From a virus, in the IMG/VR virus record IMGVR_UViG_3300017760_000001, positions 1 through 64,000 of that record: a DNA stretch of 64,000 nucleotides; one strand, given 5' to 3'. The notes under the pieces were generated by a model. That model was given only the letters and a program-made list of their open reading frames with translations, did no database searches and was not told the origin of the DNA. Shown here one piece after another: positions 1 through 64,000 of the stretch (within the stretch, counting starts at the first letter, position 1; each line of letters begins with the position of its first letter). The position numbers and the translations under genes were made by a program.

Positions 1-161
1 AATATTTTTTGATTCCCATTGCCTGGAATTGCCAGATTTTTATAAGGAACATCTAAATGATCAGCAAGTTTTGCGACAACTGTCTTTTCGTGGTGACTGT
101 TATCTATGAATCCTTCTAGTTCATCTCCCCAAACGTAACTACATCCTCCTGCCAGTAACAT
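1..161 (-). CDS. SGNH-hydrolase-like protein (partial, runs off window start)
   Basis: Not in the ORF track. ATG at 161 reads MLLAGGCSYVWGDELEG...YKNLAIPGNGNQKIF, paralogous to 25999..26775 (GCS-x-x-x-G block and later G-x-x-N). Confidence 0.6.
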   Translation of the reverse strand, partial: MLLAGGCSYVWGDELEGFIDNSHHEKTVVAKLADHLDVPYKNLAIPGNGNQKI

Positions 162-163
162 TT

Positions 164-970
164 TTATTTGGCCGTCCTAACTTCTTTGTACCCGAAATCT
201 TTCCAAGGATATAAAGCATCATTATCGGGCGTTTGTTTTCTATCAGTTCTATAGTCATGGTATCTATTAATCTTCGCTCTAGCACCAAAGTTAATAAACC
301 GTCTGAAGTGATCTGTCGGTTTACGAGTTTCCGCCATGTGCCATGCAGTAGGAATATTAGGCCATATAACAAGTCGATTGTTAATGTACTTTATTCTCTT
401 GGATTCTATTGTATCCTTACTCAAATGTAAAGCACTATCGTCCGACTCATCATCGTCTTCCTTCAAGTATAGAAATCCAGAAATCAAAGTCTTACCTTGG
501 TCTAAATGCCATCCAATAGTTTTTTTAGGTTCTTTAAGACTATTGTAAGCACCATAACAAATACTACCACATGTAAAATCAGTATCTTCAAAATTAGGAT
601 AAAAATCAGTAAAAACTGGATTAAACGCCTCTCTCAACATTTTTGTGAAATTTTCGTTATTGAGAAGATTGTCCAGAACACAATCTACAATAAATCTAAA
701 CTTATCGGAAAAAATATCATTACTAACATTAGCGATACGACAATCACCTGCCGATCTATGCGGATTATTCGAATCACGATAAACTTCGAACCTCCAGTAG
801 TCTGGCATATCAACTTTAGAAGCGTAATTCTTTAGATCGTCATTATTTGCGAGAAAATCCAATACGTATTCGTTCGTTATAAAATCATCAATGATAATAT
901 GTGGTGTTGGTTCTAAATATAACTTAGGTTCGATCTTAAACATATTAACCTTCGCAGGCTCTGCACTCAT
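164..970 (-). CDS. 2OG-Fe(II) oxygenase-like protein
   Basis: GWHLD (HxD), distal AWH and RRFIN Arg; AT-rich. Confidence 0.6.
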   Translation of the reverse strand: MSAEPAKVNMFKIEPKLYLEPTPHIIIDDFITNEYVLDFLANNDDLKNYASKVDMPDYWRFEVYRDSNNPHRSAGDCRIANVSNDIFSDKFRFIVDCVLDNLLNNENFTKMLREAFNPVFTDFYPNFEDTDFTCGSICYGAYNSLKEPKKTIGWHLDQGKTLISGFLYLKEDDDESDDSALHLSKDTIESKRIKYINNRLVIWPNIPTAWHMAETRKPTDHFRRFINFGARAKINRYHDYRTDRKQTPDNDALYPWKDFGYKEVRTAK

Positions 971-2933
971 CGTCCTCAGATGATTCGACTATAGTCTTGT
1001 TCATAAAGTTCTGTAGTTCGTCCCACCCACCAACATATTGTCCTTCGATGTAGATCTGCGGTACAGTCTTAACCTTACGACCAGTTACTTCTGCCGCTGT
1101 CTTACCGATGTCTGCGAGGTCAATATAGTCGTATGGAATACCACGTAATTTTAACTCATCTTTTGCCATTTGGCAATAGGGACAATTCTTTTTACCATAA
1201 ACAATAGTACGAGAGTCTTCCGCAAGCGCAACTCGTTCTACTTTCTCCGATACATTCTCTGCACGTTGTTTCGCCTCGGTACGTAGATAGTACAGACCCT
1301 TCAGTCCTTTATCCCATGCACTGTAGTGTACTCGACTCACATAAGACTTCTCTGCACCAGCAGGGAAGAATAGGTTGACACTCTGACCTTGACAGATAAA
1401 CGGTTGACGTTCAGCTGCATGTTGTACTACCCACATCTGATCGAGTTCTTGGGCAGTTCTAAACACTGACTTCTCGCCTTCAGTCAGGAACGGTAAGTGT
1501 TGTACCGATCCTTTGTTTGTGATTATGGATGTCCAATTGGATTCATTGTTTTCACCCTTTTCCTCTAGTAGTTTCGTCAAGTACTTGTTCTTCACAAGGA
1601 ATGAACCAGCACGTGTACGGTGCGTATATGCATTCGCCTTCAACGGTTCAATAGATGGACTCGTTGATAGGATTACTCCGCTTGATGCATTTGGTGCGAT
1701 TGCCATAAGGTGCGAATTTCTTTTGCCTGATCCTTCACCGTCTGGGTACTCTCCTCGTTCATCTGCGAGTTGTTCTGTCTCTGCGTGTGCTCGAGAGTTA
1801 ATTGTTTCGAATACAACTTTATTGATCTCTCTTGCGGTTTCTGACTCCCATGCAACCCCATGTTTCTGGAGGAGTGAATGGAATCCCATAGCGCCGAGAC
1901 CGATCGAACGTTCTCGTGCGGCTGAGTATTTTGCTCTTTCAATCGTGTCTGGAGCGTTGTCGATAAAATACTCAAGGACATTATCAAGCATACGAACAAG
2001 ATCTTGTACAATAGTGGTGTCTTTCCACTCATCATAATACTCCAGATTTAAAGAAGACAAACAACATACGGCAGTACGTTCTGCATCTGTGGGCAAGTGT
2101 ATCTCGTTACATAGGTTAGATCCATGAATCTTTAATCCTTTTTCTTTCAGTGGTTGTGGTAGATCTGCATTCGCAGTATCAATAAAGTTCAGGTAAGGTT
2201 CACCTGTACGGAATCGTGTCTCAAGGATACGTTCCCATAGTTTACGAGCATCGACTGTGTCTTTAACACCGTTGTCCTTTGGATCACGAAGATCAAAAGA
2301 ACTTCCCTGTTTAACTGCCTCCATAAACTCGTCACTAATATTAAGTGCATTGTGGAGGTTCAATGCTTTACGTTGCACATCACCTGTCGGGATACGCATG
2401 TTTAGAAATTCGATAATGTCAGGGTGACTCACGTCCATGTAAGCTGCATACGAACCTTTACGAGTCTTACCTTGACGGTATGCAATCATGTCCGCATCTA
2501 CTGTGTGTAGGAAAGGCATTGGGCCAGGCGCAATGTCCGATACAGTTCTTACAGCAGACCAATGTCCGCCAACACCCCCGCCATAAACAGACAACCAACG
2601 TAACTCGCTGGAATGGCTAATAAGACCCTCAAGACTATCTGGTACATATGTGAGAAAACAAGAGATGGGCATTCCCTTACCTTTTTTCTCTCCGTTGGGA
2701 GCGTTCGATAGTACTGGACTAGCAAACATAAAATACTTATTACTAACGTAATCATAAAGACGTTGAGCAAGGGCATAATCGGTTTCCCCTTTGTATGTTG
2801 CCCATGCAGTAGCTGCACGTGCGTAGGCTTGTTGTGGTGAGTCTTCTTTTTCAGTTAAATAAAAATCTTTCAACATTCCTACTGCGTAATCTGCGAGTAG
2901 TTTATCCATAGATTTATTAATTTTTATTTTCAT
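945..2933 (-). CDS. nrdA: Class I ribonucleotide reductase alpha subunit with fused C-terminal glutaredoxin domain
   Basis: ISCF, SNLCNEI, AVCCL, APNASS, GLYY tyrosine pair, C-terminal CRAC; Grx insert CPYC...TVPQI...VGG; no ATP-cone. Confidence 0.95.
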   Translation of the reverse strand: MKIKINKSMDKLLADYAVGMLKDFYLTEKEDSPQQAYARAATAWATYKGETDYALAQRLYDYVSNKYFMFASPVLSNAPNGEKKGKGMPISCFLTYVPDSLEGLISHSSELRWLSVYGGGVGGHWSAVRTVSDIAPGPMPFLHTVDADMIAYRQGKTRKGSYAAYMDVSHPDIIEFLNMRIPTGDVQRKALNLHNALNISDEFMEAVKQGSSFDLRDPKDNGVKDTVDARKLWERILETRFRTGEPYLNFIDTANADLPQPLKEKGLKIHGSNLCNEIHLPTDAERTAVCCLSSLNLEYYDEWKDTTIVQDLVRMLDNVLEYFIDNAPDTIERAKYSAARERSIGLGAMGFHSLLQKHGVAWESETAREINKVVFETINSRAHAETEQLADERGEYPDGEGSGKRNSHLMAIAPNASSGVILSTSPSIEPLKANAYTHRTRAGSFLVKNKYLTKLLEEKGENNESNWTSIITNKGSVQHLPFLTEGEKSVFRTAQELDQMWVVQHAAERQPFICQGQSVNLFFPAGAEKSYVSRVHYSAWDKGLKGLYYLRTEAKQRAENVSEKVERVALAEDSRTIVYGKKNCPYCQMAKDELKLRGIPYDYIDLADIGKTAAEVTGRKVKTVPQIYIEGQYVGGWDELQNFMNKTIVESSEDDECRACEG

Positions 2934-2943
2934 ATTTTATCCG

Positions 2944-3300
2944 TTATACTGTGGTGTAATTGTAGACTGGTTCGGTCTCGGTAAAGTCAACCTCTTCGAC
3001 CAAAAACTGTTTGCCTGTTTTTTGAAACTCACGAAGAACATTTAACATGTAATCCATCTGTTCATCTTCGTCAAGTAGACCTTCCCACAACATATGATTG
3101 GTCAGGGATTGATCGTAGTTCTCTACAATAAATCTGTGGGGGTGAAGATATTTATCATCGCAACCATCTACAGGCACATAAAACAAACGACTGGTCAGTC
3201 CCATTTGGTCGTATTCATCTTGTTTTTTATGTATCCATTTGGTATCGTCACCTTCGTGGATAAAGATGACCACGTCTCCGTAGTCTACAAATTCTGACAA
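2944..3300 (-). CDS. hypothetical protein
   Basis: 118 aa ORF with AAGGA RBS, downstream of a sigma70 promoter. Confidence 0.6.
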   Translation of the reverse strand: MSEFVDYGDVVIFIHEGDDTKWIHKKQDEYDQMGLTSRLFYVPVDGCDDKYLHPHRFIVENYDQSLTNHMLWEGLLDEDEQMDYMLNVLREFQKTGKQFLVEEVDFTETEPVYNYTTV

Positions 3301-3336
3301 ATTTATATTCCTTCTGTTGGTTTTTATTAGGGGGGT

Positions 3337-3365
3337 ATTATATCACTTTGAGCGTGACTTGTCAA
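3337..3365 (-). promoter_or_regulatory. sigma70-type promoter upstream of the nrdA unit
   Basis: TTGACA-17-TATAAT. Confidence 0.8.
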
Positions 3366-3810
3366 TAGCCCTTGAACCAAACCAGAAAGAAATAATTGCA
3401 GCAAAGATTGCCTTGGTGTCATCGTCCCATAGGACGTTTAATGCTTCCGACAATTCCGCACCTTTACTGAGAGTGTCATTCAATAGACTGACCTCAATAG
3501 TTACGAACAATGCAAAAAAAGCATATGTGATAACTGGACGAACAGACTTCTGAAGGCCTGCAATGAATCCAGTTGATTTTGAGATTGCGATATCATGATC
3601 GACTAATCGTTGATGTTCTTGATCAGATGCTTGTTGTTCATACATCTTGATGTCTTGATCGAAACCCATCTTGCGGAGTTCCGCCATGTGGGTCATTTCT
3701 TCAAGTTTAAATTTATTCTGTGCCTTTGTCTTAAAGTGATCCATGATGCCCGGCACTACCGATCCACCAAATCCTAAAAGACTACCTAACATTCCACTCA
3801 TCATGGTCAT
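3343..3810 (-). CDS. membrane protein resembling 3TM (GTA-type) holins
   Basis: N-terminal hydrophobic segment, coiled coil, VRPVITY TM segment, C-terminal FWFGSR. Confidence 0.55.
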   Translation of the reverse strand: MTMMSGMLGSLLGFGGSVVPGIMDHFKTKAQNKFKLEEMTHMAELRKMGFDQDIKMYEQQASDQEHQRLVDHDIAISKSTGFIAGLQKSVRPVITYAFFALFVTIEVSLLNDTLSKGAELSEALNVLWDDDTKAIFAAIISFWFGSRAIDKSRSK

Positions 3811-3823
3811 TCACTCCAATTCG

Positions 3824-4000
3824 TTATGCGCTGTCTTTACCCATCATGCGCTTTAATATTTTTTCCATATCTTTACGTTTTATTTTTCTATCATACTTCT
3901 TACGCATGACAACAGTAGAAGAGTCGTCCCCTGTGCCTGCCACTCCTGTACCAGTAGACATTGTAGGGGCGTCCTCTAGAAACTTTTTAAAATTCTTCAC
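3824..4000 (-). CDS. 58 aa protein with capsid-targeting-like N-terminus
   Basis: Below ORF-track cutoff. GGAG RBS, GTG start, MKNFKKFLEDAPTMSTGTGVAGTGDDSSTVVMRKKYDRK...DSA*. Confidence 0.7.
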   Translation of the reverse strand: MKNFKKFLEDAPTMSTGTGVAGTGDDSSTVVMRKKYDRKIKRKDMEKILKRMMGKDSA

Positions 4001-4024
4001 TTGTGATCTCCAGATTTTTTTCGG

Positions 4025-4696
4025 TCAACGAGTTTTTATGTACAAAGACGAATTAATTGTTTTTGGGAAAGTTTCGTCATATCCATTAGTGTAATCAGTT
4101 ATTTCATACATTAAATTATGAAAATAATCATAACCCAAATCTTCGAGGTGATCAGATATAATTTTACTGGTCTCTTCGTGACCAACAGAGTCACTGTTCA
4201 TTACCCAAATATAATTTGGTTCTAACTTTTTCGCTATTTTTATATCGTGTTCTAAAGTGTCGATATCACCATCAATACAAACAATATCATATTTTTTATA
4301 ATTTGGATCGTCCTCTGGATTATATTCTAACGAACTCAAAGTATCGTATTGGAATCTATGAGTGAAACGTGACTCCAGTTTTCTCATATTAGATTCAATA
4401 AAAATTTTATTTGTTTTATCAAAAGTTGTAACTTCAAGATTAGAGTCAACAGATAACCAGAATAAACTACTGAATCCAGCGCCAGTGCCTATTTCGAGTA
4501 TTTTTATTGATTCAGACGGTTCACGCCGATTATCATTATAAAGAACATGTTTCATCTGATAAAACATATTATAATTTTCATTATTAAAATGTGTTTGCCA
4601 AGATCTGTTTACAGAGGGGGTCTTCACTGATTCAGTTTCTAAATCTCTGTAAAGGTCTTCCATGTCACTGAATTTTATTTCTACATTTTCCATCAT
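4025..4696 (-). CDS. class I SAM-dependent methyltransferase
   Basis: ILEIGTGAGFS motif I, YDIVCIDG; very AT-rich. Confidence 0.75.
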   Translation of the reverse strand: MMENVEIKFSDMEDLYRDLETESVKTPSVNRSWQTHFNNENYNMFYQMKHVLYNDNRREPSESIKILEIGTGAGFSSLFWLSVDSNLEVTTFDKTNKIFIESNMRKLESRFTHRFQYDTLSSLEYNPEDDPNYKKYDIVCIDGDIDTLEHDIKIAKKLEPNYIWVMNSDSVGHEETSKIISDHLEDLGYDYFHNLMYEITDYTNGYDETFPKTINSSLYIKTR

Positions 4697-4698
4697 TA

Positions 4699-5298
4699 CT
4701 ACCTTGTTATCTCGGATACACTTATGTAAATGGATTGTCCAGACTTCTCGTGAACCGCTTCATAAATGTTTAATCCAAGAACATCTGTAAATGGTGCGTT
4801 GTTATCTTCGGTCACACGAACTCTATCACCTTTAGTAACAACCTCTGCACACTTAGTTGTCATGCTATCATATTTCATTTTATACATGCCAGGCGATAGT
4901 TTGTTCCCTTCTATTACAAACCATTGATGATCTTCCGCAAGAACATCCAGTATATCGATGCCTGTTTCTTTGTGGATCTTCATCAAGTTTGAATCTGACA
5001 GTTCACCGTGTTCTTTGATCAATGCGAGTGCAGCCCCATAACGTGCGACTGCTGACTGACCGCCTGGCACTTTCGCCATGATTCTTTTTATATTGAAAAC
5101 AAGTCTATGGAAAGGAGTGTAGTGTGAACGATACGCTTCACGATCATCCGTACTATTAGTATTGAAATCTTTATTCTTCTTACCGTCTTTGTCAATAATA
5201 CCTTTCTTAAACGCATCGGTATCTTCGAACTTGGTAACAAGTAGTTTTAGGAATCTAATTGTATAGACTAGATCCGCAGCTGATTTTAAAATTCCCAT
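4699..5298 (-). CDS. conserved hypothetical T4-like phage protein
   Basis: 199 aa; AFKKGIIDKDGK, YTPFHRLVFNIKR; follows a late promoter. Confidence 0.65.
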   Translation of the reverse strand: MGILKSAADLVYTIRFLKLLVTKFEDTDAFKKGIIDKDGKKNKDFNTNSTDDREAYRSHYTPFHRLVFNIKRIMAKVPGGQSAVARYGAALALIKEHGELSDSNLMKIHKETGIDILDVLAEDHQWFVIEGNKLSPGMYKMKYDSMTTKCAEVVTKGDRVRVTEDNNAPFTDVLGLNIYEAVHEKSGQSIYISVSEITR

Positions 5299-5322
5299 TT
5301 TATATTCTCAAAGGTTTTAATC

Positions 5323-5330
5323 TATTTATA
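5323..5330 (-). promoter_or_regulatory. T4 late (gp55) promoter
   Basis: TATAAATA about 25 nt upstream of ATG 5298. Confidence 0.7.
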
Positions 5331-5691
5331 ATCTGGCAATCTCTCGCAGACGTTCAATTACAAATTTATCCATATTAATCCCAGTAATCTCGTCATTCTT
5401 TAATGCACGTAGATATATCAGAAAAGGTTTGAGTGCAGGCCAATGATCTAGTTGAATCTTCTGTGCTAACATCTCTATGGTGGGTTCATTACCAAACACA
5501 TTTAATAACACGATCAGGTGATTGAGTATTAGTCTTTCTGCTAAATGACCTGTAGAATGATAACGATTCAACAAACGTTTGATATACTTGAATCGTTTGA
5601 GGTCTTCGAAAAATTCGTCCTCGTTTATACAGTTGGGACTGTGATAGTGTTTGGCTGCGAATAATGTAAAGTTCTTTTGTGTTAACTCCAT
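5326..5691 (-). CDS. conserved hypothetical T4-like phage protein
   Basis: FAAKHY..P.C, EFFEDLKRFKYIKRL, RLILNH. Confidence 0.7.
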   Translation of the reverse strand: MELTQKNFTLFAAKHYHSPNCINEDEFFEDLKRFKYIKRLLNRYHSTGHLAERLILNHLIVLLNVFGNEPTIEMLAQKIQLDHWPALKPFLIYLRALKNDEITGINMDKFVIERLREIARL

Positions 5692-6710
5692 TTTACTTTA
5701 TACTCATAGTTATCAATATTGACTGCATCTGGTCGATTCATTTCTGGCAAGTGCCAATCCTTTATAGACTCATATTTGTTTTTCAAGTTATGTTCTTCTA
5801 TATAGTCTAAAAGTATCGCAATCCAGTCAAAACTGAGTGTTTCTGTCAATACATCATAATTACTAGAAACTATACTGTCAAAGTCTAGGTTTCGGTGTAA
5901 GTAAGAGTAATTTTCTTCAAATCGAGAATCTATTTTTTTTGGATTGGGAATTTCATTATGTACGACCATAGTAAGATTGCCTTTTTTACACAAACATTTC
6001 AATCTTAAAAACTCAACTAAATCCTCTCCGATTGTTAGAGTGTTGTCGAATCGAATCAATTCTGCAGCCTTTCTAGAATAAAAAACCATTCGGGTAAAAG
6101 TTTCTCTTTGTTCTGAATCGCCATTACCAAAATCCCAACAAAACGTTTCGAATATAGATCTTTCTGTTGCCCATTCTACGTGTTTTTGTTTTTGTTCTTT
6201 AGTCAAATTCTTTTTGTTTTGCAACATATGTTCTAAATGTTGTTTAAAAGATTCATTATCATCAATTTTACGAGGTCTTACCCAAGCGGTCACCTTCCAT
6301 GTTTGTTGAACTTTTAGTTCGTCATTATCTTTGTCGAAAAAATATCTACGTATCTTTCTTGTAAGTTGATTTTTAAGACAAACAATGTCTGGAGGATTTT
6401 TTGATCGGGATATTGATTTATATAGATCATAACCATAAGGTGTAATCTCATCATCACCATCAACTTGAACCATGTATTCGTTATCAGATTCAAGGAACAG
6501 TTTCATGACAGAATTTTTGCCAGTAGCAGGCGTTCCGTCTGATTCTGTTACGTAGTATTCGATAGAATTTTCTTGACAGTATGCCGAGGCCTGATCAACG
6601 AAGTCGTTATTTAGAGAATTAATAACGACTACTTGATCTTTGAATGGTATCGTTGCTGCATGATTTTTTAAATATTCTAACTTTCTATGAACAAGAATAT
6701 AGAATTTCAC
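5682..6710 (-). CDS. putative GT-A-fold glycosyltransferase-like protein
   Basis: TPATGKNS, VQVDGDD (DxD), GED; AT-rich. Confidence 0.5.
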   Translation of the reverse strand: MKFYILVHRKLEYLKNHAATIPFKDQVVVINSLNNDFVDQASAYCQENSIEYYVTESDGTPATGKNSVMKLFLESDNEYMVQVDGDDEITPYGYDLYKSISRSKNPPDIVCLKNQLTRKIRRYFFDKDNDELKVQQTWKVTAWVRPRKIDDNESFKQHLEHMLQNKKNLTKEQKQKHVEWATERSIFETFCWDFGNGDSEQRETFTRMVFYSRKAAELIRFDNTLTIGEDLVEFLRLKCLCKKGNLTMVVHNEIPNPKKIDSRFEENYSYLHRNLDFDSIVSSNYDVLTETLSFDWIAILLDYIEEHNLKNKYESIKDWHLPEMNRPDAVNIDNYEYKVKWS

Positions 6711-6723
6711 TAATTGTCCTTTA

Positions 6724-7035
6724 TTATATAATTTCTTTTATTTGACTCACTAGTTTTGCTTTACTTAGCCTACGGTCTAATTCAACACCGTATTGACGAC
6801 CTAAAGCTTCTAACTCAGTCTTGGTCATCTCTTGTAAGGACTTTCCACCTACAGGCGCCTCAGTCAATAGAGACGCTTTAGGTTGAATAACTTCTTCGGT
6901 TACACCAAAGAATTCATCTATCTGACTTTGAGTGAACCCACTAGATATATAGAGTTCACCTGTTACTGGATCTTCCCAACCACGAAGAGTTGGGACTGCA
7001 TTTGCACACCAGCCTGGTGCTTTTAGTTTAGACAT
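6724..7035 (-). CDS. hypothetical protein with C-terminal Rho-N/HeH-like helix pair
   Basis: LQEMTKTELEALGRQYGVELDRRLSKAKLVSQI. Confidence 0.6.
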   Translation of the reverse strand: MSKLKAPGWCANAVPTLRGWEDPVTGELYISSGFTQSQIDEFFGVTEEVIQPKASLLTEAPVGGKSLQEMTKTELEALGRQYGVELDRRLSKAKLVSQIKEII

Positions 7036-7052
7036 AATATTAACCTCAATTT

Positions 7053-7841
7053 TTACTTACGTAATTGTTCCAAGGTTCGTTTAATCAATTCGGATTGTTC
7101 CTTAACACCCTTGGGTTTAGAATCACCATTAGCATTGTCGCCTGGACGTTTCTTCGGGGACGGGCCACCTTTCCCTGCTTTGGTAGTTTTATCTACTGCA
7201 TCATCATAGTTGTCTTCGATTTTTTTGTCAGACTTCTTATGAGCATCAATAAATTCTTTAGACTTAGGCGACTCTTTAGAATCAATCGCTTCACCTTCAG
7301 CAGTGTCCGCAGTCTTCTTCTCAGAAAGAGTAACAAGTGCTTCCCACAATGCATCAGACGCTTCTTTATAACTTTCAGAGGCCATTGCTTTAGATACTGC
7401 TTTACGTCTCTTGTGAAGGAACTTGTCTGAATCGTCTACATCGCCATCGTTGTCGATGTCTTTGTCTTTACGATCTTTGAATTTCTTTTTAGTCGCTTTA
7501 GGTTGAACTTTATCTAGACCTTCACCATCGTCAGACTTGTCGTTGGTGTTGTCTTCTTCAACTTCTTCCTCATCGTCCTCTTTCTTTTTCTTCTTAGGAG
7601 GAACTGGTTTCTTTTCTTTGTCGTCATCGTCAGACTTCTCATCGTCTACGTCAACGTCTTTACCAGCAGGAACTGCTTTCTTACCGTCCTTCTCTTCGTC
7701 ATCAGCTTTCTTCTTACCGACAGCCGCTTTCTTCAGAAGTTCAGGATCGATATCTTCCGATACAGTTTCCTCTACGATTTCTTCTACCTTACCAGAGACA
7801 ACCTCAGCATATGCCTCTTTCAACTTTTTAATATCTGACAT
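7053..7841 (-). CDS. highly charged probable head-internal protein
   Basis: K/D/E-rich; DIDNDGDVDDSDKFLHKRRKA motif; GGAG RBS. Confidence 0.6.
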   Translation of the reverse strand: MSDIKKLKEAYAEVVSGKVEEIVEETVSEDIDPELLKKAAVGKKKADDEEKDGKKAVPAGKDVDVDDEKSDDDDKEKKPVPPKKKKKEDDEEEVEEDNTNDKSDDGEGLDKVQPKATKKKFKDRKDKDIDNDGDVDDSDKFLHKRRKAVSKAMASESYKEASDALWEALVTLSEKKTADTAEGEAIDSKESPKSKEFIDAHKKSDKKIEDNYDDAVDKTTKAGKGGPSPKKRPGDNANGDSKPKGVKEQSELIKRTLEQLRK

Positions 7842-7849
7842 GTTGTCTC

Positions 7850-8137
7850 CTATTGACTTAACCAGAAGTAGTCAATAACAACACCAACTGTTGCAACTGC
7901 TACTAAGTATACTATTGAATTAATAATTTGCACTGTACGTGCGTTATCGTCTACCTTTTTCTCAATTGCATCTAACTTTTGAGAAAACTTATTCATTCTT
8001 TCGAAATGATTATTGTGATTGTTCTCGATAGCGATCAACTTCTCCTCCGCACGGGCCAGAGAGATCATGGCATCTGAGAGTTTATCTATCTTCTCTTCGA
8101 TACGATCTAAACGTTTTTGGTTTGTATCTGCTGCCAT
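7850..8137 (-). CDS. coiled-coil protein with C-terminal TM (XhlA/holin-like)
   Basis: RLDRIEEKIDKL heptads followed by IVYLVAVATVGVVI. Confidence 0.5.
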   Translation of the reverse strand: MAADTNQKRLDRIEEKIDKLSDAMISLARAEEKLIAIENNHNNHFERMNKFSQKLDAIEKKVDDNARTVQIINSIVYLVAVATVGVVIDYFWLSQ

Positions 8138-8168
8138 TACTTCATCTTTCCCATGTGATTTATACTAT

Positions 8169-8441
8169 TTATACTTCTACGATACGCAATACTAACGTAT
8201 CTGATCCTTTTATTAGTCGATGGTATTCCATCTTGTTTATACTATAACTATACCCTTCAACTATCTCAACTGGTTCTTCATTGTCCATTTGAAGTTGCCA
8301 ATCGTGTCCTTCCATGACTATAATCTTTCGGTCTCGTTCATCCCTATGCCAGACCAATTCTTCTTCTTCTACGTGTAACCCAAAAGTTCTTAACCTACTA
8401 CCATCATGTAAATGTAACTCAAGATAAGGTCGATCTACCAA
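8169..8441 (-). CDS. small cupin-like protein
   Basis: WHRD ... YHRLIKG. Confidence 0.5.
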   Translation of the reverse strand: MVDRPYLELHLHDGSRLRTFGLHVEEEELVWHRDERDRKIIVMEGHDWQLQMDNEEPVEIVEGYSYSINKMEYHRLIKGSDTLVLRIVEV

Positions 8442-8950
8442 AAGAAACTACCACCACCCGACAGTCCGAGTTGTTTTGCATATCGTGGTAAACGACATGC
8501 CCAGTACGCAGCGGTCATACGATCATTCTGTTGGTCACACTTGTGACGTGCAGCGAATGACTTACGTGCCTTTGGATCATTCAACTTAACTTTAAGTCCA
8601 GTTGTGTCACCCCAAGAGATCTTCTTGATGTTACCTGTAGAAGGATCTTTGACGTGTACGTAATACTTCTTAGGGCCACCCGCTTTAGGTTTACCCAGTT
8701 CTGGTTGTTTCTTGTCTTCTTCGAAGATGCAATCTAATGCAACGTTCTCTCCATTGAACTCAGCAAACTCACCGAGGTTAGACTCCATGATGTCTACTTC
8801 AGATGGGTCGATCTCTAGGTTACCAGCATAGTAATCTTCACGACACTGTCTCCAGTACTCAAAGTACTTCTCTGAACCAACACGGTAGATGTTACTTTCT
8901 ACTAGATTGGATTCCGATCCGCAGTTACAGTGGTCGTTAAATGATTTCAT
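8435..8950 (-). CDS. hypothetical protein (SFAARHKC/YWACR family)
   Basis: 171 aa; ARKSFAARHKC...AAYWACR. Confidence 0.6.
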   Translation of the reverse strand: MKSFNDHCNCGSESNLVESNIYRVGSEKYFEYWRQCREDYYAGNLEIDPSEVDIMESNLGEFAEFNGENVALDCIFEEDKKQPELGKPKAGGPKKYYVHVKDPSTGNIKKISWGDTTGLKVKLNDPKARKSFAARHKCDQQNDRMTAAYWACRLPRYAKQLGLSGGGSFFW

Positions 8951-10128
8951 TTTAGTTTCATTGCCTTTTGTAAGTCCTGTGGACTCTTTGAAGCCATGTT
9001 TGAGAACTTCAACTTCTGATCGTTTCTCTTAATACTGTTGTATTTGGTCAGTACTGCTTTGGCAAGATTCTGTTTCAAGTTTACTTTCTTACCGTTCTTG
9101 AACTCGATTACTCCACCCTTGGGTAGATCTGCGACTCTACGTAACTGAATGATGATGTTCTTGTCTGCCGCTTTACGGTCATCTGCCGTTGCTTTGTAAT
9201 CATCTACATCAGCAGCGTCCTTACCTTTTTTACCCATCGCACGGAACGCATCACGTTTTGCGTTCTCTAGAATGCCTTCCTCAAACAACTTTGCAGCCTG
9301 TTTGATACTTAGAGTTTTGATATCTCCGAATTGATTCTTGGTTCTAACAGTAACTTTACGACCACTTAAACCTAACTCAAGTGCGTAGGTCTTACCGTCC
9401 TTACCACGAACGTTCTTTACTACTGCTTCGTTGACTTCAGGTTTCTCATGGGTGTAACCCATCTTGTCCATCTTCACATGATCTGCGTATGTGTTTGCTT
9501 TGTAACCTTTCCCAGTTTTGGGATCATACATCATGTGTGGTTTGAAATCTTTCTCGTCAGCACATTCTTTTTGTTCTTTCTCTTTCTTAGAGATTGCGAT
9601 TGCAGCCTGTTGAGCAGGTGATACTGCCTCTGCCATCTTGAAAGGTGCTTTCCTACGGATAGTTCCTTTACGTAATGCATCACCGATTAGTTTACCTAAC
9701 TTGGCACTGTCGTATCTTTTGTACTTGGGCATAGACAATAGAATGTCTTGTGCTTGACTATCAGACTTACCTTTCTTCTTGAGTTGTTCGTAGTCTTTAA
9801 ATAGATTACGGTTCTCATCAAGTTCTACAGACTCTTGTACAGATTCGATATACATGTTCAACTCGTAACGCTTGTTGTCCAAGTTTGCGACTTGGATATG
9901 TGCGTGACGGTTCTTCTTGTTAGTCTTCAAGATATACTTGTTGGTCTTACCCGAAGATGGTTTCTTCGGCCCAGTCGCAACCTTGTTGTCGATATCGTTC
10001 TTATCAACCACGTAACCTTTCTTCTTTGCATGTGCATATGCGTGTTGCATCGCACTAGAGAAGTCTTTGTGGTATAAGTCGTAACCAGAAGAAGACTTTG
10101 CTTCTCGAATCTGTCTAAATGTTTTCAT
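8947..10128 (-). CDS. modular probable head-internal protein
   Basis: N-terminus MKTFRQIREA; basic modules separated by x-x-E junctions. Confidence 0.6.
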   Translation of the reverse strand: MKTFRQIREAKSSSGYDLYHKDFSSAMQHAYAHAKKKGYVVDKNDIDNKVATGPKKPSSGKTNKYILKTNKKNRHAHIQVANLDNKRYELNMYIESVQESVELDENRNLFKDYEQLKKKGKSDSQAQDILLSMPKYKRYDSAKLGKLIGDALRKGTIRRKAPFKMAEAVSPAQQAAIAISKKEKEQKECADEKDFKPHMMYDPKTGKGYKANTYADHVKMDKMGYTHEKPEVNEAVVKNVRGKDGKTYALELGLSGRKVTVRTKNQFGDIKTLSIKQAAKLFEEGILENAKRDAFRAMGKKGKDAADVDDYKATADDRKAADKNIIIQLRRVADLPKGGVIEFKNGKKVNLKQNLAKAVLTKYNSIKRNDQKLKFSNMASKSPQDLQKAMKLK

Positions 10129-10848
10129 TTATTTTTTCTCTTTTTTTATAACTTTATTGTACGATGGAATCCTAACACCTAACCACCACTCGGATTCACT
10201 GGTATGTCTATAAACTTTTAACGGCAACGATACGTGAACAATATTTCTATAATTCACACTAAAAACATCGCCCCAAGCCCAATGTAGATCTTCTCCTAAT
10301 CTAGCTTGTTCTTTTTCTGATGAACCAAAAACTTTTCTTGGATTCATAATCTTATCTCTTGGGTGAAAAATCATAAAATCACCTATCTGTCTTTTTTCCG
10401 AACGATTTTCCGAAGTCCACTTGTTTATTAATCTTCTCGCACTCATGTGTTGAACACCTATTACAATGCCTTTTTTTTGTAATTCTTCGAGACAGATTTC
10501 CAAATTGCAAATCAACGACCGATACGTATCTTTAGCATTATTTGTTTTATCCAGTACAACATCATTTCTAATTCTTATAACATGTTTATACTGTTCAGGC
10601 AATTTCTGTACCGTATCATAATGTTTATATATCTGTACTAACTTCTGATCATATTTTTCATATTCATCTTCAGGAATATCACATATAATATAATCAAATG
10701 GAAATAGATTTCTTATTTCATCGATAACCTGATTCTGCAAATCTTCAGGTAATCTCATTTTTCCAGTTATTAATACTATAGTGTCCGATTTATAACTTTC
10801 TCTTTGAGTATTACCCGAACGAATCTTAGGTAATCCCCAATCCGTCAC
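10129..10848 (-). CDS. hypothetical glycosyltransferase-like protein
   Basis: VLITGKMR, VIRIRND, DFMIFH, resembling 26877..27557; AT-rich. Confidence 0.45.
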   Translation of the reverse strand: MTDWGLPKIRSGNTQRESYKSDTIVLITGKMRLPEDLQNQVIDEIRNLFPFDYIICDIPEDEYEKYDQKLVQIYKHYDTVQKLPEQYKHVIRIRNDVVLDKTNNAKDTYRSLICNLEICLEELQKKGIVIGVQHMSARRLINKWTSENRSEKRQIGDFMIFHPRDKIMNPRKVFGSSEKEQARLGEDLHWAWGDVFSVNYRNIVHVSLPLKVYRHTSESEWWLGVRIPSYNKVIKKEKK

Positions 10849-11117
10849 GCAAGATCCTTATCGTGGTTCAGTGTACCTTTTTTCTTTTTAACGATGAACG
10901 CATTTACTCGTGCATGTCCCCATTGTTGTGGAGTGGTGCCTGGCCTGTGACCAGTCTTCCATGCCGCTACTCCACGGTTATAAACTTTTTTAAGTGTGGC
11001 AGGTGATATGCCAGACTTCTTTGCTTTCGCAGCGATACCATCGGAACCTTCTTTGAAGTCGATTGTGTCGTACATCGAATATCTTTTTTCTTCTAAGTAT
11101 TTTTTGAAGTTGATCAT
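10845..11117 (-). CDS. small basic probable head-internal protein
   Basis: MINFKKYLEE; KAKKSGI..LKKVYNRGVAAWKTGHRPG..QQWGHARVNAF. Confidence 0.65.
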   Translation of the reverse strand: MINFKKYLEEKRYSMYDTIDFKEGSDGIAAKAKKSGISPATLKKVYNRGVAAWKTGHRPGTTPQQWGHARVNAFIVKKKKGTLNHDKDLA

Positions 11118-13063
11118 TTGGTTTCTCTATTCTTCTTTTTAGTTGCAGCCAATCTAGCACGATCCAACATACGATCGTGTTTTGCTTTATCTGATTCCTT
11201 CTCTTTGTCAATCGATGCTTTCGCAGTCGCAACCGCATCTTCTTTTTTCAACATCGCAGGGTTAGTTGCCAGATGTTTGGGTAACTTACCCTTGTCGATT
11301 AACTTATGAAGTATTCTTTGTAATTCTTTTCCGTCAACACCTGTCGCACCAGCTGCTCTCTGAATACCAACTGCACCTTGTTTTGGATTCTTACGTCTCC
11401 AATCAAGATACCACCGTACTGCTTTCTGGTATGCTTTCTGTTTCAAGCCTGGGATCTTAGTTGCAAGACTCATCGGAATACTGATAGACTCATTGATTGC
11501 CTCATTGATGTCTTCGGTAGTGATGGTCTTGGACGTAGTTCGGAAGTCCTTCTTACGCATTATTGTTTTGTTAATAACTTCGAACTCATCGTTCTTACGG
11601 TCGTAGTTAATAACAACAGGAAGGTTTAGATCTGTTTGTAAATCTTTGATCACCGCTTCACTGTCTGGATTCTGACGAATGTTCTTCGCCTTGTTACGTG
11701 CAATCTTCTTGAACACACGTTGTAATTCTTGCACCTTGATAGGTGGATCATTTCGTTTGTCGTTCATACGATCACCAAAGTGTCTGGTGAACTCGATGTC
11801 AACATTGAATTTTTTCAGGATACGATCCGCAAACTTCTCTAGATCAACTAGTTGTTTAGCAGTTACATCTTCCGAGATAGGAGTATCTTTCTTATACTTC
11901 TTGACTAGTTTATCCGTTCCTTCTTCGCCCGCATTTTCTGGTACACAATTAGGAACCATCTTGTTCCCTTTCTTCTTCATGCCGACTTCTTTGTATCCAT
12001 CCCAACAGTCTTCGTCATACATATCTTTGAATGCTTTGGTATACTTGGACGGTTTGGTTTTCGCAGTCGCATCGCCTGGAGCTGGTTTATATGCAGATGC
12101 ATCATCGTCTGCTTTCTTACCATGCTTCTTGAAGTGGGCGTCTCGTTTTGTTTTGGTAGACTTCTTCAGTCCTTTGTGATAACGAGCGGGTTGAGTACCT
12201 TCACGGTCTTTGATATCAGGATCTTGTTTCTTACCAGAACCACCTTCTACCAACTCAACGGCATCTAACCACTTGCGGTATTTCTTGTCACCACATTCTA
12301 CGATAACGTAGTTAGAACCAAGGAAACTCACTGTGCCAAGTTCTTCGGTTTCTTTGATGACAACCGAATCACCCACTTGATAGAGATTTCCTTGTACATA
12401 TTGTTCTCTTGTTTCAGAAACAGGAGTAAGTTCAACATGATTTTTGAACGATCTTTCTTCTTTGAGACCCATTCCTTTTCGCACGTCATTAAATAACGAC
12501 CGTGCATCTTTGTTGGACATCGTCTTCGGAACACCTTGAGAGAAACTCACAAAGTCGTTCGCTGTGGCATTTGCCCGTTGTTTGGATGCAGACATGCCCT
12601 CTACACCCTCAGCATCAGGATCTCTCGCACCTGCCGAGATTATATTGATCCTTTTAAAATTGTAAAAACCGTGTCGTGCTTTGACACCGTTATATTTGTT
12701 CAGTAGAGTCTTGAACTCTGTAATACGATCCGCACCAACAACCATGTTGATGTTTCGATAACCTTGGTCATACAGAGATGCAGCCACATCAAACACGTTT
12801 CTTACTTTCTTGTCCATCATAACTTGACGGGCGTGTTTAGGGAACATCTTGCGAATGTGTTTAACTTTTTGACTGTAGTTTAACGGATCTTTCTTTGCGT
12901 TCTGAGACTGAGACACATACACCTTGTAGTCTGCCTTACCAGACTTAGATGCCAATGTGTCCATAACTTTACCGTGACCGATAGTAGGAGGATTCATTCT
13001 ACCAAAGGTAAAATATACTTCACGTTCCTCTTCGACTAGGTATTGTGAAAAATTCTTTATCAC
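11114..13063 (-). CDS. HIGH-superfamily nucleotidyltransferase (cytidylyltransferase-like) with C-terminal accessory modules
   Basis: TFGRMNPPTIGH, VVGADR, GARDPD, MSASKQR in the first ~200 aa. Confidence 0.8.
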   Translation of the reverse strand: MIKNFSQYLVEEEREVYFTFGRMNPPTIGHGKVMDTLASKSGKADYKVYVSQSQNAKKDPLNYSQKVKHIRKMFPKHARQVMMDKKVRNVFDVAASLYDQGYRNINMVVGADRITEFKTLLNKYNGVKARHGFYNFKRINIISAGARDPDAEGVEGMSASKQRANATANDFVSFSQGVPKTMSNKDARSLFNDVRKGMGLKEERSFKNHVELTPVSETREQYVQGNLYQVGDSVVIKETEELGTVSFLGSNYVIVECGDKKYRKWLDAVELVEGGSGKKQDPDIKDREGTQPARYHKGLKKSTKTKRDAHFKKHGKKADDDASAYKPAPGDATAKTKPSKYTKAFKDMYDEDCWDGYKEVGMKKKGNKMVPNCVPENAGEEGTDKLVKKYKKDTPISEDVTAKQLVDLEKFADRILKKFNVDIEFTRHFGDRMNDKRNDPPIKVQELQRVFKKIARNKAKNIRQNPDSEAVIKDLQTDLNLPVVINYDRKNDEFEVINKTIMRKKDFRTTSKTITTEDINEAINESISIPMSLATKIPGLKQKAYQKAVRWYLDWRRKNPKQGAVGIQRAAGATGVDGKELQRILHKLIDKGKLPKHLATNPAMLKKEDAVATAKASIDKEKESDKAKHDRMLDRARLAATKKKNRETK

Positions 13064-13542
13064 TCTTCTTTGCCCTTACTCTTCTTTCTTGCGAGTTCTG
13101 CTTTACGCACTTTGGGTAACAACTTCTTCGCTAGTTTATCTATTTTGGGTTTCATTTTGTCTAGACGTTTTTCAATTTCCATTCGTCTAGCCATATTTAG
13201 GTCACCCTTAGATACCCCTTTTGTGAGTTTCTTGGCAATCATATTGCGTGCTTGTTTCTTGGCACGTTTCTTGAGTGTCTCCATATTCGCCATCTTACGG
13301 GCGGCACGTTTGCGACCGAGTGCGATTTTAGGAGCGAGTTTTTTCATTTGACGGGCTTTCTTGAGCCGTTGTTGAGTAGTGAGCGCTTCATCTTTTTGTG
13401 GAGGATTGGTGGAAGAGTACTCAGCATCCGTTCCAGCACCAATATCTTTTTTGCGCTTCTTAGCATTATAGGCGAGTTGATCGTCCCCAGTCTGGGTGTA
13501 GTCAACTGCTATGAAATCTTTAAAACCTAACTTCTTAGGCAT
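13060..13542 (-). CDS. basic hypothetical protein
   Basis: 160 aa, K/R-rich, GAGG RBS. Confidence 0.6.
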   Translation of the reverse strand: MPKKLGFKDFIAVDYTQTGDDQLAYNAKKRKKDIGAGTDAEYSSTNPPQKDEALTTQQRLKKARQMKKLAPKIALGRKRAARKMANMETLKKRAKKQARNMIAKKLTKGVSKGDLNMARRMEIEKRLDKMKPKIDKLAKKLLPKVRKAELARKKSKGKEE

Positions 13543-13566
13543 AACGTCCTCTTTTGGTTCTTCCCA

Positions 13567-14787
13567 TTAATTACGACTAGGTTTGTCCCAGCCTTTAACA
13601 ACATCAGGTGAAAAGTTATTATAGGAAAACTCCATCCTATCAACCAGTTTCACCGCATCACCACCAAGTGTATCGATTGCTACATATCCTTCCTCACCTG
13701 TGGTCTTATAACCGTCTTTAGTTTGGACGAAAGTATCAATCTTTTTTAATCTATCAAGTTTATTTATAAGAATTAGTTTCGCAAGAACAATATTTTTTTG
13801 CAATTCAAACATCTGAACTAGAGATTTCTTGTTACCATCTGAGAAGAACTCCATGATATCATCTAGTTTTTTCTGTTGTGTTGCCTTACCTTTATCACTC
13901 TTTCTTTTGTCAATCTCTTTCTGGAATTTCTGATTGATCCACTTCAGTAGTCCACGAACGTGCGTATTAGTGTTACCGATCACTTGACCAGCCCGCACAA
14001 AAGTGTTGTTGTATTGTTCGATCAATCTTGCGAGTTCTTGATTGGCTTCTAGTTGTCGTAGTGTCGTACCAGACACACGATTGAACAGAACACCACACTT
14101 ACTCAGAATCTTTGTTACTTCTTCGGTCTCTTTCTTGGTCATTGTCGCCTGTTGCGTATCACGCAACATAGCATCCTGTGACCAGACATTTGTAGAGTTA
14201 CGGAACTTTGACACGTCAACACCATATGATGCTTTCATTGACTCGAAGTCTTTCCCAGTATAAGTTGTATGCCATACAATACCGATCTTCGCCTTCTTGA
14301 TCGCAGTCGCCTGATCTTCAGGTACGGCATAGATGATAGTGTTTGGATGGAACGTTATGTAACTAACACCATCGAATTTTTTCTTTGACAGATCTTTCTT
14401 TGAAAACAAGAAGTCTCCTTGGATGACTCCCTTGATTCCCAGATCAGGAAGATACTTCAATGCATCTTTCATCTTACTCGCCAGATCACCAGACATGTCC
14501 GCATCAATCTCCGCATCAGTCTTATAGACTTTTGGATTTTTAGCAAAGATACCTTTCTTCGCCACAAAGAACTTACCGTCCCTTGGATCTTGACCACAGA
14601 AGATCGCAGGCGCACCGTCCCACTTAACCGAGACATTCCCTGCCTTCTTGCCTCCCAACATGTCACGCATATCACGTAATGCATTGATTGCCTGACGAGT
14701 ACCGTTGACACCCCCATAGAGAACTCTGTCCTCAATGTGAGTCATGTGGGTATTCTTTTGTTCCGTGATGAACTGTGAAAATTCCAT
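13567..14787 (-). CDS. conserved T4-like protein with ligase-type nucleotidyltransferase motifs (DUF6267-like)
   Basis: HMTHIED, SVKWDGAPA, QGDFLF, EGYV, VKLVDRMEFS. Confidence 0.65.
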   Translation of the reverse strand: MEFSQFITEQKNTHMTHIEDRVLYGGVNGTRQAINALRDMRDMLGGKKAGNVSVKWDGAPAIFCGQDPRDGKFFVAKKGIFAKNPKVYKTDAEIDADMSGDLASKMKDALKYLPDLGIKGVIQGDFLFSKKDLSKKKFDGVSYITFHPNTIIYAVPEDQATAIKKAKIGIVWHTTYTGKDFESMKASYGVDVSKFRNSTNVWSQDAMLRDTQQATMTKKETEEVTKILSKCGVLFNRVSGTTLRQLEANQELARLIEQYNNTFVRAGQVIGNTNTHVRGLLKWINQKFQKEIDKRKSDKGKATQQKKLDDIMEFFSDGNKKSLVQMFELQKNIVLAKLILINKLDRLKKIDTFVQTKDGYKTTGEEGYVAIDTLGGDAVKLVDRMEFSYNNFSPDVVKGWDKPSRN

Positions 14788-14788
14788 G

Positions 14789-16081
14789 TTATTGTACCTT
14801 CAAGTGAACGGCAGAAAGTTTAGATTGTGACTTCGCAACACGGTACAAGTATGTCATGAACTCTTGTTCACGTCCCTTCACCATAGTAAACAAAGTTGTA
14901 ACATAATACTTGGACACCAACCACTCAATATTTTTACTAGAAAGTTCTTTGCCGAAATCTTCTCTGCTAACAGGTTTGTTTGTTGTCCCAGTATAGAAAT
15001 TATAGAACTTATCCAAGAAACCTTCACGGTCTTTCTTGATTGAAGCTTCTAGTTGTTTGCGGTTCTCTAGTCTACTAGTAGTAGTTGCGTACAAGGCCGC
15101 ATCAATACCACCTTGAGATACTTTACCGTGTTTTGCAGCCTTACCAATAATCTCACACTGGAATGTCGGGAAGGTACGGAACTGAATCTCACCGCCACCA
15201 TACATGATGTATCCGTCTTTAGACTTGAAGAAGTCTCTTTTACCATAAGATACTTTGGTAAACTTGGGTGACTTGAATGGTGCTTTGTAGTTGACTTGAG
15301 TAAGTCGTAACCTACCAGAAACTTTCTTGAGTGACACACCGAGGATATCTCTCTCAGCGAATGCCTTCAATAATTCGTTGTTTAGATATTGGAGTGACTT
15401 AGCACCTTGAATATCGTATTTGGTCTCCGCTCCTTTTGCGACCATCCAGATATCTGCTGGTGTCCACTTATTTACATTCTGGAATGCTTTCTCTTCACGA
15501 TTCAATTCTTTGAACTTCTTCTCGAGCGCATTTACCCACGCAGAACCACGATGGAAAGAATAGGTTTTCTTCTTCAACACTTTATGCAATGACTTTGCTG
15601 TGTCAATCGATGAACTAATCCAAACTTCATCTCCCAGTAAAACTTCATCTACTTTCGCATCAGTATGGGTGCGAGAGAATGCGTTTCTGATATCATCGGG
15701 AGTAAACTTAGTATTGGGGTTGTCCCAGATGGCCTGTAGATAAACACATTGTGCAGATTCAGTCGCACGAGTATTATCCGATCCACCACCAGATCCACGA
15801 CCACCCCCGAACTCTTCGGTCTTCTTGAGTTTACCGAAAGAGATCTTCTCCCCATCCATAGTCTCAAGTCCGACAGATCGGGCGAGTTTAGAATCCTTAG
15901 AAAAGATAGCCTTCTCTATTTCTTTATTGTATTTCAAAACCACTTGTTTACCGTCTGTGGTTTCAAATGGTTCGAATGTCTGGTATTTCTTTAAGAATAA
16001 GTCGGCACGAAACGCACGATCGTCACGAGTTATCTCGGCAAAGGTTAGTGACGCTTCGGTCAGATTCGAAAACTTTAGCAT
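14789..16081 (-). CDS. putative PD-(D/E)xK-like nuclease
   Basis: ATESAQC, NKWTPADIW, GVSLKK. Confidence 0.45.
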   Translation of the reverse strand: MLKFSNLTEASLTFAEITRDDRAFRADLFLKKYQTFEPFETTDGKQVVLKYNKEIEKAIFSKDSKLARSVGLETMDGEKISFGKLKKTEEFGGGRGSGGGSDNTRATESAQCVYLQAIWDNPNTKFTPDDIRNAFSRTHTDAKVDEVLLGDEVWISSSIDTAKSLHKVLKKKTYSFHRGSAWVNALEKKFKELNREEKAFQNVNKWTPADIWMVAKGAETKYDIQGAKSLQYLNNELLKAFAERDILGVSLKKVSGRLRLTQVNYKAPFKSPKFTKVSYGKRDFFKSKDGYIMYGGGEIQFRTFPTFQCEIIGKAAKHGKVSQGGIDAALYATTTSRLENRKQLEASIKKDREGFLDKFYNFYTGTTNKPVSREDFGKELSSKNIEWLVSKYYVTTLFTMVKGREQEFMTYLYRVAKSQSKLSAVHLKVQ

Positions 16082-16121
16082 TAATAGTCCTAGTATTAGT
16101 AGTTTTACTAAATTATAACAC

Positions 16122-16129
16122 TATTTATA
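16122..16129 (-). promoter_or_regulatory. T4 late promoter heading the internal-protein cluster
   Basis: TATAAATA about 40 nt upstream of ATG 16081. Confidence 0.75.
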
Positions 16130-16802
16130 ACAAAACGGAAGTAGAACTTTGCTCCTCATTGTATTTTTCTATAGTCTCACGAAGAGGACGAACCCAGTTG
16201 TCACGGTGTTCAACGAAGACTTGAGGCGGTGCATTGTCAACAGAAATGACAGTGACCAACTGGACGATAGGTTGACCAGTACGTTCTTCCCACATGATTG
16301 CGTATGCCGCTTCTTGCATGAAGTAGTTCTTAATCCAGTCTTTACGTTTAGGTTTCATCGAAGTTTTGTAATCGATGATTGACGGTTTACCATCAAAGAT
16401 ACCAACACAGTCAACACGACCCGCCACACCAAGGTGGTTAGAGTACAGTGGTGCCTCTTGGGCATACACTTTAGTCAGACGTTCATCAAGGATAGGTTTG
16501 ACATCAAGGAACGATGCAATGATATCGGGAGTGTATCCGTCCTTGAAGTTGGGATCATTGTTTACATACTTCTCAATGATTTCGTGGACAGAAGTACCAC
16601 GAGTAGATGCACGGTGAGAGATGCGATTCGCTTCCGCATGACCGACTTTAGCACGCCACTTGGCAATAGACTCACGACTAAGTATAGATAATACTGTAGT
16701 AATAGATGGGAGGTTAACCCCTTCTGGAGTTTTGTACTTACGACCAGAGTCCGTAGTAACGGCATTCATCTCGGTCAATTCAACAATTTCATGATCAAAC
16801 AT
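16125..16802 (-). CDS. PD-(D/E)xK exonuclease
   Basis: PSITTVL, RGTSVHEIIE, QE, VAGRVDC, IIDYKTS, YFMQEAAY. Confidence 0.85.
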   Translation of the reverse strand: MFDHEIVELTEMNAVTTDSGRKYKTPEGVNLPSITTVLSILSRESIAKWRAKVGHAEANRISHRASTRGTSVHEIIEKYVNNDPNFKDGYTPDIIASFLDVKPILDERLTKVYAQEAPLYSNHLGVAGRVDCVGIFDGKPSIIDYKTSMKPKRKDWIKNYFMQEAAYAIMWEERTGQPIVQLVTVISVDNAPPQVFVEHRDNWVRPLRETIEKYNEEQSSTSVLL

Positions 16803-16831
16803 ATTTAACTCTCTTCTCGGTAACAGCTGTC

Positions 16832-16860
16832 ATTATACACCATTGTACCGCCTTTGTCAA
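16832..16860 (-). promoter_or_regulatory. sigma70-type promoter
   Basis: TTGACA-17-TATAAT. Confidence 0.8.
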
Positions 16861-17102
16861 GCGGAATATTCAATTAAATTTCTTAAAAGGAACGTTAGTC
16901 CCAACCCATTTACCAGTATCAATGCCCTGTCTTTCCATAGGCACGATACCCAGAACCAACCCATCACACCAACAATAGAAAGTATCAGATCATAAAACTG
17001 ATATCCTTCAATACCTCGAACGGACATCGCACCTATCATCATGACAGATGCGAACCATTTTACATACCAGTCTAACTCTCTACCTTGACTATTGTCCCTC
17101 AT
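16857..17102 (-). CDS. small multi-TM membrane protein
   Basis: LDWYVKW...WKDRALILVN; three hydrophobic segments. Confidence 0.6.
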   Translation of the reverse strand: MRDNSQGRELDWYVKWFASVMMIGAMSVRGIEGYQFYDLILSIVGVMGWFWVSCLWKDRALILVNGLGLTFLLRNLIEYSA

Positions 17103-17277
17103 CAGTCATCCATTCAAAGTGTCCAGTAGTTGGACTAAACTGGGCGCATTGTGTTGCAGCTGCCTCCAGTTTCCATTCACTCTCAACCGAACTCGCACCT
17201 ACGCACGAACCAATTACAAGAGTTAGTTTAAACAGTATTAGTCCTACGATTATTCTAGACGTTCTATCATTCATCAT
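17089..17277 (-). CDS. hypothetical membrane/secreted protein
   Basis: N-terminal TM; CAQFSPTTGHFEW. Confidence 0.5.
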   Translation of the reverse strand: MMNDRTSRIIVGLILFKLTLVIGSCVGASSVESEWKLEAAATQCAQFSPTTGHFEWMTDEGQ

Positions 17278-17545
17278 CAGTATCTACCTTTAAGTCAGTT
17301 TCAATCCATACCCTCGCTCCACATGAGAGAGGTTTGTTAGGTGAATAGACAACTCTCGCAAGTTCGTTACCTTCCTCGTCACGAATAATCGCATTGCTTG
17401 TATATCTATTTCTTTTGTAATCCTTTACTGTTATCACAGGTTCTTCCGTGCCGTTCTTTAGATTGGCACGGATCTTATGCATGTTTACATGTATTCTAGT
17501 CTTCATATTATTCACACGGTTGGAAGATCGCATCAAATCTCGCAC
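17267..17545 (-). CDS. hypothetical protein
   Basis: IHVNMHKIRAN...YSPNKPLSCGARVWIET; true start probably MKTRIH. Confidence 0.6.
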   Translation of the reverse strand: MRDLMRSSNRVNNMKTRIHVNMHKIRANLKNGTEEPVITVKDYKRNRYTSNAIIRDEEGNELARVVYSPNKPLSCGARVWIETDLKVDTDDE

Positions 17546-18161
17546 GATCAGCCTTCTCTATTGCTATTTGACGTTTAGTTCGTAGATCTTCCATTCGATC
17601 ACGCATCGCAATCCACTTGTCGTAACTCATTGGTTTACGAGCGTCACCAAAAGCGAGACCCTTCCTTTTGAATTCACTCTTGAGAATCTTCTTGTAGTCT
17701 GCACCCATGAACACACCGACCAGTTTCAGTAGACACTGACGGAACGAACGACCGTGGTGCATGTGACCGAGACAGTGCGCTAGTTCATGAAGTAAAGTGT
17801 AACGGTTCAGACCAGCTTGTGCAAGAGTCACAACACGACCGTTGGTGAAACCAGAGTTCTTCTTGTTTCGAGTACTCATTGCCACAATTCGTGGATTAGA
17901 GTCAAAGATCTTCGCAACGTTATCGTTGATCGATTCTTTCCATAACTTTGACCAAGTCTTGGATTTGTAAATCTTCTTGGCGAACTTCTCCGCTTCAGCG
18001 ATGTCAGCAAAGTTCACATCATTAATCTGACGTTGGAACATCCACTCCGCTTCATAAGTACGAGTGCGTTCTGAGTCACGACCCTTCGCCCCCTTGTTTT
18101 GTTTCGCTTCGTGTTTCAACAGGTAGGTTGCGTAATCAATACTATCGTAATTATAACTCAT
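17508..18161 (-). CDS. putative zinc metallopeptidase (SprT-like)
   Basis: LLHELAH...HHGRSF. Confidence 0.65.
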   Translation of the reverse strand: MSYNYDSIDYATYLLKHEAKQNKGAKGRDSERTRTYEAEWMFQRQINDVNFADIAEAEKFAKKIYKSKTWSKLWKESINDNVAKIFDSNPRIVAMSTRNKKNSGFTNGRVVTLAQAGLNRYTLLHELAHCLGHMHHGRSFRQCLLKLVGVFMGADYKKILKSEFKRKGLAFGDARKPMSYDKWIAMRDRMEDLRTKRQIAIEKADRARFDAIFQPCE

Positions 18162-18391
18162 TATGAAATCTCCTCAAGTAATGCATCAAGGTCAGTGTTC
18201 AAGTGAGGATAAACAATCTCAAAGAACTTGTCAACTTGTTGGGCAGTCGCAGACTTGTCAACAATGATACGGTCGATCAGTGCATTCTGATCTAACCACT
18301 CAATCTTGTTGTGGAAGGTATCGGTATTAACGTTGTAGTAGTAAGACATAATGTCTTCGGAAGTGGAAAAATCAAACTGGTTCATAATCAT
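18161..18391 (-). CDS. hypothetical protein
   Basis: First ORF after promoter 18421; translationally coupled to the next gene. Confidence 0.55.
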   Translation of the reverse strand: MIMNQFDFSTSEDIMSYYYNVNTDTFHNKIEWLDQNALIDRIIVDKSATAQQVDKFFEIVYPHLNTDLDALLEEIS

Positions 18392-18420
18392 CTCTCTCTT
18401 TTCTCATTCTCAATACAAGT

Positions 18421-18449
18421 ATTATAGAACATTGGGCAACTATTGTCAA
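18421..18449 (-). promoter_or_regulatory. sigma70-type early promoter
   Basis: AAAACGC-TTGACA-17-TATAAT. Confidence 0.85.
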
Positions 18450-18470
18450 GCGTTTTTATAAAAAAAGATG

Positions 18471-18497
18471 AAAAAAAAGGGGGACTCCTGTCCCCCC
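18471..18497 (-). terminator. Rho-independent terminator
   Basis: GGGGGAC-AGGA-GTCCCCC followed by a T8 run on the minus strand. Confidence 0.85.
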
Positions 18498-18502
18498 AAA
18501 GG

Positions 18503-19471
18503 TTAGGCAGCAGTCGCAAATTCCACTGCCTTGTCAACCGCCTTGATCTTACGGTTTTGGTTTGCACCGTACCATGCAGATGTCATACGTGAATCCGCTT
18601 CACGACCCATCACATGATCGGTTAGGTAGGTTACACTGTTCAGTGCCTGCCACCAAGTACCACGTCCAAACTCTGCTCCTGGCTGAGTCTCTAACAACTC
18701 AAATGCCTTTTGACCGTTGGTGGTCAGATCAGAAACATCTTTCACTACAGGTGGGTTCTTACCCTCGTAGGTACGTGGGAATACTTCGTTGTAGTATTGG
18801 ATTAGGTTATCCATAGAGAACTGACGTGAAGACAAGAACTGAGACATCTCTTTGAACTGATCGAACTTCTCGTGTGCCAGACCCATAGTAGTCTTTACAT
18901 GTTCCGCATCGAATACACGGCGGTGGTTCATCTTAACACCATTGACCGCACGACCTTTCAGTGCCATTGTCAAAGTGTTCATACATGATACACGGATTGG
19001 AGTGAATCGAATGTCCACTGACTTACCGTACTCGTGTGGGTTAGAGAACAACAGGTAAGAATCAACCTGATCGCCTTTCAGTACATCGAAAGAGTCGTTG
19101 ATCTTAGCAAGCGCCCATACCATCTTACCACCCTTCAGTGATCCAGCAGTATGCATTTCCATACCACCTTCTAGACAGTACTCATTAAAGAACTCAAACG
19201 CAGTATCGTTTTGTACAGGTTCCCACTTCCCACCGACTTGGGTGAGTACTTTACTATCCGAAGAACGAACGAGTGCTTCCATTCCAGTAGGAACTCTTTC
19301 TCCCTTATAGTCAGCATAGGTCGGAACTTTATCGACAGACCAGTTTAGACCAGCCTTGTCCATCATTTGTTGTGGTGATAGGTCATTGGAAACCTGTGTC
19401 CCGATTTCCCCCCAAGGAGAACGTCCAGCGTATGCCATCGTCTCGATTTGTAACACGTCATTTAAACTCAT
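18503..19471 (-). CDS. DUF932 family (phage/plasmid TIGR03299-like) protein
   Basis: MAYAG..PW, AGLNWSV, PVQN, TAGSLKGG, RVSCMNTL, GTWWQALNSVT. Confidence 0.8.
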   Translation of the reverse strand: MSLNDVLQIETMAYAGRSPWGEIGTQVSNDLSPQQMMDKAGLNWSVDKVPTYADYKGERVPTGMEALVRSSDSKVLTQVGGKWEPVQNDTAFEFFNEYCLEGGMEMHTAGSLKGGKMVWALAKINDSFDVLKGDQVDSYLLFSNPHEYGKSVDIRFTPIRVSCMNTLTMALKGRAVNGVKMNHRRVFDAEHVKTTMGLAHEKFDQFKEMSQFLSSRQFSMDNLIQYYNEVFPRTYEGKNPPVVKDVSDLTTNGQKAFELLETQPGAEFGRGTWWQALNSVTYLTDHVMGREADSRMTSAWYGANQNRKIKAVDKAVEFATAA

Positions 19472-19501
19472 TTCATATTCCTCTCATTAATTTACAGAGT
19501 A

Positions 19502-19531
19502 ATTATAACATATTCAAAACAAGTTTGTCAA
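19502..19531 (-). promoter_or_regulatory. sigma70-type early promoter
   Basis: AAAACGC-TTGACA-18-TATAAT. Confidence 0.8.
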
Positions 19532-19545
19532 GCGTTTTCTTAAAA

Positions 19546-21366
19546 TTATTTCAAGAAAGTGTAGATCTCAATGAGTTCTTCTTTACCTTTGACTTTGATG
19601 TCACCGATCTTCTTAGATTCGATGTCGGTAAGTTGTTCCATTGTAAAACCAGAGTAGATGGTTTTGTATTCCTTATAATCTCCTCTTGCGGCAGTTGCTT
19701 CGAGTCTAGCGGCAAGGTTTACAGCATCGCCGATAACAGAATAATCGAACCTTGATTCGCTTCCCATATTACCCACAATGCAATCACCTGTATTGATGCC
19801 AGTGCCGATGTTAATATCGGGCAATCCTCTTTCTTTATATACTTCTTTAAGTTCATTTGTTTTAGCCTCTATTTCTCTTGCTGATTTAACTGCCATGTCG
19901 GCATGATTAGGACAATCCAATGGTGCATTCCAAAACGCCATCACACAATCTCCCATGTACTTGTCGATCGTGCCACCGTTGTTTAGAATAATCTTGGTCA
20001 TGGCATCTAGGAACTCGTTGATCAACTCAACCAGTCCCTCTGGATCATCGTTGTTTTTATAGTGTTCTGAGATCGGAGTGAAACCACAGATATCCATAAA
20101 TAGAAACGTCATTTCCTTGCGCTCACCACCGAGTTTCAGAAGTGATGGATCTTTCTGTAACATGTACACCATGTCGGGAGATAAATAAGTACCGAACTGC
20201 TTTTTAACTTGCTCTTTCAACTTGTATGTGGTATAATACTGGTTAAAAGACGATTGCCCAAATACAAGGAACCCTGCAATTGAAACCCAGACGATATCGA
20301 AAACAAAGTAATAACTACTCCAAACGTACCACGAAATTGTCGGGACGATTGAAAGAAAGAAAAGCGAACTTATCACCCCAAGAACTGTGGGAAACCTATA
20401 GACCGATACAAGGATTCCTAGACACACTACCAGAATCGAAAGCACTTCAACTATTAGACTCCAGTCGGGTCTCTGTATTTGAACACCTGAAAGGACGGTC
20501 TGAATTTGATGACCTTGAACTTCGTGGGGATACACTGCACCCATTGGGGTTGGTACTGGATTAGCAACTCCCTCAGCTGTCACACCAAGAATCGCTATCT
20601 TACCTTCGGGTATAGGGTCTAGTATACTTTGAGATTTAAAGTCGTGCCAGAACGCAACAGGCAACTCTGACGAGGGTTCTGTGACCAATGGATCCTGTTT
20701 ACCCAGTCTTATCCACTCTACACCAAGAGAATTGTATTTAACGGTGTAAGAAGGTTCGCCTATCCACACCCTAACGGCGTCTAACCCAAGAGAGGGATAA
20801 GGTTGTCCATTGATTCCTACCATCAGTGGCGTTCGTCTGAGAACACCTGTAGGTTGATCAACTTCTGCGGATACCGCACCCACCCCCATTGACATCCTTG
20901 CCAATTCGGGAATGGGTGTGAGTAGTCCTGTGTAATCTATTAATGAGTCAACTGGTTTACCAAACGTAGAAACGTTGGCATATATTCCTAAATCAACTGT
21001 AGTAGTTTGGCGTGTAGGGGCGCTTGACAGGATTACTGCTTTTTGTCCTATCGAGTTTGATAGTTCCTGATCCCCCACAAACCGATCTGGTTCCGACCAG
21101 ATCATTGTTGATACAAGTAGAGTATTGTTTGGTGCTTGGTTTATATAATTTGCGACTGTCTTTCTCGGCCAAGGGTATTGTCCCTCCTGTTCTATGGCAC
21201 GTTCATCAATGTTTACCAGTACAATGTCATCCACCGAGACCATCTCGTGACTTTGTTGTAACTGATCGTAGTATGCATATTGAAACGTCTTGACGATATC
21301 AATCTGCGATATTTTTAAAACTGTGAACAGAACGATCACAGGAATGACACTATACCACTTTGTCAT
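19546..21366 (-). CDS. CHASE2-domain class III adenylate cyclase
   Basis: N-terminal TM, IVLVNIDE..GQYPWPR (CHASE2), three TMs, FMDICGFT, DKYMGD, RFDYSVIGDAVNLAARLE. Confidence 0.92.
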   Translation of the reverse strand: MTKWYSVIPVIVLFTVLKISQIDIVKTFQYAYYDQLQQSHEMVSVDDIVLVNIDERAIEQEGQYPWPRKTVANYINQAPNNTLLVSTMIWSEPDRFVGDQELSNSIGQKAVILSSAPTRQTTTVDLGIYANVSTFGKPVDSLIDYTGLLTPIPELARMSMGVGAVSAEVDQPTGVLRRTPLMVGINGQPYPSLGLDAVRVWIGEPSYTVKYNSLGVEWIRLGKQDPLVTEPSSELPVAFWHDFKSQSILDPIPEGKIAILGVTAEGVANPVPTPMGAVYPHEVQGHQIQTVLSGVQIQRPDWSLIVEVLSILVVCLGILVSVYRFPTVLGVISSLFFLSIVPTISWYVWSSYYFVFDIVWVSIAGFLVFGQSSFNQYYTTYKLKEQVKKQFGTYLSPDMVYMLQKDPSLLKLGGERKEMTFLFMDICGFTPISEHYKNNDDPEGLVELINEFLDAMTKIILNNGGTIDKYMGDCVMAFWNAPLDCPNHADMAVKSAREIEAKTNELKEVYKERGLPDINIGTGINTGDCIVGNMGSESRFDYSVIGDAVNLAARLEATAARGDYKEYKTIYSGFTMEQLTDIESKKIGDIKVKGKEELIEIYTFLK

Positions 21367-22049
21367 TGTTGTGTTATTATAACAGAACACCCACCTACAG
21401 TCAAGCAGTTTTGCTGTAAAGTATAGGACGCTGTTGAATTAAATTGTTTAAGTGTCAAGTCAGTGCCATATGTGCCGTCAAGTTCTATGGTCGCTGTGTG
21501 GTTTGCCCCACTACCTTTCTGACGAATGAACACATCGTTCTCGTCATTGTAGATCGTAAGGTCTATGGACTTAGCACCATCGTGCTGTTGAATGGTCGTA
21601 ACTTCGTTATCGTCTCCAGTTAAATTTAGTTCGTAACTGTGACCGTTATTCCCTGCGTTTCCCTGATTAGTCTGTTGAGCAGAAATACCGTTTCTATTTC
21701 CAGTAACTGTTAGATCGATTGAGTGACCACCATATTCCCAGTTGTCATATGTGTAGTCGTGATTAGTATAACTTTCTGGATAATCAAAGGCGCACCCTTG
21801 ACATAGTTTGATACCATTGTCATCGCCTGTAGTATTGACTGTCACAGTATTATCTACCGAACTGTCATTATACTGGAGAATGAGTAGTTGTTGGTTCGTT
21901 CCATCAGCGTTGACTGTTGCGCTATTGTTAGCACCTATTTGATCAGTACCAATCGCAAAGTTGTTACCTGACTGATCGATAAAGATTTCGTTGTCTGCAT
22001 ATGATAGGGAACATATGAAACAAATTACAAATAATAGTTTCTTCATCAT
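21363..22049 (-). CDS. secreted curlin-like repeat protein (CsgA/B-like)
   Basis: Signal peptide; repeated Q-x-G-x-x-N / TG-x-x-N units; N/Q/G/T-rich. Confidence 0.65.
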   Translation of the reverse strand: MMKKLLFVICFICSLSYADNEIFIDQSGNNFAIGTDQIGANNSATVNADGTNQQLLILQYNDSSVDNTVTVNTTGDDNGIKLCQGCAFDYPESYTNHDYTYDNWEYGGHSIDLTVTGNRNGISAQQTNQGNAGNNGHSYELNLTGDDNEVTTIQQHDGAKSIDLTIYNDENDVFIRQKGSGANHTATIELDGTYGTDLTLKQFNSTASYTLQQNCLTVGGCSVIITQQ

Positions 22050-23191
22050 TCTCTCTGTTTTATCGATACTATCTTATCTTCTCCACCGTCTGCTGTGATG
22101 GTTCCTCGATAACCTTCTACTTCAGTATCTAGTCTTATACTACCGCCGTCTACGAACTTTAGTTCGATTACTCCCTCGACATTTCTGTAGAAGACAATTC
22201 CATCATCTTCCTCAAATATTCTGTATTGACTGTCCTCGTTGATTCCCCAGACAGCCCCAGTCAGTCTTACCTGACCTTTCTGACCTTCTTCCTGTACATC
22301 CTCCAGTTTCTCCATAGTTCGGATCAACTCTTCGACTACGTCTTGTAAGTCCGTAAGAAACTCACCACTCAACGCATCATAGTCTAGTCTGGTGTATTGA
22401 TCTCCACCAGCGTAGTCGTCAAAACTCTTTTCTAGTTCGTCAAACTCTAGAAAGTCTTTGTCCAATGCACCCATGTCAATATTCTGATCATCTTGCATTT
22501 GTTCTTCTATTGCCATCTTCACCTCTTTAGGTGGATTGACAATAAACATATTATCGATTACGGATGGTGTAATGTTATCTATTATAACTTTAACTGTCGG
22601 GGGTGTCGATACACTTGATACCATTGTGGCAGAATATGCCTCTGCGAGTGTTATCGATCCCGCCTCATTTGATACAACAATCTCTCCTGACGGATCACCA
22701 TTCTCGTCTGGTAACAGAATAACTAATGTTCTACCTAGTTCGTCAATGGTCGTTGTGAAGTCCGTACCACGCACGGCAATCTGTGCGGTCGGAGTCGATA
22801 TATCAATGTTCTTCTTATCAACCATACCAAGTCTACCAGAAGCAAACCGAGCAGTTCCAAGTGCCATCTTCATGACCATCTTGGACTTGCTTGGATTCGG
22901 ATCGTAGTATACCTTATCGATATAGACTTTGGTATGTTCTATCAAGGATAGTTCTGCATCATCAAGGAACTTGATTAACATTCTACCCTTGGCAGTCTGA
23001 GCAGTATCGTTGAGTTGAATGACCTCACCGACATCTGCCTTTACGACATCCCTTGTCTCTCTTAGCAATGAACCGACTCCTGTCGATTCAACCACCCCAC
23101 CGATAGATTCTGCGTTAACCGAACCTATCGATAGAATAGTACTAACTATCGTTAGCAGTATCTTTCTGACTAATCTGAATTGTAGCATCAT
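22046..23191 (-). CDS. FecR-domain periplasmic protein
   Basis: Signal-like N-terminus, IKFLDDAELSL, ISTPTAQIAVRGTDF; exact start uncertain. Confidence 0.85.
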   Translation of the reverse strand: MMLQFRLVRKILLTIVSTILSIGSVNAESIGGVVESTGVGSLLRETRDVVKADVGEVIQLNDTAQTAKGRMLIKFLDDAELSLIEHTKVYIDKVYYDPNPSKSKMVMKMALGTARFASGRLGMVDKKNIDISTPTAQIAVRGTDFTTTIDELGRTLVILLPDENGDPSGEIVVSNEAGSITLAEAYSATMVSSVSTPPTVKVIIDNITPSVIDNMFIVNPPKEVKMAIEEQMQDDQNIDMGALDKDFLEFDELEKSFDDYAGGDQYTRLDYDALSGEFLTDLQDVVEELIRTMEKLEDVQEEGQKGQVRLTGAVWGINEDSQYRIFEEDDGIVFYRNVEGVIELKFVDGGSIRLDTEVEGYRGTITADGGEDKIVSIKQRE

Positions 23192-23867
23192 CAGATGTAA
23201 CGTCCAGTGTTATGATACCCTTACAGGACGAAACTCCCACTGGGCATGTACCACTAATCTGATTGATATCCACGTCTGCGTTATCACCAGTTAAGTCCAT
23301 AGTAAGCGTCTGATAGAAACCATCGTTCTGTAAAGTGTTGATATCGTTACCGTCACCTGTTACATCTACAGTGAAAGTTACGTCATCAGTCTCTACGTCT
23401 GCATCGAATACGTTGTTACTACCAATTACTGTTAGATCTAAGTCCAAACGTTCTGCACTAGAAACATAACCTTGATCGAAGTCCATTGTATTCGAATCAC
23501 CAGTAACACTCACGTCAAGAGTTGAACTGTCGGCAGAACCTACGTAACCGATATTCCAATCCCATGAGTTTGTGTCGCCAGTCCAAGACATGTTGTAAGT
23601 CGAACTATCTGATACAACTGTACCAAACAACAAGTTCGAGTTACCAACTTGGTCTATGTCGAAAGTCAACGATGAACCAGTAATGACACTTGCAGAAGAT
23701 GAAGTCGAGAAATCGTCTCCACCCACCTTGTTACCATAACCTATCTGGTCAATATGTAAACTGAAAGTATCACCAGATTGTTCAATGTTGATTTCGTTAT
23801 CGTCAGAAGCCGCACCATATACAAAACTAGAAAATAGTAACGCTAGTCCTAATAAGTACTTATTCAT
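23142..23867 (-). CDS. secreted curlin-like repeat protein (CsgA/B-like)
   Basis: Signal peptide; IDQIGYGN, IDQVGNSN, VTGDSN, VIGSNN, VTGDGN repeats. Confidence 0.7.
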   Translation of the reverse strand: MNKYLLGLALLFSSFVYGAASDDNEINIEQSGDTFSLHIDQIGYGNKVGGDDFSTSSSASVITGSSLTFDIDQVGNSNLLFGTVVSDSSTYNMSWTGDTNSWDWNIGYVGSADSSTLDVSVTGDSNTMDFDQGYVSSAERLDLDLTVIGSNNVFDADVETDDVTFTVDVTGDGNDINTLQNDGFYQTLTMDLTGDNADVDINQISGTCPVGVSSCKGIITLDVTSDDATIQISQKDTANDS

Positions 23868-24717
23868 TTTCTTCTTCTTCTCCTATGAGGTGACCATCGT
23901 TAGTCCCATCGCTTTGATGAGGGTGTCGATGTCCTTCCCCTACTTTCCAAAGTCCCCTGTCATGACCTTGGTATATTAGTTCAAGCACTCCCGCCTCAAT
24001 TGACGTTCGTACTGCGTATGTCACTGACTCGTTGTTACCAACACCGTCTTCATACTCTACTAGTTGGGTTCCTTGTTCGGTAAATCTAAACACGTCACCC
24101 CCTGTTCCGTAACTAAGAATTGTCTTCTTAGCTTGGACGTTCAACAGTATCTCTCCTGACAAAACTGAAACTGCCCTGATAGAAACTGTCACAACATCTT
24201 TACGGTATTTCCGAGAAAATCCTATTCCCAGTGTTCTCGCACCCTGACCTCCTGTCTCTATATTGGTATCATAACCAATTATACCACCTTCGATAATCAT
24301 CCCAGCAAATAATAACGGGCCTACTCCCTGAGATTCTTCGTCAGCGTATTCTTTTCGGGTACTGCGAATAATCTGTCTTTCTCTGACTAGATGTTCGATA
24401 CCCTGTCTCTCAACCACACGGAACCATGTTCCTCCGCCTGCGGTCTTGAGTGCATCTATTAACATTTCAGTACTACCTTGCGTTACCGCCGTACTGAAGT
24501 CTGCAATACCATCACGTGCCTTACGTTGTCCAGTCAGATCCTTGAATCCATAAACTGCGACAACAGGCATCTGGGTTGCGGGCGGTACATTCAACAACTC
24601 TTGATATGCCGGCAACCTTACCACTTCTGGTTCTGTTATATCGGTTGACCACTCTGGATGAGTCGCACAACCACCAAGAAACAGAATCGGTAGTATCTTA
24701 AATAGGAGGCGCATCAT
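23860..24717 (-). CDS. csgG: curli secretion channel lipoprotein
   Basis: Lipobox LGGC; VAVYGFKDLTGQRK, FSTAVTQG, WFRVVER, ERQIIRS, EGGIIGYD. Confidence 0.93.
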   Translation of the reverse strand: MMRLLFKILPILFLGGCATHPEWSTDITEPEVVRLPAYQELLNVPPATQMPVVAVYGFKDLTGQRKARDGIADFSTAVTQGSTEMLIDALKTAGGGTWFRVVERQGIEHLVRERQIIRSTRKEYADEESQGVGPLLFAGMIIEGGIIGYDTNIETGGQGARTLGIGFSRKYRKDVVTVSIRAVSVLSGEILLNVQAKKTILSYGTGGDVFRFTEQGTQLVEYEDGVGNNESVTYAVRTSIEAGVLELIYQGHDRGLWKVGEGHRHPHQSDGTNDGHLIGEEEENE

Positions 24718-25195
24718 CGTCCCCACTGTCTATTGAACCAAAGTTACCTGTACCAATCGGTATCTCAATGATAGTTTCTGTGCCTTCGGTATCCGTGATT
24801 CGCATCTGAATATATTCTTCGTTGTTATCGTTCGTCATTACCTGATACGATACGACCGAACCTTCGAGTGTAAATGACCCGAATGTTACTGCATCTTCGT
24901 TACTAAACATATTGTCAACCAACTGTTTAGATAACTGGGCATATATTCTACTCTCTAGGTTTCTAATAAACTTAGCGAGTGTAGTGTTCTCCGCTTCTCG
25001 TTCTGCGGCCTTCTGTGCCGCCTCTAACGCATCTTCGATCGCTTTCTTTCTACTTGATTCTTGGTTTTCGATCGTTAGGTAATGTGACCCAGTACCCACT
25101 CCACTAAAGGATGGGTTCTTAAAACCGAAAGTTATTTCACTACTCAGACTCGTTAGCGGTGCTACCATCAGTAGCATCATTATTGTCTTTCTCAT
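24698..25195 (-). CDS. csgF: curli assembly protein
   Basis: Signal peptide then FKNPSFSG; LESRIYAQLS; directly upstream of csgG. Confidence 0.8.
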   Translation of the reverse strand: MRKTIMMLLMVAPLTSLSSEITFGFKNPSFSGVGTGSHYLTIENQESSRKKAIEDALEAAQKAAEREAENTTLAKFIRNLESRIYAQLSKQLVDNMFSNEDAVTFGSFTLEGSVVSYQVMTNDNNEEYIQMRITDTEGTETIIEIPIGTGNFGSIDSGDDDAPPI

Positions 25196-25436
25196 TCATC
25201 ATTTCCTGTTGTTGTAGTATCATATCTAATTTAGTTTTCAAACGAATCAGATCGTTGTCTAACATTCTCACTCTATCAATGAGTGCGATAAGAGTCATAT
25301 GAGACTCTTCGATTACAGGATCTACTTCTTCTGTAACCCACTTCCAAACGTAGTAGATAAAGTAACCCAACCCCATACTTGCAACAATGGGGAAACCGTA
25401 GGTGTTAATTAAGTCTACTACACTCAATTCTTCCAT
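25140..25436 (-). CDS. small single-TM coiled-coil membrane protein
   Basis: YGFPIVASMGLGYFIYYVW; RVRMLDNDLIRL. Confidence 0.7.
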   Translation of the reverse strand: MEELSVVDLINTYGFPIVASMGLGYFIYYVWKWVTEEVDPVIEESHMTLIALIDRVRMLDNDLIRLKTKLDMILQQQEMMNEKDNNDATDGSTANESE

Positions 25437-25714
25437 TAGTCTTTACGTGAATCCTTCTGACCATCTGATCTAGCAATTCTATCCAGATCTGGTTTTATGT
25501 TGAAGGCGTGAGAGACCAATAGATCAATTCTAACCAATTCGTTGTTCATCGTCTTGACACGATTGTCAAGTGCTTTGACGAAACCACGTTGTGTCTTGAT
25601 GTTACTCAAAACGCCATCTAGTATGAATCGAAGTGTAAGGAATACGAAGAATCCCCCAGCGAGTGCCGAGGCGATGGGAAAACCCACATCCATGATACCT
25701 AAAAATGCGTCCAT
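25436..25714 (-). CDS. small single-TM coiled-coil membrane protein (paralog of neighbour)
   Basis: VGFPIASALAGGFFVFL; RVKTMNNELVRI. Confidence 0.7.
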   Translation of the reverse strand: MDAFLGIMDVGFPIASALAGGFFVFLTLRFILDGVLSNIKTQRGFVKALDNRVKTMNNELVRIDLLVSHAFNIKPDLDRIARSDGQKDSRKD

Positions 25715-25746
25715 ATTAAAACCTTCAAATCAATTCGTTATGAAGG

Positions 25747-25754
25747 TATTTATA
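25747..25754 (-). promoter_or_regulatory. T4 late promoter heading the curli/cyclase operon
   Basis: TATAAATA about 32 nt upstream of ATG 25714. Confidence 0.75.
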
Positions 25755-25761
25755 TGTTTTC

Positions 25762-25998
25762 TTATTTGTAATGCGGGCCTTTTTGAATTAATTCCCAACT
25801 TTTTATGGTTGTGGTATCGATAGATTGCCATCTTTTATCCACAACATCGAAGAATGCGAGAACCGCACTTTCAGATCTTTGTTGTACTGACCAGTCCATT
25901 AATAGAGTAAAGTCGTTGGTCAACTCTTCTCCTGTTCTGTAGTGATCATAAGTGATACGTACTACACCTTGGTACGCAGCGGTCAACAAATCTTGCAT
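25762..25998 (-). CDS. small SH3/WYL-like beta-barrel protein
   Basis: VVRITY...FFDVVDKRWQSI. Confidence 0.45.
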   Translation of the reverse strand: MQDLLTAAYQGVVRITYDHYRTGEELTNDFTLLMDWSVQQRSESAVLAFFDVVDKRWQSIDTTTIKSWELIQKGPHYK

Positions 25999-26775
25999 TT
26001 ACTTATTTTCTCCCTCTGGAAAATGTTCTTGGAATATATTATATAGGTATTCTGCATATTCTGTGTGGACTTCTTTTTCGGGATGACCACACGTTAACAC
26101 TCTATCCTTACTGAAAGACATTATAGGTTCAATCTTTGATTCGTTGTCCAATGTCGCCATCATTTGTCGCAGTGATTCATTGTACAAGTTACCTATCTTA
26201 CTGGATCTTTCGGACATAAACTTACATATTGATCGGCGAAAACCATCTGACATATTACCTTGTAACAACTTTATATTGTTGGATTTACACAACAGTTCTA
26301 TAGTTTGCATGTATGTCAGTAGATCGACAATATGTTTATGTTCATCAACAACGACCTTTTGATCATCATGAATAAATTCGTTTATATTTGAACAGTCGCT
26401 ATTGCTCTGTATAAGTCCCAAATGTAGATCATCATAATCATTCCAACCATCCCACGAGGGAGGAAGTTGATCAGATTTATTGGAAAAAATTTCACACCGA
26501 GAATGTTGAGACCAGACAACCACCATATGAGTGCAGTTATCTGGTCTGGCGCCTTCATCATAAACAGATGACGACAATCTTCCGCTAAACCATTGAATCA
26601 GATCTCGAAAGATTTTATAATTACTATTACCACATTTAGCAAGACAGGTGTAACCAATATCTAACTTTTCTGCCAACTTATGACTAAACGTTTTTTCCCA
26701 ATGTTCATCTGACCACCAATTATCTTCGTCTAACTCAGCGCCATAGGTAACACTGCATCCAGTGGTCAGTAACAT
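25999..26775 (-). CDS. SGNH-hydrolase-like protein
   Basis: GCSVTYG, GNSN, WSQHSR, GHP...H. Confidence 0.55.
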   Translation of the reverse strand: MLLTTGCSVTYGAELDEDNWWSDEHWEKTFSHKLAEKLDIGYTCLAKCGNSNYKIFRDLIQWFSGRLSSSVYDEGARPDNCTHMVVVWSQHSRCEIFSNKSDQLPPSWDGWNDYDDLHLGLIQSNSDCSNINEFIHDDQKVVVDEHKHIVDLLTYMQTIELLCKSNNIKLLQGNMSDGFRRSICKFMSERSSKIGNLYNESLRQMMATLDNESKIEPIMSFSKDRVLTCGHPEKEVHTEYAEYLYNIFQEHFPEGENK

Positions 26776-26867
26776 TAGACTAACTTTTCAAGATAGACAA
26801 CGATTGTCGTACCTATACAAAATCCTACAAATACGTTCCAAACGATTTCACTAAAACTTAATCTCAT
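26775..26867 (-). CDS. 30 aa membrane peptide
   Basis: Not in ORF track. GAGG RBS, MRLSFSEIVWNVFVGFCIGTTIVVYLEKLV*, TAATG overlap with the next gene. Confidence 0.55.
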   Translation of the reverse strand: MRLSFSEIVWNVFVGFCIGTTIVVYLEKLV

Positions 26868-26876
26868 TATAACCTC

Positions 26877-27557
26877 TCAAATTTTTCTTGACAATTGAAT
26901 TCCGCCATGGTAATTTTCATACCCTGACTGACCTAATACTTGCAACCAACCAGCATTAGTCGGCCACATTTCTTCACGATCAACTAGATCTTGAACATTT
27001 TTAAAATTTGTAAATTTGTGTATATTCATAAAATCCAGAATTTTCTCTTTGTTCGGGTTTTCGGGAAACCAACGTTCTGGTTTTTCACGATGTTTATTTT
27101 TGTTGTTGTCGCAAGCACCAGAGAAATTCCCAACACCTATAGAAACCCCATATTTTTCAACTCTCTTACATAATTCCAAATATTCTGATTTATCACATCC
27201 AAGAATCGTGTCATATCTCATACGTATGACAATATCGTATCCTTCTTTTAAATCTTTAACAATGTTCCAATGAGCTAGATGTTGGAAGTATGCTGTGTAT
27301 TTTCTCTTAGCTTCGGACGTGTACCTTACGTCCAAGTCTCGACCATGTATCTTTTGAAAACTTTCGACCTGATAACAATTATAAGTCTCTGGTGGATTGG
27401 GATAGTATTTCATACTATTCTTTAATTCGTCTGGTACTAATTCACGTTGATCTTCCCAAGTAGAATAGTAGTAGTCCGCATCAGGAAGATATTCCTTATG
27501 GGTTTTCCAATGATCAAACTCTCTTATCTGACCTGAATAACAGACAGCGATTTTCAT
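26877..27557 (-). CDS. hypothetical glycosyltransferase-like protein
   Basis: MKIAVCYSGQIR, YYSTW, YDIVIRMRYD. Confidence 0.5.
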   Translation of the reverse strand: MKIAVCYSGQIREFDHWKTHKEYLPDADYYYSTWEDQRELVPDELKNSMKYYPNPPETYNCYQVESFQKIHGRDLDVRYTSEAKRKYTAYFQHLAHWNIVKDLKEGYDIVIRMRYDTILGCDKSEYLELCKRVEKYGVSIGVGNFSGACDNNKNKHREKPERWFPENPNKEKILDFMNIHKFTNFKNVQDLVDREEMWPTNAGWLQVLGQSGYENYHGGIQLSRKI

Positions 27558-27854
27558 TTATTTCTCGTGATTCAAGTCATGCACGTGAAGTGCAATTAAA
27601 GCATAATGAAGAACCTTCATCAGATCTGCACGGTTGTGGCCATTCTTGTGACCATATCGTTGTGTATACTTGAGTATATTACCAAGAGTAAACCCGATAC
27701 CATGCCCGCCGTCAATTATGAACTCAGTCGCCTGAAATTTGTTCTTCGAATAATGTTGGTCATATGTCTTATTGACGTATTCAAGTAGTCCATCGATATT
27801 CTCCTTTTCATTGTATTTATAATCTATTTTCTTATTCACTTTCAATTTCCTCAA
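27558..27854 (-). CDS. DUF3310-like protein
   Basis: TYDQHYS, GFTLGNILKY..RYG.K, DLMKVLHY. Confidence 0.65.
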   Translation of the reverse strand: MRKLKVNKKIDYKYNEKENIDGLLEYVNKTYDQHYSKNKFQATEFIIDGGHGIGFTLGNILKYTQRYGHKNGHNRADLMKVLHYALIALHVHDLNHEK

Positions 27855-28506
27855 TTAACATGTCACGCATGAATTTTGCTTGCGTGTCTTTTGTGTCACC
27901 ATTGGCGACACCATTATTTACAAACTTATATGCAAGAGTTATTCTTTCCCCACCAGAGTATGCAGAATGCCAACATAGATTCTCTGGTTCTTTATCTGAC
28001 CCAAAGTAATAATGTCTACATTGCCATCCTTTCACATCTGGTAACGTAATGATCTTATCATTCTCTTGGTCGTAGTATCGGAAGTACCCTTTGCCATCAC
28101 TCCAAGTAAACAAGATCTGATACGCATTCGCATCATAATTGGTATGCCAACCCACATAACCGCCTGGCGGATAGTAACTCAACAATGCAGAAGTGTGTGC
28201 GCCTATCTCCTTTGCAAACTCAAACTTCACTCTCTGTTTATAATCATCCCAAACATGAGGATCTTCGTAACACATCTTTGCTATAGGTTGTGCATAATAT
28301 TTAACAGGAGGGCCTACCAGTTCATCGTTTGATAGACACTCCCTGAGATACTCTTCTTCCGTATATTTTGTACCCGCTATTATACCATCTCTGTTATGAT
28401 ATGTCCAGTACTTTTTTTGGTTGTGGTTAGGGGTACTCAACAGTTCGTCTGAAATTTCATTCAGACGATCCATGAACTGTTGATTACGAATAACTACTTC
28501 GGTCAT
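27832..28506 (-). CDS. 2OG-Fe(II) oxygenase-like (DSBH) protein
   Basis: YPPGGYVGWHTN, CWHSAY, RITLAY. Confidence 0.5.
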   Translation of the reverse strand: MTEVVIRNQQFMDRLNEISDELLSTPNHNQKKYWTYHNRDGIIAGTKYTEEEYLRECLSNDELVGPPVKYYAQPIAKMCYEDPHVWDDYKQRVKFEFAKEIGAHTSALLSYYPPGGYVGWHTNYDANAYQILFTWSDGKGYFRYYDQENDKIITLPDVKGWQCRHYYFGSDKEPENLCWHSAYSGGERITLAYKFVNNGVANGDTKDTQAKFMRDMLIEEIESE

Positions 28507-28778
28507 TACAGAATAAGGCCACTCACTGCTTGACGATATGCCTTCTGGATATCTTCGTTAGATGGGGCAGTAAATACGATTCCCCCAGCGTAGAATGCCA
28601 TCTCAGTTGGACTCTCTTCACCAGTCACACAAACGCCACGGGCAAAACCCATACCTTCCTGTGTCTGGATTACCATACGAGGATCTTTAAGCGTTAACCT
28701 AGAATTACCCTCATCTTCAAACTTACCTACAAACTCACCAGCCGCTGTAATGACTGATATGATATCACCTTTCTTCAT
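28506..28778 (-). CDS. small Sm-like beta protein
   Basis: GDIISVITAAGEFVGKF...AYRQAVSGLIL. Confidence 0.5.
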   Translation of the reverse strand: MKKGDIISVITAAGEFVGKFEDEGNSRLTLKDPRMVIQTQEGMGFARGVCVTGEESPTEMAFYAGGIVFTAPSNEDIQKAYRQAVSGLIL

Positions 28779-28788
28779 TTTCTATCCT

Positions 28789-29496
28789 TTAGTTTATTGA
28801 ATTTTCTGGATGCACATATTTATGATCAAATCTACGTGATCGTCTCCTCTCATATCCTAATACATCTATAAGAAGAAAATTTATGACATCCTTATATTGC
28901 CTTATACCAGACTCACAAATTATAACTGGTTTGTGTTTTTTTATTGTCTCCATCGCACCATAAATCGTAAATGCTTCTGCGTGTTCCACATCTATTTTAA
29001 TCAAGTCAATTCTTTCGAACTCACAATCATCGAGTTTCTTTATTGGTAATTTACGAGTCTCGAAATCGGGGTAATGTTTTCTTTCATATCTACCGTAATT
29101 GGATCGATAAAATATTTCAGCTGAAAAATTTCCTTCTGGTAATGTGCGAGATAGACCACCAGCATCCTTTGCAGAAAAATCTATGAGGCCTGTTTCTATT
29201 CCTATACCAACATTATGTATAATTACATTGTCACAACCTTCTAGATTCTTTTTTAATGGTTCTATGAAATCTGGATTAATCTCAAAGGCGTGGACGGTTT
29301 CGAATAGATGAGAGAAAGCATAAGACATAGCACCATAACAAGCACCGATGTCCAAGGCTACTACAGTTTCTTTAACATTTTCGACACAGAAATTGACGAA
29401 CCCTTCTCCTTGCCAATCGCACTTCTCTTTGGTAAACTTAGAGTAACCATCATCTAATTCACCATCGATCAACCACCAGCCATTTACATTCTTCAT
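28789..29496 (-). CDS. FkbM-family methyltransferase
   Basis: ALDIGACYG, VHAFE, IDLIKIDVEHAE, KPVIICE. Confidence 0.85.
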   Translation of the reverse strand: MKNVNGWWLIDGELDDGYSKFTKEKCDWQGEGFVNFCVENVKETVVALDIGACYGAMSYAFSHLFETVHAFEINPDFIEPLKKNLEGCDNVIIHNVGIGIETGLIDFSAKDAGGLSRTLPEGNFSAEIFYRSNYGRYERKHYPDFETRKLPIKKLDDCEFERIDLIKIDVEHAEAFTIYGAMETIKKHKPVIICESGIRQYKDVINFLLIDVLGYERRRSRRFDHKYVHPENSIN

Positions 29497-30159
29497 CTAT
29501 TCCTCAAGTGCTTTAATTACATCAGGGAAGTGTACACCGATAATTTCCCAACATTGTTTCGCAACGTCCATATGTTCTTTCTGCGTACCGTTACCCATTC
29601 TTAGATCACAATAATGTATCCATGATCTTAATGTTCCTGCCATATACAAAGTCGTCTCGGTGTTACCTTCTGGTAAAACCGCACGTGCCTGTTCTTTAGC
29701 GATACCATTATCTAGTGCCCAGTTATATACTTCTTTGGACTGTTGTAGGAGTTCAGACTGTTTATCTCTCCACTGTTGAGACAACTCTACATTGTCTTCA
29801 GTCAACGCTACTGAGTTCTGTCGATTCTTTAAGTCTTGAAGTCTTGCCTCTCGAAGTTCGAATGATTCACTCTTTGCGTAACGTTGACTGAATTCTTGAA
29901 ATGAGAACGAGCGATGACGGATAATCTGACGAGAGATATCACGTGTGGTTGTTATCTCCAGAGTCAAGTGTACCATCTCCAGAGGTGACCAATGGTTCTC
30001 ACGAATTAAATATCTAACCAACTTGCCGGCCGTCTTGGCGTTATTCTGGTTAGATGGATTACTTACACGAGCCGCATATGCGACCAGTTCTTCTGCGGTA
30101 TGACAACCTGTATCCGCACTTGGTTTACTCAGGGAAATTAATTTTACTTTACTCATCAT
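29497..30159 (-). CDS. thyX: flavin-dependent thymidylate synthase
   Basis: HWSPLE, RQIIRHRSFSFQEFSQRY, EQARAVLP, TQKEH. Confidence 0.95.
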   Translation of the reverse strand: MMSKVKLISLSKPSADTGCHTAEELVAYAARVSNPSNQNNAKTAGKLVRYLIRENHWSPLEMVHLTLEITTTRDISRQIIRHRSFSFQEFSQRYAKSESFELREARLQDLKNRQNSVALTEDNVELSQQWRDKQSELLQQSKEVYNWALDNGIAKEQARAVLPEGNTETTLYMAGTLRSWIHYCDLRMGNGTQKEHMDVAKQCWEIIGVHFPDVIKALEE

Positions 30160-30463
30160 CCGATTCCTTAATAAAGATTCCGTCTACCATCCGACCCTTA
30201 CGGTCTTTGATGTCATTGTATGCCACTTCTAAACAATGTTCCATAGGAAGACCATTACGTTTGGCAATATTAATCAATACCACCATGATGTCACCGATAT
30301 CATCTGCCACATCTTTCCCCTTACACACGTTGTCAGAAAGTTCTCCGACCTCTTGAATCAGTTTCATTACCTGATCCTTATCCGTAGCACCATCGATCAA
30401 ATTACGATCTTCGTGCCATTGTTCAATCTTCTCTATCAGATTCTTCATCGAGTTTAATTTCAT
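30149..30463 (-). CDS. MazG-like NTP pyrophosphohydrolase
   Basis: KLIQEVGEL, DDIGDIMVVL, AYNDIKDRKG. Confidence 0.8.
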   Translation of the reverse strand: MKLNSMKNLIEKIEQWHEDRNLIDGATDKDQVMKLIQEVGELSDNVCKGKDVADDIGDIMVVLINIAKRNGLPMEHCLEVAYNDIKDRKGRMVDGIFIKESDDE

Positions 30464-30608
30464 CCTGTTTCTCCAAGATTTGTTGAGATGCCTTTACCCA
30501 AGTATCGACAGCACGAGTGGCTGTCTTGTGGGAAAAATTATCTACAACCCATTGTGCTACGTTTTTACTTTTACCATGAGGACAAAGTGTCCAAGTCAGA
30601 TCTTCCAT
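30423..30608 (-). CDS. hypothetical protein
   Basis: 61 aa, translationally coupled to neighbours. Confidence 0.45.
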   Translation of the reverse strand: MEDLTWTLCPHGKSKNVAQWVVDNFSHKTATRAVDTWVKASQQILEKQDEIKLDEESDRED

Positions 30609-30898
30609 TAGTGTCTGTCCTCTTCTGCGAGTGTAAATACCGCATTAGTTATAATGGTCGGAACAACTAGTGCTAAGTGAACACCGATCGCTACTGGAAT
30701 ACTGTAACCCAGCCAACCAAAGTAATAGATTGCAATTAATCCAAAAAAACCTGACCACATAACAAACAACGCCATCAATAGATAACCTTGCATTACCTGA
30801 TCTGGAATAAACCTTAGTGGATTATATCTCAGATCCATTATATAACGATACATCTCAACTACTTTCTTCATCATCATCTTCTTCCTCTTCTTTATCAA
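30608..30898 (-). CDS. small 2-TM membrane protein
   Basis: IMDLRYNPLRFIPD followed by two hydrophobic helices. Confidence 0.6.
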   Translation of the reverse strand: MIKKRKKMMMKKVVEMYRYIMDLRYNPLRFIPDQVMQGYLLMALFVMWSGFFGLIAIYYFGWLGYSIPVAIGVHLALVVPTIITNAVFTLAEEDRH

Positions 30899-31043
30899 AT
30901 TCTATGTATCCTTCGTCTTCAAAAAACTTTATAGTCTCTAACGCACCCACCTTAAATCCTATCCAATGGCCTGCATAGTAACTTACCGCCAACAACAATA
31001 TAGTTATCGATGTTGCCTCAAACGGCGTAAATGGTATATACAT
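30855..31043 (-). CDS. small membrane protein
   Basis: One TM and an acidic tail. Confidence 0.5.
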   Translation of the reverse strand: MYIPFTPFEATSITILLLAVSYYAGHWIGFKVGALETIKFFEDEGYIEFDKEEEEDDDEESS

Positions 31044-32455
31044 TATTCCATCCTAAAGTTTTTGAATTTATTATTCTCCGCACTAATTCTCTGACCAGAT
31101 GACGTGTTATCGAATACAGGTTTGTCGTCCCACCCTTTATCCTTATCATCATCGTCCAACTCACTAGACTGATCGCAATCAAATAACTTCATCTTGGCAC
31201 GATCTACACCCACCATGAACCGTTGGTTTGACGTTGGGTCATTGTATCGGTTCTTCAACTGTTTGACCATGATCTTACCTTGGGCATTCAGTTCATCATT
31301 ACTAATCAATGCAAACATAAAGTCGGCAGTCGCAGGCAGACCGAACGACTCGGACGTATCTTCTAGACCAATGTCATCATTACCAAAACCAGACCGTGTA
31401 GTCTGTGTTGCAGATACGATTGGCACATTGAACTCTACTGCCAGTCCACGTAACTCTTCTGCAATACTCTTGATATAAGAATAAGAATTAATCGCACCAC
31501 CCATACCTTTCATACGAGACGAGGCACAGATATTCAGATAATCAATGAACACGATATCTGGTGTGAAGTTCTTCTTCAACTTCAGTTCATTCAACAATGC
31601 ACGGAAGTGATTCGCATGTGCCTGACCAGTAGGATATTCCTTGATGATCAGTTTACCGTTGGTCTTGTCAGAGATTGCCTTGACTCGATCGGTGAACATA
31701 GTCTTGGATAGGTTCTCCAACTGGTCGATCGCCACATCCATTAGGTTCGCATCAATACGTTCTGCGATACGTTCCTCGGCCATCTCCATAGTAATGTACA
31801 ATGCGTTCTTACCAGCGGACAATGCAGCTCCTGCCACGTGACACATGTATAACGATTTACCAACACCAGTACCAGCAAGGGCAATGTTCAGAGTCTTGTT
31901 AGGTAGACCGCCCTTGGTTATCGCATTGAAGTACTCCAAATCAAACGGTAGTCGTTCCTCTTCCTGATGGTAAAACTCGAACCGTTCATCAACGGACTCG
32001 AAGTAGTCATGACCAATGTTAGTATCGAAACTAACACCGAGTGCTTTGGATAGTACATCGGGTATCGCATTCTTGGATAGTTCTTTGTGTTTGCCATCAA
32101 TAATTGTGATTGATTCCATGACCGCATTATATACGGCACGGTCTTGACACCACTTCTCAGTAGTATCGACCAACCAGTCTAGGTTTTCTTCTTTCTTTTC
32201 AAAGATATTAGGTAGGATCTCCATACCGTGACGATAGACTTCATCACTTAGACGGTCACCTTGATCGACCTCAATCTTGAATGCTTCCATAGTAGGAAGT
32301 TTGTTGTACTTTGCAATAAACAGAGTTAGTTCTTTGAACAACCCTTTATACACACCCTCAAAGTAATCGGGTTCGAGGAAGGCAGCAACCTTCCTCATGT
32401 ATTTGTCATTAGTCAGCAGATTCCGCAGAATCGTCTGTTCTAAGTTGATCTCCAT
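31043..32455 (-). CDS. gp41: replicative DNA helicase (T4 gp41)
   Basis: LAGTGVGKS Walker A, ITMEMAEE, IDYLNI, SATQTTRSG, SESFGLP, KNRYND. Confidence 0.96.
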   Translation of the reverse strand: MEINLEQTILRNLLTNDKYMRKVAAFLEPDYFEGVYKGLFKELTLFIAKYNKLPTMEAFKIEVDQGDRLSDEVYRHGMEILPNIFEKKEENLDWLVDTTEKWCQDRAVYNAVMESITIIDGKHKELSKNAIPDVLSKALGVSFDTNIGHDYFESVDERFEFYHQEEERLPFDLEYFNAITKGGLPNKTLNIALAGTGVGKSLYMCHVAGAALSAGKNALYITMEMAEERIAERIDANLMDVAIDQLENLSKTMFTDRVKAISDKTNGKLIIKEYPTGQAHANHFRALLNELKLKKNFTPDIVFIDYLNICASSRMKGMGGAINSYSYIKSIAEELRGLAVEFNVPIVSATQTTRSGFGNDDIGLEDTSESFGLPATADFMFALISNDELNAQGKIMVKQLKNRYNDPTSNQRFMVGVDRAKMKLFDCDQSSELDDDDKDKGWDDKPVFDNTSSGQRISAENNKFKNFRME

Positions 32456-32810
32456 CATCGTCATCCCAACCTTCGTTTTTGAGATGCTGTGGTTCAGCAT
32501 CCATTTCAGCAGTTGTTAGTGTCCCATTAGCGTGTGATCTTTCTAACACGTCTTCCAGAACATCAGCTGCAAATTCTTGTAGAGGCACATACGTGGTGTT
32601 AAGATCTGGATCTGGTGAAGAAATAATAGTGAAGTTAAACCTCAAACATTTTTCTTTACCGTCAAAACTAATAGCACCATAACGAATAACCGTCTCAACA
32701 AAATCCCCACGTAGGAATCTGATATCCCACGCTTGTTCGTTATCAACGGCAGCGGGGATGACTTCATAGTCGATCCCCTCACTCATTTTATTTACATCTA
32801 TATCACGCAT
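32409..32810 (-). CDS. hypothetical protein (position of T4 gene 40)
   Basis: Lies between uvsX and gp41. Confidence 0.55.
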   Translation of the reverse strand: MRDIDVNKMSEGIDYEVIPAAVDNEQAWDIRFLRGDFVETVIRYGAISFDGKEKCLRFNFTIISSPDPDLNTTYVPLQEFAADVLEDVLERSHANGTLTTAEMDAEPQHLKNEGWDDDDGDQLRTDDSAESAD

Positions 32811-33837
32811 CGCCTTCGACCATTATATCAAATTCTACCTCAGAAGGCAAGCCTATTTGGTAACTTTTTTTCAAAAACTCTTTGAAGTCAGTAGTCGCAA
32901 AGATTGGTTCCCAGAACTCTCGTTCCAGTGTTTCTTTCTGTCGTACTTTCTTCTCTTCGCCTGCACGTGAGTACCAACCGTTAGATGGTTTGACAACATA
33001 TCCACCAGCGAGTGCGACATCAAGTAGTCCAGAGTATCTCTCAACACCACCGTCCCACGACACACTGATCGGAATCTTGGATTGTTCTTTCACATAACGA
33101 GACTTGTCCACCTTGATCACAAAGTCATAACCTGTAACCTCAGTACCAGTCTTGTTCTGTCTACGACCGATGATCCAGATGTTGTCGGCACTATAGTAGA
33201 TACCAGTACCACCAGACACTACGTCTTTAGGGAACAGACCGATCTCTTTGTACGTATGGTTGATCGCAATCATTGGGATCTTCTTCATATTCAGATACGG
33301 TGTAGTCATACGGAACAGAGACTTGAACGCCTTTGCACGTGACATATCTGCGACCGACTTCTCATTGATCGCATCTTCCAGTTCTTTCTTAGAGGCAAGG
33401 TTACCGACCGAATCGATTACGATAATTACATCGTCCTTGGCATCCAGTGCTTCCAACTGGTTGATCAGATCGAACTTCAACTGTTCTACATCCTTGATCG
33501 GACAATGTAGTACACGGTCAGTTGGAATACCGAACTGTTCGAAGTATGACTGCGGTGAACCAAACTCTGAATCATAAAACAACATTACCGCATCTTTCTT
33601 CTTCTCCAGATACGCAGCTGCCATCAATAAGGCAAACGAAGTTTTAAAGTGTTTACTGGGCCCTGCGAGTACGGTCAACCCAGGCGTAACACCACCCTCG
33701 GTCGAACCAGACAACGCCACATTGATCATAGGCACATCGGTAGGAACCATGTCTACTTCTTGAAAGAACTTACTATCTTGGAGTACCGCAGTCTCTTTGA
33801 TCTTAGACTGTTTCCTCAGTTTATCCATCACACTCAT
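32803..33837 (-). CDS. uvsX: RecA-like recombinase
   Basis: AGPSKHFKT, FYDSEFG, DSVGNLASKKE, VVSGGTG. Confidence 0.96.
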   Translation of the reverse strand: MSVMDKLRKQSKIKETAVLQDSKFFQEVDMVPTDVPMINVALSGSTEGGVTPGLTVLAGPSKHFKTSFALLMAAAYLEKKKDAVMLFYDSEFGSPQSYFEQFGIPTDRVLHCPIKDVEQLKFDLINQLEALDAKDDVIIVIDSVGNLASKKELEDAINEKSVADMSRAKAFKSLFRMTTPYLNMKKIPMIAINHTYKEIGLFPKDVVSGGTGIYYSADNIWIIGRRQNKTGTEVTGYDFVIKVDKSRYVKEQSKIPISVSWDGGVERYSGLLDVALAGGYVVKPSNGWYSRAGEEKKVRQKETLEREFWEPIFATTDFKEFLKKSYQIGLPSEVEFDIMVEGDA

Positions 33838-34697
33838 TCATCATCTCCAAACGTTATATTATTTACTTTCTCACGATCACATTTTTCGTATCGTTTTCTA
33901 TATTGATTATTGATATTCATTACCTCTTTCATTAATCTCATATCATACACATGCATTTCCGAAAACTTGGTAAAGGCGGCAATGTCTTTGGGGAAACACG
34001 CACCCCCAAATCCACGTTTACCGTCATGTCCAGGCACACGTGTATGTCCTACGCCTATCCTACTATCCGCACCTAACGCACGAGTAACTACATTATAGTT
34101 ACAATCATTAGCAGTAACTAAATCATACAGTTCGTTGAAGAACGTAACTTTAGTAGATAGGAATGTGTTCACACTATACTTAACAAACGATGCCTCCTTG
34201 GCAGTCATTGTATAAACTTCTCGTGAAGAACACAAACTGAACTCTTCGTATATCTCCTTGAGTCTAGATGTCGCCTTTTCATGACCACCAAACACGTGGA
34301 AGTCCGCATCAACAAAATCTTCTTTGGCAGATTTCTCTGTCAAAAACTCTGGATTATATACAAATAGTTCTTGGGAAAAATCAGGCATTCCCGATAACAT
34401 TTTTTCGATCACATCAGGCGTGATCGTTGATTTGACAACAACAAGGGCATTGGTCGAAAGAACCAGTTTAGCGACAGCATCTTCTACGATACTGGCATCT
34501 ACGACATGATCAATACCCATTGGTGTAGGCGCACACACAAATACACAGTCAGCTTCCCACTCTAGTAAATCATCAACAGTTGTTCCATATTTGGGATCTA
34601 CTGCCATGATATCTACTTTTGGATGGGTGAATGCGTACTCTACCGCACTACCTACGAATCCATGTCCGACAATACCTAGTCGGAGTCTATTTTCCAT
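33834..34697 (-). CDS. UDP-glucose/GDP-mannose dehydrogenase family (short form)
   Basis: GIVGHGFVG, VCAPTP, KSTITP, NPEFL, GFGGACFPKD; start set to MENRL. Confidence 0.88.
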   Translation of the reverse strand: MENRLRLGIVGHGFVGSAVEYAFTHPKVDIMAVDPKYGTTVDDLLEWEADCVFVCAPTPMGIDHVVDASIVEDAVAKLVLSTNALVVVKSTITPDVIEKMLSGMPDFSQELFVYNPEFLTEKSAKEDFVDADFHVFGGHEKATSRLKEIYEEFSLCSSREVYTMTAKEASFVKYSVNTFLSTKVTFFNELYDLVTANDCNYNVVTRALGADSRIGVGHTRVPGHDGKRGFGGACFPKDIAAFTKFSEMHVYDMRLMKEVMNINNQYRKRYEKCDREKVNNITFGDDE

Positions 34698-35646
34698 TAT
34701 GATATTCCTCATACCATTCAAAAAAGTTTGCAACACCAGTCTTGATGTCAGTCTTTGGTTTGTAACCGTACTGTTGCAACTTAGCAGTATTACTCCATGT
34801 CTCCAGAGTATCCGCTGGGTGTCTAGGCGCAAGATTTATATCTGCTTTCTCACCGCAACAAGTATCACAAGCATGACTCTCGATTTCTTTTACAAAATCC
34901 ATCAACTGTACCTGTTCACCGTAACCAATATTGAAGATCGAGTTAGATTCTATATTAGATCTGGTATTCAAGATAAGAACTATCCCATCAAGAATATCAT
35001 CGATATAGGTAAAGTCTCGCTTCATATCCCCATAATTATACACGTTTATTTGCTTTTTGTCAAGCATATTTTTTGTGAAATCAAACAGCGCCATATCTGG
35101 TCGTCCCCAAGGGCCGTAGACGGTAAAGAAACGGAGACCGATATTCTGAACGCCAGATATGGCAAACTGAATCTCATTCACATACTTGGTGTATGCGTAA
35201 GCATTACGTTGTTTGTCGGTAACCAAATCTTCTGTCCACCCATTCTCTGGAACTGGAGTTTCTCCATACACAGATGAAGTTGAGGCATAGACAACATGTA
35301 TGTTCTTGTCCTTCACAACATCAATAAGATTTTGTGTACCGTCAATATTGTTTGCGTGATATGCAGATTCCTTACCGAACGAATCTCTTGTGCCTGCATG
35401 AGCTGCAAGATGAACAATCTGTTCTGGTTTGAATGAATCAATGATTCTTTCCAGTCGTTCACTGTCTCGGATATCACAAACTTGTATATCCAACTTGAAA
35501 TGTTGGGTTCGATCCACTTTTAGTTGTGGTTCATATAGATGGTCATTATAGTTATCGACACCCAGTACTTCATGACCATTATTCTTGAGTCTATTCATTA
35601 ACTGCGAACCGATGAAACCAGCTGCACCTGTGATTAAAATTTTCAT
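34687..35646 (-). CDS. NAD-dependent epimerase (UDP-glucuronate 4-epimerase-like)
   Basis: ITGAAGFIG, HLAA, YAYTK (YxxxK), RFFTVYGPWGRPDMA, RDFTYIDD. Confidence 0.9.
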   Translation of the reverse strand: MKILITGAAGFIGSQLMNRLKNNGHEVLGVDNYNDHLYEPQLKVDRTQHFKLDIQVCDIRDSERLERIIDSFKPEQIVHLAAHAGTRDSFGKESAYHANNIDGTQNLIDVVKDKNIHVVYASTSSVYGETPVPENGWTEDLVTDKQRNAYAYTKYVNEIQFAISGVQNIGLRFFTVYGPWGRPDMALFDFTKNMLDKKQINVYNYGDMKRDFTYIDDILDGIVLILNTRSNIESNSIFNIGYGEQVQLMDFVKEIESHACDTCCGEKADINLAPRHPADTLETWSNTAKLQQYGYKPKTDIKTGVANFFEWYEEYHNGK

Positions 35647-35655
35647 TATACCGTC

Positions 35656-36597
35656 CTATCCGTTTCTATAAACATATTCTAACGCCCTGTCCGCTTCTTT
35701 TGCTAGGGGTCGATTCTCGTACCAGTTGCCAGATTCCGCATCAAACTGTTTACACATTTCTGCGATTTGCGTGGCAGTGATTGGATACCCTTTACTTATA
35801 GCGTGTCCAGCTATCGCAACCATGATCTGATACATCTTGTGATACCACCCAGTGCCAGTTATGGCACGGTATTCTACACCTAGTCGTTTGGGGAAGAACG
35901 GACAATCGTGGTAACTCGACCAACTGTAGTTGGTATTGTCCATTTGATTCTTACGGTGTTCTATCACCGCCTTCTGCATCTCGTCAGGCAATCTATCTAA
36001 GAAACTATTACCAGACTTAACTTCGTACTTATGACGGGCCATAAGTTCGTCAGTATTAATAGACTCGCCATTATGAGTAAAATAAAAGTTATTTGCATTA
36101 GGATAATCCGCAGGAACGTAATACATTCGAGCGAGATCTTTAGTCTGTGGATCTCCGATGTCTCCAAGTTCTTTATTGAGTGCGAACCAGAAGTGTTTGA
36201 TTCTATCTTGCGGTATAGAGTTGTCAAGATCGAATACAAGTCTGAACTTCGGTTGAGCATCTGACGAACTAGCAGTGCTGTAACAAATAAAACTCCAACG
36301 ACCAAACCGATCAACCAACTCATTTTGAATACCTCTTATAGTGTTATCACGAAACTCATAGTCATCAACATCAACAGCACACCAATTGCCCCAATGAGTA
36401 ACAGATTTATTACTACGTGTAGTACCTTCCTGAAACACAGCAGGAGTAATAAGAGGACTAGAGTTTCTACCACCTTTCTCACCTTTTTGATTAGACAGCC
36501 CAAACAACAACTCATCGAAATCCGTCCAAGTATCTACAGAGACGGTTCGATGGGTCTTGTTGTCAAACTGATTTTTAAATATAGTTAATTCGTACAT
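35656..36597 (-). CDS. AEP/Prim-Pol-like protein with helical C-terminal domain
   Basis: AVDVDD, YSTAS...PKFRLVF, DPQTKDLARMYYVP. Confidence 0.6.
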   Translation of the reverse strand: MYELTIFKNQFDNKTHRTVSVDTWTDFDELLFGLSNQKGEKGGRNSSPLITPAVFQEGTTRSNKSVTHWGNWCAVDVDDYEFRDNTIRGIQNELVDRFGRWSFICYSTASSSDAQPKFRLVFDLDNSIPQDRIKHFWFALNKELGDIGDPQTKDLARMYYVPADYPNANNFYFTHNGESINTDELMARHKYEVKSGNSFLDRLPDEMQKAVIEHRKNQMDNTNYSWSSYHDCPFFPKRLGVEYRAITGTGWYHKMYQIMVAIAGHAISKGYPITATQIAEMCKQFDAESGNWYENRPLAKEADRALEYVYRNG

Positions 36598-36604
36598 GGG
36601 TTCC

Positions 36605-36634
36605 ATTATACCATACCATCATATAGTTTGTCAA
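36605..36634 (-). promoter_or_regulatory. sigma70-type promoter (extended -10)
   Basis: TTGACA-18-TATAAT with TGG before the -10. Confidence 0.75.
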
Positions 36635-36637
36635 GCA

Positions 36638-39109
36638 TTATCCAAAGAAATCCTCCAGACTTGCTTTAGGTTCATCTTCCCATCCGACCGCATCCAGAAT
36701 CGGGGTCAGAGGATCTAGGAATGTCTTACTGAACATCTTGTCATAATCGACCGATCGGTGCAGATCCAGTTCCTTGGGCAGATTCAGTGGATACGAGATC
36801 ACGTTTTCGGTCAGACGATTAGGCATCTTCAGATATACGAACTTGACCTTTGAACCATTCTTGATCAGTTCGTACCTCTTACTTAGTCCGTTACTAACTA
36901 CCGCATCGTTGTACATCAACGCACCACGAACATGGATCGGTGTACCCTTGGTATAGACGGTGCGGTCTCCTTGCCACTTGACAATGTCGGATACTCCACG
37001 TGGGAACGAGATATCCTCGGGCGGTAGTGACTTGAACTCCGTCTTGAAGTCTGAGATAAACTTCTGAGTGTCAGACTCGGTGCCTTCTACAATCACACGG
37101 AATATATCCTTGAACTTCTCACGCACGATCTGTGGCGTTGATGACTTGACCGCCTCGATACCCATCATCTTGAGTTTGGGGGTGGCATACTGAACACCCT
37201 CGTTGTTGTGTACATTTAGAATGTATCGTTTCTTCGCTACCCAGATGCCACGATCTGCGATTACCTCACGTTCCATCACCATGCGGTTCTGGTATGCGTT
37301 GGTCAGATCTGCCAGTTCCGCATAGGATTTCTCCAGAACTTTCTCGAAGTGTTCGTGACAGATCTTGTCTAGGAACTTGACTGGGTCTTTGGGTTTGAAC
37401 TGGTCAACCAGATCAACCATCTTGATGTAGACTGAGTCAGTGTCCATCGCAATCACATAATCTTTGTCGGTCTTGAGAAGTTTCTGCATCTCATCGTTAA
37501 CCGCACGTTCTGCCCACTTGATAGACAACTGACCAGCCATGGTGATAGACTCTGCCACTCGTTGATCGAAGTAACGGAACCACCGATTACCTAGCGCACC
37601 GTACAGGGAGTTCATAAGAATCTTGATCGACATCTGTTGGTTGTCTAACTGGGCAATCTTGTTGGTGAGTTCCTTAGATGGATTACTCTCGAACTCTTGT
37701 TTTGCTTCCAACATTTGTTTCTTGATAACCTTACGTTCATCGAAGTACAACTTAATGATAGACGGTACGATACCAGTCTTCTCCTTAGAGAACTTAGAAC
37801 CAGTCGGTGCGAGAGTGTAGTCGCCTTTATGATCGACCTCACGGTTTAGGAATTTGTCTACAGACACATCGTTGACGAATCCATCCAGAACAGTTTCGGG
37901 TGACATGTTGTACTGGACAATGATGTTAGGATACAGAGATGCAAGGTCAAAGGACGTGACCCACTCGTGCGACCCGACCTCTGGATCTTTCACGTAACCA
38001 CCCATGAAGTCAGACTTGGGACGTTCGACCTTGGGTGGACATGCAATCATCTTCTGGTTCAGTAGTCGGTAGATGATCGAATCCCAGATGTTAGTAGTAC
38101 CGAGTGCATCGATATAGTTCACACCACCACGATAGGCCATTGACATACACAGTTCGATCAGTCCGAGTTTCTCGTCCAGTTTGTCCACGAGTTCCACGTC
38201 CTTGATGTTATAGTCAATGAACTTCTGGAAGTCTTCCTTGTAGAGTGAGTGTAGTGAACCGTGTTCCTCATAGGATAGTTTGCGTTCACCCAGAACCACG
38301 TGTGCGATATGATCCAGTCGGTAAGACTCCTGTCGTCCCCATGTGTTGAGTGTGAACTTCTTGAAGATCTCAAGGTAATCAATCTGTTCTACGCCCGTGA
38401 TGTTGTAGATCTGCGACTTCATACCCTCGTCAAAGTAAGATGACTCCGAGACCAGACCCCACGGTGAGAACTTCTTCGCCTCGTCAAACCCAGAAAGTTT
38501 ACTCATGCGGTTGATCAGATAGGGCAAGTCAAAGGTGCGAGAGTTCCAACCAGTAATAATATCTGGACAATGTTCTCTCCACCAGTCTAGGAAGTTGGTC
38601 ATCAAGGTGTGTTCATCTTTACAGACACGGTACAGAACATTGTCTGCAGCCTCGTAGGATTGCATACCCCACACATGGTACTCATCCGTACCACGTTGTT
38701 TCATGGTGATCGAGATTACTGGATGGTCTGCCTTGGATGGTTCGGGAAATCCATCATCCGACTCGACCTCAATATCGATAGTCCAGACCGATACCTGACT
38801 CGCATCGAACGGAATCACGCCAGGGAATTTGTCTGCGATATATTGTGTGACGTAGTTGGTCGTCCCGAAGATCTTGAAGTTCTCAACACCATCGTAACGT
38901 TTGGCGAAGTCACCCGCCTCTTTCATGTTACCGAACGTGATTGGTTCCACGTTGGTTCCGTCCAGACCAGTCCACCGTGTTTGGTTCTTGTTCGAGGGAA
39001 CAAACAGTGTCGGTTTGAACGGCACTTTTTTCTTGACTCGTAGTCCGTCTTCCAGTCCACGATATAGAATGTTGTTACCGTAACGGGCAACAGAAGTATA
39101 GAACTCCAT
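36638..39109 (-). CDS. gp43: family B DNA polymerase (T4 gp43)
   Basis: [42 protein letters not shown]. Confidence 0.97.
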
Positions 39110-39134
39110 GCGGTCTCCTTATAATATAGAGGGT

Positions 39135-39163
39135 ATTATAACACAGGGGGCGCAGAATGTCAA
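39135..39163 (-). promoter_or_regulatory. sigma70-type promoter for gp43
   Basis: TTGACA-17-TATAAT; the -35 contains the upstream gene's TGA stop. Confidence 0.8.
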
Positions 39164-40047
39164 TCAATAAAATGAAAATCGCCTTGTCTTTTCCAAGGGC
39201 ATTCGACTTTATCGTCACGGTATGCTTGGTGATGTTGTGTGACTGATTTTTCTCCTAGAGAACGTTTTATCATTTGAGTTGTGGGTCTCATTAAATGTGG
39301 ATTAAAATTGTGGAATCTTTCCTCACCTAGTTGCCTTAAACCACCGGCATTGAAAACATCGAAAATATCATTATCTGTTTTTCCGAATCTCAAACCGTCA
39401 TCTGGTGATAGCGGCCACTCATACTGATCTATATTATGTAAAAATGTATTTTCACTGAGATCATATTCTTTAGTTTTTTCAAACGGTTCTGTAAATTGAG
39501 ATCCTCTCAAGAAAGTTTTGAATAATCTTTCCATACATGCATATGGGCCACCATTTATAGGAAAATCTTTATTCAGTAAAATAGTTGCTTGTTCTGCAAA
39601 AATTCGAGATAAAGAGTAACATCCCATGAAAAGTCCCATATTAGTATAATGTAAATTATAGTCTTCAGATAACTCTAGAATTAATCTAAAAGTCTCTTCT
39701 CGTTCGGGTCTAAGGTAAGTGTCGTGTTCAGTTACGAAAAATGGTTCATCGGTAAGACTACGTTGTCTTATAAGTTCCCAATGAGAACACATACCTGCCC
39801 TTTCGGTTGGTGAGTGTGGTTTGTCAAATTTTTTAGTATTACGTTTACTATCATGTGACAATAAATGTTGCCAGTTGTATTTGGATTCGTGTTCTTCGAA
39901 GTCTGGGTGGTGGGGCGTGATTGCCTCGAATGGTACAATCTCGATTATATCATTGACAGGTTCAAACGACTTTTTAGATAACTCGTGATACTCCATAGAG
40001 ATTGGATTATCGGACATCACGATTTGATAGAACTTTATTTTACTCAT
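39160..40047 (-). CDS. GT25-like glycosyltransferase-like protein
   Basis: FEAITP, ERAGMCSHWEL, VTEHD; AT-rich. Confidence 0.5.
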   Translation of the reverse strand: MSKIKFYQIVMSDNPISMEYHELSKKSFEPVNDIIEIVPFEAITPHHPDFEEHESKYNWQHLLSHDSKRNTKKFDKPHSPTERAGMCSHWELIRQRSLTDEPFFVTEHDTYLRPEREETFRLILELSEDYNLHYTNMGLFMGCYSLSRIFAEQATILLNKDFPINGGPYACMERLFKTFLRGSQFTEPFEKTKEYDLSENTFLHNIDQYEWPLSPDDGLRFGKTDNDIFDVFNAGGLRQLGEERFHNFNPHLMRPTTQMIKRSLGEKSVTQHHQAYRDDKVECPWKRQGDFHFID

Positions 40048-40062
40048 AGACCATTATATAGT

Positions 40063-40083
40063 TGGGGGGTATTTCTACCCCCC
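40063..40083. terminator. GC-rich hairpin, possible terminator after the hsp20 unit
   Basis: GGGGGGTA-TTTC-TACCCCCC; weak U tract. Confidence 0.5.
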
Positions 40084-40092
40084 GATTTTATA

Positions 40093-40206
40093 TTATACGA
40101 GTGGAGCAAGACACAATGCTGTCACTACAAAACTTGTAATGAAAACCAAAGTCTCTAACACCCAATCATATGATGACCGTAAAGAACGGTCTCTTAGGGC
40201 TTTCAT
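40093..40206 (-). CDS. 37 aa membrane peptide
   Basis: Not in ORF track. GAGG RBS, MKALRDRSLRSSYDWVLETLVFITSFVVTALCLAPLV*. Confidence 0.55.
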   Translation of the reverse strand: MKALRDRSLRSSYDWVLETLVFITSFVVTALCLAPLV

Positions 40207-40222
40207 ACTTAACCTCGAAAAA

Positions 40223-40639
40223 TTAACTGATAGAAATTTTACGAGGACGCTTCTCTTCTGGTAACACTACCTTTAAATTAATTACAAGAATACCGTTATT
40301 GTAAGAAGCTCCGTCTACTTCGACATATTCACTTAAGCGGAAAGTCCGTCTAAACTTCTTGGTAGAGATACCCTTATGAAGATATTCACCTTCTTCGGAT
40401 TGCTTACTCTCACCTCTGACGTTTAACGATCTTTCTTTCTGCTCTATATCCAGATCGGATTCCTCGAATCCAGCAAGTGCCAGTTCGATCGAGTACTCTG
40501 TGTCGGATCTCTTAACAATGTTGTGAGGTGGATAATTATCCTTGGCATGCCTCGCTACAAAGTCAAGTTCATCTAGAAGATGGTCAAATCCTACAAAGGA
40601 CGCTCGTGGAAATAGTTGTGATGCTTTTAAGTTAGTCAT
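40223..40639 (-). CDS. hsp20: small heat-shock protein (Hsp20/IbpA-like)
   Basis: FVGFD, NYPPHNI, IELALAGF, YLHKGIS, NGILVI. Confidence 0.93.
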   Translation of the reverse strand: MTNLKASQLFPRASFVGFDHLLDELDFVARHAKDNYPPHNIVKRSDTEYSIELALAGFEESDLDIEQKERSLNVRGESKQSEEGEYLHKGISTKKFRRTFRLSEYVEVDGASYNNGILVINLKVVLPEEKRPRKISIS

Positions 40640-40700
40640 ATTTTTTCTCCTTTGAAAAAGCAAGATTAAAACGGATACCGAACCATTTCGCATATCCGCC
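40640..40700 (-). promoter_or_regulatory. ROSE-like RNA thermometer in the hsp20 5' UTR
   Basis: 5' hairpin GCGGATA..TATCCGT, then UCUUGCUUU-UUC-AAAGGAGA pairing over the SD with a bulged G. Confidence 0.6.
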
Positions 40701-40702
40701 GT

Positions 40703-40710
40703 TATTTATA
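40703..40710 (-). promoter_or_regulatory. T4 late promoter for hsp20
   Basis: TATAAATA. Confidence 0.75.
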
Positions 40711-40753
40711 CATCAACATATCTCTGATAAAGATTATAACTAAATGTAATGAC

Positions 40754-41293
40754 CTAGAAATATATTGATGGGTCTGGATCTCCCTCGACTCCAAAACTAA
40801 ATGTTACCCTACTTATCTGGGGAACAACTTGGTGATAAGTGCCTCTGGGAATCCATACGTAATCTCCTGGCTTGAAGTCAAAGAACTCGTCATTATTAAC
40901 ACCTTCGACTTTTAGTTTCACCGTAGAGATAACTTGAACCAAGAACACATCCATCTTATCTTTGTGCCATGGGTAACTGTCAGAGTTTGTCCCAAAACCA
41001 CTAAAAGATATATTTGTGATCTTGTTTCCATGTAACGCAAACACATCTTGCATTTCTGCTTCGATCTGTTTTGCGAACATTGGTGCGGATGGTCTAGCAT
41101 GAAAATTGTTTAGACCAATCCGAAACTTCCGTGAATTTTTGTCTAGACCTTCTTTGGGGTGAGTATCCAACATGTACATATACTGATTCCAGTCATATGT
41201 CATCTCAATAGGAAGTTTGCCTTGGAAAGGTCTCTTCTCTGCTATGCAATCTTCCTTATCATCGCCCTGAAATATACCAAAAAATTCCATCAC
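40754..41293 (-). CDS. cupin/JmjC-like oxygenase
   Basis: WHKD (HxD), PGDYVWIPRGTYH. Confidence 0.75.
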   Translation of the reverse strand: MMEFFGIFQGDDKEDCIAEKRPFQGKLPIEMTYDWNQYMYMLDTHPKEGLDKNSRKFRIGLNNFHARPSAPMFAKQIEAEMQDVFALHGNKITNISFSGFGTNSDSYPWHKDKMDVFLVQVISTVKLKVEGVNNDEFFDFKPGDYVWIPRGTYHQVVPQISRVTFSFGVEGDPDPSIYF

Positions 41294-41700
41294 TTGTTAC
41301 CTATATTATATTTGGGACATAGTTCCCAATTATCTTTCTCCTTAAAATTGATAATTTTGATCTGGCGCATTGGCGCACAGTCAGATGCAACTTCGGGTGT
41401 CTGTATTTCTACCAGTCCCCAATCTGCGAGTAGTGTTGCGATTGTATTTCTTCTTTGAATGTCCGACAGTTCGAGGTTAGACTTCTTACCGTCCAACATA
41501 AACAATTCTTTGAAATGCACAATAAAGTATCTTCCCTGTTTGTGCAAAATGTGACAACTTTGAAATAATTTATTTTCCTTGCGAGACGCCACGCCAATTC
41601 GAGTAAGAGTTTCTCTTACCTTCAAAAAGTCATCTGGTTCCGACAAGGTGACTTCCAACATCTTGGAAACACTCCATTCGACAATATTATTTTCTTCCAC
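41290..41700 (-). CDS. regA: translational repressor
   Basis: PDDFLKVRETLTRIGVAS, QSCHILHKQGRYFIVHFKELF. Confidence 0.96.
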   Translation of the reverse strand: MEENNIVEWSVSKMLEVTLSEPDDFLKVRETLTRIGVASRKENKLFQSCHILHKQGRYFIVHFKELFMLDGKKSNLELSDIQRRNTIATLLADWGLVEIQTPEVASDCAPMRQIKIINFKEKDNWELCPKYNIGNK

Positions 41701-42064
41701 CTTTATTCACCTTATTTTTTATTATGTTAAGTTGATCGGTAGATAAGAGAGGTAGGATTTGAATGGCCTTTTCATTACTATATCCATAATACTCTTTTAT
41801 CACGTCAACGTTACTATCAGTTGTGGGTTTGACCCATTTGGAAAACCGTTTCTTTTTCCTAACTATATTTAGTAAAAACTGAAATTGTAACTTTTTGTCA
41901 AGGTGATGGTATCTGTTCATCTCATTCGCCATATGAACAGTGTCAGTGAAGTAAGATAGACTGCGATTGACCATGAACGGAACATACTTCTTCTCCATGT
42001 CGGGGTCAACCATCACGTCCTTCTTACCGAATGTAATCTCATTTACAAATTGAAATGGACTCAT
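41687..42064 (-). CDS. gp62: clamp loader small subunit (T4 gp62)
   Basis: YVPFMVNRSLS, ANEMN, RKKKRFSKW, YYGYSNEKA. Confidence 0.92.
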   Translation of the reverse strand: MSPFQFVNEITFGKKDVMVDPDMEKKYVPFMVNRSLSYFTDTVHMANEMNRYHHLDKKLQFQFLLNIVRKKKRFSKWVKPTTDSNVDVIKEYYGYSNEKAIQILPLLSTDQLNIIKNKVNKGGRK

Positions 42065-42492
42065 ATTTGTTCTATCTCCATGCCACATTTTTCTAAGAAC
42101 TCTAGTCCATCGGTAGATCTTAGGTGTGGTGTTCTCCAGTATACTTTCTTGATACCAGATTGATATATTAGTTTAGCGCACTCCAAACAGGGTGCGGTCG
42201 TTGTGTATATGTCAGCATTATAACATGATTCGGAACTTTTTGCAACCTTTGTTATTGCATTCGCCTCTGCATGTAATACTTCTGGTTTGGTTTCAAGGAA
42301 CTGAATGTCACCATTAGGCCACTTCAGTTCGTTCTCACAGTTGTTATCCCAACCAGAGGGCATACCATTATACCCAATAGAGATGATACGATTATCTTTT
42401 ACAATAACCGCACCAACTTTTAATCTTCTTGCACTAGAGAGTTTCGCAAATGTTTCTGCGGTCTCCATAAATGCATTTTCCCATTTATCCAT
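42061..42492 (-). CDS. dCMP deaminase
   Basis: GYNGMPSG, HAEANA, PCLECAK. Confidence 0.92.
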   Translation of the reverse strand: MDKWENAFMETAETFAKLSSARRLKVGAVIVKDNRIISIGYNGMPSGWDNNCENELKWPNGDIQFLETKPEVLHAEANAITKVAKSSESCYNADIYTTTAPCLECAKLIYQSGIKKVYWRTPHLRSTDGLEFLEKCGMEIEQI

Positions 42493-42658
42493 ACCAGTGC
42501 CTTATTACGCCAGCGCAAATGAAAAAACAAGTTATAAAGTTGACCAGAACTACGACCGACCGAATCATAGCAATCATATCCGCCTCTCGGTCAGTCGTTC
42601 CCTCTTTCTCTCCGAGGGATTTTGCCCATAGTCTCCAAAGACTTTTAAAACGCAACAT
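42485..42658 (-). CDS. 57 aa membrane protein
   Basis: Not in ORF track. MLRFKSLWRLWAKSLGEKEG..DREAD.IA.IRS..NFITCFFICAGVIRHWYG*; overlaps both neighbours. Confidence 0.65.
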   Translation of the reverse strand: MLRFKSLWRLWAKSLGEKEGTTDREADMIAMIRSVVVLVNFITCFFICAGVIRHWYG

Positions 42659-42959
42659 GCTCGTTTTCTAATCTCATGGTCAACTGAGTACCTTGTTCGT
42701 CCGAATAGGCAAGTTTATCTTGCCAGTTCTCACAGGTATTTAGTTCATGTTTGGTGATCGTATAACAGTAATGGTTGTCTTGCCACGACTCTTCGATCTC
42801 TCCAGCAGTGATCGCCTGTTTCAAGTCATCGAAGACTCCAGCGATATATGCTCTCTCGGTAGTTCTAGGATAACCAGTGCTACCACCACGTTCTAACATT
42901 GTTACTACATGTACTTCCATTAAACGTACTCCACGTTTGCCATGCATTCTGTGAGACAC
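42645..42959 (-). CDS. hypothetical protein
   Basis: Coupled to the gp44 stop; probable start MEVHVV. Confidence 0.5.
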   Translation of the reverse strand: MSHRMHGKRGVRLMEVHVVTMLERGGSTGYPRTTERAYIAGVFDDLKQAITAGEIEESWQDNHYCYTITKHELNTCENWQDKLAYSDEQGTQLTMRLENEHVAF

Positions 42960-43858
42960 GCAACCAGATTGAGTTCGTGGTCTGCAACGAATGCATTCTT
43001 GTATTGATAATCAGCAAGGATCAAAACAAGTTGCGGTATAGAGTTAGACGCCACCTTACCTTCCATCGAATCGTAGATACCACGATAGATGGCAGCTGGT
43101 TCTAGGTCAATGTGATTGACCACCCATGAACGCATCTTCTTGAAATCCTTACCCTTCAGGTAAGAGTACAAATCCTCGTATGCACCAGTACCATTTGATA
43201 CTAGTACGCTCGCCTCCAGCGAACCACCGATAGAGTGACGTTGTGCCTCGTTGAGGACACGTCTCCAGTCGGGGGCATATCGCATGATCAGTTCTGCAAT
43301 GACTTCATTGGTATACGAGATACCTTCGTCATCTAGGATATTGGACAAACGTCCCATGAACTGACCACACAAATCTGCAAGAACTTTCTTAGAGTTGGTG
43401 AACTCGTATACACTGCATCGTGAGTGTAGTGGTTCGATAATCTTGTTCTTGAAATTACAGGTAAGAATAAACCGACAGTTGTCAGAGAACTCTTCTATGA
43501 ATCCACGCAAAGCGGGTTGAGTGGATTGCGGATTAAGGTAGTCCGCCTCATCCAGAATTACGACTTTGTAGCCGCCTGAGAGAGAGATGGATGAGGCGAA
43601 CTGTTTGATCTTACCACGGAGTGTATCAATGTTACCGTCTTCCGATCCATTGATCACAATGTGGTCTAAACCTAATTCGTTACATATTGCTTTTGCGACA
43701 GTTGTTTTACCAGTACCAGCCGTACCAGTAAACATCATGTTGGGGATCTCCCCATTGTCTACAATCTTTTGAAATGTTTTCTTTAGTTCTGACGACAGGA
43801 TAGTGTCAGAGATTTTTTGTGGTCGATACTTCTCGACCCAAAGGAAGTCAGTAGACAT
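42920..43858 (-). CDS. gp44: clamp loader large subunit (T4 gp44)
   Basis: LWVEKYRP, GTAGTGKTT, ILDEAD, CRFILTCN, PLHSRC. Confidence 0.96.
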   Translation of the reverse strand: MSTDFLWVEKYRPQKISDTILSSELKKTFQKIVDNGEIPNMMFTGTAGTGKTTVAKAICNELGLDHIVINGSEDGNIDTLRGKIKQFASSISLSGGYKVVILDEADYLNPQSTQPALRGFIEEFSDNCRFILTCNFKNKIIEPLHSRCSVYEFTNSKKVLADLCGQFMGRLSNILDDEGISYTNEVIAELIMRYAPDWRRVLNEAQRHSIGGSLEASVLVSNGTGAYEDLYSYLKGKDFKKMRSWVVNHIDLEPAAIYRGIYDSMEGKVASNSIPQLVLILADYQYKNAFVADHELNLVACLTECMANVEYV

Positions 43859-43881
43859 TTAGTTCTCCATGATAAAATAGT

Positions 43882-43910
43882 ATTATACAGTATTCTGTAT
43901 AGAAAGTCAA
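43882..43910 (-). promoter_or_regulatory. sigma70-type promoter for gp44
   Basis: TTGACT-17-TATAAT; contains the inverted repeat TATACAG-4-CTGTATA. Confidence 0.75.
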
Positions 43911-43958
43911 GGGGTTCTTCGACATTGTCTTTAAGGACTTCCCCCATTGCCCAGCCGA

Positions 43959-44204
43959 TCAAGATTCTTTTAGAACACTAATGATCTGTGCTTTGTTCAT
44001 CTTACTGGTGACATTTAACCCTCTTGCCTTAGCCGCATCTAATAGTTGCGGTTTGGTAAGTTTGTTATAGTCTACTTTGACACCAGCGTTTTTCTTTTTA
44101 TCATCTACAGTTTCGGTTGGGAAAAATTTCTCCACAACCATATAGATCATAATAGTGACACCTAAAAGGAGAGCGACAGTCTCAAGGAAAGTATAGTCCA
44201 TCAC
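43959..44204 (-). CDS. membrane-anchored Rho-N/HeH-like protein
   Basis: N-terminal TM; YNKLTKPQLLDAAKARGLNVTSKMNKAQII. Confidence 0.6.
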   Translation of the reverse strand: MMDYTFLETVALLLGVTIMIYMVVEKFFPTETVDDKKKNAGVKVDYNKLTKPQLLDAAKARGLNVTSKMNKAQIISVLKES

Positions 44205-44205
44205 T

Positions 44206-44400
44206 TTACTCCTCTACTTCTCCGTCACCTGTTGCAGCTTCAACTAAATTAATCACTTGAACTGCTTGGTCACGAAGTTGTCCGATGGTGGTGAGTTCTT
44301 CACCCTTAAATCCACCACGTTGTACCACTGTATCTATTACCGCAACGGTTGATCGTGCGACACGGTTTGCTAAATCATTCAATTGTTCTTGATCTGACAT
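44206..44400 (-). CDS. conserved hypothetical protein
   Basis: VIDTVVQRGGFKGEELTTIGQLRD. Confidence 0.65.
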   Translation of the reverse strand: MSDQEQLNDLANRVARSTVAVIDTVVQRGGFKGEELTTIGQLRDQAVQVINLVEAATGDGEVEE

Positions 44401-44401
44401 T

Positions 44402-45079
44402 TTATGCTCCATAAGTTGATGTTTTTTCGAGTGCAATAAAGTACTCTAGGTTAGATTGTTTTGACTTGAACTGTGAGATCAGTTTCTTACTGATGTTTAC
44501 ATCGAAGTCTTCGTTAACGACTTTCAGGTTATTTACATTCAGAACAAACGCAAACTCTGCGCCTTCTGGGTAAGAACCTTCTACGTCAATAGAAAATGCA
44601 TTAGACGTGGCATCTTTACTATCAACAACAGATAACTGAACAGAGCCACCAGATGGTTTGATCGAGATCTCACTGTGTCCTAGTACGGCAGCCGCACGTT
44701 TTACTTTTCCTAGTGTGTCAGTATCTAGTACAAAACTAACATCCGCTTCAGGCATGATGATGTCCTTATTAGGGGCAGTCAACATATCAGGATCAGAGAA
44801 GAAGTACTTGATCTTACTACGACCAGTAGAATCACCGACAGTAACATAATCGTCCGAGAATGTTAGGTGTGGTTTATCCACAAGAGATAGTACCGACAGA
44901 AACTCGTTGAGGTCATAGATACCAAACTGAGATGGCATAGTTTCCTCTAGTGACGTTTGTGACATCACATTACGAGCAACCGAAATGGTCTTGAGTGTAT
45001 TGCCTTCTTGAAAGACAATGTTGGGGTTGATACTCGCATAATTCTTGAGTACGTTTAATGTTTTATCAGATAGTTCCAT
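44402..45079 (-). CDS. gp45: sliding clamp (T4 gp45)
   Basis: LKNYASINPNI, FGIYDLNEFL, YFIALE. Confidence 0.95.
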   Translation of the reverse strand: MELSDKTLNVLKNYASINPNIVFQEGNTLKTISVARNVMSQTSLEETMPSQFGIYDLNEFLSVLSLVDKPHLTFSDDYVTVGDSTGRSKIKYFFSDPDMLTAPNKDIIMPEADVSFVLDTDTLGKVKRAAAVLGHSEISIKPSGGSVQLSVVDSKDATSNAFSIDVEGSYPEGAEFAFVLNVNNLKVVNEDFDVNISKKLISQFKSKQSNLEYFIALEKTSTYGA

Positions 45080-45114
45080 AATTATTACCTAGATTGATCG
45101 GGTTTATATTGCAT

Positions 45115-45144
45115 ATTATAACACGTTATGGTATGGTTTGTCAA
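45115..45144 (-). promoter_or_regulatory. sigma70-type promoter for gp45
   Basis: TTGACA-18-TATAAT. Confidence 0.75.
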
Positions 45145-45162
45145 GCATAATATCATAACTTA

Positions 45163-46887
45163 TTAGGCCGCAGTCTTAACTTTAGAGAAGTTTTTATCTT
45201 TGAAGAACTCTAATCGTCTATCAAAGAAATGATCCTCTAGTTCGCCTTTGTGTGAGATTACAAACACATGGGTGTCCTCACCCAGACTGTTGATAATCTT
45301 CATCAAGTTGTCAACACCCTCATCATCCAGAGACGAGTCAAAAGTCTCGTCCAGAATTAGTAGGTTGGTGGCAACTGAATTCTTCATCTTCGCAATCTGT
45401 CTCCAAGTAAATAGTAGAGACAAGTCAATACGTTGTTTCTCACCTTCCGAGAATGAGTCGTATGTAAACGAGTCACGATGACGTGAACGGATAGTCTCTT
45501 GGAAAGATTCGTCCAGATCAAAGTGTACGAAGAAATCTAGAGTCTGCAAGTGTTGGTTAGTCAACTGATTGATTACAGGAATATACTGTTTGATAATCTT
45601 GGTCTTGATACCAGTATCTTTCAGTAGTTCCGCATTCACTTGGTTGTAGGCCATCTGTTCGTTCAGTTTGAACTTATCCTCGGTCAGAGTCAGTTCAGAC
45701 TCACGCAGAGTTTCTAACTCACGGTTTGCCTTCTCTAGATCACCAGTCTCTCCTTGCATCTTTGTGAGGTCAGACTGGATAGATGTAATGTTATTTTGTA
45801 AACGAGAAATAGTCTGGTTGTTGTTATTGAGTTCGTTTTGCCAGTTACGTACCGCTTCCATCATCGCTTCGTATGAGTCAGCAAGAGATAAGAAGTCTTT
45901 CTCTTTCTTGTCTGCCTCGACCATCGCATCGTTCAGTTCCTTCGCACGTGATTTAGACTTCTCGATCTTTTCTTTCTTCAGATCTTCACCGATGTCCTGA
46001 TCACATGTAGGACAGATATCGTTCTCCTCAAAGAACTTGGACTCTTTTACAACTGCCTTTATCTGTGTCTTGAATGTCGCCATGTACGAACTGAGTTCAC
46101 TACGATCCTTCACCAGTTTCGCAATGTCTGCCTCTAACGGAGGTTGTCTCTCCGTGATGTCTCCACTAAGTTTAGTATTGCGTTCCTGTAACTCAGTGAT
46201 CTCCGCATTTATTTCAGAGATCTTATCTTCTTTCTCTTTACGGTATGCGGTATTCACGGCATTGAGATCACGTAGGTATTTCTTCTGTGCGTTGATCTTT
46301 GTTTTTGCCATCTCTAGACTGTGAGTCGCATTGCGTACCTCGTCCTTCAGTACGCCCATCTTCTCTTTCAGTAGTCCGTTCATCTTAGAGAACACACCAA
46401 TGTCTAGAAGGTCTTCAATTACATCACGTCTTGCACCAGACGCCAGTTGCATAAACGGTACAAAAGAACTTGATCCGAGAACAACAATCTGGTGGAAACT
46501 CTTGTGAGTCAACTTCAGAATATTTTTCTCTAGAACCTGTTGATATTCTTTTGCGTGTGAGTTCTGATTGATCATATTACCGTTGACCCAGATCTCAAAG
46601 ATGTTCGGTTTGATACCCCGAATAATCTTGTACGACTGAGAACCAACAGAAAACTCTACCTCAACAAGTGTGCCTTTGTTGTTGATAGTGTTGACCAACT
46701 GCGGTTTAGAAATCTTGCGATGTGGTTTCCCAAATAGACCGAACGACAGGGCATCCAACATCGTTGATTTGCCCGCACCGTTGTGTCCCACCACAAGAGT
46801 AGTAGATGAATGAACGAAATCAATTTCAGTGAAATTGTTTCCAGTACTTAAAAAGTTCTTGAATCGGAGTTTTTCAAATTTAATCAT
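45163..46887 (-). CDS. gp46: SbcC/Rad50-like recombination ATPase (T4 gp46)
   Basis: GHNGAGKS, CPTC zinc hook, FSEGE, LILDE, ISH. Confidence 0.96.
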   Translation of the reverse strand: MIKFEKLRFKNFLSTGNNFTEIDFVHSSTTLVVGHNGAGKSTMLDALSFGLFGKPHRKISKPQLVNTINNKGTLVEVEFSVGSQSYKIIRGIKPNIFEIWVNGNMINQNSHAKEYQQVLEKNILKLTHKSFHQIVVLGSSSFVPFMQLASGARRDVIEDLLDIGVFSKMNGLLKEKMGVLKDEVRNATHSLEMAKTKINAQKKYLRDLNAVNTAYRKEKEDKISEINAEITELQERNTKLSGDITERQPPLEADIAKLVKDRSELSSYMATFKTQIKAVVKESKFFEENDICPTCDQDIGEDLKKEKIEKSKSRAKELNDAMVEADKKEKDFLSLADSYEAMMEAVRNWQNELNNNNQTISRLQNNITSIQSDLTKMQGETGDLEKANRELETLRESELTLTEDKFKLNEQMAYNQVNAELLKDTGIKTKIIKQYIPVINQLTNQHLQTLDFFVHFDLDESFQETIRSRHRDSFTYDSFSEGEKQRIDLSLLFTWRQIAKMKNSVATNLLILDETFDSSLDDEGVDNLMKIINSLGEDTHVFVISHKGELEDHFFDRRLEFFKDKNFSKVKTAA

Positions 46888-46895
46888 AGGTACGT

Positions 46896-46924
46896 ATTAT
46901 ACACTATCCATATCAAAAAGTCAA
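46896..46924 (-). promoter_or_regulatory. sigma70-type promoter for gp46
   Basis: TTGACT-17-TATAAT; -10 lies only 8 nt from the ATG. Confidence 0.7.
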
Positions 46925-46927
46925 GGA

Positions 46928-47134
46928 TTATTCTTCTTCAGCAATCAGTCTTCCGACATTGATGATAAAGAACGGTATGAGTATTACTGTTCCATAAAAT
47001 TGACGAGGTTCTGGTTCCTCGGTAAGTGAGTTCATTGTCCAGACCAACTTACTATCAACGAATTCGATGTCGAAGCCTATTCCGTTGCGTAAGTCCAGAT
47101 TCCATATTCTTCCTAACCAAAACTTGGTAAACAT
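46928..47134 (-). CDS. hypothetical protein
   Basis: 68 aa, translationally coupled. Confidence 0.5.
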   Translation of the reverse strand: MFTKFWLGRIWNLDLRNGIGFDIEFVDSKLVWTMNSLTEEPEPRQFYGTVILIPFFIINVGRLIAEEE

Positions 47135-47328
47135 TATTCTTCTTCCTTTTCTTCTGGTGGTTTTTTCAACCAGTGATTTATGTATTGCGAGTTAACATCG
47201 GCTGCATCATCAACCGCACTTGGTTTATCTTTCTTCCTAAAGATCGCATCGTAATTATCATTATACTTCTCACGGTCGGTGGGTCTTTGTTTAGAACCTT
47301 TACCGCCATGCCAATTACTATTTGACAT
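47134..47328 (-). CDS. hypothetical protein
   Basis: GGAGG RBS; MSNSNWHGGKGSKQRP..YNDNYDAIF. Confidence 0.6.
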   Translation of the reverse strand: MSNSNWHGGKGSKQRPTDREKYNDNYDAIFRKKDKPSAVDDAADVNSQYINHWLKKPPEEKEEE

Positions 47329-47476
47329 TCTGGAGTTTGCCTCCTTGTTTAGAGATCTCCTCGACCACGTCCCCAAACATTCCTTTATTCTGGTGACTCA
47401 TCGCCTGATAGTTTCTCTTGTCAGACTTTCTGTTAATACCAGCCTTTCGCATTAACTTCGCTTTCTTTCCGTTCAT
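47318..47476 (-). CDS. 52 aa basic protein
   Basis: Not in ORF track. GGAG RBS, MNGKKAKLMRKAG...LQNVK*. Confidence 0.55.
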   Translation of the reverse strand: MNGKKAKLMRKAGINRKSDKRNYQAMSHQNKGMFGDVVEEISKQGGKLQNVK

Positions 47477-47485
47477 CCTATTCTC

Positions 47486-48544
47486 CTAGGCAATTTCTGT
47501 GCTTTGCGCTTCTTTCATTAATGAATTGATTTCTTTTTTGATCCGATCCTTGTCCAGATCCGTATGTACAGCATCAATGTAATTATACATCAATGTCTCG
47601 GTATCTTCTACACTCACCGCATCATCGTTTACCGCATCTCCACTAAACTCTTTGAAGTCTTCTGCAATCTTTAGTTCGTGAATCTTCATACTCTGTACAC
47701 GATCTACAAATCGTTCGAACTTGTATGGGTCGCCTTTGTTCACAACGATCATCTTGACAAAGTGATCTTCAAGATAACGCAGATCTTCGAACTTGTTCAT
47801 CTTCTCGTGATCGTAGTAAACCTTCTTGTGGATCGTGACTGGATTGTGAACTGGGGTCAGTTCTCTTGTTTCAGTATCAAGAACGTGGAAGTATTTCTTG
47901 TCGTCACAATCAGACCAGAAGAACTCCATCTGTGAACCGAGATAGTGGATGTTATTCTGTGACGAACGAGTGTGGAAGTGTCCTGACAGAACCATGTCGA
48001 ATCTTTCAAAGTGAGACATACTCATGCCACCGTGACACGGAATACCCTTGGACATCTCGAACCCATCCAACTCTAGGTGTGCGCCAACAATATCTGCCTT
48101 ACAGTTCGCAAGGAAGTCTAGTGTGTCCTTCTCGTTCTCTGGTGTAATCCAAGGAACCAATGCCATATCCATCTTACCGTAACGCATGACAGTATTGTCC
48201 AGAATCACATTCACTTCATTCATGTAGTGACCTTGTAACTCTTTGAGTGCGTTCAGTTCGTTGGTGTTCTTGAAGTAGGCATCGTGGTTACCGACAATGA
48301 TATCCATCGTGATACCATATTCACGCAACTTCTCTAGAAAGATTTTGCGGTTGTGTTTCAGTGCCTTGAAGTTGATCGTCTTACGGTTATCGTAGTAGTC
48401 CCCAAGGTGAATGATCTGTTTGATATCATTCTCTAGAAGGTATGGGAAAAAGACATCTCTATAGAACTTCTCTTGATAGTCCATAAAGATGTCAGATGAA
48501 TTACGAATACCACAGTGCGTATCATTTAAGATCGCTAATTTCAT
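47486..48544 (-). CDS. gp47: SbcD/Mre11-like nuclease (T4 gp47)
   Basis: DTHCG, HLGDYYD, GNHD, SGHFH. Confidence 0.96.
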   Translation of the reverse strand: MKLAILNDTHCGIRNSSDIFMDYQEKFYRDVFFPYLLENDIKQIIHLGDYYDNRKTINFKALKHNRKIFLEKLREYGITMDIIVGNHDAYFKNTNELNALKELQGHYMNEVNVILDNTVMRYGKMDMALVPWITPENEKDTLDFLANCKADIVGAHLELDGFEMSKGIPCHGGMSMSHFERFDMVLSGHFHTRSSQNNIHYLGSQMEFFWSDCDDKKYFHVLDTETRELTPVHNPVTIHKKVYYDHEKMNKFEDLRYLEDHFVKMIVVNKGDPYKFERFVDRVQSMKIHELKIAEDFKEFSGDAVNDDAVSVEDTETLMYNYIDAVHTDLDKDRIKKEINSLMKEAQSTEIA

Positions 48545-48571
48545 AATATACCTATTACTATTAAAATATAA

Positions 48572-48605
48572 GTGACATTATACCACGTGGGCAGTATAAT
48601 GTCAA
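48572..48605. promoter_or_regulatory. palindromic, possibly bidirectional sigma70 promoter
   Basis: Minus strand TTGACA-17-TATAAT; plus strand GTGACA-17-TATAAT; 11-bp inverted repeat. Confidence 0.7.
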
Positions 48606-48609
48606 GCAC

Positions 48610-49221
48610 TTATTCAGTAAAGTGTCCAGTCAAATCAGAGTCAACGTTTACTGCCCGTCTCTTACGTTGTTTCTTCTCTTCCTTGGCATACTGTTTGAAC
48701 TCTGCATCGGCAGACTTAACAACATCAATACGTTGTCGTAGTATGTCAACAAAGGGTAGAACATTACTGTAGTCGGTGTTACCGTCATCATGAGTCAGAT
48801 CAAGGAAGTTCTCGATTCCTGCCTCTGCGATATATTTCATCTTGATATCTTGTTGACGTTTTTCTTTCTGGATCCTACGTAGGAATGCATACCATGTAAT
48901 TTGAGTGAAGTATGCGAATGCATTTGGTTTACCTGATCGTGTCGCAGCTTCTAGATTGTAGTTCTCGATTGCCTTCAGACAATTCTCGACTGCATCCATC
49001 ACCATCTCTTCACGATAAGTGTACCTGACAAAGTTTGCCTTGTGTGACAATCCTTCACTAATCTTCAGAAAACATTCTGCGATGTAGTTAGGTACAACTG
49101 GTTTTGGTTTTCCCGCTTCCTTACACATACGTGCATGACTGACATAAGTAACCACCGCCTGTGAGAAGTCGGCGTTATTTACGTAATGCGGTTTTTCTTT
49201 TGGTTTCATATTATACATCAC
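48610..49221 (-). CDS. gp55: late-transcription sigma factor (T4 gp55)
   Basis: HYVNN, YTYREEMVMDAVENC, NAFAYFTQI...AFLRRIQKEK. Confidence 0.95.
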   Translation of the reverse strand: MMYNMKPKEKPHYVNNADFSQAVVTYVSHARMCKEAGKPKPVVPNYIAECFLKISEGLSHKANFVRYTYREEMVMDAVENCLKAIENYNLEAATRSGKPNAFAYFTQITWYAFLRRIQKEKRQQDIKMKYIAEAGIENFLDLTHDDGNTDYSNVLPFVDILRQRIDVVKSADAEFKQYAKEEKKQRKRRAVNVDSDLTGHFTE

Positions 49222-49236
49222 TCCTATTTAATGCAT

Positions 49237-49265
49237 ATTATATCACAATTTGGAATCAGAGTCAA
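49237..49265 (-). promoter_or_regulatory. sigma70-type promoter for gp55
   Basis: TTGACT-17-TATAAT. Confidence 0.7.
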
Positions 49266-49677
49266 GTTCTTTTATACAAACTCTGTTTCTTAAATCACTC
49301 GTAGAGAATCGGTGATCTCTTTGATTATAATAGATTTCTATTCCTCTGGAAGAACATATCGCTCTACCTGTAAACGTACCCGACTTATACTCCGAACCAA
49401 TGATCCGTACATCTATATGTAACATAGACAAGATATCTTCTAGATCCTGTTCCGTGATATAAGGTATGATTTCGTCAACATACTCCACAGCATTCAACTG
49501 CGTGTATCGTTCGACTATAGTTTGGATAGGTTTGTTCTTTTCTTTACGATCGAGACTAGGATCTACCTGTAGACCACATATAAGGTAGTCACATTGATCC
49601 TTAGCCTCTCTTAACATTGAGACATGTCCAGCGTGTAATAAATCAAATGCTGAACAGGTAAATCCTACTTTTTTCAT
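49243..49677 (-). CDS. TagD-like cytidylyltransferase
   Basis: FDLLHAGH, YVDEI, RFSTSDLR. Confidence 0.88.
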   Translation of the reverse strand: MKKVGFTCSAFDLLHAGHVSMLREAKDQCDYLICGLQVDPSLDRKEKNKPIQTIVERYTQLNAVEYVDEIIPYITEQDLEDILSMLHIDVRIIGSEYKSGTFTGRAICSSRGIEIYYNQRDHRFSTSDLRNRVCIKELDSDSKL

Positions 49678-49695
49678 AATTTTTTCACTTTTCGC

Positions 49696-49724
49696 TTGAC
49701 AAAGTTTGCACCGAACTGTATAAT
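49696..49724 (+). promoter_or_regulatory. orphan sigma70 promoter pointing antisense into the uvsW unit
   Basis: TTGACA-17-TATAAT with no plausible sense ORF downstream. Confidence 0.7.
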
Positions 49725-49758
49725 AGAAGCACTCTTCTGCCAGTCAGTACATGTAAAT

Positions 49759-50193
49759 TTAGTGGATAGTTGGGAACGGTAAAACGTTACTCCCATCACT
49801 ATCTTTCAGACCTGTATTTTCCTTTACATTATCTTCCATCTGTTTCATGATCTTTTCGAGTTGTTCTGTGGTCTCTTCTTCCATTTCGGCTCTAAGTTTT
49901 TCGACCTCGTTGACAGATGCCTGATACTGTCTCAACATGGCAGGCGCTGGATAAGTTATTGCTACAACATGCAAGGTTTTTATCAGACTATAAATTTCTG
50001 GGTCATCTTGGTATGTCATGAAGGGACGGAAAGAATGGTATCGAGTTCTGTCGTTCGCAATATCCGTCTGGAGTCTCAAGGCCCTTTTGACCACAAGATC
50101 GTATTCGGTCTCTTCTATAATTTCGGCAAGAACCTCTTCGCCTGTAGATAACTTCAGATGTTTAACTTCGTACAAGTCGATATCACTTATCAT
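49759..50193 (-). CDS. conserved hypothetical protein downstream of uvsW
   Basis: HLKLSTGEEVLAEI; C-terminal NVLPFPTIH. Confidence 0.65.
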   Translation of the reverse strand: MISDIDLYEVKHLKLSTGEEVLAEIIEETEYDLVVKRALRLQTDIANDRTRYHSFRPFMTYQDDPEIYSLIKTLHVVAITYPAPAMLRQYQASVNEVEKLRAEMEEETTEQLEKIMKQMEDNVKENTGLKDSDGSNVLPFPTIH

Positions 50194-51682
50194 CTTTTTT
50201 CCCTTTCAAATTTATCGGATAGATTTTATACCTGAATCCTTCTTTGGTATAAATTTTAATTCTTTCCGCACTATGTTTTAACGTAAAATTTTTGTGTCCT
50301 TTAGTATGTAGGTCATCGGCAATGTCGTATAATTTGGTGGTCGCATCGTTATCTGACTTTCTCAATCCTCGTCCGATCGATTGAAGAACTTTGACCTGAG
50401 ACTTGGAAGGACTAGCGAAAATGATATTATGCAAGTTCCGAATATTAATACCAGTGCTAAAAGTTCCAAGACTTGCGACAATGATTGCATTTTTCTGACC
50501 CTCTACTATTCCTCTGATTTGTTCACGATCGGTGGCGTCCACCTCACCCGACACATAAAATACTTTACGATCATCGTCTGCCATCTCCTTCACTTGATCA
50601 TAAAGTAACTTACCGTGTTTCTCCACAAACTGGAACAAGACTAACGTGTTCCCTTCCTGAGATGTGGCGAGATTCGTGACGAACCGCAATCTGTCGGGGT
50701 TAGTAACTATGTAGTCAATCTCTTCCTGATAAGATTTGTCTTTCATCATTTCACAGATATCATTATGGTATCGTAACAACAATACCGAGATATCCAGATC
50801 CGCCAGTGTCTTGTCTTCCTGTAACTGTACAGTCGTGGTCACCTGATAGGTTGGGCCGAACAATCCTTCGAGTACAAGTTTGTTCGTCTCCGTACCGTCA
50901 AGTGTACCTGTCGTACCGAATCTATATGAGGCATTGATACACTTGTCCATCATCGTAGACAGAGACTTCGCCTTAAATAGGTGTACCTCGTCACCGAACA
51001 CCGAATCAAACTGTGTGAACCATTCCGTACCGAATCGGTAGATCGACTGCCATGTAGAAATGATTACTCGTTTGTCAGTATTCTTTTCCTTACCTGAGTA
51101 GATGCGGTGCGCCTCGTTGGCAACATCCATACCGTAGTCTTCGAAATCTTTGTACATCTGTTCCACTAGACTTGTTGTCGGAACAATAATCAACACCTTA
51201 TTCTCTGTACGTTCTAGTACCCACTTCATAAGGTTGTAGATAATAAACGACTTACCAGAACCAGTCGGTGACAATAATAGACATCGTTTCTTTTCTATAC
51301 CATGTACAATCGCATCATACTGATATCCCCGAACATCGAATGGCGCACCATAGTCTTTCAGTTCTTTCATCAACTGGGGGTGATCGACTTTGTTCGTCAT
51401 CGCTGGATGACCGTACTCTTCGTGTTCCACTAACTGTAGTGGGTAGAACCTGTCCGCACAGAATTTTTTCAGATGGTTGTAAAGACCAACAGGTAACGTC
51501 TTGGTCACCATGTTGTATAACTTTATTTTACCATCCCACCGTCTCGATTTATACGCAGGCATAAACCGATAGCCAGGTACAAAGAACGAGAAGTAGTCTC
51601 GTAGTTCCTGACTCTGGTGTGCATTACACTCTACAGATAATAGAGAGTGACTCTGCAATCCTATGCGAATCTGATTATCCAT
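50183..51682 (-). CDS. uvsW: SF2 DNA/RNA helicase
   Basis: SPTGSGKS, DEVH, TTGT, STGINI, QSIGRGLR. Confidence 0.95.
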   Translation of the reverse strand: MDNQIRIGLQSHSLLSVECNAHQSQELRDYFSFFVPGYRFMPAYKSRRWDGKIKLYNMVTKTLPVGLYNHLKKFCADRFYPLQLVEHEEYGHPAMTNKVDHPQLMKELKDYGAPFDVRGYQYDAIVHGIEKKRCLLLSPTGSGKSFIIYNLMKWVLERTENKVLIIVPTTSLVEQMYKDFEDYGMDVANEAHRIYSGKEKNTDKRVIISTWQSIYRFGTEWFTQFDSVFGDEVHLFKAKSLSTMMDKCINASYRFGTTGTLDGTETNKLVLEGLFGPTYQVTTTVQLQEDKTLADLDISVLLLRYHNDICEMMKDKSYQEEIDYIVTNPDRLRFVTNLATSQEGNTLVLFQFVEKHGKLLYDQVKEMADDDRKVFYVSGEVDATDREQIRGIVEGQKNAIIVASLGTFSTGINIRNLHNIIFASPSKSQVKVLQSIGRGLRKSDNDATTKLYDIADDLHTKGHKNFTLKHSAERIKIYTKEGFRYKIYPINLKGKKDDK

Positions 51683-51920
51683 TCAGTAACTTATTCAGTT
51701 CTGTGTAACCACCAACGTAACACCAAGTCTCTCCTTCTACAACGAAGATCTGTGGTACGGTGCGAAATTCTTTACCAGCAATATCCTGTAGTCTATCCTG
51801 TTCTTCGGGTGCGACTTCGGTCAGACAACGATACTCGTAGTCCAATTCTTTTCTTTCTAGTACTGCTTTCGCCTGTGTACAATACCCACAGACAGGTGTT
51901 CCTATTACAACATATTTCAT
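51675..51920 (-). CDS. glutaredoxin
   Basis: CGYC, TVPQIF, VGGY. Confidence 0.9.
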   Translation of the reverse strand: MKYVVIGTPVCGYCTQAKAVLERKELDYEYRCLTEVAPEEQDRLQDIAGKEFRTVPQIFVVEGETWCYVGGYTELNKLLNG

Positions 51921-52369
51921 TATGATCCTGCCTCAAATTGTTTCCATCTGATCATATTACCGATCGTCTGGTGTCTCCAGTTAAGGTTATTTACTATTTC
52001 ATTAAGTGTCTCAATTACGGTCTTTAGGTACGCAATCTTTTCTTCACTACGTTGAATCTCTGGGTCAGAGTCGTAGTAATGATCCATTTCGCCTTTGAGG
52101 ATTTTTAGACCCCCGAATGGATCTGGTTCCCACCCTTTAGATTTAAGGGCGTTCTCATCCATCTTGCCATTGTAGTACAACCATTTGTCTTTCAACAAAA
52201 TCTTCTGTACGTGTTCTGCACGTTTGAGTGACAACTTGGCTGTGGATATGTACTGCAAATATTTTGCATGTAACATCGGTGTGTTACGAGACGTTTCGTC
52301 TAGTTGATGTGTTGGGATTTGACAGTCTGTCTTCCACTCACTCAGTATCATTTCTAAATCTAGTTTCAT
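51920..52369 (-). CDS. uvsY: recombination mediator
   Basis: LHAKYL, KWLYYNGK, IGNMIRWKQFEAG; position next to uvsW. Confidence 0.85.
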   Translation of the reverse strand: MKLDLEMILSEWKTDCQIPTHQLDETSRNTPMLHAKYLQYISTAKLSLKRAEHVQKILLKDKWLYYNGKMDENALKSKGWEPDPFGGLKILKGEMDHYYDSDPEIQRSEEKIAYLKTVIETLNEIVNNLNWRHQTIGNMIRWKQFEAGS

Positions 52370-52372
52370 AAT

Positions 52373-53014
52373 TTAATCCTCACATTGTATATAGTCAATC
52401 ATATCTTCCCAATATTCTTTAGCGTCATTAGGCACGACATATGCCATTGTCATTCTCCAACAATCTGTGTATGCACTATGGTAACATAAATCACCGTCAC
52501 CATAATTACCGAAGTATCCTGCTTTCGCACTCCATCCCTTTTTATCGGGCATAGTGACTATCTCGTCATTCTCTTTATCGTACCACTTGAACCAACCATC
52601 ACCAGTTTCACTCCACGTAAATAGGATATTATATGTCGTAGAGTTGGCGTTATTATGCCAATCAATAAAACCTTTGGGTGGGTATAACTGAGTTAATGCG
52701 GATTTTTTGAACCCGACCTCTAGTCGCATATCCTGATCAACATCGTCATAATCTTTTTTGTACTGAGTGTCAGTACCACGATAGTGATCTGGTTTTATTG
52801 GATATGAGAAGGCGGCTCTAGGTGAACCATTATGATCCTGACCCATCTCCAAAACTTTTCTTAGGTATTCTTCTGATACGTACTCTTCCCCACGCCCAAG
52901 TAGATCAGACAGAGGTCTATTAGTTTTGGTTATGTCATACTTTTCACGGTAGAGATAACGAAATCTTTCTAATATATCAAGAACCCTTGGATTCTTCAGT
53001 TCAACAAATTGCAT
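52373..53014 (-). CDS. 2OG-Fe(II) oxygenase-like protein (paralog of 27832..28506)
   Basis: YPPKGFIDWHNN, CYHSAY, RMTMAY. Confidence 0.5.
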   Translation of the reverse strand: MQFVELKNPRVLDILERFRYLYREKYDITKTNRPLSDLLGRGEEYVSEEYLRKVLEMGQDHNGSPRAAFSYPIKPDHYRGTDTQYKKDYDDVDQDMRLEVGFKKSALTQLYPPKGFIDWHNNANSTTYNILFTWSETGDGWFKWYDKENDEIVTMPDKKGWSAKAGYFGNYGDGDLCYHSAYTDCWRMTMAYVVPNDAKEYWEDMIDYIQCED

Positions 53015-53015
53015 A

Positions 53016-53507
53016 TTAATTTAGTATAAAGTCAGAGAATCTAAATTCCACGTTAAAGGTTAAGTATTGTACAGTCGTTGTGTTGGCGGTCAGAGCAATT
53101 GAACCAATGTTAGTCGGTATGCAATCCTTATATCTGATCTGTACGTTAGAGTTATTATGACTAGACAGGATACTGACAGTAATGTCTTGGTGTGTATCGA
53201 AACTATTATCTGTCCGTGATGTGCCGTTGAGATTAATCGTTGACTCCAACCAACCCTGCATTTCTTTGTACGACTTCATATCTTCGTCTAGTATAATATC
53301 TAGCGATAAACTACCGTAGGTAATCTTGTCACCCGCTAAAGGTAGGGACGTGATTCTTGGTGTACCCAGTTCTAATGGAGAAACTGAACTGCCAGGATGT
53401 GTTACGCCCTGTGCGAAATACTCAAGGTTCGGGTAGTTTTGCCTACTAATTATAACACGAAACCCTGTGGGTTGCAAGTAGTTTTTGTTGTCGGTTAATG
53501 TTGCCAT
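53016..53507 (-). CDS. gp3: tail completion / tube terminator protein (T4 gp3)
   Basis: NYLQPTGF, GDKITYG, LDEDMKSYKEM..W; late promoter upstream. Confidence 0.8.
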   Translation of the reverse strand: MATLTDNKNYLQPTGFRVIISRQNYPNLEYFAQGVTHPGSSVSPLELGTPRITSLPLAGDKITYGSLSLDIILDEDMKSYKEMQGWLESTINLNGTSRTDNSFDTHQDITVSILSSHNNSNVQIRYKDCIPTNIGSIALTANTTTVQYLTFNVEFRFSDFILN

Positions 53508-53530
53508 ATAATAGTTCTCCTGTATCCTTC

Positions 53531-53538
53531 TATTTATA
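53531..53538 (-). promoter_or_regulatory. T4 late promoter for gp3
   Basis: TATAAATA. Confidence 0.8.
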
Positions 53539-53564
53539 CTCGTTATAAACCCTAAAATTAGGGG

Positions 53565-53593
53565 TTGACAAACTTTGCTACATACTGTATAAT
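53565..53593 (+). promoter_or_regulatory. sigma70-type promoter of the plus-strand island
   Basis: TTGACA-17-TATAAT, preceded by CCCTAA-AA-TTAGGG (53550-53563). Confidence 0.8.
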
Positions 53594-53618
53594 GTGTAAC
53601 AGATGATGAGGAAAGTAA

Positions 53619-54749
53619 ATGATTTTAGAACATAAAGATGCGTTATACGCAGCCAATGCTTTTGATGAGTTCTTCGGGAACATCGAACGTATTGATGAAT
53701 ACATGAGACAGGTCAAGATGGAACGTATGGAATCCTTTCCGTACTCTCTGCCTGGCATGGGGCCAGAAGAAGATCTGTTCAGCAACTTCGATATCCATCC
53801 GTCAGAGATGGAGTTTGTAATACAAGAATCGCCCGCAAATCAATTCATGTCCTATATGGAAATTGTTACGTCCGCACCTGTGGAGGCATCGATCCCAGGC
53901 AAGGGATTGAAGTGGGTGATCAAAGAAAAGAACACTAACAAAGTTATCGGTATGATTCGTTTCGGGTCTCCTACTATTAATAGTAAACCACGGAACGAAT
54001 GGTTAGGACGACCACTAGACAGTATGAATCCAGAGGTTATGAAAAGGTTCAACGACTCCGCAATCATGGGGTTCAACATTGTACCTACTCAACCGTTTGG
54101 ATACAACTATCTTGGTGGTAAGTTACTGGCCGCAATATGTTGTTCCCACTACACACGTGAAGCATTGAACAAGAAGTATGATAGTAACTTCTGTATGTTC
54201 GAGACCACTTCGTTATACGGATCAACTAAGTCTGCTTCGCAATACGATGGTATGAAACCATTCTTGCGATTCAACGGTTTGACAGACTCAAACTTCTTAC
54301 CACTTATCAATGACGACACTTACCGCAGACTAAGTGCATGGTTCATTGAGAAAAACGGTGGTGAACCCTTGGTTCCTGTTGACGCCTCATCTCGTAAACT
54401 AAAAACACAAACCAAGATGGCATCTATCATCAAAGCCTCTCTCAAAGTTCATGATGAAGTTGCCTACAAGAAGTTCTGTCAAACCTACTCTAATGCAAAG
54501 GATCTGACCGAACAGAAACGTTCGTTCGTGTCCACATATGGTTACGAGAATGTACCCCAGTACTTGAACCTAGAAACAGATACATTGATCAAGAAAGAGA
54601 ACTTTGACAGATTCTCTCTTGAGGGTGTTACCGCATGGTGGCGTAAGAATGCCGTCAAACGTTATGACAAACTCAAGAGTGAAGGTCGTCTGAGACGTAC
54701 CGTGGAGACTTGGAACGTCAATGCAGACGATATCGATATTATAAGATAA
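53619..54749 (+). CDS. DUF4338/DruA-like protein
   Basis: IVPTQPFGYNYLGGKLLA, FETTSLYG, SQYDG. Confidence 0.6.
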   Translation: MILEHKDALYAANAFDEFFGNIERIDEYMRQVKMERMESFPYSLPGMGPEEDLFSNFDIHPSEMEFVIQESPANQFMSYMEIVTSAPVEASIPGKGLKWVIKEKNTNKVIGMIRFGSPTINSKPRNEWLGRPLDSMNPEVMKRFNDSAIMGFNIVPTQPFGYNYLGGKLLAAICCSHYTREALNKKYDSNFCMFETTSLYGSTKSASQYDGMKPFLRFNGLTDSNFLPLINDDTYRRLSAWFIEKNGGEPLVPVDASSRKLKTQTKMASIIKASLKVHDEVAYKKFCQTYSNAKDLTEQKRSFVSTYGYENVPQYLNLETDTLIKKENFDRFSLEGVTAWWRKNAVKRYDKLKSEGRLRRTVETWNVNADDIDIIR

Positions 54750-54817
54750 GATTCTTATATATAATAGTAAGGCATTCATACCGAATGTCAAAAATAAAAT
54801 AATCTAAGGAGATTATA

Positions 54818-55810
54818 ATGATTACTAGTAACACTAAATTTAGTGGCGTTTCTGGCGCACTATCAAATCTTAAAGGTGAACGTGTATCCATTCAGGAAGT
54901 CATCGACACCGTCCTACAAATCACCAACATGAAATCAAAGACATTGGCTGACATGAAGACCAATGCATCTTACAATCCATCTGAAGTTGGTGTAGTTCCT
55001 TTAAATTCTCTTTATGTTGATATGACCTATCAACGTATCATTCGTCTTCAGAAGTTGATCAACAAACTTCGAAAGTTGGGCGGGTTTGACATGTACTCTG
55101 CTGGCGTTGTTGATATTGCGATACGACCTAGTGGTGACAGTTATGTATGGGACGGTCTAAGACGTTGCATCATGGCTGGACTATGTGGATTGACTCACGT
55201 GAAGTCATCTCAGTTCGTACATCCAATGAACGCCTCCAATGAAGATTGTCAAAAACAAGAGGCAAGATATTTCAAGTCTCGTAATGCAGACCAAGAAAGT
55301 ATGAAGGCAGAAGAAATATTTAAATCAGAAGTTGTTTATGGTGACCCGAAAGCACTAGAACTTTTGAGACTAATTAAAAACTGTAGACTCGACATCGAAG
55401 GATTAAATCCAGGCGGCCGAATTTTCGGTGGGTTTGTCGAGGTACGTGACAATTACTTCAAGAAAGATAAAATAGAAGACGAGTATTTTATTGAAGCGTC
55501 AAGTATTATTCAAAACATTTATCCTAAAGAAGTTATCTCTGGTTACTTGTTGACTGGTCTTGCGTATCTTTTAACTAAGAACGAAGATTCAGATATATCT
55601 TACTCAGCCGAAGAACTGGTAGAAGCTTTACGTAATTACGCATCAGTCAATCAGAAACAAACAGATCTGATCCGTGGTAGACTGGCAGGAAACGCAAGAG
55701 GTAGTATCGCTTACCTAATCGCAAGACGTGTACTAAGAGATAACAACGGACTTATCAATTCTATTGGATTAGATGAAGAATCTATGAATTTAGTTGACGA
55801 AGCGGCTTGA
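54818..55810 (+). CDS. ParB/Srx-like (DGQHR-type) domain protein
   Basis: VDMTYQR, VWDGLRR, EARYF. Confidence 0.55.
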   Translation: MITSNTKFSGVSGALSNLKGERVSIQEVIDTVLQITNMKSKTLADMKTNASYNPSEVGVVPLNSLYVDMTYQRIIRLQKLINKLRKLGGFDMYSAGVVDIAIRPSGDSYVWDGLRRCIMAGLCGLTHVKSSQFVHPMNASNEDCQKQEARYFKSRNADQESMKAEEIFKSEVVYGDPKALELLRLIKNCRLDIEGLNPGGRIFGGFVEVRDNYFKKDKIEDEYFIEASSIIQNIYPKEVISGYLLTGLAYLLTKNEDSDISYSAEELVEALRNYASVNQKQTDLIRGRLAGNARGSIAYLIARRVLRDNNGLINSIGLDEESMNLVDEAA

Positions 55811-55836
55811 CATTGACCTAAGAGTTGTGGTATAAT
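55807..55836 (+). promoter_or_regulatory. sigma70-type promoter for the tRNA
   Basis: TTGACA-18-TATAAT with TGG before the -10. Confidence 0.75.
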
Positions 55837-55849
55837 ATACCCATATTAT

Positions 55850-55921
55850 GCGGAATTAGTATAATGATTACATTAGGTGTCCAACCTAAAGATGGAGGTT
55901 CAAGTCCTCTGTTCCGCTCCA
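55850..55921 (+). tRNA. tRNA-Gly(UCC), atypical (G33, short D-loop)
   Basis: Acceptor GCGGAAT/GTTCCGC, U73, encoded CCA; anticodon arm TTAGG-TGTCCAA-CCTAA; T arm GGAGG-TTCAAGT-CCTCT. Confidence 0.85.
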
Positions 55922-55932
55922 ATCTCTCTCTT

Positions 55933-55954
55933 ACCCCTCTTCGGAGGGGTTTTT
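55933..55954 (+). terminator. Rho-independent terminator (UUCG loop)
   Basis: ACCCCTC-TTCG-GAGGGGT-TTTT. Confidence 0.85.
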
Positions 55955-55963
55955 ATTGCCCAT

Positions 55964-55988
55964 AAAAAAAGGGAGTCCGAAGACTCCC
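55964..55988 (-). terminator. Rho-independent terminator after gp23 (UUCG loop)
   Basis: GGGAGTC-TTCG-GACTCCC followed by T7. Confidence 0.9.
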
Positions 55989-56031
55989 TCTAAAATGCGG
56001 TGAGTTAACCTCACTCTTATTTTTATACTTC

Positions 56032-57366
56032 TTATGTGAGGATGTTGTCCACACGGAAGATACGGTAGTACTGGTTAGACTTAGCAGCTGCAAGTCCGTC
56101 AGCAGGTGAAGCACCAACAAATGGGTTAGAAGCCATGCCGTAGCGAGTCTTGAAACCGATTTTTGGTTGGAAAGTGTCTTCACTAACTGCTTTAACCATT
56201 TGTAAAGGTACATATGGGCAGTAGAATAGACCACTGTCATAAGTGTTAGTACCTTTATAACCTACAGTAACGTAGTTTGCAGTTGCATATGGATCGATGT
56301 ATACTTTGATACGACCGTTCAATAGACCAGCAAAAGTGTTACCAGTATCATCTACTTGTAGGTTGTTGCTGATAGCAGGACTGTAGTCTAAAGAACCAGA
56401 AGCAGCTAGAGCAGTTGCAACGTCTGAAGAACAGATTACAACGTTACCTTTACCACGGCGAGTTTCTTTAGCGATAGTGTTACATTCACGATCGATTTGT
56501 ACAGTTAGACCTTTGAACTTCTCAGCAGACCAACGACCATCAGCATCAGTTGATAGATCGAAGATACCGTGTTTAGCTACGTTATCTTGTAATGCACCAG
56601 TTTTTGCCTGAGTGTTGATAGTACGGATAACTTCACGGTTGATTTCTGCAAGGATCTCAGTTGACAAGATGTTCGCCAACTCAGTCTCAGCGTCTAGACC
56701 GTGGATTGCTTTAAGGTCTTGAGCAAGTTCAAGCGAGTATTCCGCTTTCAATGCACGTGACTTAGCAGTTACAGTTGCTTTCTCGATTGAGAAACCCATT
56801 TCGTTGAATGAAGATGATGGATCAACACCTGAAGAACCTAGTCCTTCTGCGTGTGCAGTTTCCATACCACCAGCAACGCTAACGTCACGGTTAGTATCAG
56901 CAGAGTCGCCTGGGCCGCCTACAACACCGTCAAAACCAGATACACCTTTAGAACCTACTGAACCAGCAGAGTCACCAGAGAATACTGCATTTGGTTCTGC
57001 GATAGCTAGTGCTTCAGTACCAGACTGAGAAGTGTAACGTGATTTCATTGCGAAGATAAGACCAGTTGGGCCATTCATCGGTTGAACACCACACACATCA
57101 TATGCGATTAGGTTAGGCATTGCACGGCGTACTAGAGAGATCAATACTGGATCCCAGTTCGCTACTGCGCTACCTGTTGCGTTAGTTGGAGCAGCTTCTG
57201 TCATGAAACCGTGTTCTGCACTACGTTGTTCCGCAAGTGCTTTCTCTTGGTTTTCTAGAACAGCAGCAGTTACCGCCATACGATGACGGTCTTGGATTTC
57301 ACCAGCAGAACTTTCGTTCAGTACTGGAGACCATTTTTCGATTAATTGGTCGTAAGATTGTTGCAT
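56032..57366 (-). CDS. gp23: major capsid protein (T4 gp23)
   Basis: LISLVRRAMPNLIAYDVCGVQPMNGPTG, SRALKAEYSLELAQDLKAIHGLDAE, FQPKIGFKTRYG. Confidence 0.98.
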   Translation of the reverse strand: MQQSYDQLIEKWSPVLNESSAGEIQDRHRMAVTAAVLENQEKALAEQRSAEHGFMTEAAPTNATGSAVANWDPVLISLVRRAMPNLIAYDVCGVQPMNGPTGLIFAMKSRYTSQSGTEALAIAEPNAVFSGDSAGSVGSKGVSGFDGVVGGPGDSADTNRDVSVAGGMETAHAEGLGSSGVDPSSSFNEMGFSIEKATVTAKSRALKAEYSLELAQDLKAIHGLDAETELANILSTEILAEINREVIRTINTQAKTGALQDNVAKHGIFDLSTDADGRWSAEKFKGLTVQIDRECNTIAKETRRGKGNVVICSSDVATALAASGSLDYSPAISNNLQVDDTGNTFAGLLNGRIKVYIDPYATANYVTVGYKGTNTYDSGLFYCPYVPLQMVKAVSEDTFQPKIGFKTRYGMASNPFVGASPADGLAAAKSNQYYRIFRVDNILT

Positions 57367-57378
57367 AATAGTAATTCC

Positions 57379-58419
57379 TTACTTAATAGTTTTCTTGATT
57401 GCGTTAACATACTGTTCCATCGCACTAGAAACTTCAACCGTTTGGTCTACGTCTTCAGCAACAACTTCAACTTCTTCGTTAGCGCTTGGTTCTTTTGAGA
57501 AGTGAGATTCGATTACAATACCAACTTTTTTGGCGAAGGTTTCTTCGTCATCAAAATCAATACTTTCTACAAGTCCTTTTAACTTCTCTACTTGTGTTTC
57601 AGCAAGACCACGAGCAGATTCAGCGATGATTGCTTCACGCTTCAGTACTTCGAGTTCTTCACTTAATTTAATTGCATCACCAACCTGACTGTTCAATTTC
57701 TCTTCCAGTTCAGATACTTGTTCTGCTAATTCGTCAACTAGGTCAACTTTGGATTCAGGAACATCGATATAAGACTCTGTAAACAGATCCTTCATTTTGT
57801 CCATGAAAGTTTCTGCGATTTCAGTACGTAGACCGTTCTGTACCGCTACTTTGTTTTCTTCCATCCAAGATTCAACTACGTAGTTTAAGTAAGAATCTAC
57901 TTTCTCAACAAGATCAGTCTTGATAGACGATACTTCTTCAGATAGTTCTTCTTTGTACTGTGACTCTAAACGATCTACTTCTTCAGATAGTTTAGATTTA
58001 ACAGCGGCTTCAAAAATTACAGCAGTTTTTTCTTTGAACTCTTCAGAAAGAGTTGCTTCAGATTCTACCAACTTATCCAACTCGGAAGTTGTGTCGATAG
58101 TTTCTGCAACAGTCTCTCCAGCTACTTCTAGGTCTTCACCCATCAACTTGCCGTATGATGCTTGTAGGTCTACTTTCTTCATAGAATTAAGTTTACCATA
58201 CATTGCACTAATCATACCAGCTTTAGTCTTAGGTACAGGTGCCTGTTTAGTAGCGTCAGCAGCCTTATCCACAGATGCGATAGACTCTGGTTCCGTTACA
58301 GGAGCAGCGTCTGCCTTACCTTTGGCAGTAGGTGCTTGTGCTTCTTCGAGAGTTTCCTCCACGATTTCGTTATCAATTTCATCGTGAAGTTCTACTTCGA
58401 CTTTAGTTTCATCAGTCAT
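57379..58419 (-). CDS. gp22: prohead core scaffold (T4 gp22)
   Basis: LSEEFKEKTAVIFEAAV, VDSYLNYVVESW; acidic coiled coil. Confidence 0.92.
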   Translation of the reverse strand: MTDETKVEVELHDEIDNEIVEETLEEAQAPTAKGKADAAPVTEPESIASVDKAADATKQAPVPKTKAGMISAMYGKLNSMKKVDLQASYGKLMGEDLEVAGETVAETIDTTSELDKLVESEATLSEEFKEKTAVIFEAAVKSKLSEEVDRLESQYKEELSEEVSSIKTDLVEKVDSYLNYVVESWMEENKVAVQNGLRTEIAETFMDKMKDLFTESYIDVPESKVDLVDELAEQVSELEEKLNSQVGDAIKLSEELEVLKREAIIAESARGLAETQVEKLKGLVESIDFDDEETFAKKVGIVIESHFSKEPSANEEVEVVAEDVDQTVEVSSAMEQYVNAIKKTIK

Positions 58420-58429
58420 TAGAGACTCC

Positions 58430-59089
58430 TTACATACTAGATTTGATTAACGAGAGGAAATTCTTAAACTCCCGAATCTGCACTTCTGGACGAAATGCTT
58501 TCGGAGCGGTTTTAATTTCAGTCTCAATATCTTCAATTATTTGGGGTTCCAAAATGCCGTTATTCCAAACCCAATCTACACCTTCCATGATTCCATTGAC
58601 AAAAGCGTCAGGTGCTGAGGGGTCTTGCACGATATCTACCGTGTTAAGAATAAAGTCGTCTTTGACGTACATTGCGCCATTTTTTTGTTCCAAACTTCCC
58701 ATTCCACGAGTTGACACTCCTAGTTGTACACCACCATCAAGGAGACCTTTAACAATCTTACCCATTGGAGTATCCAATATTTGTGCCTTTCCGACCACAT
58801 CATTTCCCTCAAACTTGAGGTCTGTGATGAGATGCGAAACTTTGTCTAAGTTAACAGTAGGCCCTTCAGGATGATTCAATTCACCCACGGCACGTTTCTT
58901 GCTAACTTGTTCTGTAACGTACTTATTTACCGCAGATTCCATAATTGGTTTCGGGTAGATACGTCCGTTTCTATTCTTTGATTCTGTTTGAATGAAGATT
59001 CCTTCAATGACGTAGTTCTTCTCGCCATTCTCTTTCTTCTCTACAATGCACTGTAGATTATCTTCTTTGAATTCACTAATTAACTTCAT
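58430..59089 (-). CDS. gp21: prohead protease (T4 gp21)
   Basis: KNRNGRIYP, GELNHP, GVSTRGMGS, DIVQDPSAPDA. Confidence 0.96.
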   Translation of the reverse strand: MKLISEFKEDNLQCIVEKKENGEKNYVIEGIFIQTESKNRNGRIYPKPIMESAVNKYVTEQVSKKRAVGELNHPEGPTVNLDKVSHLITDLKFEGNDVVGKAQILDTPMGKIVKGLLDGGVQLGVSTRGMGSLEQKNGAMYVKDDFILNTVDIVQDPSAPDAFVNGIMEGVDWVWNNGILEPQIIEDIETEIKTAPKAFRPEVQIREFKNFLSLIKSSM

Positions 59090-59316
59090 TTGAGTTTACC
59101 ACCTAGTGATTTTAATGTAGTTTTCAATGTCTTCATTGCTAACGCCTGAGTTTTGAAAACGTCTAATTTGTCACCATCAATATACACACAGAAACCTTTT
59201 GGTTCCTTTACGATGGCGACTGGTACTTTAACAGATCCAGTTGACTTTGCCGAATACACGACATCACCCTTATACTTGGGTTTTGCTTTCTCTCGAATCT
59301 GTTTAAATGTTTTCAC
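59086..59316 (-). CDS. small prohead core/internal protein (gp68-like position)
   Basis: MKTFKQIRE N-terminus; lies between gp67-like and gp21. Confidence 0.55.
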   Translation of the reverse strand: MKTFKQIREKAKPKYKGDVVYSAKSTGSVKVPVAIVKEPKGFCVYIDGDKLDVFKTQALAMKTLKTTLKSLGGKLK

Positions 59317-59343
59317 TATAAGTTTTTTCCTTATTCGTACTTT

Positions 59344-59351
59344 TATTTATA
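59344..59351 (-). promoter_or_regulatory. T4 late promoter
   Basis: TATAAATA upstream of the 68/21/22/23 unit. Confidence 0.8.
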
Positions 59352-59380
59352 CAAAAAAAGTTTTTTAGATGAAATTATTA

Positions 59381-59749
59381 TTAAGAAAATTCTTCTTCAG
59401 ATTCTACTTCAACTTCAGGTTCTTCTTCGACCTCTTCTACCTCGATATCCTCTTCAGATTCAACCTCAGTTTCTTCTTCATCTTCAAAGTCAACCTCAAG
59501 TTCGAAATCTTCAACATCGATGTCTTCACCGTTGTTGTTGAAGATATTTGCGGCTACATTTACCTTCTCTGCTTCCAACGCATCTTGCATCTTACTACCC
59601 AACATGTCATTGAATAGGTCGCCTGCTTTGTTGTAGTTGGTCGCTTGAATTGCATCCACGAAGTTATCGAGGTTTAACTCCATCTGTGTCTTTTCAACTT
59701 CAGGTACTTCTACTTCAGCTGTTTCTGTTTCACTCATGATTTTCTCCAA
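59381..59749 (-). CDS. acidic prohead core protein (gp67-like)
   Basis: Follows the portal gene; Glu-rich tail. Confidence 0.6.
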   Translation of the reverse strand: MEKIMSETETAEVEVPEVEKTQMELNLDNFVDAIQATNYNKAGDLFNDMLGSKMQDALEAEKVNVAANIFNNNGEDIDVEDFELEVDFEDEEETEVESEEDIEVEEVEEEPEVEVESEEEFS

Positions 59750-61258
59750 TTAAAATTCTTCGTCTTCATTACCTGTTTCTGCATTGGCTTCGGTTGCGAT
59801 TTGTTTCAGGATATTCTCAACCTCATCCTCTTGCATTTGTAATACATTTTTCCAAACCCATTCTTTAGAAAAGTACTCACCAACATATTGAGATACTTGA
59901 TCCATAGTCTGTAGACGTTCACGTAGAACCTCTGCTTCTTTGAGTTCAGAGAAGTGGTTGTCACGGATAAAGTCAACCGTGACATCATTCTTCCACTCTT
60001 CCCAATCCTGTTCAGTGATAATACCTTTGAGGATTAGTTGTTTCTTTAGAATATGTAGGAACAGATTAGAGAAACGTTTTCTCAGTCTGTCAATAAACTT
60101 CTGGAACTTAACTTCGTCTCGGTTGATCTCTGTTGCACGACCCAAAGAGAACTGTGCCTCTTGTTCTAGACGTGAAAGAGGTACGTTCAACGCACGATAC
60201 AATCTCTTCTGGAAGTAGATGATATCATCAATCTGTCCAAGGTTCTCACCGCCAGGCAGTGTAGAGATCTCTGTACCACGACCACCTTCTTTACGTGGTA
60301 ACCAGAAGTCTTCCAACATAGACATATGTTTACGGTCATCTTTCAATTGACCTGTGTTCGCATCGTAGACCAACTTGTTACGATAACGAGACATGATGTC
60401 TTTCATGTGTTTCTCTGCCTTCTGTGTAGGCAAGTTACCGACATCTATGTAAAAGATTCTACGTTCAGGCGCACGTGCGAGACGGTAGATTACCAACGAA
60501 TCTTCCATCATACGCAATTGGTTAATTGGTTTGATTGCCTTGTGTAGGAAAGATACTACACGTTTTCTAGAAGGATCTAATAGACCAGATGTAACATAGG
60601 ATACTGAATCTGGACTTAGTCTAACACCAGACTGCGCTCCTGCTTTCTCTTGATAGATATAGAACTCATCTGTTCTATCTACAATTTTTGCGCCTGTCTT
60701 AGGATCTTTCTTATACTTAACTTCTCGAACCTTACGCATTTTAGCTGCATCAATGGGACGAATCTCTTGGATACCCATCTTTGCGTTTGACTCGTTCACG
60801 ACCAAGTGATGGTACAAACGACCATCTACATACCATGAACGGAAAATATCGTGACCTAATTCGTTGAAGTTCAACATACCACATATGGCATCAAACTCTT
60901 CAACCATTAGTTTTTTGATTTTGTCTGATGTCTTAACGTTATCGAGATCGAGTTCTACAGGTGCTTCCATTTCGGAACCAGACACCGACTCGTTTACAAT
61001 ATCTTCGATAGCTGCATCGACTTCAGGATGTTGTGCAACACCCCTATACTTTTGAATCTGTTGGGTATTATCCTTCGCATCCGCACCATCCATATCGATG
61101 TACGAACCAAAGTGTGACCCTGAGGCTGTGACGTATCCAGCACCATCGGGATCTGCCGTTGGTACAATAGACTGAAGTTTTTCCTTTTCTTTCGGTTGGT
61201 TTGTTGTTCTTTTGATCTCAAATCCAAAGAGTTTTAAACCGTTATTCTCGTCCGCCAT
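59750..61258 (-). CDS. gp20: portal vertex protein (T4 gp20)
   Basis: WYVDGR, YRLARAPERRIFYIDVGNLP, MLEDFWLPR.EGGRGTEISTLPGG. Confidence 0.97.
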   Translation of the reverse strand: MADENNGLKLFGFEIKRTTNQPKEKEKLQSIVPTADPDGAGYVTASGSHFGSYIDMDGADAKDNTQQIQKYRGVAQHPEVDAAIEDIVNESVSGSEMEAPVELDLDNVKTSDKIKKLMVEEFDAICGMLNFNELGHDIFRSWYVDGRLYHHLVVNESNAKMGIQEIRPIDAAKMRKVREVKYKKDPKTGAKIVDRTDEFYIYQEKAGAQSGVRLSPDSVSYVTSGLLDPSRKRVVSFLHKAIKPINQLRMMEDSLVIYRLARAPERRIFYIDVGNLPTQKAEKHMKDIMSRYRNKLVYDANTGQLKDDRKHMSMLEDFWLPRKEGGRGTEISTLPGGENLGQIDDIIYFQKRLYRALNVPLSRLEQEAQFSLGRATEINRDEVKFQKFIDRLRKRFSNLFLHILKKQLILKGIITEQDWEEWKNDVTVDFIRDNHFSELKEAEVLRERLQTMDQVSQYVGEYFSKEWVWKNVLQMQEDEVENILKQIATEANAETGNEDEEF

Positions 61259-61290
61259 TTAAATTCCTCAAAACCTTAATAGTAAAATGA

Positions 61291-61326
61291 AAGGGGGAAA
61301 ATCCCCCCTTCCATTCATTACTTATA
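61291..61326 (-). promoter_or_regulatory. late-promoter variant plus hairpin between gp19 and gp20
   Basis: TATAAGTA (61319-61326) followed by a GGGGGA/TCCCCC stem with short U tract. Confidence 0.5.
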
Positions 61327-61332
61327 CTAGAA

Positions 61333-61860
61333 TTAACTAGTAGTATTTGACTCCCAGTATTGGATAGCAAATTCTACAGTAAATTCTTCGATTGCATCAT
61401 TAGTCTCGTAAGACAATGCAATCTCCCCTACGTTAACAGGGAAACAACCACGGAAGTTGTATGTTTTCAATACATCTCCATTGCGGTCAAGTTGATCAAC
61501 GGATAGATCCGCTTCGTAATCTACAGGGTTAGACAAACCAGTATTCGCAGCGTGTGCGTTGATACCGTTCATCCAACGTTCCATAGCATCACGAACACTG
61601 AAATCAGTATCGTTGATGATTGTTACAGTCCAGTTCTGGAAGGTACGATCGCCAGCAATCTTCAATTGGCGTCCACGGAACGGTACGTTTACCAATGCCA
61701 TTTCTGACACAGGTAACTGCGCTGTCTTACACAAGAATGATGATAGTTCTACATCACCACCAGCATAAGCAGGGAAGTTCAATGTTGCCTTGAAGAGATT
61801 GGGGCGTGCGCCTCCACCACGGAGTTTTGACTTAAAGTCATCTACACCTAATACAGCCAT
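61333..61860 (-). CDS. gp19: tail tube protein (T4 gp19)
   Basis: GGARPNLF, FRGRQLKIAGDRTF..WTVTIIND, IEEFTVEF. Confidence 0.96.
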   Translation of the reverse strand: MAVLGVDDFKSKLRGGGARPNLFKATLNFPAYAGGDVELSSFLCKTAQLPVSEMALVNVPFRGRQLKIAGDRTFQNWTVTIINDTDFSVRDAMERWMNGINAHAANTGLSNPVDYEADLSVDQLDRNGDVLKTYNFRGCFPVNVGEIALSYETNDAIEEFTVEFAIQYWESNTTS

Positions 61861-61873
61861 TTTCTATCTCCTC

Positions 61874-63691
61874 TTATACCGTGCCAACTACTTCTTCAAA
61901 CTCAACACCAGTTCTAACTGCAACGAAGTTCAACGTTACGAAGTTAATAGAACGAGCGGGTTTGATGAAGATTGAAGCGATAAATTCATTTCTATCAATG
62001 ACTGCTGGTGTGTTATTTGTTTCGTCACAAACGACACGGAAGTCAGTGATACCTCTTCGACCCTGTACTTCACGAAGTAAAGGTTCTACGATGTTTGTAA
62101 ATTCAGCACGAGTAAACTCATCATTGAACTCAAACATTACGTTCTTAGCAGCTAAGGCGATTTGTCTTTCTAGTACAAGGAACAATCTACGAACGTTGAT
62201 TCGGTCGAATGCACTTGGACGACTTTCGAAAGTTTTATCACCAAATAGGATAACACCACTGCCTGGAATATTGGCGATTGGGTTAATGCCTGCTTTATAC
62301 AGAGTATCTCTCTCTGATTTGTTAGGGTTAGATAAAATGTCTGTTACACCCAAGTAGTTACCTCGTCTCTGACCAGCAGGAGAGAACCAAGGTGCAGCTA
62401 CTGCATCAGTACCAGCGAATAGACCAGCAGTTGATGAGTTAGCAGGGATGTTAACATACACATCGTTGTACTTGTCATATACCTTCAAGAAGTTATTATC
62501 AACAACTAGGTATGATGATCGGGTACAACCACTCGCAAACGAAGTAGTGCCAGTTACAGGAGTTGATCCTGTGATAGCAGCTCTATCGGGGGAAGTAGTT
62601 ACAACACAATCTTGACGACCTTTAGCGATAGAAACAAGATCATTTACAACGGTGTTACCGTCAGTCTTGTTAGGATGCAAAGGTGCGATTAACATATCGA
62701 CTTGTACAGTTTCAGTATCTTCGAACAGATCAAAACCAGTAGCGTATTCAGAAGTGCCGATAGCACCACCGTCTGTACCACCACCTAGTTTAACCTTAGA
62801 CTTAGCGTCACTCCAATCAGTACCACCTTGTGACGGTATGAAAGCGTGAGAGTAGTCTTCAGCTGAATCAACAGTAGGTTCTGCGCCAAACTTTGCTGCG
62901 AAGTTATTGTGAGTTGATCCAAACGCAGAGTCATCCCCAAAGTATGGGTTATAGACATAGTTAGACTGATTGTTGATTACGTCACTGATGTAGTTCGGTG
63001 CGCCGTCTGTAGACTTAGCGCCTTTCAACATAGATACATGTGGGAAAGTTTCAAGAACTGTACCAACAGTACCAGAGATAGCACCAGTACGGTCAACTAC
63101 CGCAACGTGTATCTCATCGTTAGCACCACTAGAGTTTAGGTTTGACAGGTGAGGTGAAGTGCCTGGAGCCTGATCAAACTGACCAGCATAAGACCATGCA
63201 TCAAAGAAGTCAGCACTAGTGTCTGAATCTGTACCAGCAGGACAGAATGATACTTCAATAGCATCACCTAAAGCACCAGCGTATCTAGATACAAATGATC
63301 CAGTTTTGTTGGTGTTAGCGGTTCCTAATGTCAGTGTGTCGAAATGTGATTTATTCTTAATTAATACTTGTTCACCATCAGACTCTTGATAAGATTCTAA
63401 TATGTAAGAAGACGAGGAATTAACTGCGCCGTCGCCCACTTCACGAACAACGTAGAGTGAACTTGAGTATCGTAAGAAAGAAGCTGCGGACAAAAAGTCC
63501 ACATTATTTGATGTGTCGGGTGAGCCAAAGACACTAACTAGACCAGTTTCATCTGCTACTAGTGTGCGTTCTTGTACAGGCCCCCAACGAAAATTCCCTA
63601 CAAAGGCGCCAGTTGATGACGTAACACTGGGTACTACACCAGTGAGATCAATCTCTTTGACTACAATTGCGGGAGAAGCTGATGTTGCCAT
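61874..63691 (-). CDS. gp18: tail sheath protein (T4 gp18)
   Basis: SPAIVVKEID, FRWGP, PWFSPAG, FDRINVRRLF, IKPARSINF. Confidence 0.97.
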   Translation of the reverse strand: MATSASPAIVVKEIDLTGVVPSVTSSTGAFVGNFRWGPVQERTLVADETGLVSVFGSPDTSNNVDFLSAASFLRYSSSLYVVREVGDGAVNSSSSYILESYQESDGEQVLIKNKSHFDTLTLGTANTNKTGSFVSRYAGALGDAIEVSFCPAGTDSDTSADFFDAWSYAGQFDQAPGTSPHLSNLNSSGANDEIHVAVVDRTGAISGTVGTVLETFPHVSMLKGAKSTDGAPNYISDVINNQSNYVYNPYFGDDSAFGSTHNNFAAKFGAEPTVDSAEDYSHAFIPSQGGTDWSDAKSKVKLGGGTDGGAIGTSEYATGFDLFEDTETVQVDMLIAPLHPNKTDGNTVVNDLVSIAKGRQDCVVTTSPDRAAITGSTPVTGTTSFASGCTRSSYLVVDNNFLKVYDKYNDVYVNIPANSSTAGLFAGTDAVAAPWFSPAGQRRGNYLGVTDILSNPNKSERDTLYKAGINPIANIPGSGVILFGDKTFESRPSAFDRINVRRLFLVLERQIALAAKNVMFEFNDEFTRAEFTNIVEPLLREVQGRRGITDFRVVCDETNNTPAVIDRNEFIASIFIKPARSINFVTLNFVAVRTGVEFEEVVGTV

Positions 63692-63758
63692 AACTTTTTC
63701 CTTTTTATCGGTTGCGAATTATAAGTGTACATTATACGGATTTTTTCTTCAATACCTT

Positions 63759-63766
63759 TATTTATA
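63759..63766 (-). promoter_or_regulatory. T4 late promoter for gp18
   Basis: TATAAATA. Confidence 0.8.
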
Positions 63767-63778
63767 CTTTAAAGATTT

Positions 63779-64000
63779 TCAGTCCCATTCGTGTACACCT
63801 ACCTCACCTTGTAAACGTTCTAACCACTCTGTCATATCTTCGTCTGGTCGCATCTGTTGTTCTTCCATTTCGATGTGTTCTGATCCATCATCAATGAATC
63901 CAGCTGGAGGCACATCATTCTCGATTGCCAACATCTTCTCTTCAAACATCATCTGTTTGAGGTTGATATCTGTCATGTCAGCAAAGAACTGAGTTGATAC
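63779..64000 (-). CDS. gp17: terminase large subunit C-terminus (partial)
   Basis: Frame open to the window edge; ...FFADMTD...IENDVPPAGFIDDG tail; directly upstream of gp18. Confidence 0.7.
   Translation of the reverse strand, partial: VSTQFFADMTDINLKQMMFEEKMLAIENDVPPAGFIDDGSEHIEMEEQQMRPDEDMTEWLERLQGEVGVHEWD

Follow-up and report, generated by a model that had tools for sequence, protein, structure and literature searches.

A marine T4-like phage genome bears a compositional footprint that looks like the trace of a hitherto undescribed modification of DNA bases at GpC. Avoided palindromic sites that start with C are retained across the genome only where a 5' G or a 3' C places a GpC over their edge, and this pattern co-occurs in related phages with one gene and with a tRNA-Gly. 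The reading favored here, to which we assign a probability of roughly 60%, is that the phage shields these sites by modifying its own DNA at GpC steps, and that the most likely writer is a Mom-like GNAT protein (protein A) encoded at 53619-54749.

Site survival and codon choice

The window is the entire stretch of DNA that was analyzed, 64,000 nucleotides in length, and it is part of a genome of 144,435 bp that is rated 100% complete. An exhaustive count of the window yields 25 CCNGG sites (24 CCWGG and 1 CCSGG), all of which are GCCNGG or CCNGGC, and four CCGG sites, each with a 5' G or a 3' C (Table 1). An earlier sequence-only reading had proposed that both kinds of site persist only with an overlapping GpC, and the complete counts bear this out; its list of CCGG sites, all touching a GC, contained three of the four and overlooked the one at 39344. 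When the codons of the window alone are shuffled synonymously (150 replicates), 58.3 HCCNGGD sites (shuffle minimum 47) and 47.3 HCCGGD sites are expected, and none of either is observed. Corresponding shuffles of the whole genome predict 93.4 HCCWGGD and 99.1 HCCGGD sites, again with none observed, and all 63 CCWGG and all 9 CCGG sites (143 CCGG expected under the codon-preserving null) are flanked. The doubly flanked form GCCWGGC is enriched in the genome (14 versus 2.1 expected), and GCCGGC is on expectation (4 versus 4.1). The same rule applies to CCATGG (7/7), CTGCAG (6/6), CTCGAG (4/4), CYCGRG (5/5) and CGWCG (3/3), and it covers at least six different avoided cores: CCWGG, CCGG, CCATGG, CTGCAG, CYCGRG and CGWCG. 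Flank frequencies of cores that are not avoided equal the null.

Table 1. Positions in the window of the footprint, its surviving sites and the candidate writer locus
Feature	Position	Strand	Details
Compositional footprint, genome-wide	1..64000	.	avoided C-starting palindromes kept only with 5' G or 3' C
Surviving CCGG	3750..3753	.	context cCCGGc, 3' C flank
Surviving CCGG	24609..24612	.	context gCCGGc, both flanks
Surviving CCGG	30026..30029	.	context gCCGGc, both flanks
Surviving CCGG	39344..39347	.	context aCCGGc, 3' C flank
Sole CGWCG of the window	63430..63434	.	context CGTCGc, 3' C flank
Protein A, 376 aa, GNAT of DruA/DUF4338 family	53619..54749	+	phrog_19197; candidate GpC-modification writer
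Protein B, 330 aa, weakly ParB-like	54818..55810	+	phrog_2558 2e-12; phrog_1033 (ParB-like) 3.5e-4
tRNA-Gly(TCC), sole tRNA gene of the genome	55850..55921	+	ARAGORN

Synonymous codon choice shows selection at the protein-coding level. All 63 Pro-Gly junctions of the genome lie in GCCNGG or CCNGGC. Where the codon before Pro does not end in G, glycine is encoded by GGC without exception (30/30); GGC makes up only 12.9% of Gly codons, which sets the chance of this outcome at about 5e-35. At the 43 Gly-Pro junctions, glycine is always GGC or GGG and never GGT or GGA (chance about 1e-29). Both regularities had been described from hand-traced junctions and hold genome-wide, and the three Pro-Gly junctions quoted as examples (18678, 34030 and 40866) agree exactly on the minus strand. 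The footprint accounts for an odd codon usage in which a glycine that follows proline is encoded by GGC, except where the codon ahead of the proline ends in G.

The earlier claim had also enlisted GGNCC. GGWCC, which the sequence-only reading did not see, is indeed absent from the window (0 versus 43.3 expected from the synonymous-codon shuffle; GGSCC 20 versus 17) and from the genome (0 versus 91). However, no GGWCC can share bases with a GpC, and every GGSCC has a GpC inside it. This part is therefore equivalent to plain GGWCC avoidance and says nothing about GpC; what is informative is the dependence of CCNGG and CCGG on their flanks. GATC (368) and GGATCC (3) are present in the window, as had been stated. 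Further avoidance had been overlooked, with genome counts of 0 versus 162 expected for CGCG, 3 versus 150 for CGWCG, 0 versus 29.5 for GGTACC and 1 versus 53.5 for GWGCWC. GpC itself is depleted (rho 0.68), with 1806 occurrences in the window versus 2169 expected from the synonymous-codon shuffle. The loss of GGWCC, CGCG, CGWCG (three left) and GGTACC, far below codon-preserving expectation, resembles classical restriction-site avoidance, from which the genome differs in that the flanking base decides survival. Shielding is not universal, because CGCG, GTGCAC (count 0) and GWGCWC contain GpC yet stay purged.

The candidate writer locus

The sequence-only reading saw no C5-methyltransferase in the window; taken to mean that no writer is visible there, this is wrong in effect, as a candidate Mom-like GNAT and an adjacent tRNA-Gly lie at 53619-55921. 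Protein A matches Pfam PF14236 (DUF4338, the DruA domain of type I Druantia) with an E-value of 4.3e-11 and 42.9 bits, above the gathering cut-off of 27, and the match is confirmed on the genome. The DruA domain has been interpreted as a GNAT (PMC10853773), and no biochemical function of DruA was found in the literature searched. Unlike DruA of Druantia, the gene here resides in a lytic phage, without DruB-E, and has an apparent counter-defense role. Metagenomes hold more than 6,700 members of the family, which is also represented in cultured cyanomyoviruses and a SAR11 phage; its conserved columns include S117, R125, S176, T196-S198, S207, Y209 and R348.

The AlphaFold model of protein A (pLDDT 92.8) has a GNAT fold, with Foldseek GNAT matches at a probability of about 1.0 and VIA-align Z scores of 9-10 against many GNATs. 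In VIA-align, the Mom protein of phage Mu ranks first (8bv8_B; Z 10.1, rmsd 3.7, 168/202 residues, the longest alignment) but is tied with SpeG and other GNATs within 1 Z. Mom is a phage-encoded GNAT that transfers glycine from Gly-tRNA to the N6 of adenine in double-stranded DNA (PDB 8bv8; PMC13219725). Unlike Mom, protein A is 376 aa rather than about 230 aa long and has extra N- and C-terminal helical parts, and protein and profile searches against PDB sequences gave no Mom match and no sequence-level similarity. As with Mom, a short and degenerate target would give the DNA broad protection from many type II enzymes, and there is a genomic tie to tRNA-Gly.

This tRNA-Gly tie recurs in other genomes. 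The tRNA gene adjoins the gene for A in three loci (L002, L005 and L007), lies 3 kb from it in S-SSM7 and is also the sole tRNA of HTVC008M. Among 23 related phages, it is found in 9 of the 12 carriers of A and in 2 of the 11 non-carriers (Fisher p 0.012). By analogy with Mom, the adjacent phage tRNA-Gly is presumed to supply the Gly-tRNA donor. Protein B may be an accessory DNA-binding partner of A; the two genes are adjacent in this genome and in the large record G001, B is not conserved with A elsewhere, and it was not found in L002, L005 or L007.

Distribution of the gene and the footprint in related phages

The large records that follow the flank rule all carry A (G001, G002, G011-G013 and this genome, G000), and those without the rule (G006-G010) lack it. 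A is the only ORF of this genome that is found in G001, not found in G006 and common to the marine carriers. Carriers that avoid CCGG have 96 of 98 remaining CCGG sites flanked by GpC (S-PRM1 32/32, S-CAM9 28/28, DSL-LC02 12/12 and S-CREM1 6/6), and S-SSM7 has 196 of 206 CCWGG sites flanked. Non-carriers purge CCGG altogether, with 0-1 per 120 kb in eight marine cyanophages without A, and avoid GGCC and AGCT as well. The CCGG sites that survive in G006 are mostly TCCGGA, another kind of flank-specific survival.

GGCC, AGCT and TGCA stand at neutral frequency in carriers of the closer gene type. Compared with non-carriers, the values are 0.96 versus 0.41 for AGCT (p 0.0025), 0.92 versus 0.70 for TGCA (p 0.009) and 0.98 versus 0.40 for GGCC (p 0.012), Mann-Whitney p-values that overstate independence, since the carriers form about 3-4 independent lineages in a portal and capsid tree. 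Only these three of the sixteen 4-bp palindromes differ at p<0.02, and all three are GpC-centered; such relaxation in related phages is not predicted by plain avoidance.

A strict CCWGG rule holds in 36 of 69 IMG/VR loci encoding A (193 sites, none unflanked) versus 0 of 53 control loci, and the median GpC rho is 0.74 in the former versus 1.08 in the latter. The rule is not seen in about half of the metagenome loci that encode A, in most cases because these do not avoid CCWGG. In a few loci CCGG is depleted and yet survives unflanked. Pooled over all loci with A, CCGG gives a mixed picture (35% flanked); the pattern is clean only when each locus is taken by itself, and then for CCWGG alone. 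Carriers of a divergent A subtype without tRNA-Gly (S-SM2, S-B68 and S-SRM01) do not show the rule clearly. The original proposal, in which only sites shielded by a modified GpC escape purging, stands firmer in its core with these comparative data, given at least six cores, a gene that tracks the rule across lineages and relief of GpC-centered palindromes in carriers alone; its universality does not hold, as the purged GpC-containing sites indicate.

Protein A is probably the writer of the inferred modification. It is unlikely that the modification is real and made by another phage protein or a host enzyme, with A as a co-travelling marker or acting on another substrate. Candidates for such a writer are a clade-specific JmjC-like protein (40754-41293) and an enzyme of a 20-kb glycan cluster outside the window. 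The partial rule in C48C1 (69 of 88 CCWGG flanked), a phage without A or any DruA-family gene that shares clade-specific genes, including the JmjC-like ORF, with this genome and G001, fits that view, as does the similarity of A to Mom at the fold level only. S-SSM5, also without A, has a weaker enrichment (57 of 138 CCWGG flanked). However, the shared clade-specific genes are absent from S-SSM7, S-PRM1, S-CAM9, S-T4 and HTVC008M, which show the rule, and A is the only ORF with a matching distribution. The same strains (WH7803, WH8109 and WH8102) served as isolation hosts for phages with and without A, which argues against a host writer. A methyltransferase of C48C1 was considered and set aside, being a D12 N6-adenine enzyme with no homologue in this genome.

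It is highly improbable that there is no modification and that the phage simply avoids the longer sites (such as HCCWGGD or HCCGGD) of several host restriction enzymes whose recognition sequences exclude a 5' G and a 3' C. A symmetric 7-bp site would give the same logic in which either flank rescues, and the survivors in G006 demonstrate that flank-specific survival of other kinds exists. Nevertheless, at least six unrelated enzymes would need an identical and unusual flank exclusion, and this account leaves unexplained the neutrality of GGCC, AGCT and TGCA limited to carriers of A, the purging of flanked CCGG by phages of the same hosts without A and the GpC depletion in carriers.

Canonical modification enzymes were sought with Pfam profiles, at E <= 0.1 for PF12851, PF01702 and PF06508 and at E <= 0.01 for PF00145. 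The complete genome has no match to PF00145, PF01555, PF02086, PF12851, PF01702 or PF06508, and thus no detected C5-, N4/N6- or Dam-type methyltransferase, TET/JBP, TGT-like DpdA (PF01702) or QueC for preQ0 synthesis (PF06508). Control genomes matched PF01702, PF06508 and PF00145 (the last in nine of them), whereas the sole control match of PF12851 fell under the cut-off. PF00145 was likewise not found in G001, S-SSM7, S-PRM1 and HTVC008M. Deamination at modified GpC was looked for as an excess of GT/AC, which is not significant. GpC cytosine methylation of the M.CviPI type and phage methyltransferase/TET systems share the dinucleotide target and would be expected to protect GGCC, AGCT and GpC-overlapped sites in the same way, but this genome has neither a C5-methyltransferase nor a TET/JBP domain, so the chemistry must differ from theirs. 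There are known methyltransferase/TET systems in phages and known DpdA motifs, GGC among them, yet a GpC C5-methyltransferase followed by TET and a glycosyltransferase, the route first suggested, or a DpdA-type transglycosylase inserting preQ0 at GC is barely credible with PF00145, PF12851, PF01702 and PF06508 all unmatched in a 100% complete genome. An example of a deazaguanine motif is given in PMC10484667.

Proposed mechanism and implications

In the favored reading, with protein A as writer, the phage would modify its own DNA at GpC steps after replication. Judged by the base that follows GC in the footprint, the proposed target would be certain for C or T, likely for A and doubtful for G. 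The adduct would sit on the outer C:G pair of sites of the GCCWGG, GCCGG, GCCATGG, GCTGCAG and GCTCGAG type and on the central pair of GGCC and AGCT. Copies bearing it would be uncuttable by host restriction enzymes, and selection would therefore have removed every unshielded copy. Where the protein forces a site, as Pro-Gly forces CCNGG, selection would have fixed a synonymous G before it or C after it. A shield specific to GGCC was ruled out, as G is not enriched at position -2 ahead of GCC.

If protein A works as Mu Mom does, its glycine donor would be Gly-tRNA, to which the neighboring phage tRNA-Gly would contribute, and the acceptor would be the exocyclic amine of a base in double-stranded DNA. 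Mom uses adenine N6 within SAS; protein A would use cytosine N4 (or guanine N2) within GpC. A Mu-type SAS target would shield every CCWGG through its central CAG regardless of flank, which is not seen here; what counts in the footprint is a G at -1 or a C at +1, and CCGG, GGCC and GCCGGC have no adenine. Reading the CCWGG flanks as a Mu-type adenine target accounts for no more than 19 of the 24 sites in the window and leaves CCGG and GGCC uncovered, and this reading was rejected. Tentatively, and at somewhat less than even odds, this very abundant marine phage GNAT family would carry out a new hypermodification, in which a glycyl or carbamoylmethyl group is attached to cytosine N4 or guanine N2 at GpC by tRNA-dependent aminoacylation.

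If this is true, GpC aminoacylation would cover about 5-14% of all cytosines, would protect GGCC, AGCT and any GpC-overlapped site from host enzymes and would leave its mark on genome composition, both in the depletion of GpC and in the codons chosen at Pro-Gly. Resistance to HaeIII, AluI and MspI is predicted for the cultured phages S-SSM7, S-PRM1, S-CAM9, S-T4, DSL-LC02 and HTVC008M, and the claim is therefore testable at once. Flank-dependent site survival offers a purely sequence-based read-out of a target motif, and the locus provides a lead to the function of the Druantia DruA/DUF4338 domain. Mom-type, tRNA-dependent DNA modification would, if the reading is true, be a widespread strategy of ocean phages that acts on another base and another sequence target, and Mom chemistry would no longer be an adenine curiosity of phage Mu.

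Flank dependence of the surviving sites

The sequence-only reading held that GGNCC, CCNGG and CCGG occur in this DNA only where a GpC overlaps them, and its countable claims all proved correct. Within the window, CCNGG is flanked (5' G or 3' C) in 25/25 copies and CCGG in 4/4, and a codon-preserving shuffle predicts 58 unflanked CCNGG, 47 unflanked CCGG and 43 GGWCC where 0 of each are observed. The GGNCC part of the claim holds as the absence of GGWCC, of which it is a restatement, and is uninformative on GpC. Across the whole genome (G000; 144,435 bp, 123-bp direct terminal repeats, completeness rating 100%), 63/63 CCWGG and 9/9 CCGG sites are flanked, and the unflanked forms HCCWGGD and HCCGGD number 0 versus 93 and 0 versus 99 expected. 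A single flank suffices for CCWGG, and GCCWGGC is enriched (14 versus 2.1 expected); for CCGG both flanks are preferred, with GCCGGC at expectation (4 versus 4.1) and singly flanked copies depleted (5 versus 40). Pro-Gly junctions read in frame, at which the site is unavoidable, account for nearly all remaining CCNGG (63 junctions, 65 sites). Where the codon before Pro ends in a base other than G, Gly is encoded by GGC in 30/30 cases, a codon with only a 12.9% share of Gly codons.

The rule extends to further avoided palindromes starting with C, which are flanked throughout G000: CCATGG (7/7), CTGCAG (6/6), CTCGAG (4/4), CYCGRG (5/5), CGWCG (3/3) and CTTAAG (1/1), the sole exception being CGTACG (1/3). 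The flank contexts found are GCC, GCT and, in few cases, GCG. Flank frequencies are at the null for the non-avoided cores CATG, CTAG, CAATTG, CACGTG, CATATG and CGATCG. That six unrelated site types have one flank requirement in common speaks for shielded DNA and against odd enzyme specificities. GpC itself is depleted in G000 (rho 0.68; 3906 versus 4594 in shuffles). CGCG, GWGCWC and GTGCAC are purged despite containing GpC, and the shield is therefore either context-limited (GC not then followed by G) or fails to block those enzymes. Separately, GCTTA and TAAGC are avoided strand-asymmetrically across the genome (8 and 25 copies versus ~70 expected each), an avoidance for which no palindromic restriction site accounts.

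Candidate writer and its neighbours

The C5-methyltransferase/TET route suggested in the sequence-only reading finds no enzyme: the complete genome encodes neither a C5-methyltransferase nor TET/JBP, nor an N4/N6 or D12 methyltransferase, TGT/DpdA or QueC. No C5-methyltransferase was found in G001 (a 151-kb IMG/VR relative), S-SSM7, S-PRM1 or HTVC008M. The JmjC/cupin-like protein listed in the table is common to G000, G001 and C48C1, whereas G006 (another IMG/VR relative) and the cyanophages lack it; hydroxylation of nucleic acid or of protein is a possible function.

Protein A scores above the Pfam cut-off for DruA/DUF4338, a domain interpreted as a GNAT by the Aravind group (PMC10853773). 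Its predicted fold (pLDDT 92.8, with a 43-sequence alignment as input) is a GNAT by Foldseek. In VIA-align the model matches Mu Mom best (8bv8_B, Z 10.1 over 168 aligned residues), in a tie with further GNATs. Mom of phage Mu, itself a GNAT, moves glycine from Gly-tRNA onto adenine N6 at SAS sites of double-stranded DNA (PMC13219725). In cyanophage S-SCSM2R a homologue is annotated 'mom', with an adenine target assumed (PMC12801897).

Positions of the candidate writer and other features
Feature	Genome	Position	Remark
Protein A (DruA/DUF4338 GNAT)	G000, window	53619-54749	candidate writer
Weakly ParB-like protein (protein B)	G000		directly after protein A
tRNA-Gly(TCC)	G000		after the ParB-like protein; sole tRNA of the genome
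JmjC/cupin-like protein, 179 aa	G000, window	40754-41293 (-)	PF08007, E 8e-8
dCMP deaminase	G000, window	42061-42492 (-)	PF00383; between clamp-loader genes
Two DruA-family genes	HTVC008M (W02), SAR11 phage	86386-86916; 99535-100659	tRNA-Gly is its only tRNA
Apparent swap of DNA-modification modules around the DNA polymerase gene	C48C1 (L001) versus G001	33480-34364 versus 57389-59650	

Association of protein A with the rule

Protein A was found in 31 GenBank records, and 12 carriers were compared with 11 non-carriers, each represented by its whole genome or a 120-kb sample. On a portal+capsid tree the carriers fall into some three or four independent lineages, so that the p-values overstate independence. 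Eight marine cyanophages lacking A hold 0-1 CCGG per 120 kb. CCGG-avoiding carriers retain almost exclusively flanked copies (S-PRM1 32/32, S-CAM9 28/28, DSL-LC02 12/12, S-CREM1 6/6, S-T4 9/11, G000 9/9), in three of them at neutral number. CCGG is not depleted in HTVC008M and is flanked in 41/51 copies; in S-SSM7, CCWGG is flanked in 196/206. Three of the sixteen 4-bp palindromes, and no others, separate carriers of the closer gene type from non-carriers at p<0.02: AGCT, TGCA and GGCC, all GpC-centred, with observed/expected ratios of ~1.0 versus 0.41, 0.70 and 0.40. A tRNA-Gly is present in 9/12 carriers versus 2/11 non-carriers (p 0.012), and the three carriers without one show no clear rule.

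Among IMG/VR relatives gathered via the capsid gene, zero HCCWGGD, zero GGWCC and low GpC co-occur in one clade, within which avoidance of CGCG, CCGG and GATC varies; in its member G001, CCNGG is flanked in 77/77 copies. All large clade records (G000, G001, G002, G011-G013) encode A, which is absent from the large records outside the clade (G006, 152 kb, and G007-G010) and is the sole G000 ORF present in G001, missing from G006 and common to distant carriers. G006 (L095-L102) displays a different flank-specific survival, with CCGG avoided except as TCCGGA (28/46 copies). Of 80 IMG/VR loci retrieved via A, 69 contain at least three CCWGG, and unflanked CCWGG is zero in 36 of these (193 sites) versus 0/53 control loci; median GpC rho is 0.74 versus 1.08. 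The rule is missing from roughly half of the A-encoding loci, in most cases because these do not avoid the site.

C48C1, the closest GenBank relative of G000 (capsid genes ~78% identical at the nucleotide level), lacks A and is sister to the carrier G001, yet 69/88 of its CCWGG are flanked. The A-B cassette adjoins the DNA polymerase gene in G001 and is missing in C48C1, which has a D12 N6-adenine methyltransferase on the opposite side of that gene. This partial rule fits a ghost footprint left after recent loss or a module swap, and it is conceivable that another writer made it. S-SSM5 (L203-L208), a cyanophage lacking the GNAT, shows a weaker enrichment (CCWGG flanked 57/138, null 22%, p 2e-7).

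Proposed modification and host

In the proposed mechanism, the phage would modify GpC after replication; since GpC is self-complementary, one flank would mark the outer C:G pair of a site on one strand. Protein A, with Gly-tRNA as donor, is the most probable writer, and cytosine N4 the most probable modified atom, with guanine N2 a possible alternative. Cyanobacterial GGCC methylation acts on cytosine N4. The computed adduct load is 13.6% of cytosines if every GpC is modified and 5.2% if only GCY is. Mom-like genes in cyanophages and Mom chemistry are already known; the literature searched yielded no report of a GpC-specific target, a footprint that depends on the flanking base, a connection of that footprint with this abundant family (>6,700 proteins) or the tRNA-Gly association.

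G000 is a T4-like phage of Kyanoviridae type, and the window covers the initial 64 kb of its IMG/VR record. The order on the portal+capsid tree runs from HTVC008M through G006 and G000 to G001 together with C48C1. GATC is over-represented in G000 (791 versus 640 expected) and wholly absent from the clade relatives L008 and L039, its avoidance toggling within the clade. No psbA (PF00124) was found in G000, G001, G006, C48C1 or HTVC008M; the host is therefore probably a marine heterotroph, and the G000 clade, though classed with cyanophages, probably infects heterotrophic bacteria.

Follow-up and report, generated by a model that had tools for sequence, protein, structure and literature searches.

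The window analyzed here is a 64-kb stretch of DNA from a marine T4-like phage; the source record, a virus genome of 144 kb, has terminal repeats. It carries a cassette of eight overlapping or abutting minus-strand genes, which runs from 25714 to 19546 and encodes, in order, two small membrane proteins (mp1 and mp2), CsgF, CsgG, curlin-repeat protein A, a FecR-domain protein, curlin-repeat protein B, and a CHASE2 class III adenylate cyclase. Overlaps at the gene junctions are 1 to 56 nt, and several junctions read ATGA or TAATG. A T4-type late promoter-like box, TATAAATA (25747..25754, minus strand), lies 32 nt 5' of the mp1 ATG. The window holds 10 copies of this box compared to 3.7 expected, all on the coding (minus) strand, and further copies stand upstream of the tail sheath and tail tube genes. 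A preliminary description of this DNA had proposed a late promoter at the head of eight co-oriented genes with this content; all eight ORFs are in place on the minus strand, the box at 25747 is confirmed, and it is likely that one late promoter is common to all eight genes. Late expression of the cassette is a prediction from the promoter motif. The end of the cassette is marked by a perfect sigma-70-type promoter (TTGACA-18-TATAAT; 19502..19531, minus strand) directly after the cyclase stop, which heads the next gene (18503-19471); a terminator-like hairpin is found at 18497-18478. All eight cassette products have an export or membrane signal (Sec signal peptide, lipobox, or membrane helices), and their sites are predicted to span the outer membrane, periplasm, inner membrane, and cytoplasm, as had been proposed. 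From these sequence features, the products are classified as exported envelope proteins, not virion parts.

The first two genes, mp1 (25436..25714, minus strand; 92 aa) and mp2 (25140..25436, minus strand; 98 aa), encode paralogs that both match phrog_18771 (1e-26 and 7e-32, respectively). The GFPI motifs ascribed to the two proteins can be seen in the translations, as can the CsgG lipobox. In mp1, the GFPI motif accompanies a single N-terminal membrane helix (hydrophobic residues 7-25), followed by a helical C-terminal part, and there is no Pfam family match, even at E ≤ 5. mp2 weakly matches the holin family phrog_4898 (2.7e-4), and the only isolate phages with mp2 are HTVC008M and Melnitz. 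Proteins of the mp1/mp2 type, which span 77-107 aa, are labeled "HK" (histidine kinase) in the published type VIII secretion system (T8SS) region (PMC9599517). Pfam does not support this label: no HisKA/DHp or HATPase_c domain was matched at E ≤ 5 among 10 orthologs of the small proteins, and the one feature suggestive of a histidine kinase is a near-invariant His in mp2 (75/77 orthologs). Both small proteins may be cassette-specific inner-membrane parts.

The next two genes encode the putative secretion channel. csgF (24698..25195, minus strand) encodes a secreted CsgF homolog (PF10614, 3e-17), in which BLASTP aligns the signal peptide and TF.F.N motif with those of E. coli CsgF. Its mature N-terminus, TFGFKNPSF, is the counterpart of the E. 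coli TFQFRNPNF segment. The N-terminal stretch with which CsgF inserts into the CsgG barrel is conserved (TFGFKN vs. TFQFRN in E. coli). csgG (23860..24726, minus strand) encodes an outer-membrane lipoprotein pore (PF03783, 1.8e-50; lipobox LFLGGC) with 41-48% identity to alphaproteobacterial CsgG. The reported absence of csgE holds for the whole 144-kb phage record, in which a PF10627 search gave no match while matching the E. coli control.

Curlin-repeat protein A (23142..23867, minus strand; 241 aa) has a signal peptide, a predicted beta-solenoid, and a C-terminal Cys pair; curlin-repeat protein B (21363..22049, minus strand; 228 aa) has a signal peptide and a C-terminal Cys pair like that of A. 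The two are paralogs (hhalign probability 99%, E 3e-18) with a common N-terminal tag, (A)DNEI.I.Q.G. Orthologs of both have significant curlin repeats, but the window's own copies, earlier designated curlin-like, miss Pfam significance. Curlin_rpt (PF07012) was detected in 24/26 A orthologs (best 1.9e-5) and 29/34 B orthologs (best 3.4e-9), while the window's A had no Pfam hit and its B reached E 0.041. Profile comparisons of A and B with E. coli CsgA are weak (hhalign probability 5.5% and 28%). The AF2 model of A is all-beta (pLDDT 75) and matches Pontibacter CsgA 8c50_A (Z 15.3) among other beta-helices, of which SufD-type helices score higher.

The FecR gene (22046..23191, minus strand) sits between the two curlin genes, overlapping each, and encodes a secreted protein of 381 aa (PF04773, 1.4e-7, residues 64-151 only; phrog_37870, 8e-61). 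The protein comprises a signal peptide, a FecR/PupR-type beta domain (~30-200), an acidic helical linker, and a small C-terminal beta domain. Its AF2 model (pLDDT 65) matches the PupR C-terminal cell-surface signaling domain 6ovk_R by Foldseek (E 1.5e-4, probability 1.0). The sole hydrophobic stretch is N-terminal and signal-peptide-like (residues 7-25, then VNA/ES); Pfam finds the FecR domain alone, and the N-terminal cytoplasmic anti-sigma domain and membrane helix are absent. Thus, "FecR transducer," the name first given to this product, is a misnomer for a signal peptide plus FecR/PupR-type periplasmic fold that has no anti-sigma domain.

The last gene (19546..21390, minus strand; probable ATG 21366) encodes a CHASE2/class IIIb adenylate cyclase (PF05226, 4.3e-28; PF00211, 6.5e-18). 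Its layout consists of one membrane helix, a periplasmic CHASE2 domain (PF05226, residues 22-325), a second hydrophobic block (~312-378), and a cytoplasmic cyclase domain (PF00211, Guanylate_cyc, residues 425-607); hydrophobic segments are scored at 12-30, 312-330, and 360-378, the latter two within the second block. The nearest solved structure is P. aeruginosa CyaB 3r5g (1.4e-31), which has a Thr opposite S551, and the catalytic residues also align to CyaC 1wc0. Among 19 sequences, D433, K477, D481, and R562 are invariant, and at least 90% share S551 and N558. We take these positions to be the two metal Asp, the substrate Lys, the Thr/Ser of class IIIb, and the transition-state Asn and Arg. 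The cyclase sequence retains all catalytic residues of class III adenylate cyclases. The phage genome encodes no cNMP-binding domain, so cAMP would need host proteins as readers.

This eight-gene block is not new; it adds another divergent example of the viral curli (type VIII secretion) region already in the literature. The block, FecR and cyclase included, had been described in SAR11 and OM43 phages by Wittmers et al. 2022 (PMC9599517), and the pelagiphage viral T8SS (curli) region also appears in Zaragoza-Solas et al. 2020 (PMC7029224). The gene order is identical in Pelagibacter phage HTVC008M (gp011-gp019), in Methylophilales phage Melnitz [gp97-104; Buchholz et al. 2022 (PMC9004378)], and in all 80 IMG/VR loci with enough contig sequence, and protein identities to relatives' cassettes drop as low as 26-60%. 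Co-conservation of the FecR and cyclase genes with csgFG had been set beforehand as a refutation test of the sensing proposal, and it is strict in the sampled relatives: counting, for each gene, only those of the 80 loci with contig room for it, FecR is present in 55/55 and the cyclase in 36/36, alongside curlin B in 51/51, curlin A in 69/69, csgF in 75/75, mp2 in 75/75, and mp1 in 68/68. Cassette neighbors vary between phages (in HTVC008M, they are tail tape measure and baseplate genes), and in some relatives, including loci L069 and L060, the cyclase is separated from curlin B by unrelated genes for URO-D, glycosyltransferase, phosphoesterase, and NifU. Podovirus modules always contain FecR but the cyclase only "frequently"; the cyclase is often missing while FecR is kept (PMC9599517), so FecR-cyclase coupling to curli is not obligatory. 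The cassette occurs at all 65 ocean virome stations surveyed and is expressed in ocean metatranscriptomes (PMC9599517), and Buchholz et al. observed no clumping of Melnitz-infected cells (PMC9004378).

In bacteria, FecR travels with the cyclase, not with curli: a FecR homolog lies within 10 kb of the CHASE2 cyclase in 30/80 of the closest bacterial cyclase loci, vs. 0/7 alphaproteobacterial csgF-csgG loci with a FecR homolog within that distance. There are no csg genes near those 80 cyclase loci and no cyclase near the closest alphaproteobacterial csgG loci. Among the loci sampled, the join of curli genes to the FecR-cyclase pair is seen only in phages. Adjacent FecR-domain and CHASE2 genes are known from the Burkholderia "BiofilmReg" operon and P. 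aeruginosa PA4035/PA4036 (PMC5192318), and S. meliloti CyaD1 has a FecR-domain neighbor, SMc02177 (PMC5498481). The S. meliloti outer-membrane protein NsrA relays signals to the CHASE2 cyclases CyaD1/D2 and is needed for perception (PMC7529298). The FecR-cyclase pair of the phage thus resembles a ready-made bacterial CHASE2 sensor, not an iron regulator. The cassette genes probably derive from Alphaproteobacteria.

The explanation we consider best, and hold to be somewhat probable, is that this copy of the published curli region encodes a late channel, curlin fibers or a curlin layer, and a FecR-CHASE2 sensor that leads to cAMP. Late in infection, the CsgG lipoprotein and CsgF would assemble an outer-membrane channel, through which curlin-repeat proteins A and B, tagged alike at the N-terminus, would be exported to form curli-like beta-solenoid fibers or a surface layer. 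Together, the FecR-fold protein and CHASE2 cyclase would act as a bipartite periplasmic sensor, a type widespread among bacteria, and convert envelope state into cytoplasmic cAMP; what is sensed may be unsecreted curlin load, how far the ungated pore is occupied, or molecules that come in by way of this pore. The preliminary description had read the cassette as a surface-sensing circuit, which is plausible; its chain from amyloid antenna to FecR to CHASE2 to cAMP is conjecture. It seems quite unlikely that the curli module and the FecR-CHASE2 sensor are welded into a single trans-envelope device that sets lysis timing or host state via cAMP. In such a device, the ungated CsgG-CsgF pore or the curlin fibers would report an outside event (candidates are a superinfecting phage, debris of a lysed neighbor, or particle contact), the signal would pass via the FecR-fold protein to the CHASE2 cyclase, and host cNMP-binding proteins would read the cAMP. 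If true, the phage would have assembled borrowed envelope parts into a sensory system akin to lysis inhibition.

Other readings assign the parts differently. The FecR-fold protein could serve the channel as a periplasmic adaptor or gate replacing CsgE, with the cyclase acting separately to reset host cAMP-regulated metabolism. This would fit a phage genome that lacks CsgE, a FecR gene placed between and overlapping both curlin genes, podovirus modules in which FecR is constant and the cyclase is not (PMC9599517), and the unrelated genes that separate the cyclase from curlin B in L069 and L060. However, a FecR homolog lies within 10 kb of the closest bacterial CHASE2 cyclases in 30/80 loci but near none of the seven alphaproteobacterial csgF-csgG loci, and FecR and cyclase occur together in all 36 myovirus-type loci with room, which leaves this reading rather unlikely in our view. 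We also judge it unlikely that CsgG-CsgF is an ungated pore that serves not fibers but a lysis timer or cofactor import, with the cyclase and mp1/mp2 as regulators; pinholin- or secretin-like lysis timing was suggested by Buchholz et al. 2022 (PMC9004378) and a cofactor import route by Wittmers et al. 2022 (PMC9599517). Every related locus keeps two curlin-repeat paralogs that bear signal peptides, the barrel-entering CsgF N-terminal segment is conserved, and an outer-membrane pore by itself does not depolarize the inner membrane, all of which count against a pore without fibers, even though the phage record has no CsgE gate, mp2 weakly resembles holin family phrog_4898, the promoter is of late type, and Melnitz infections proceed without clumping (PMC9004378). 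Finally, the HTVC008M cassette adjoins tail tape measure and baseplate genes, and the window cassette lies behind a late promoter, as might be expected if the products belonged to the virion or its assembly and had no relation to the host envelope. We find this extremely improbable, given the Sec signal peptide, lipobox, or membrane helices of every product, the homology of all products to bacterial envelope proteins, and the different neighboring genes from phage to phage.

The host range of such phages includes some of the ocean's most abundant bacteria. If the cassette makes fibers, stickiness among infected plankton cells would change, and if the cyclase truly senses the envelope, this would be a rare lytic phage that brings its own second-messenger sensing system. 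To the published region, our analysis adds three refinements: the FecR-CHASE2 pair resembles a bacterial sensor, its join to curli is phage-only among the loci sampled, and the "histidine kinase" label is unsupported.

The cassette shares with the pelagiphage T8SS region (HTVC008M, Melnitz) the same genes in the same order, the lack of CsgE, and nearest cellular relatives that are alphaproteobacterial. However, window proteins are only 31-49% identical to those of HTVC008M and 27-59% to those of Melnitz, the G+C content of the window phage is 41% vs. 34-37% in those loci, and flanking genes differ. The CHASE2 domain is recognized here, while the word was not found together with FecR in PMC9599517. 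With classical curli (Enterobacteriaceae csgBAC-csgDEFG) and alphaproteobacterial csgF-csgG-curlin loci, the cassette shares the CsgG lipoprotein pore, the CsgF N-terminal TF.F.NP.F segment, and secreted proteins whose orthologs carry repeats of the curlin type. It differs from classical curli in having no detected CsgE, in its interleaved FecR and cyclase genes, and in its longer curlin paralogs (228-241 aa), whose resemblance to E. coli CsgA is weak and which have a Cys pair at the C-terminus. The phage FecR protein shares the periplasmic FecR domain of FecR-type anti-sigma cell-surface signaling regulators but not their anti-sigma domain. Unlike the phage cassette, bacterial FecR-CHASE2 pairs are unlinked to csgG, csgF, and curlin genes; the Burkholderia pair has a partner with a LysM domain and a histidine-kinase output, and in some low-G+C marine alphaproteobacterial relatives, the cyclase is flanked by cNMP-binding genes, which the phage lacks. 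The phage and bacterial pairs have their architecture in common: next to the gene for a secreted FecR-domain protein lies one for a membrane sensor of the layout TM - CHASE2 - TMs - cytoplasmic output, and in both the phage and S. meliloti, that output is a class III adenylate cyclase.

The window covers the opening 64 kb of an IMG/VR virus record that is 144,435 bp long and carries direct terminal repeats. Between 25714 and 19546 on the minus strand lie eight ORFs, each overlapping or abutting its neighbour: the small membrane proteins mp1 (25436-25714, -) and mp2 (25140-25436, -), csgF (24698-25195, -; Pfam CsgF, 3e-17), csgG (23860-24726, -; Pfam CsgG, 1.8e-50), curlin-like A (23142-23867, -), a FecR-domain protein (22046-23191, -; Pfam FecR, 1.4e-7, residues 64-151 only), curlin-like B (21363-22049, -), and a cyclase (19546-21390, -; Pfam CHASE2, 4.3e-28; class III cyclase domain, 6.5e-18). 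The cyclase has an in-frame ATG at 21366, which forms an ATGA junction with curlin B. PHROGs assigns all cassette products except both curlin-like proteins to phage families of unknown function.

The motif TATAAATA is found at 25747-25754 (-), 32 nt upstream of the first ATG of the cassette. The window contains 10 copies, all on the coding strand, compared to 3.7 expected, and further copies lie 9-67 nt upstream of ORFs including tail sheath, tail tube, and hsp20. Based on this copy number, strand, and placement, TATAAATA appears to behave as a T4-type late promoter. The parts list of a late phage operon given in the preliminary description holds, with eight ORFs where it placed them, Pfam support for CsgF, CsgG, FecR, and the CHASE2 cyclase, and family-level support for the curlins. 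A perfect sigma-70-type promoter (TTGACA-18-TATAAT, with TG) immediately past the cyclase stop serves the next gene and is the boundary of the cassette. Right downstream of the late cassette sits an early-type unit (18503-19531, -) comprising this promoter and a 322-aa gene (phrog_1221, unknown function), which terminates in a strong terminator-like hairpin (18497-18478). Elsewhere in the window, a TATAAATA box at 40703-40710 (-) is 9 nt upstream of the first ATG of ORF 40223-40693 (-), which encodes a small heat-shock protein of the Hsp20 family (phrog_432, 6e-36); its real start may be a later Met.

The products were described as layered across the envelope, and this is borne out by a lipobox in CsgG (LFLGGC), signal-peptide-like N-termini in CsgF, both curlin-like proteins, and the FecR protein, and hydrophobic segments in mp1 (a single N-terminal helix) and the cyclase (12-30, 312-330, and 360-378, flanking the CHASE2 domain). 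We also considered that the products could be virion parts, which we reject because all of them carry export signals; they are predicted to be envelope proteins instead. The paralogs mp1 and mp2 belong to phrog_18771 and, among isolate phages, are present only in the Pelagibacter phage HTVC008M and the Methylophilales phage Melnitz. They have been labeled "HK," but a histidine kinase identity is unsupported: their orthologs are 77-107 aa long, and ten of them gave no HisKA or HATPase_c match at E<=5. A near-invariant His is present in mp2 (75/77 orthologs) within the conserved stretch ee.Hm.LI.lID..RMLDqD.IRL, and mp1 lacks this His.

Curlin-like A and B are paralogous (hhalign probability 99%, E 3e-18), sharing a tag, (A/S)DDNEI.I.Q.G, past the signal peptide and a C-terminal Cys pair. 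The window's own copies fall short of Pfam significance; Curlin_rpt was matched in 24 of 26 A orthologs (best 1.9e-5) and 29 of 34 B orthologs (best 3.4e-9). The AlphaFold2 model of A (pLDDT 75, pTM 0.71) has paired strands. In a wide structural search with this model (VIA), Pontibacter CsgA (8c50_A) ranked fifth with a Z of 15.3, below SufD-type beta-helices and among many other beta-helices, while Foldseek returned nothing at E<=0.001. Profile searches of A and B against PDB sequences gave no meaningful match, and hhalign against E. coli CsgA was weak and below significance. Given the ortholog matches and the A model on one side, and the weak results for the window's own copies and for E. 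coli CsgA on the other, the name "curlin-like" is reasonable at the family level but unproven for these two sequences.

The FecR protein had been called a transducer, a designation that we do not retain, as it has no anti-sigma N-domain. In its model (modest confidence, pLDDT 65), the N-terminal beta domain resembles, at probability 1.0, the C-terminal cell-surface signalling domain of PupR and the periplasmic domain of a Parabacteroides anti-sigma protein. Beyond it, a helical linker rich in acidic residues leads to a second, small beta domain at the C-terminus. We read the protein as a secreted FecR-fold protein rather than a FecR-type transducer.

The catalytic domain of the cyclase best matches that of P. 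aeruginosa CyaB (3r5g, 1.4e-31), followed by cyanobacterial adenylate cyclases. Across 19 phage orthologs (42-90% identity), four residues never vary (D433, K477, D481, and R562), and at least 90% of the sequences keep S551 and N558, with S551 paired with the Thr of class IIIb enzymes (CyaB and the cyanobacterial adenylate cyclases). These conserved positions are presumably the metal, substrate, and transition-state residues of class III cyclases, and on that reading the enzyme is predicted to be competent and ATP-specific.

An IMG/VR scan found a CsgG relative encoded on 314 contigs. Gene order was compared in the best 80 loci, which are a biased sample because the closest relatives were chosen. 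Among these, all loci with enough sequence hold all cassette genes in unchanged order: where there was room, mp1 was present in 68/68, mp2 in 75/75, csgF in 75/75, curlin A in 69/69, FecR in 55/55, curlin B in 51/51, and the cyclase in 36/36. The co-conservation of FecR and cyclase with csgFG is thus confirmed within this sample. Some relatives have unrelated genes between curlin B and the cyclase: NifU in one (L060, 11570-12440), and uroporphyrinogen decarboxylase (URO-D), a family-2 glycosyltransferase, and a calcineurin-like phosphoesterase in another (L069, 3624-6312). The phosphoesterase gene overlaps the start of the cyclase, and its product could be a cyclic-nucleotide phosphodiesterase.

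To look at bacterial counterparts, we scanned the loci of the 80 closest bacterial cyclase relatives (29-37% identity; the majority from marine Alphaproteobacteria, others from SAR86, Elusimicrobiota, and Omnitrophota) with HMMs from the eight phage proteins. A FecR homolog lies within 10 kb of the cyclase in 30 of the 80, often adjoining, while csgG, csgF, mp1, and mp2 were found in none (0/80) and a curlin matched only once. That match (curlin B) is on one of two short contigs, L084 and L085, binned in Rhizobiaceae and Saprospiraceae MAGs, which carry phage-type cyclases (47% and 39% identity) and are probably mis-binned phage fragments. CsgG of 41-48% identity occurs in 7 of 401 alphaproteobacterial genomes, in loci with csgF and sometimes curlin-like genes, but neither FecR nor cyclase. 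No locus joining csg to FecR/CHASE2 was found among 80 cyclase-centred and 9 csgG-centred loci; the curli and FecR-cyclase modules are separate in the bacteria sampled. FecR-CHASE2 pairing is known from Burkholderia and P. aeruginosa (PMC5192318) and, beside CyaD1, from S. meliloti (PMC5498481), where the outer-membrane protein NsrA is required for signalling to CHASE2 cyclases (PMC7529298).

No cNMP-binding domain was found in the phage genome. In low-G+C marine Alphaproteobacteria with 1.1-2.0 Mb genomes, cNMP-binding ORFs flank the homologous cyclase on both sides, and so these bacteria would be able to read cAMP. Four such bacterial loci (L100, about 8246-13040; L092; L111; L142; G+C 31-33%) have one cNMP-binding frame of ~575 aa upstream of the CHASE2 cyclase and one or two of ~150 aa downstream, plus a FecR-domain frame of ~840-1030 aa some 6 kb away, an arrangement that resembles a conserved island for cAMP signalling. 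Of the surface-sensing circuit proposed in the preliminary description, the parts list, envelope layering, and co-conservation stand, whereas the passage of a signal from the fibre through the FecR protein to the cyclase is our inference.

At the nucleotide level (megablast), no isolate phage matched the cassette, and protein-level searches led to HTVC008M and Melnitz. Two studies reported csgF and csgG in such phages with no mention of FecR or cyclase (Zaragoza-Solas et al. 2020, PMC7029224; Buchholz et al. 2022, PMC9004378). The possibility that the link of FecR and cyclase with csg was unpublished is ruled out by Wittmers et al. 2022 (PMC9599517), who described the full module ("HK," CsgF, CsgG, CsgA/B, FecR, second CsgA/B, AC) in both podovirus and myovirus pelagiphages. 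They placed FecR and AC outside bacterial curli operons, inferred that the module came from Alphaproteobacteria and has moved between virus families, and detected expression in metatranscriptomes; CHASE2 is unmentioned. Because this module is already published, the cassette is not new as a kind. Its gene set and order are identical to those of HTVC008M (gp011-gp019) and Melnitz (gp97-104), and it is a divergent copy of the published module.
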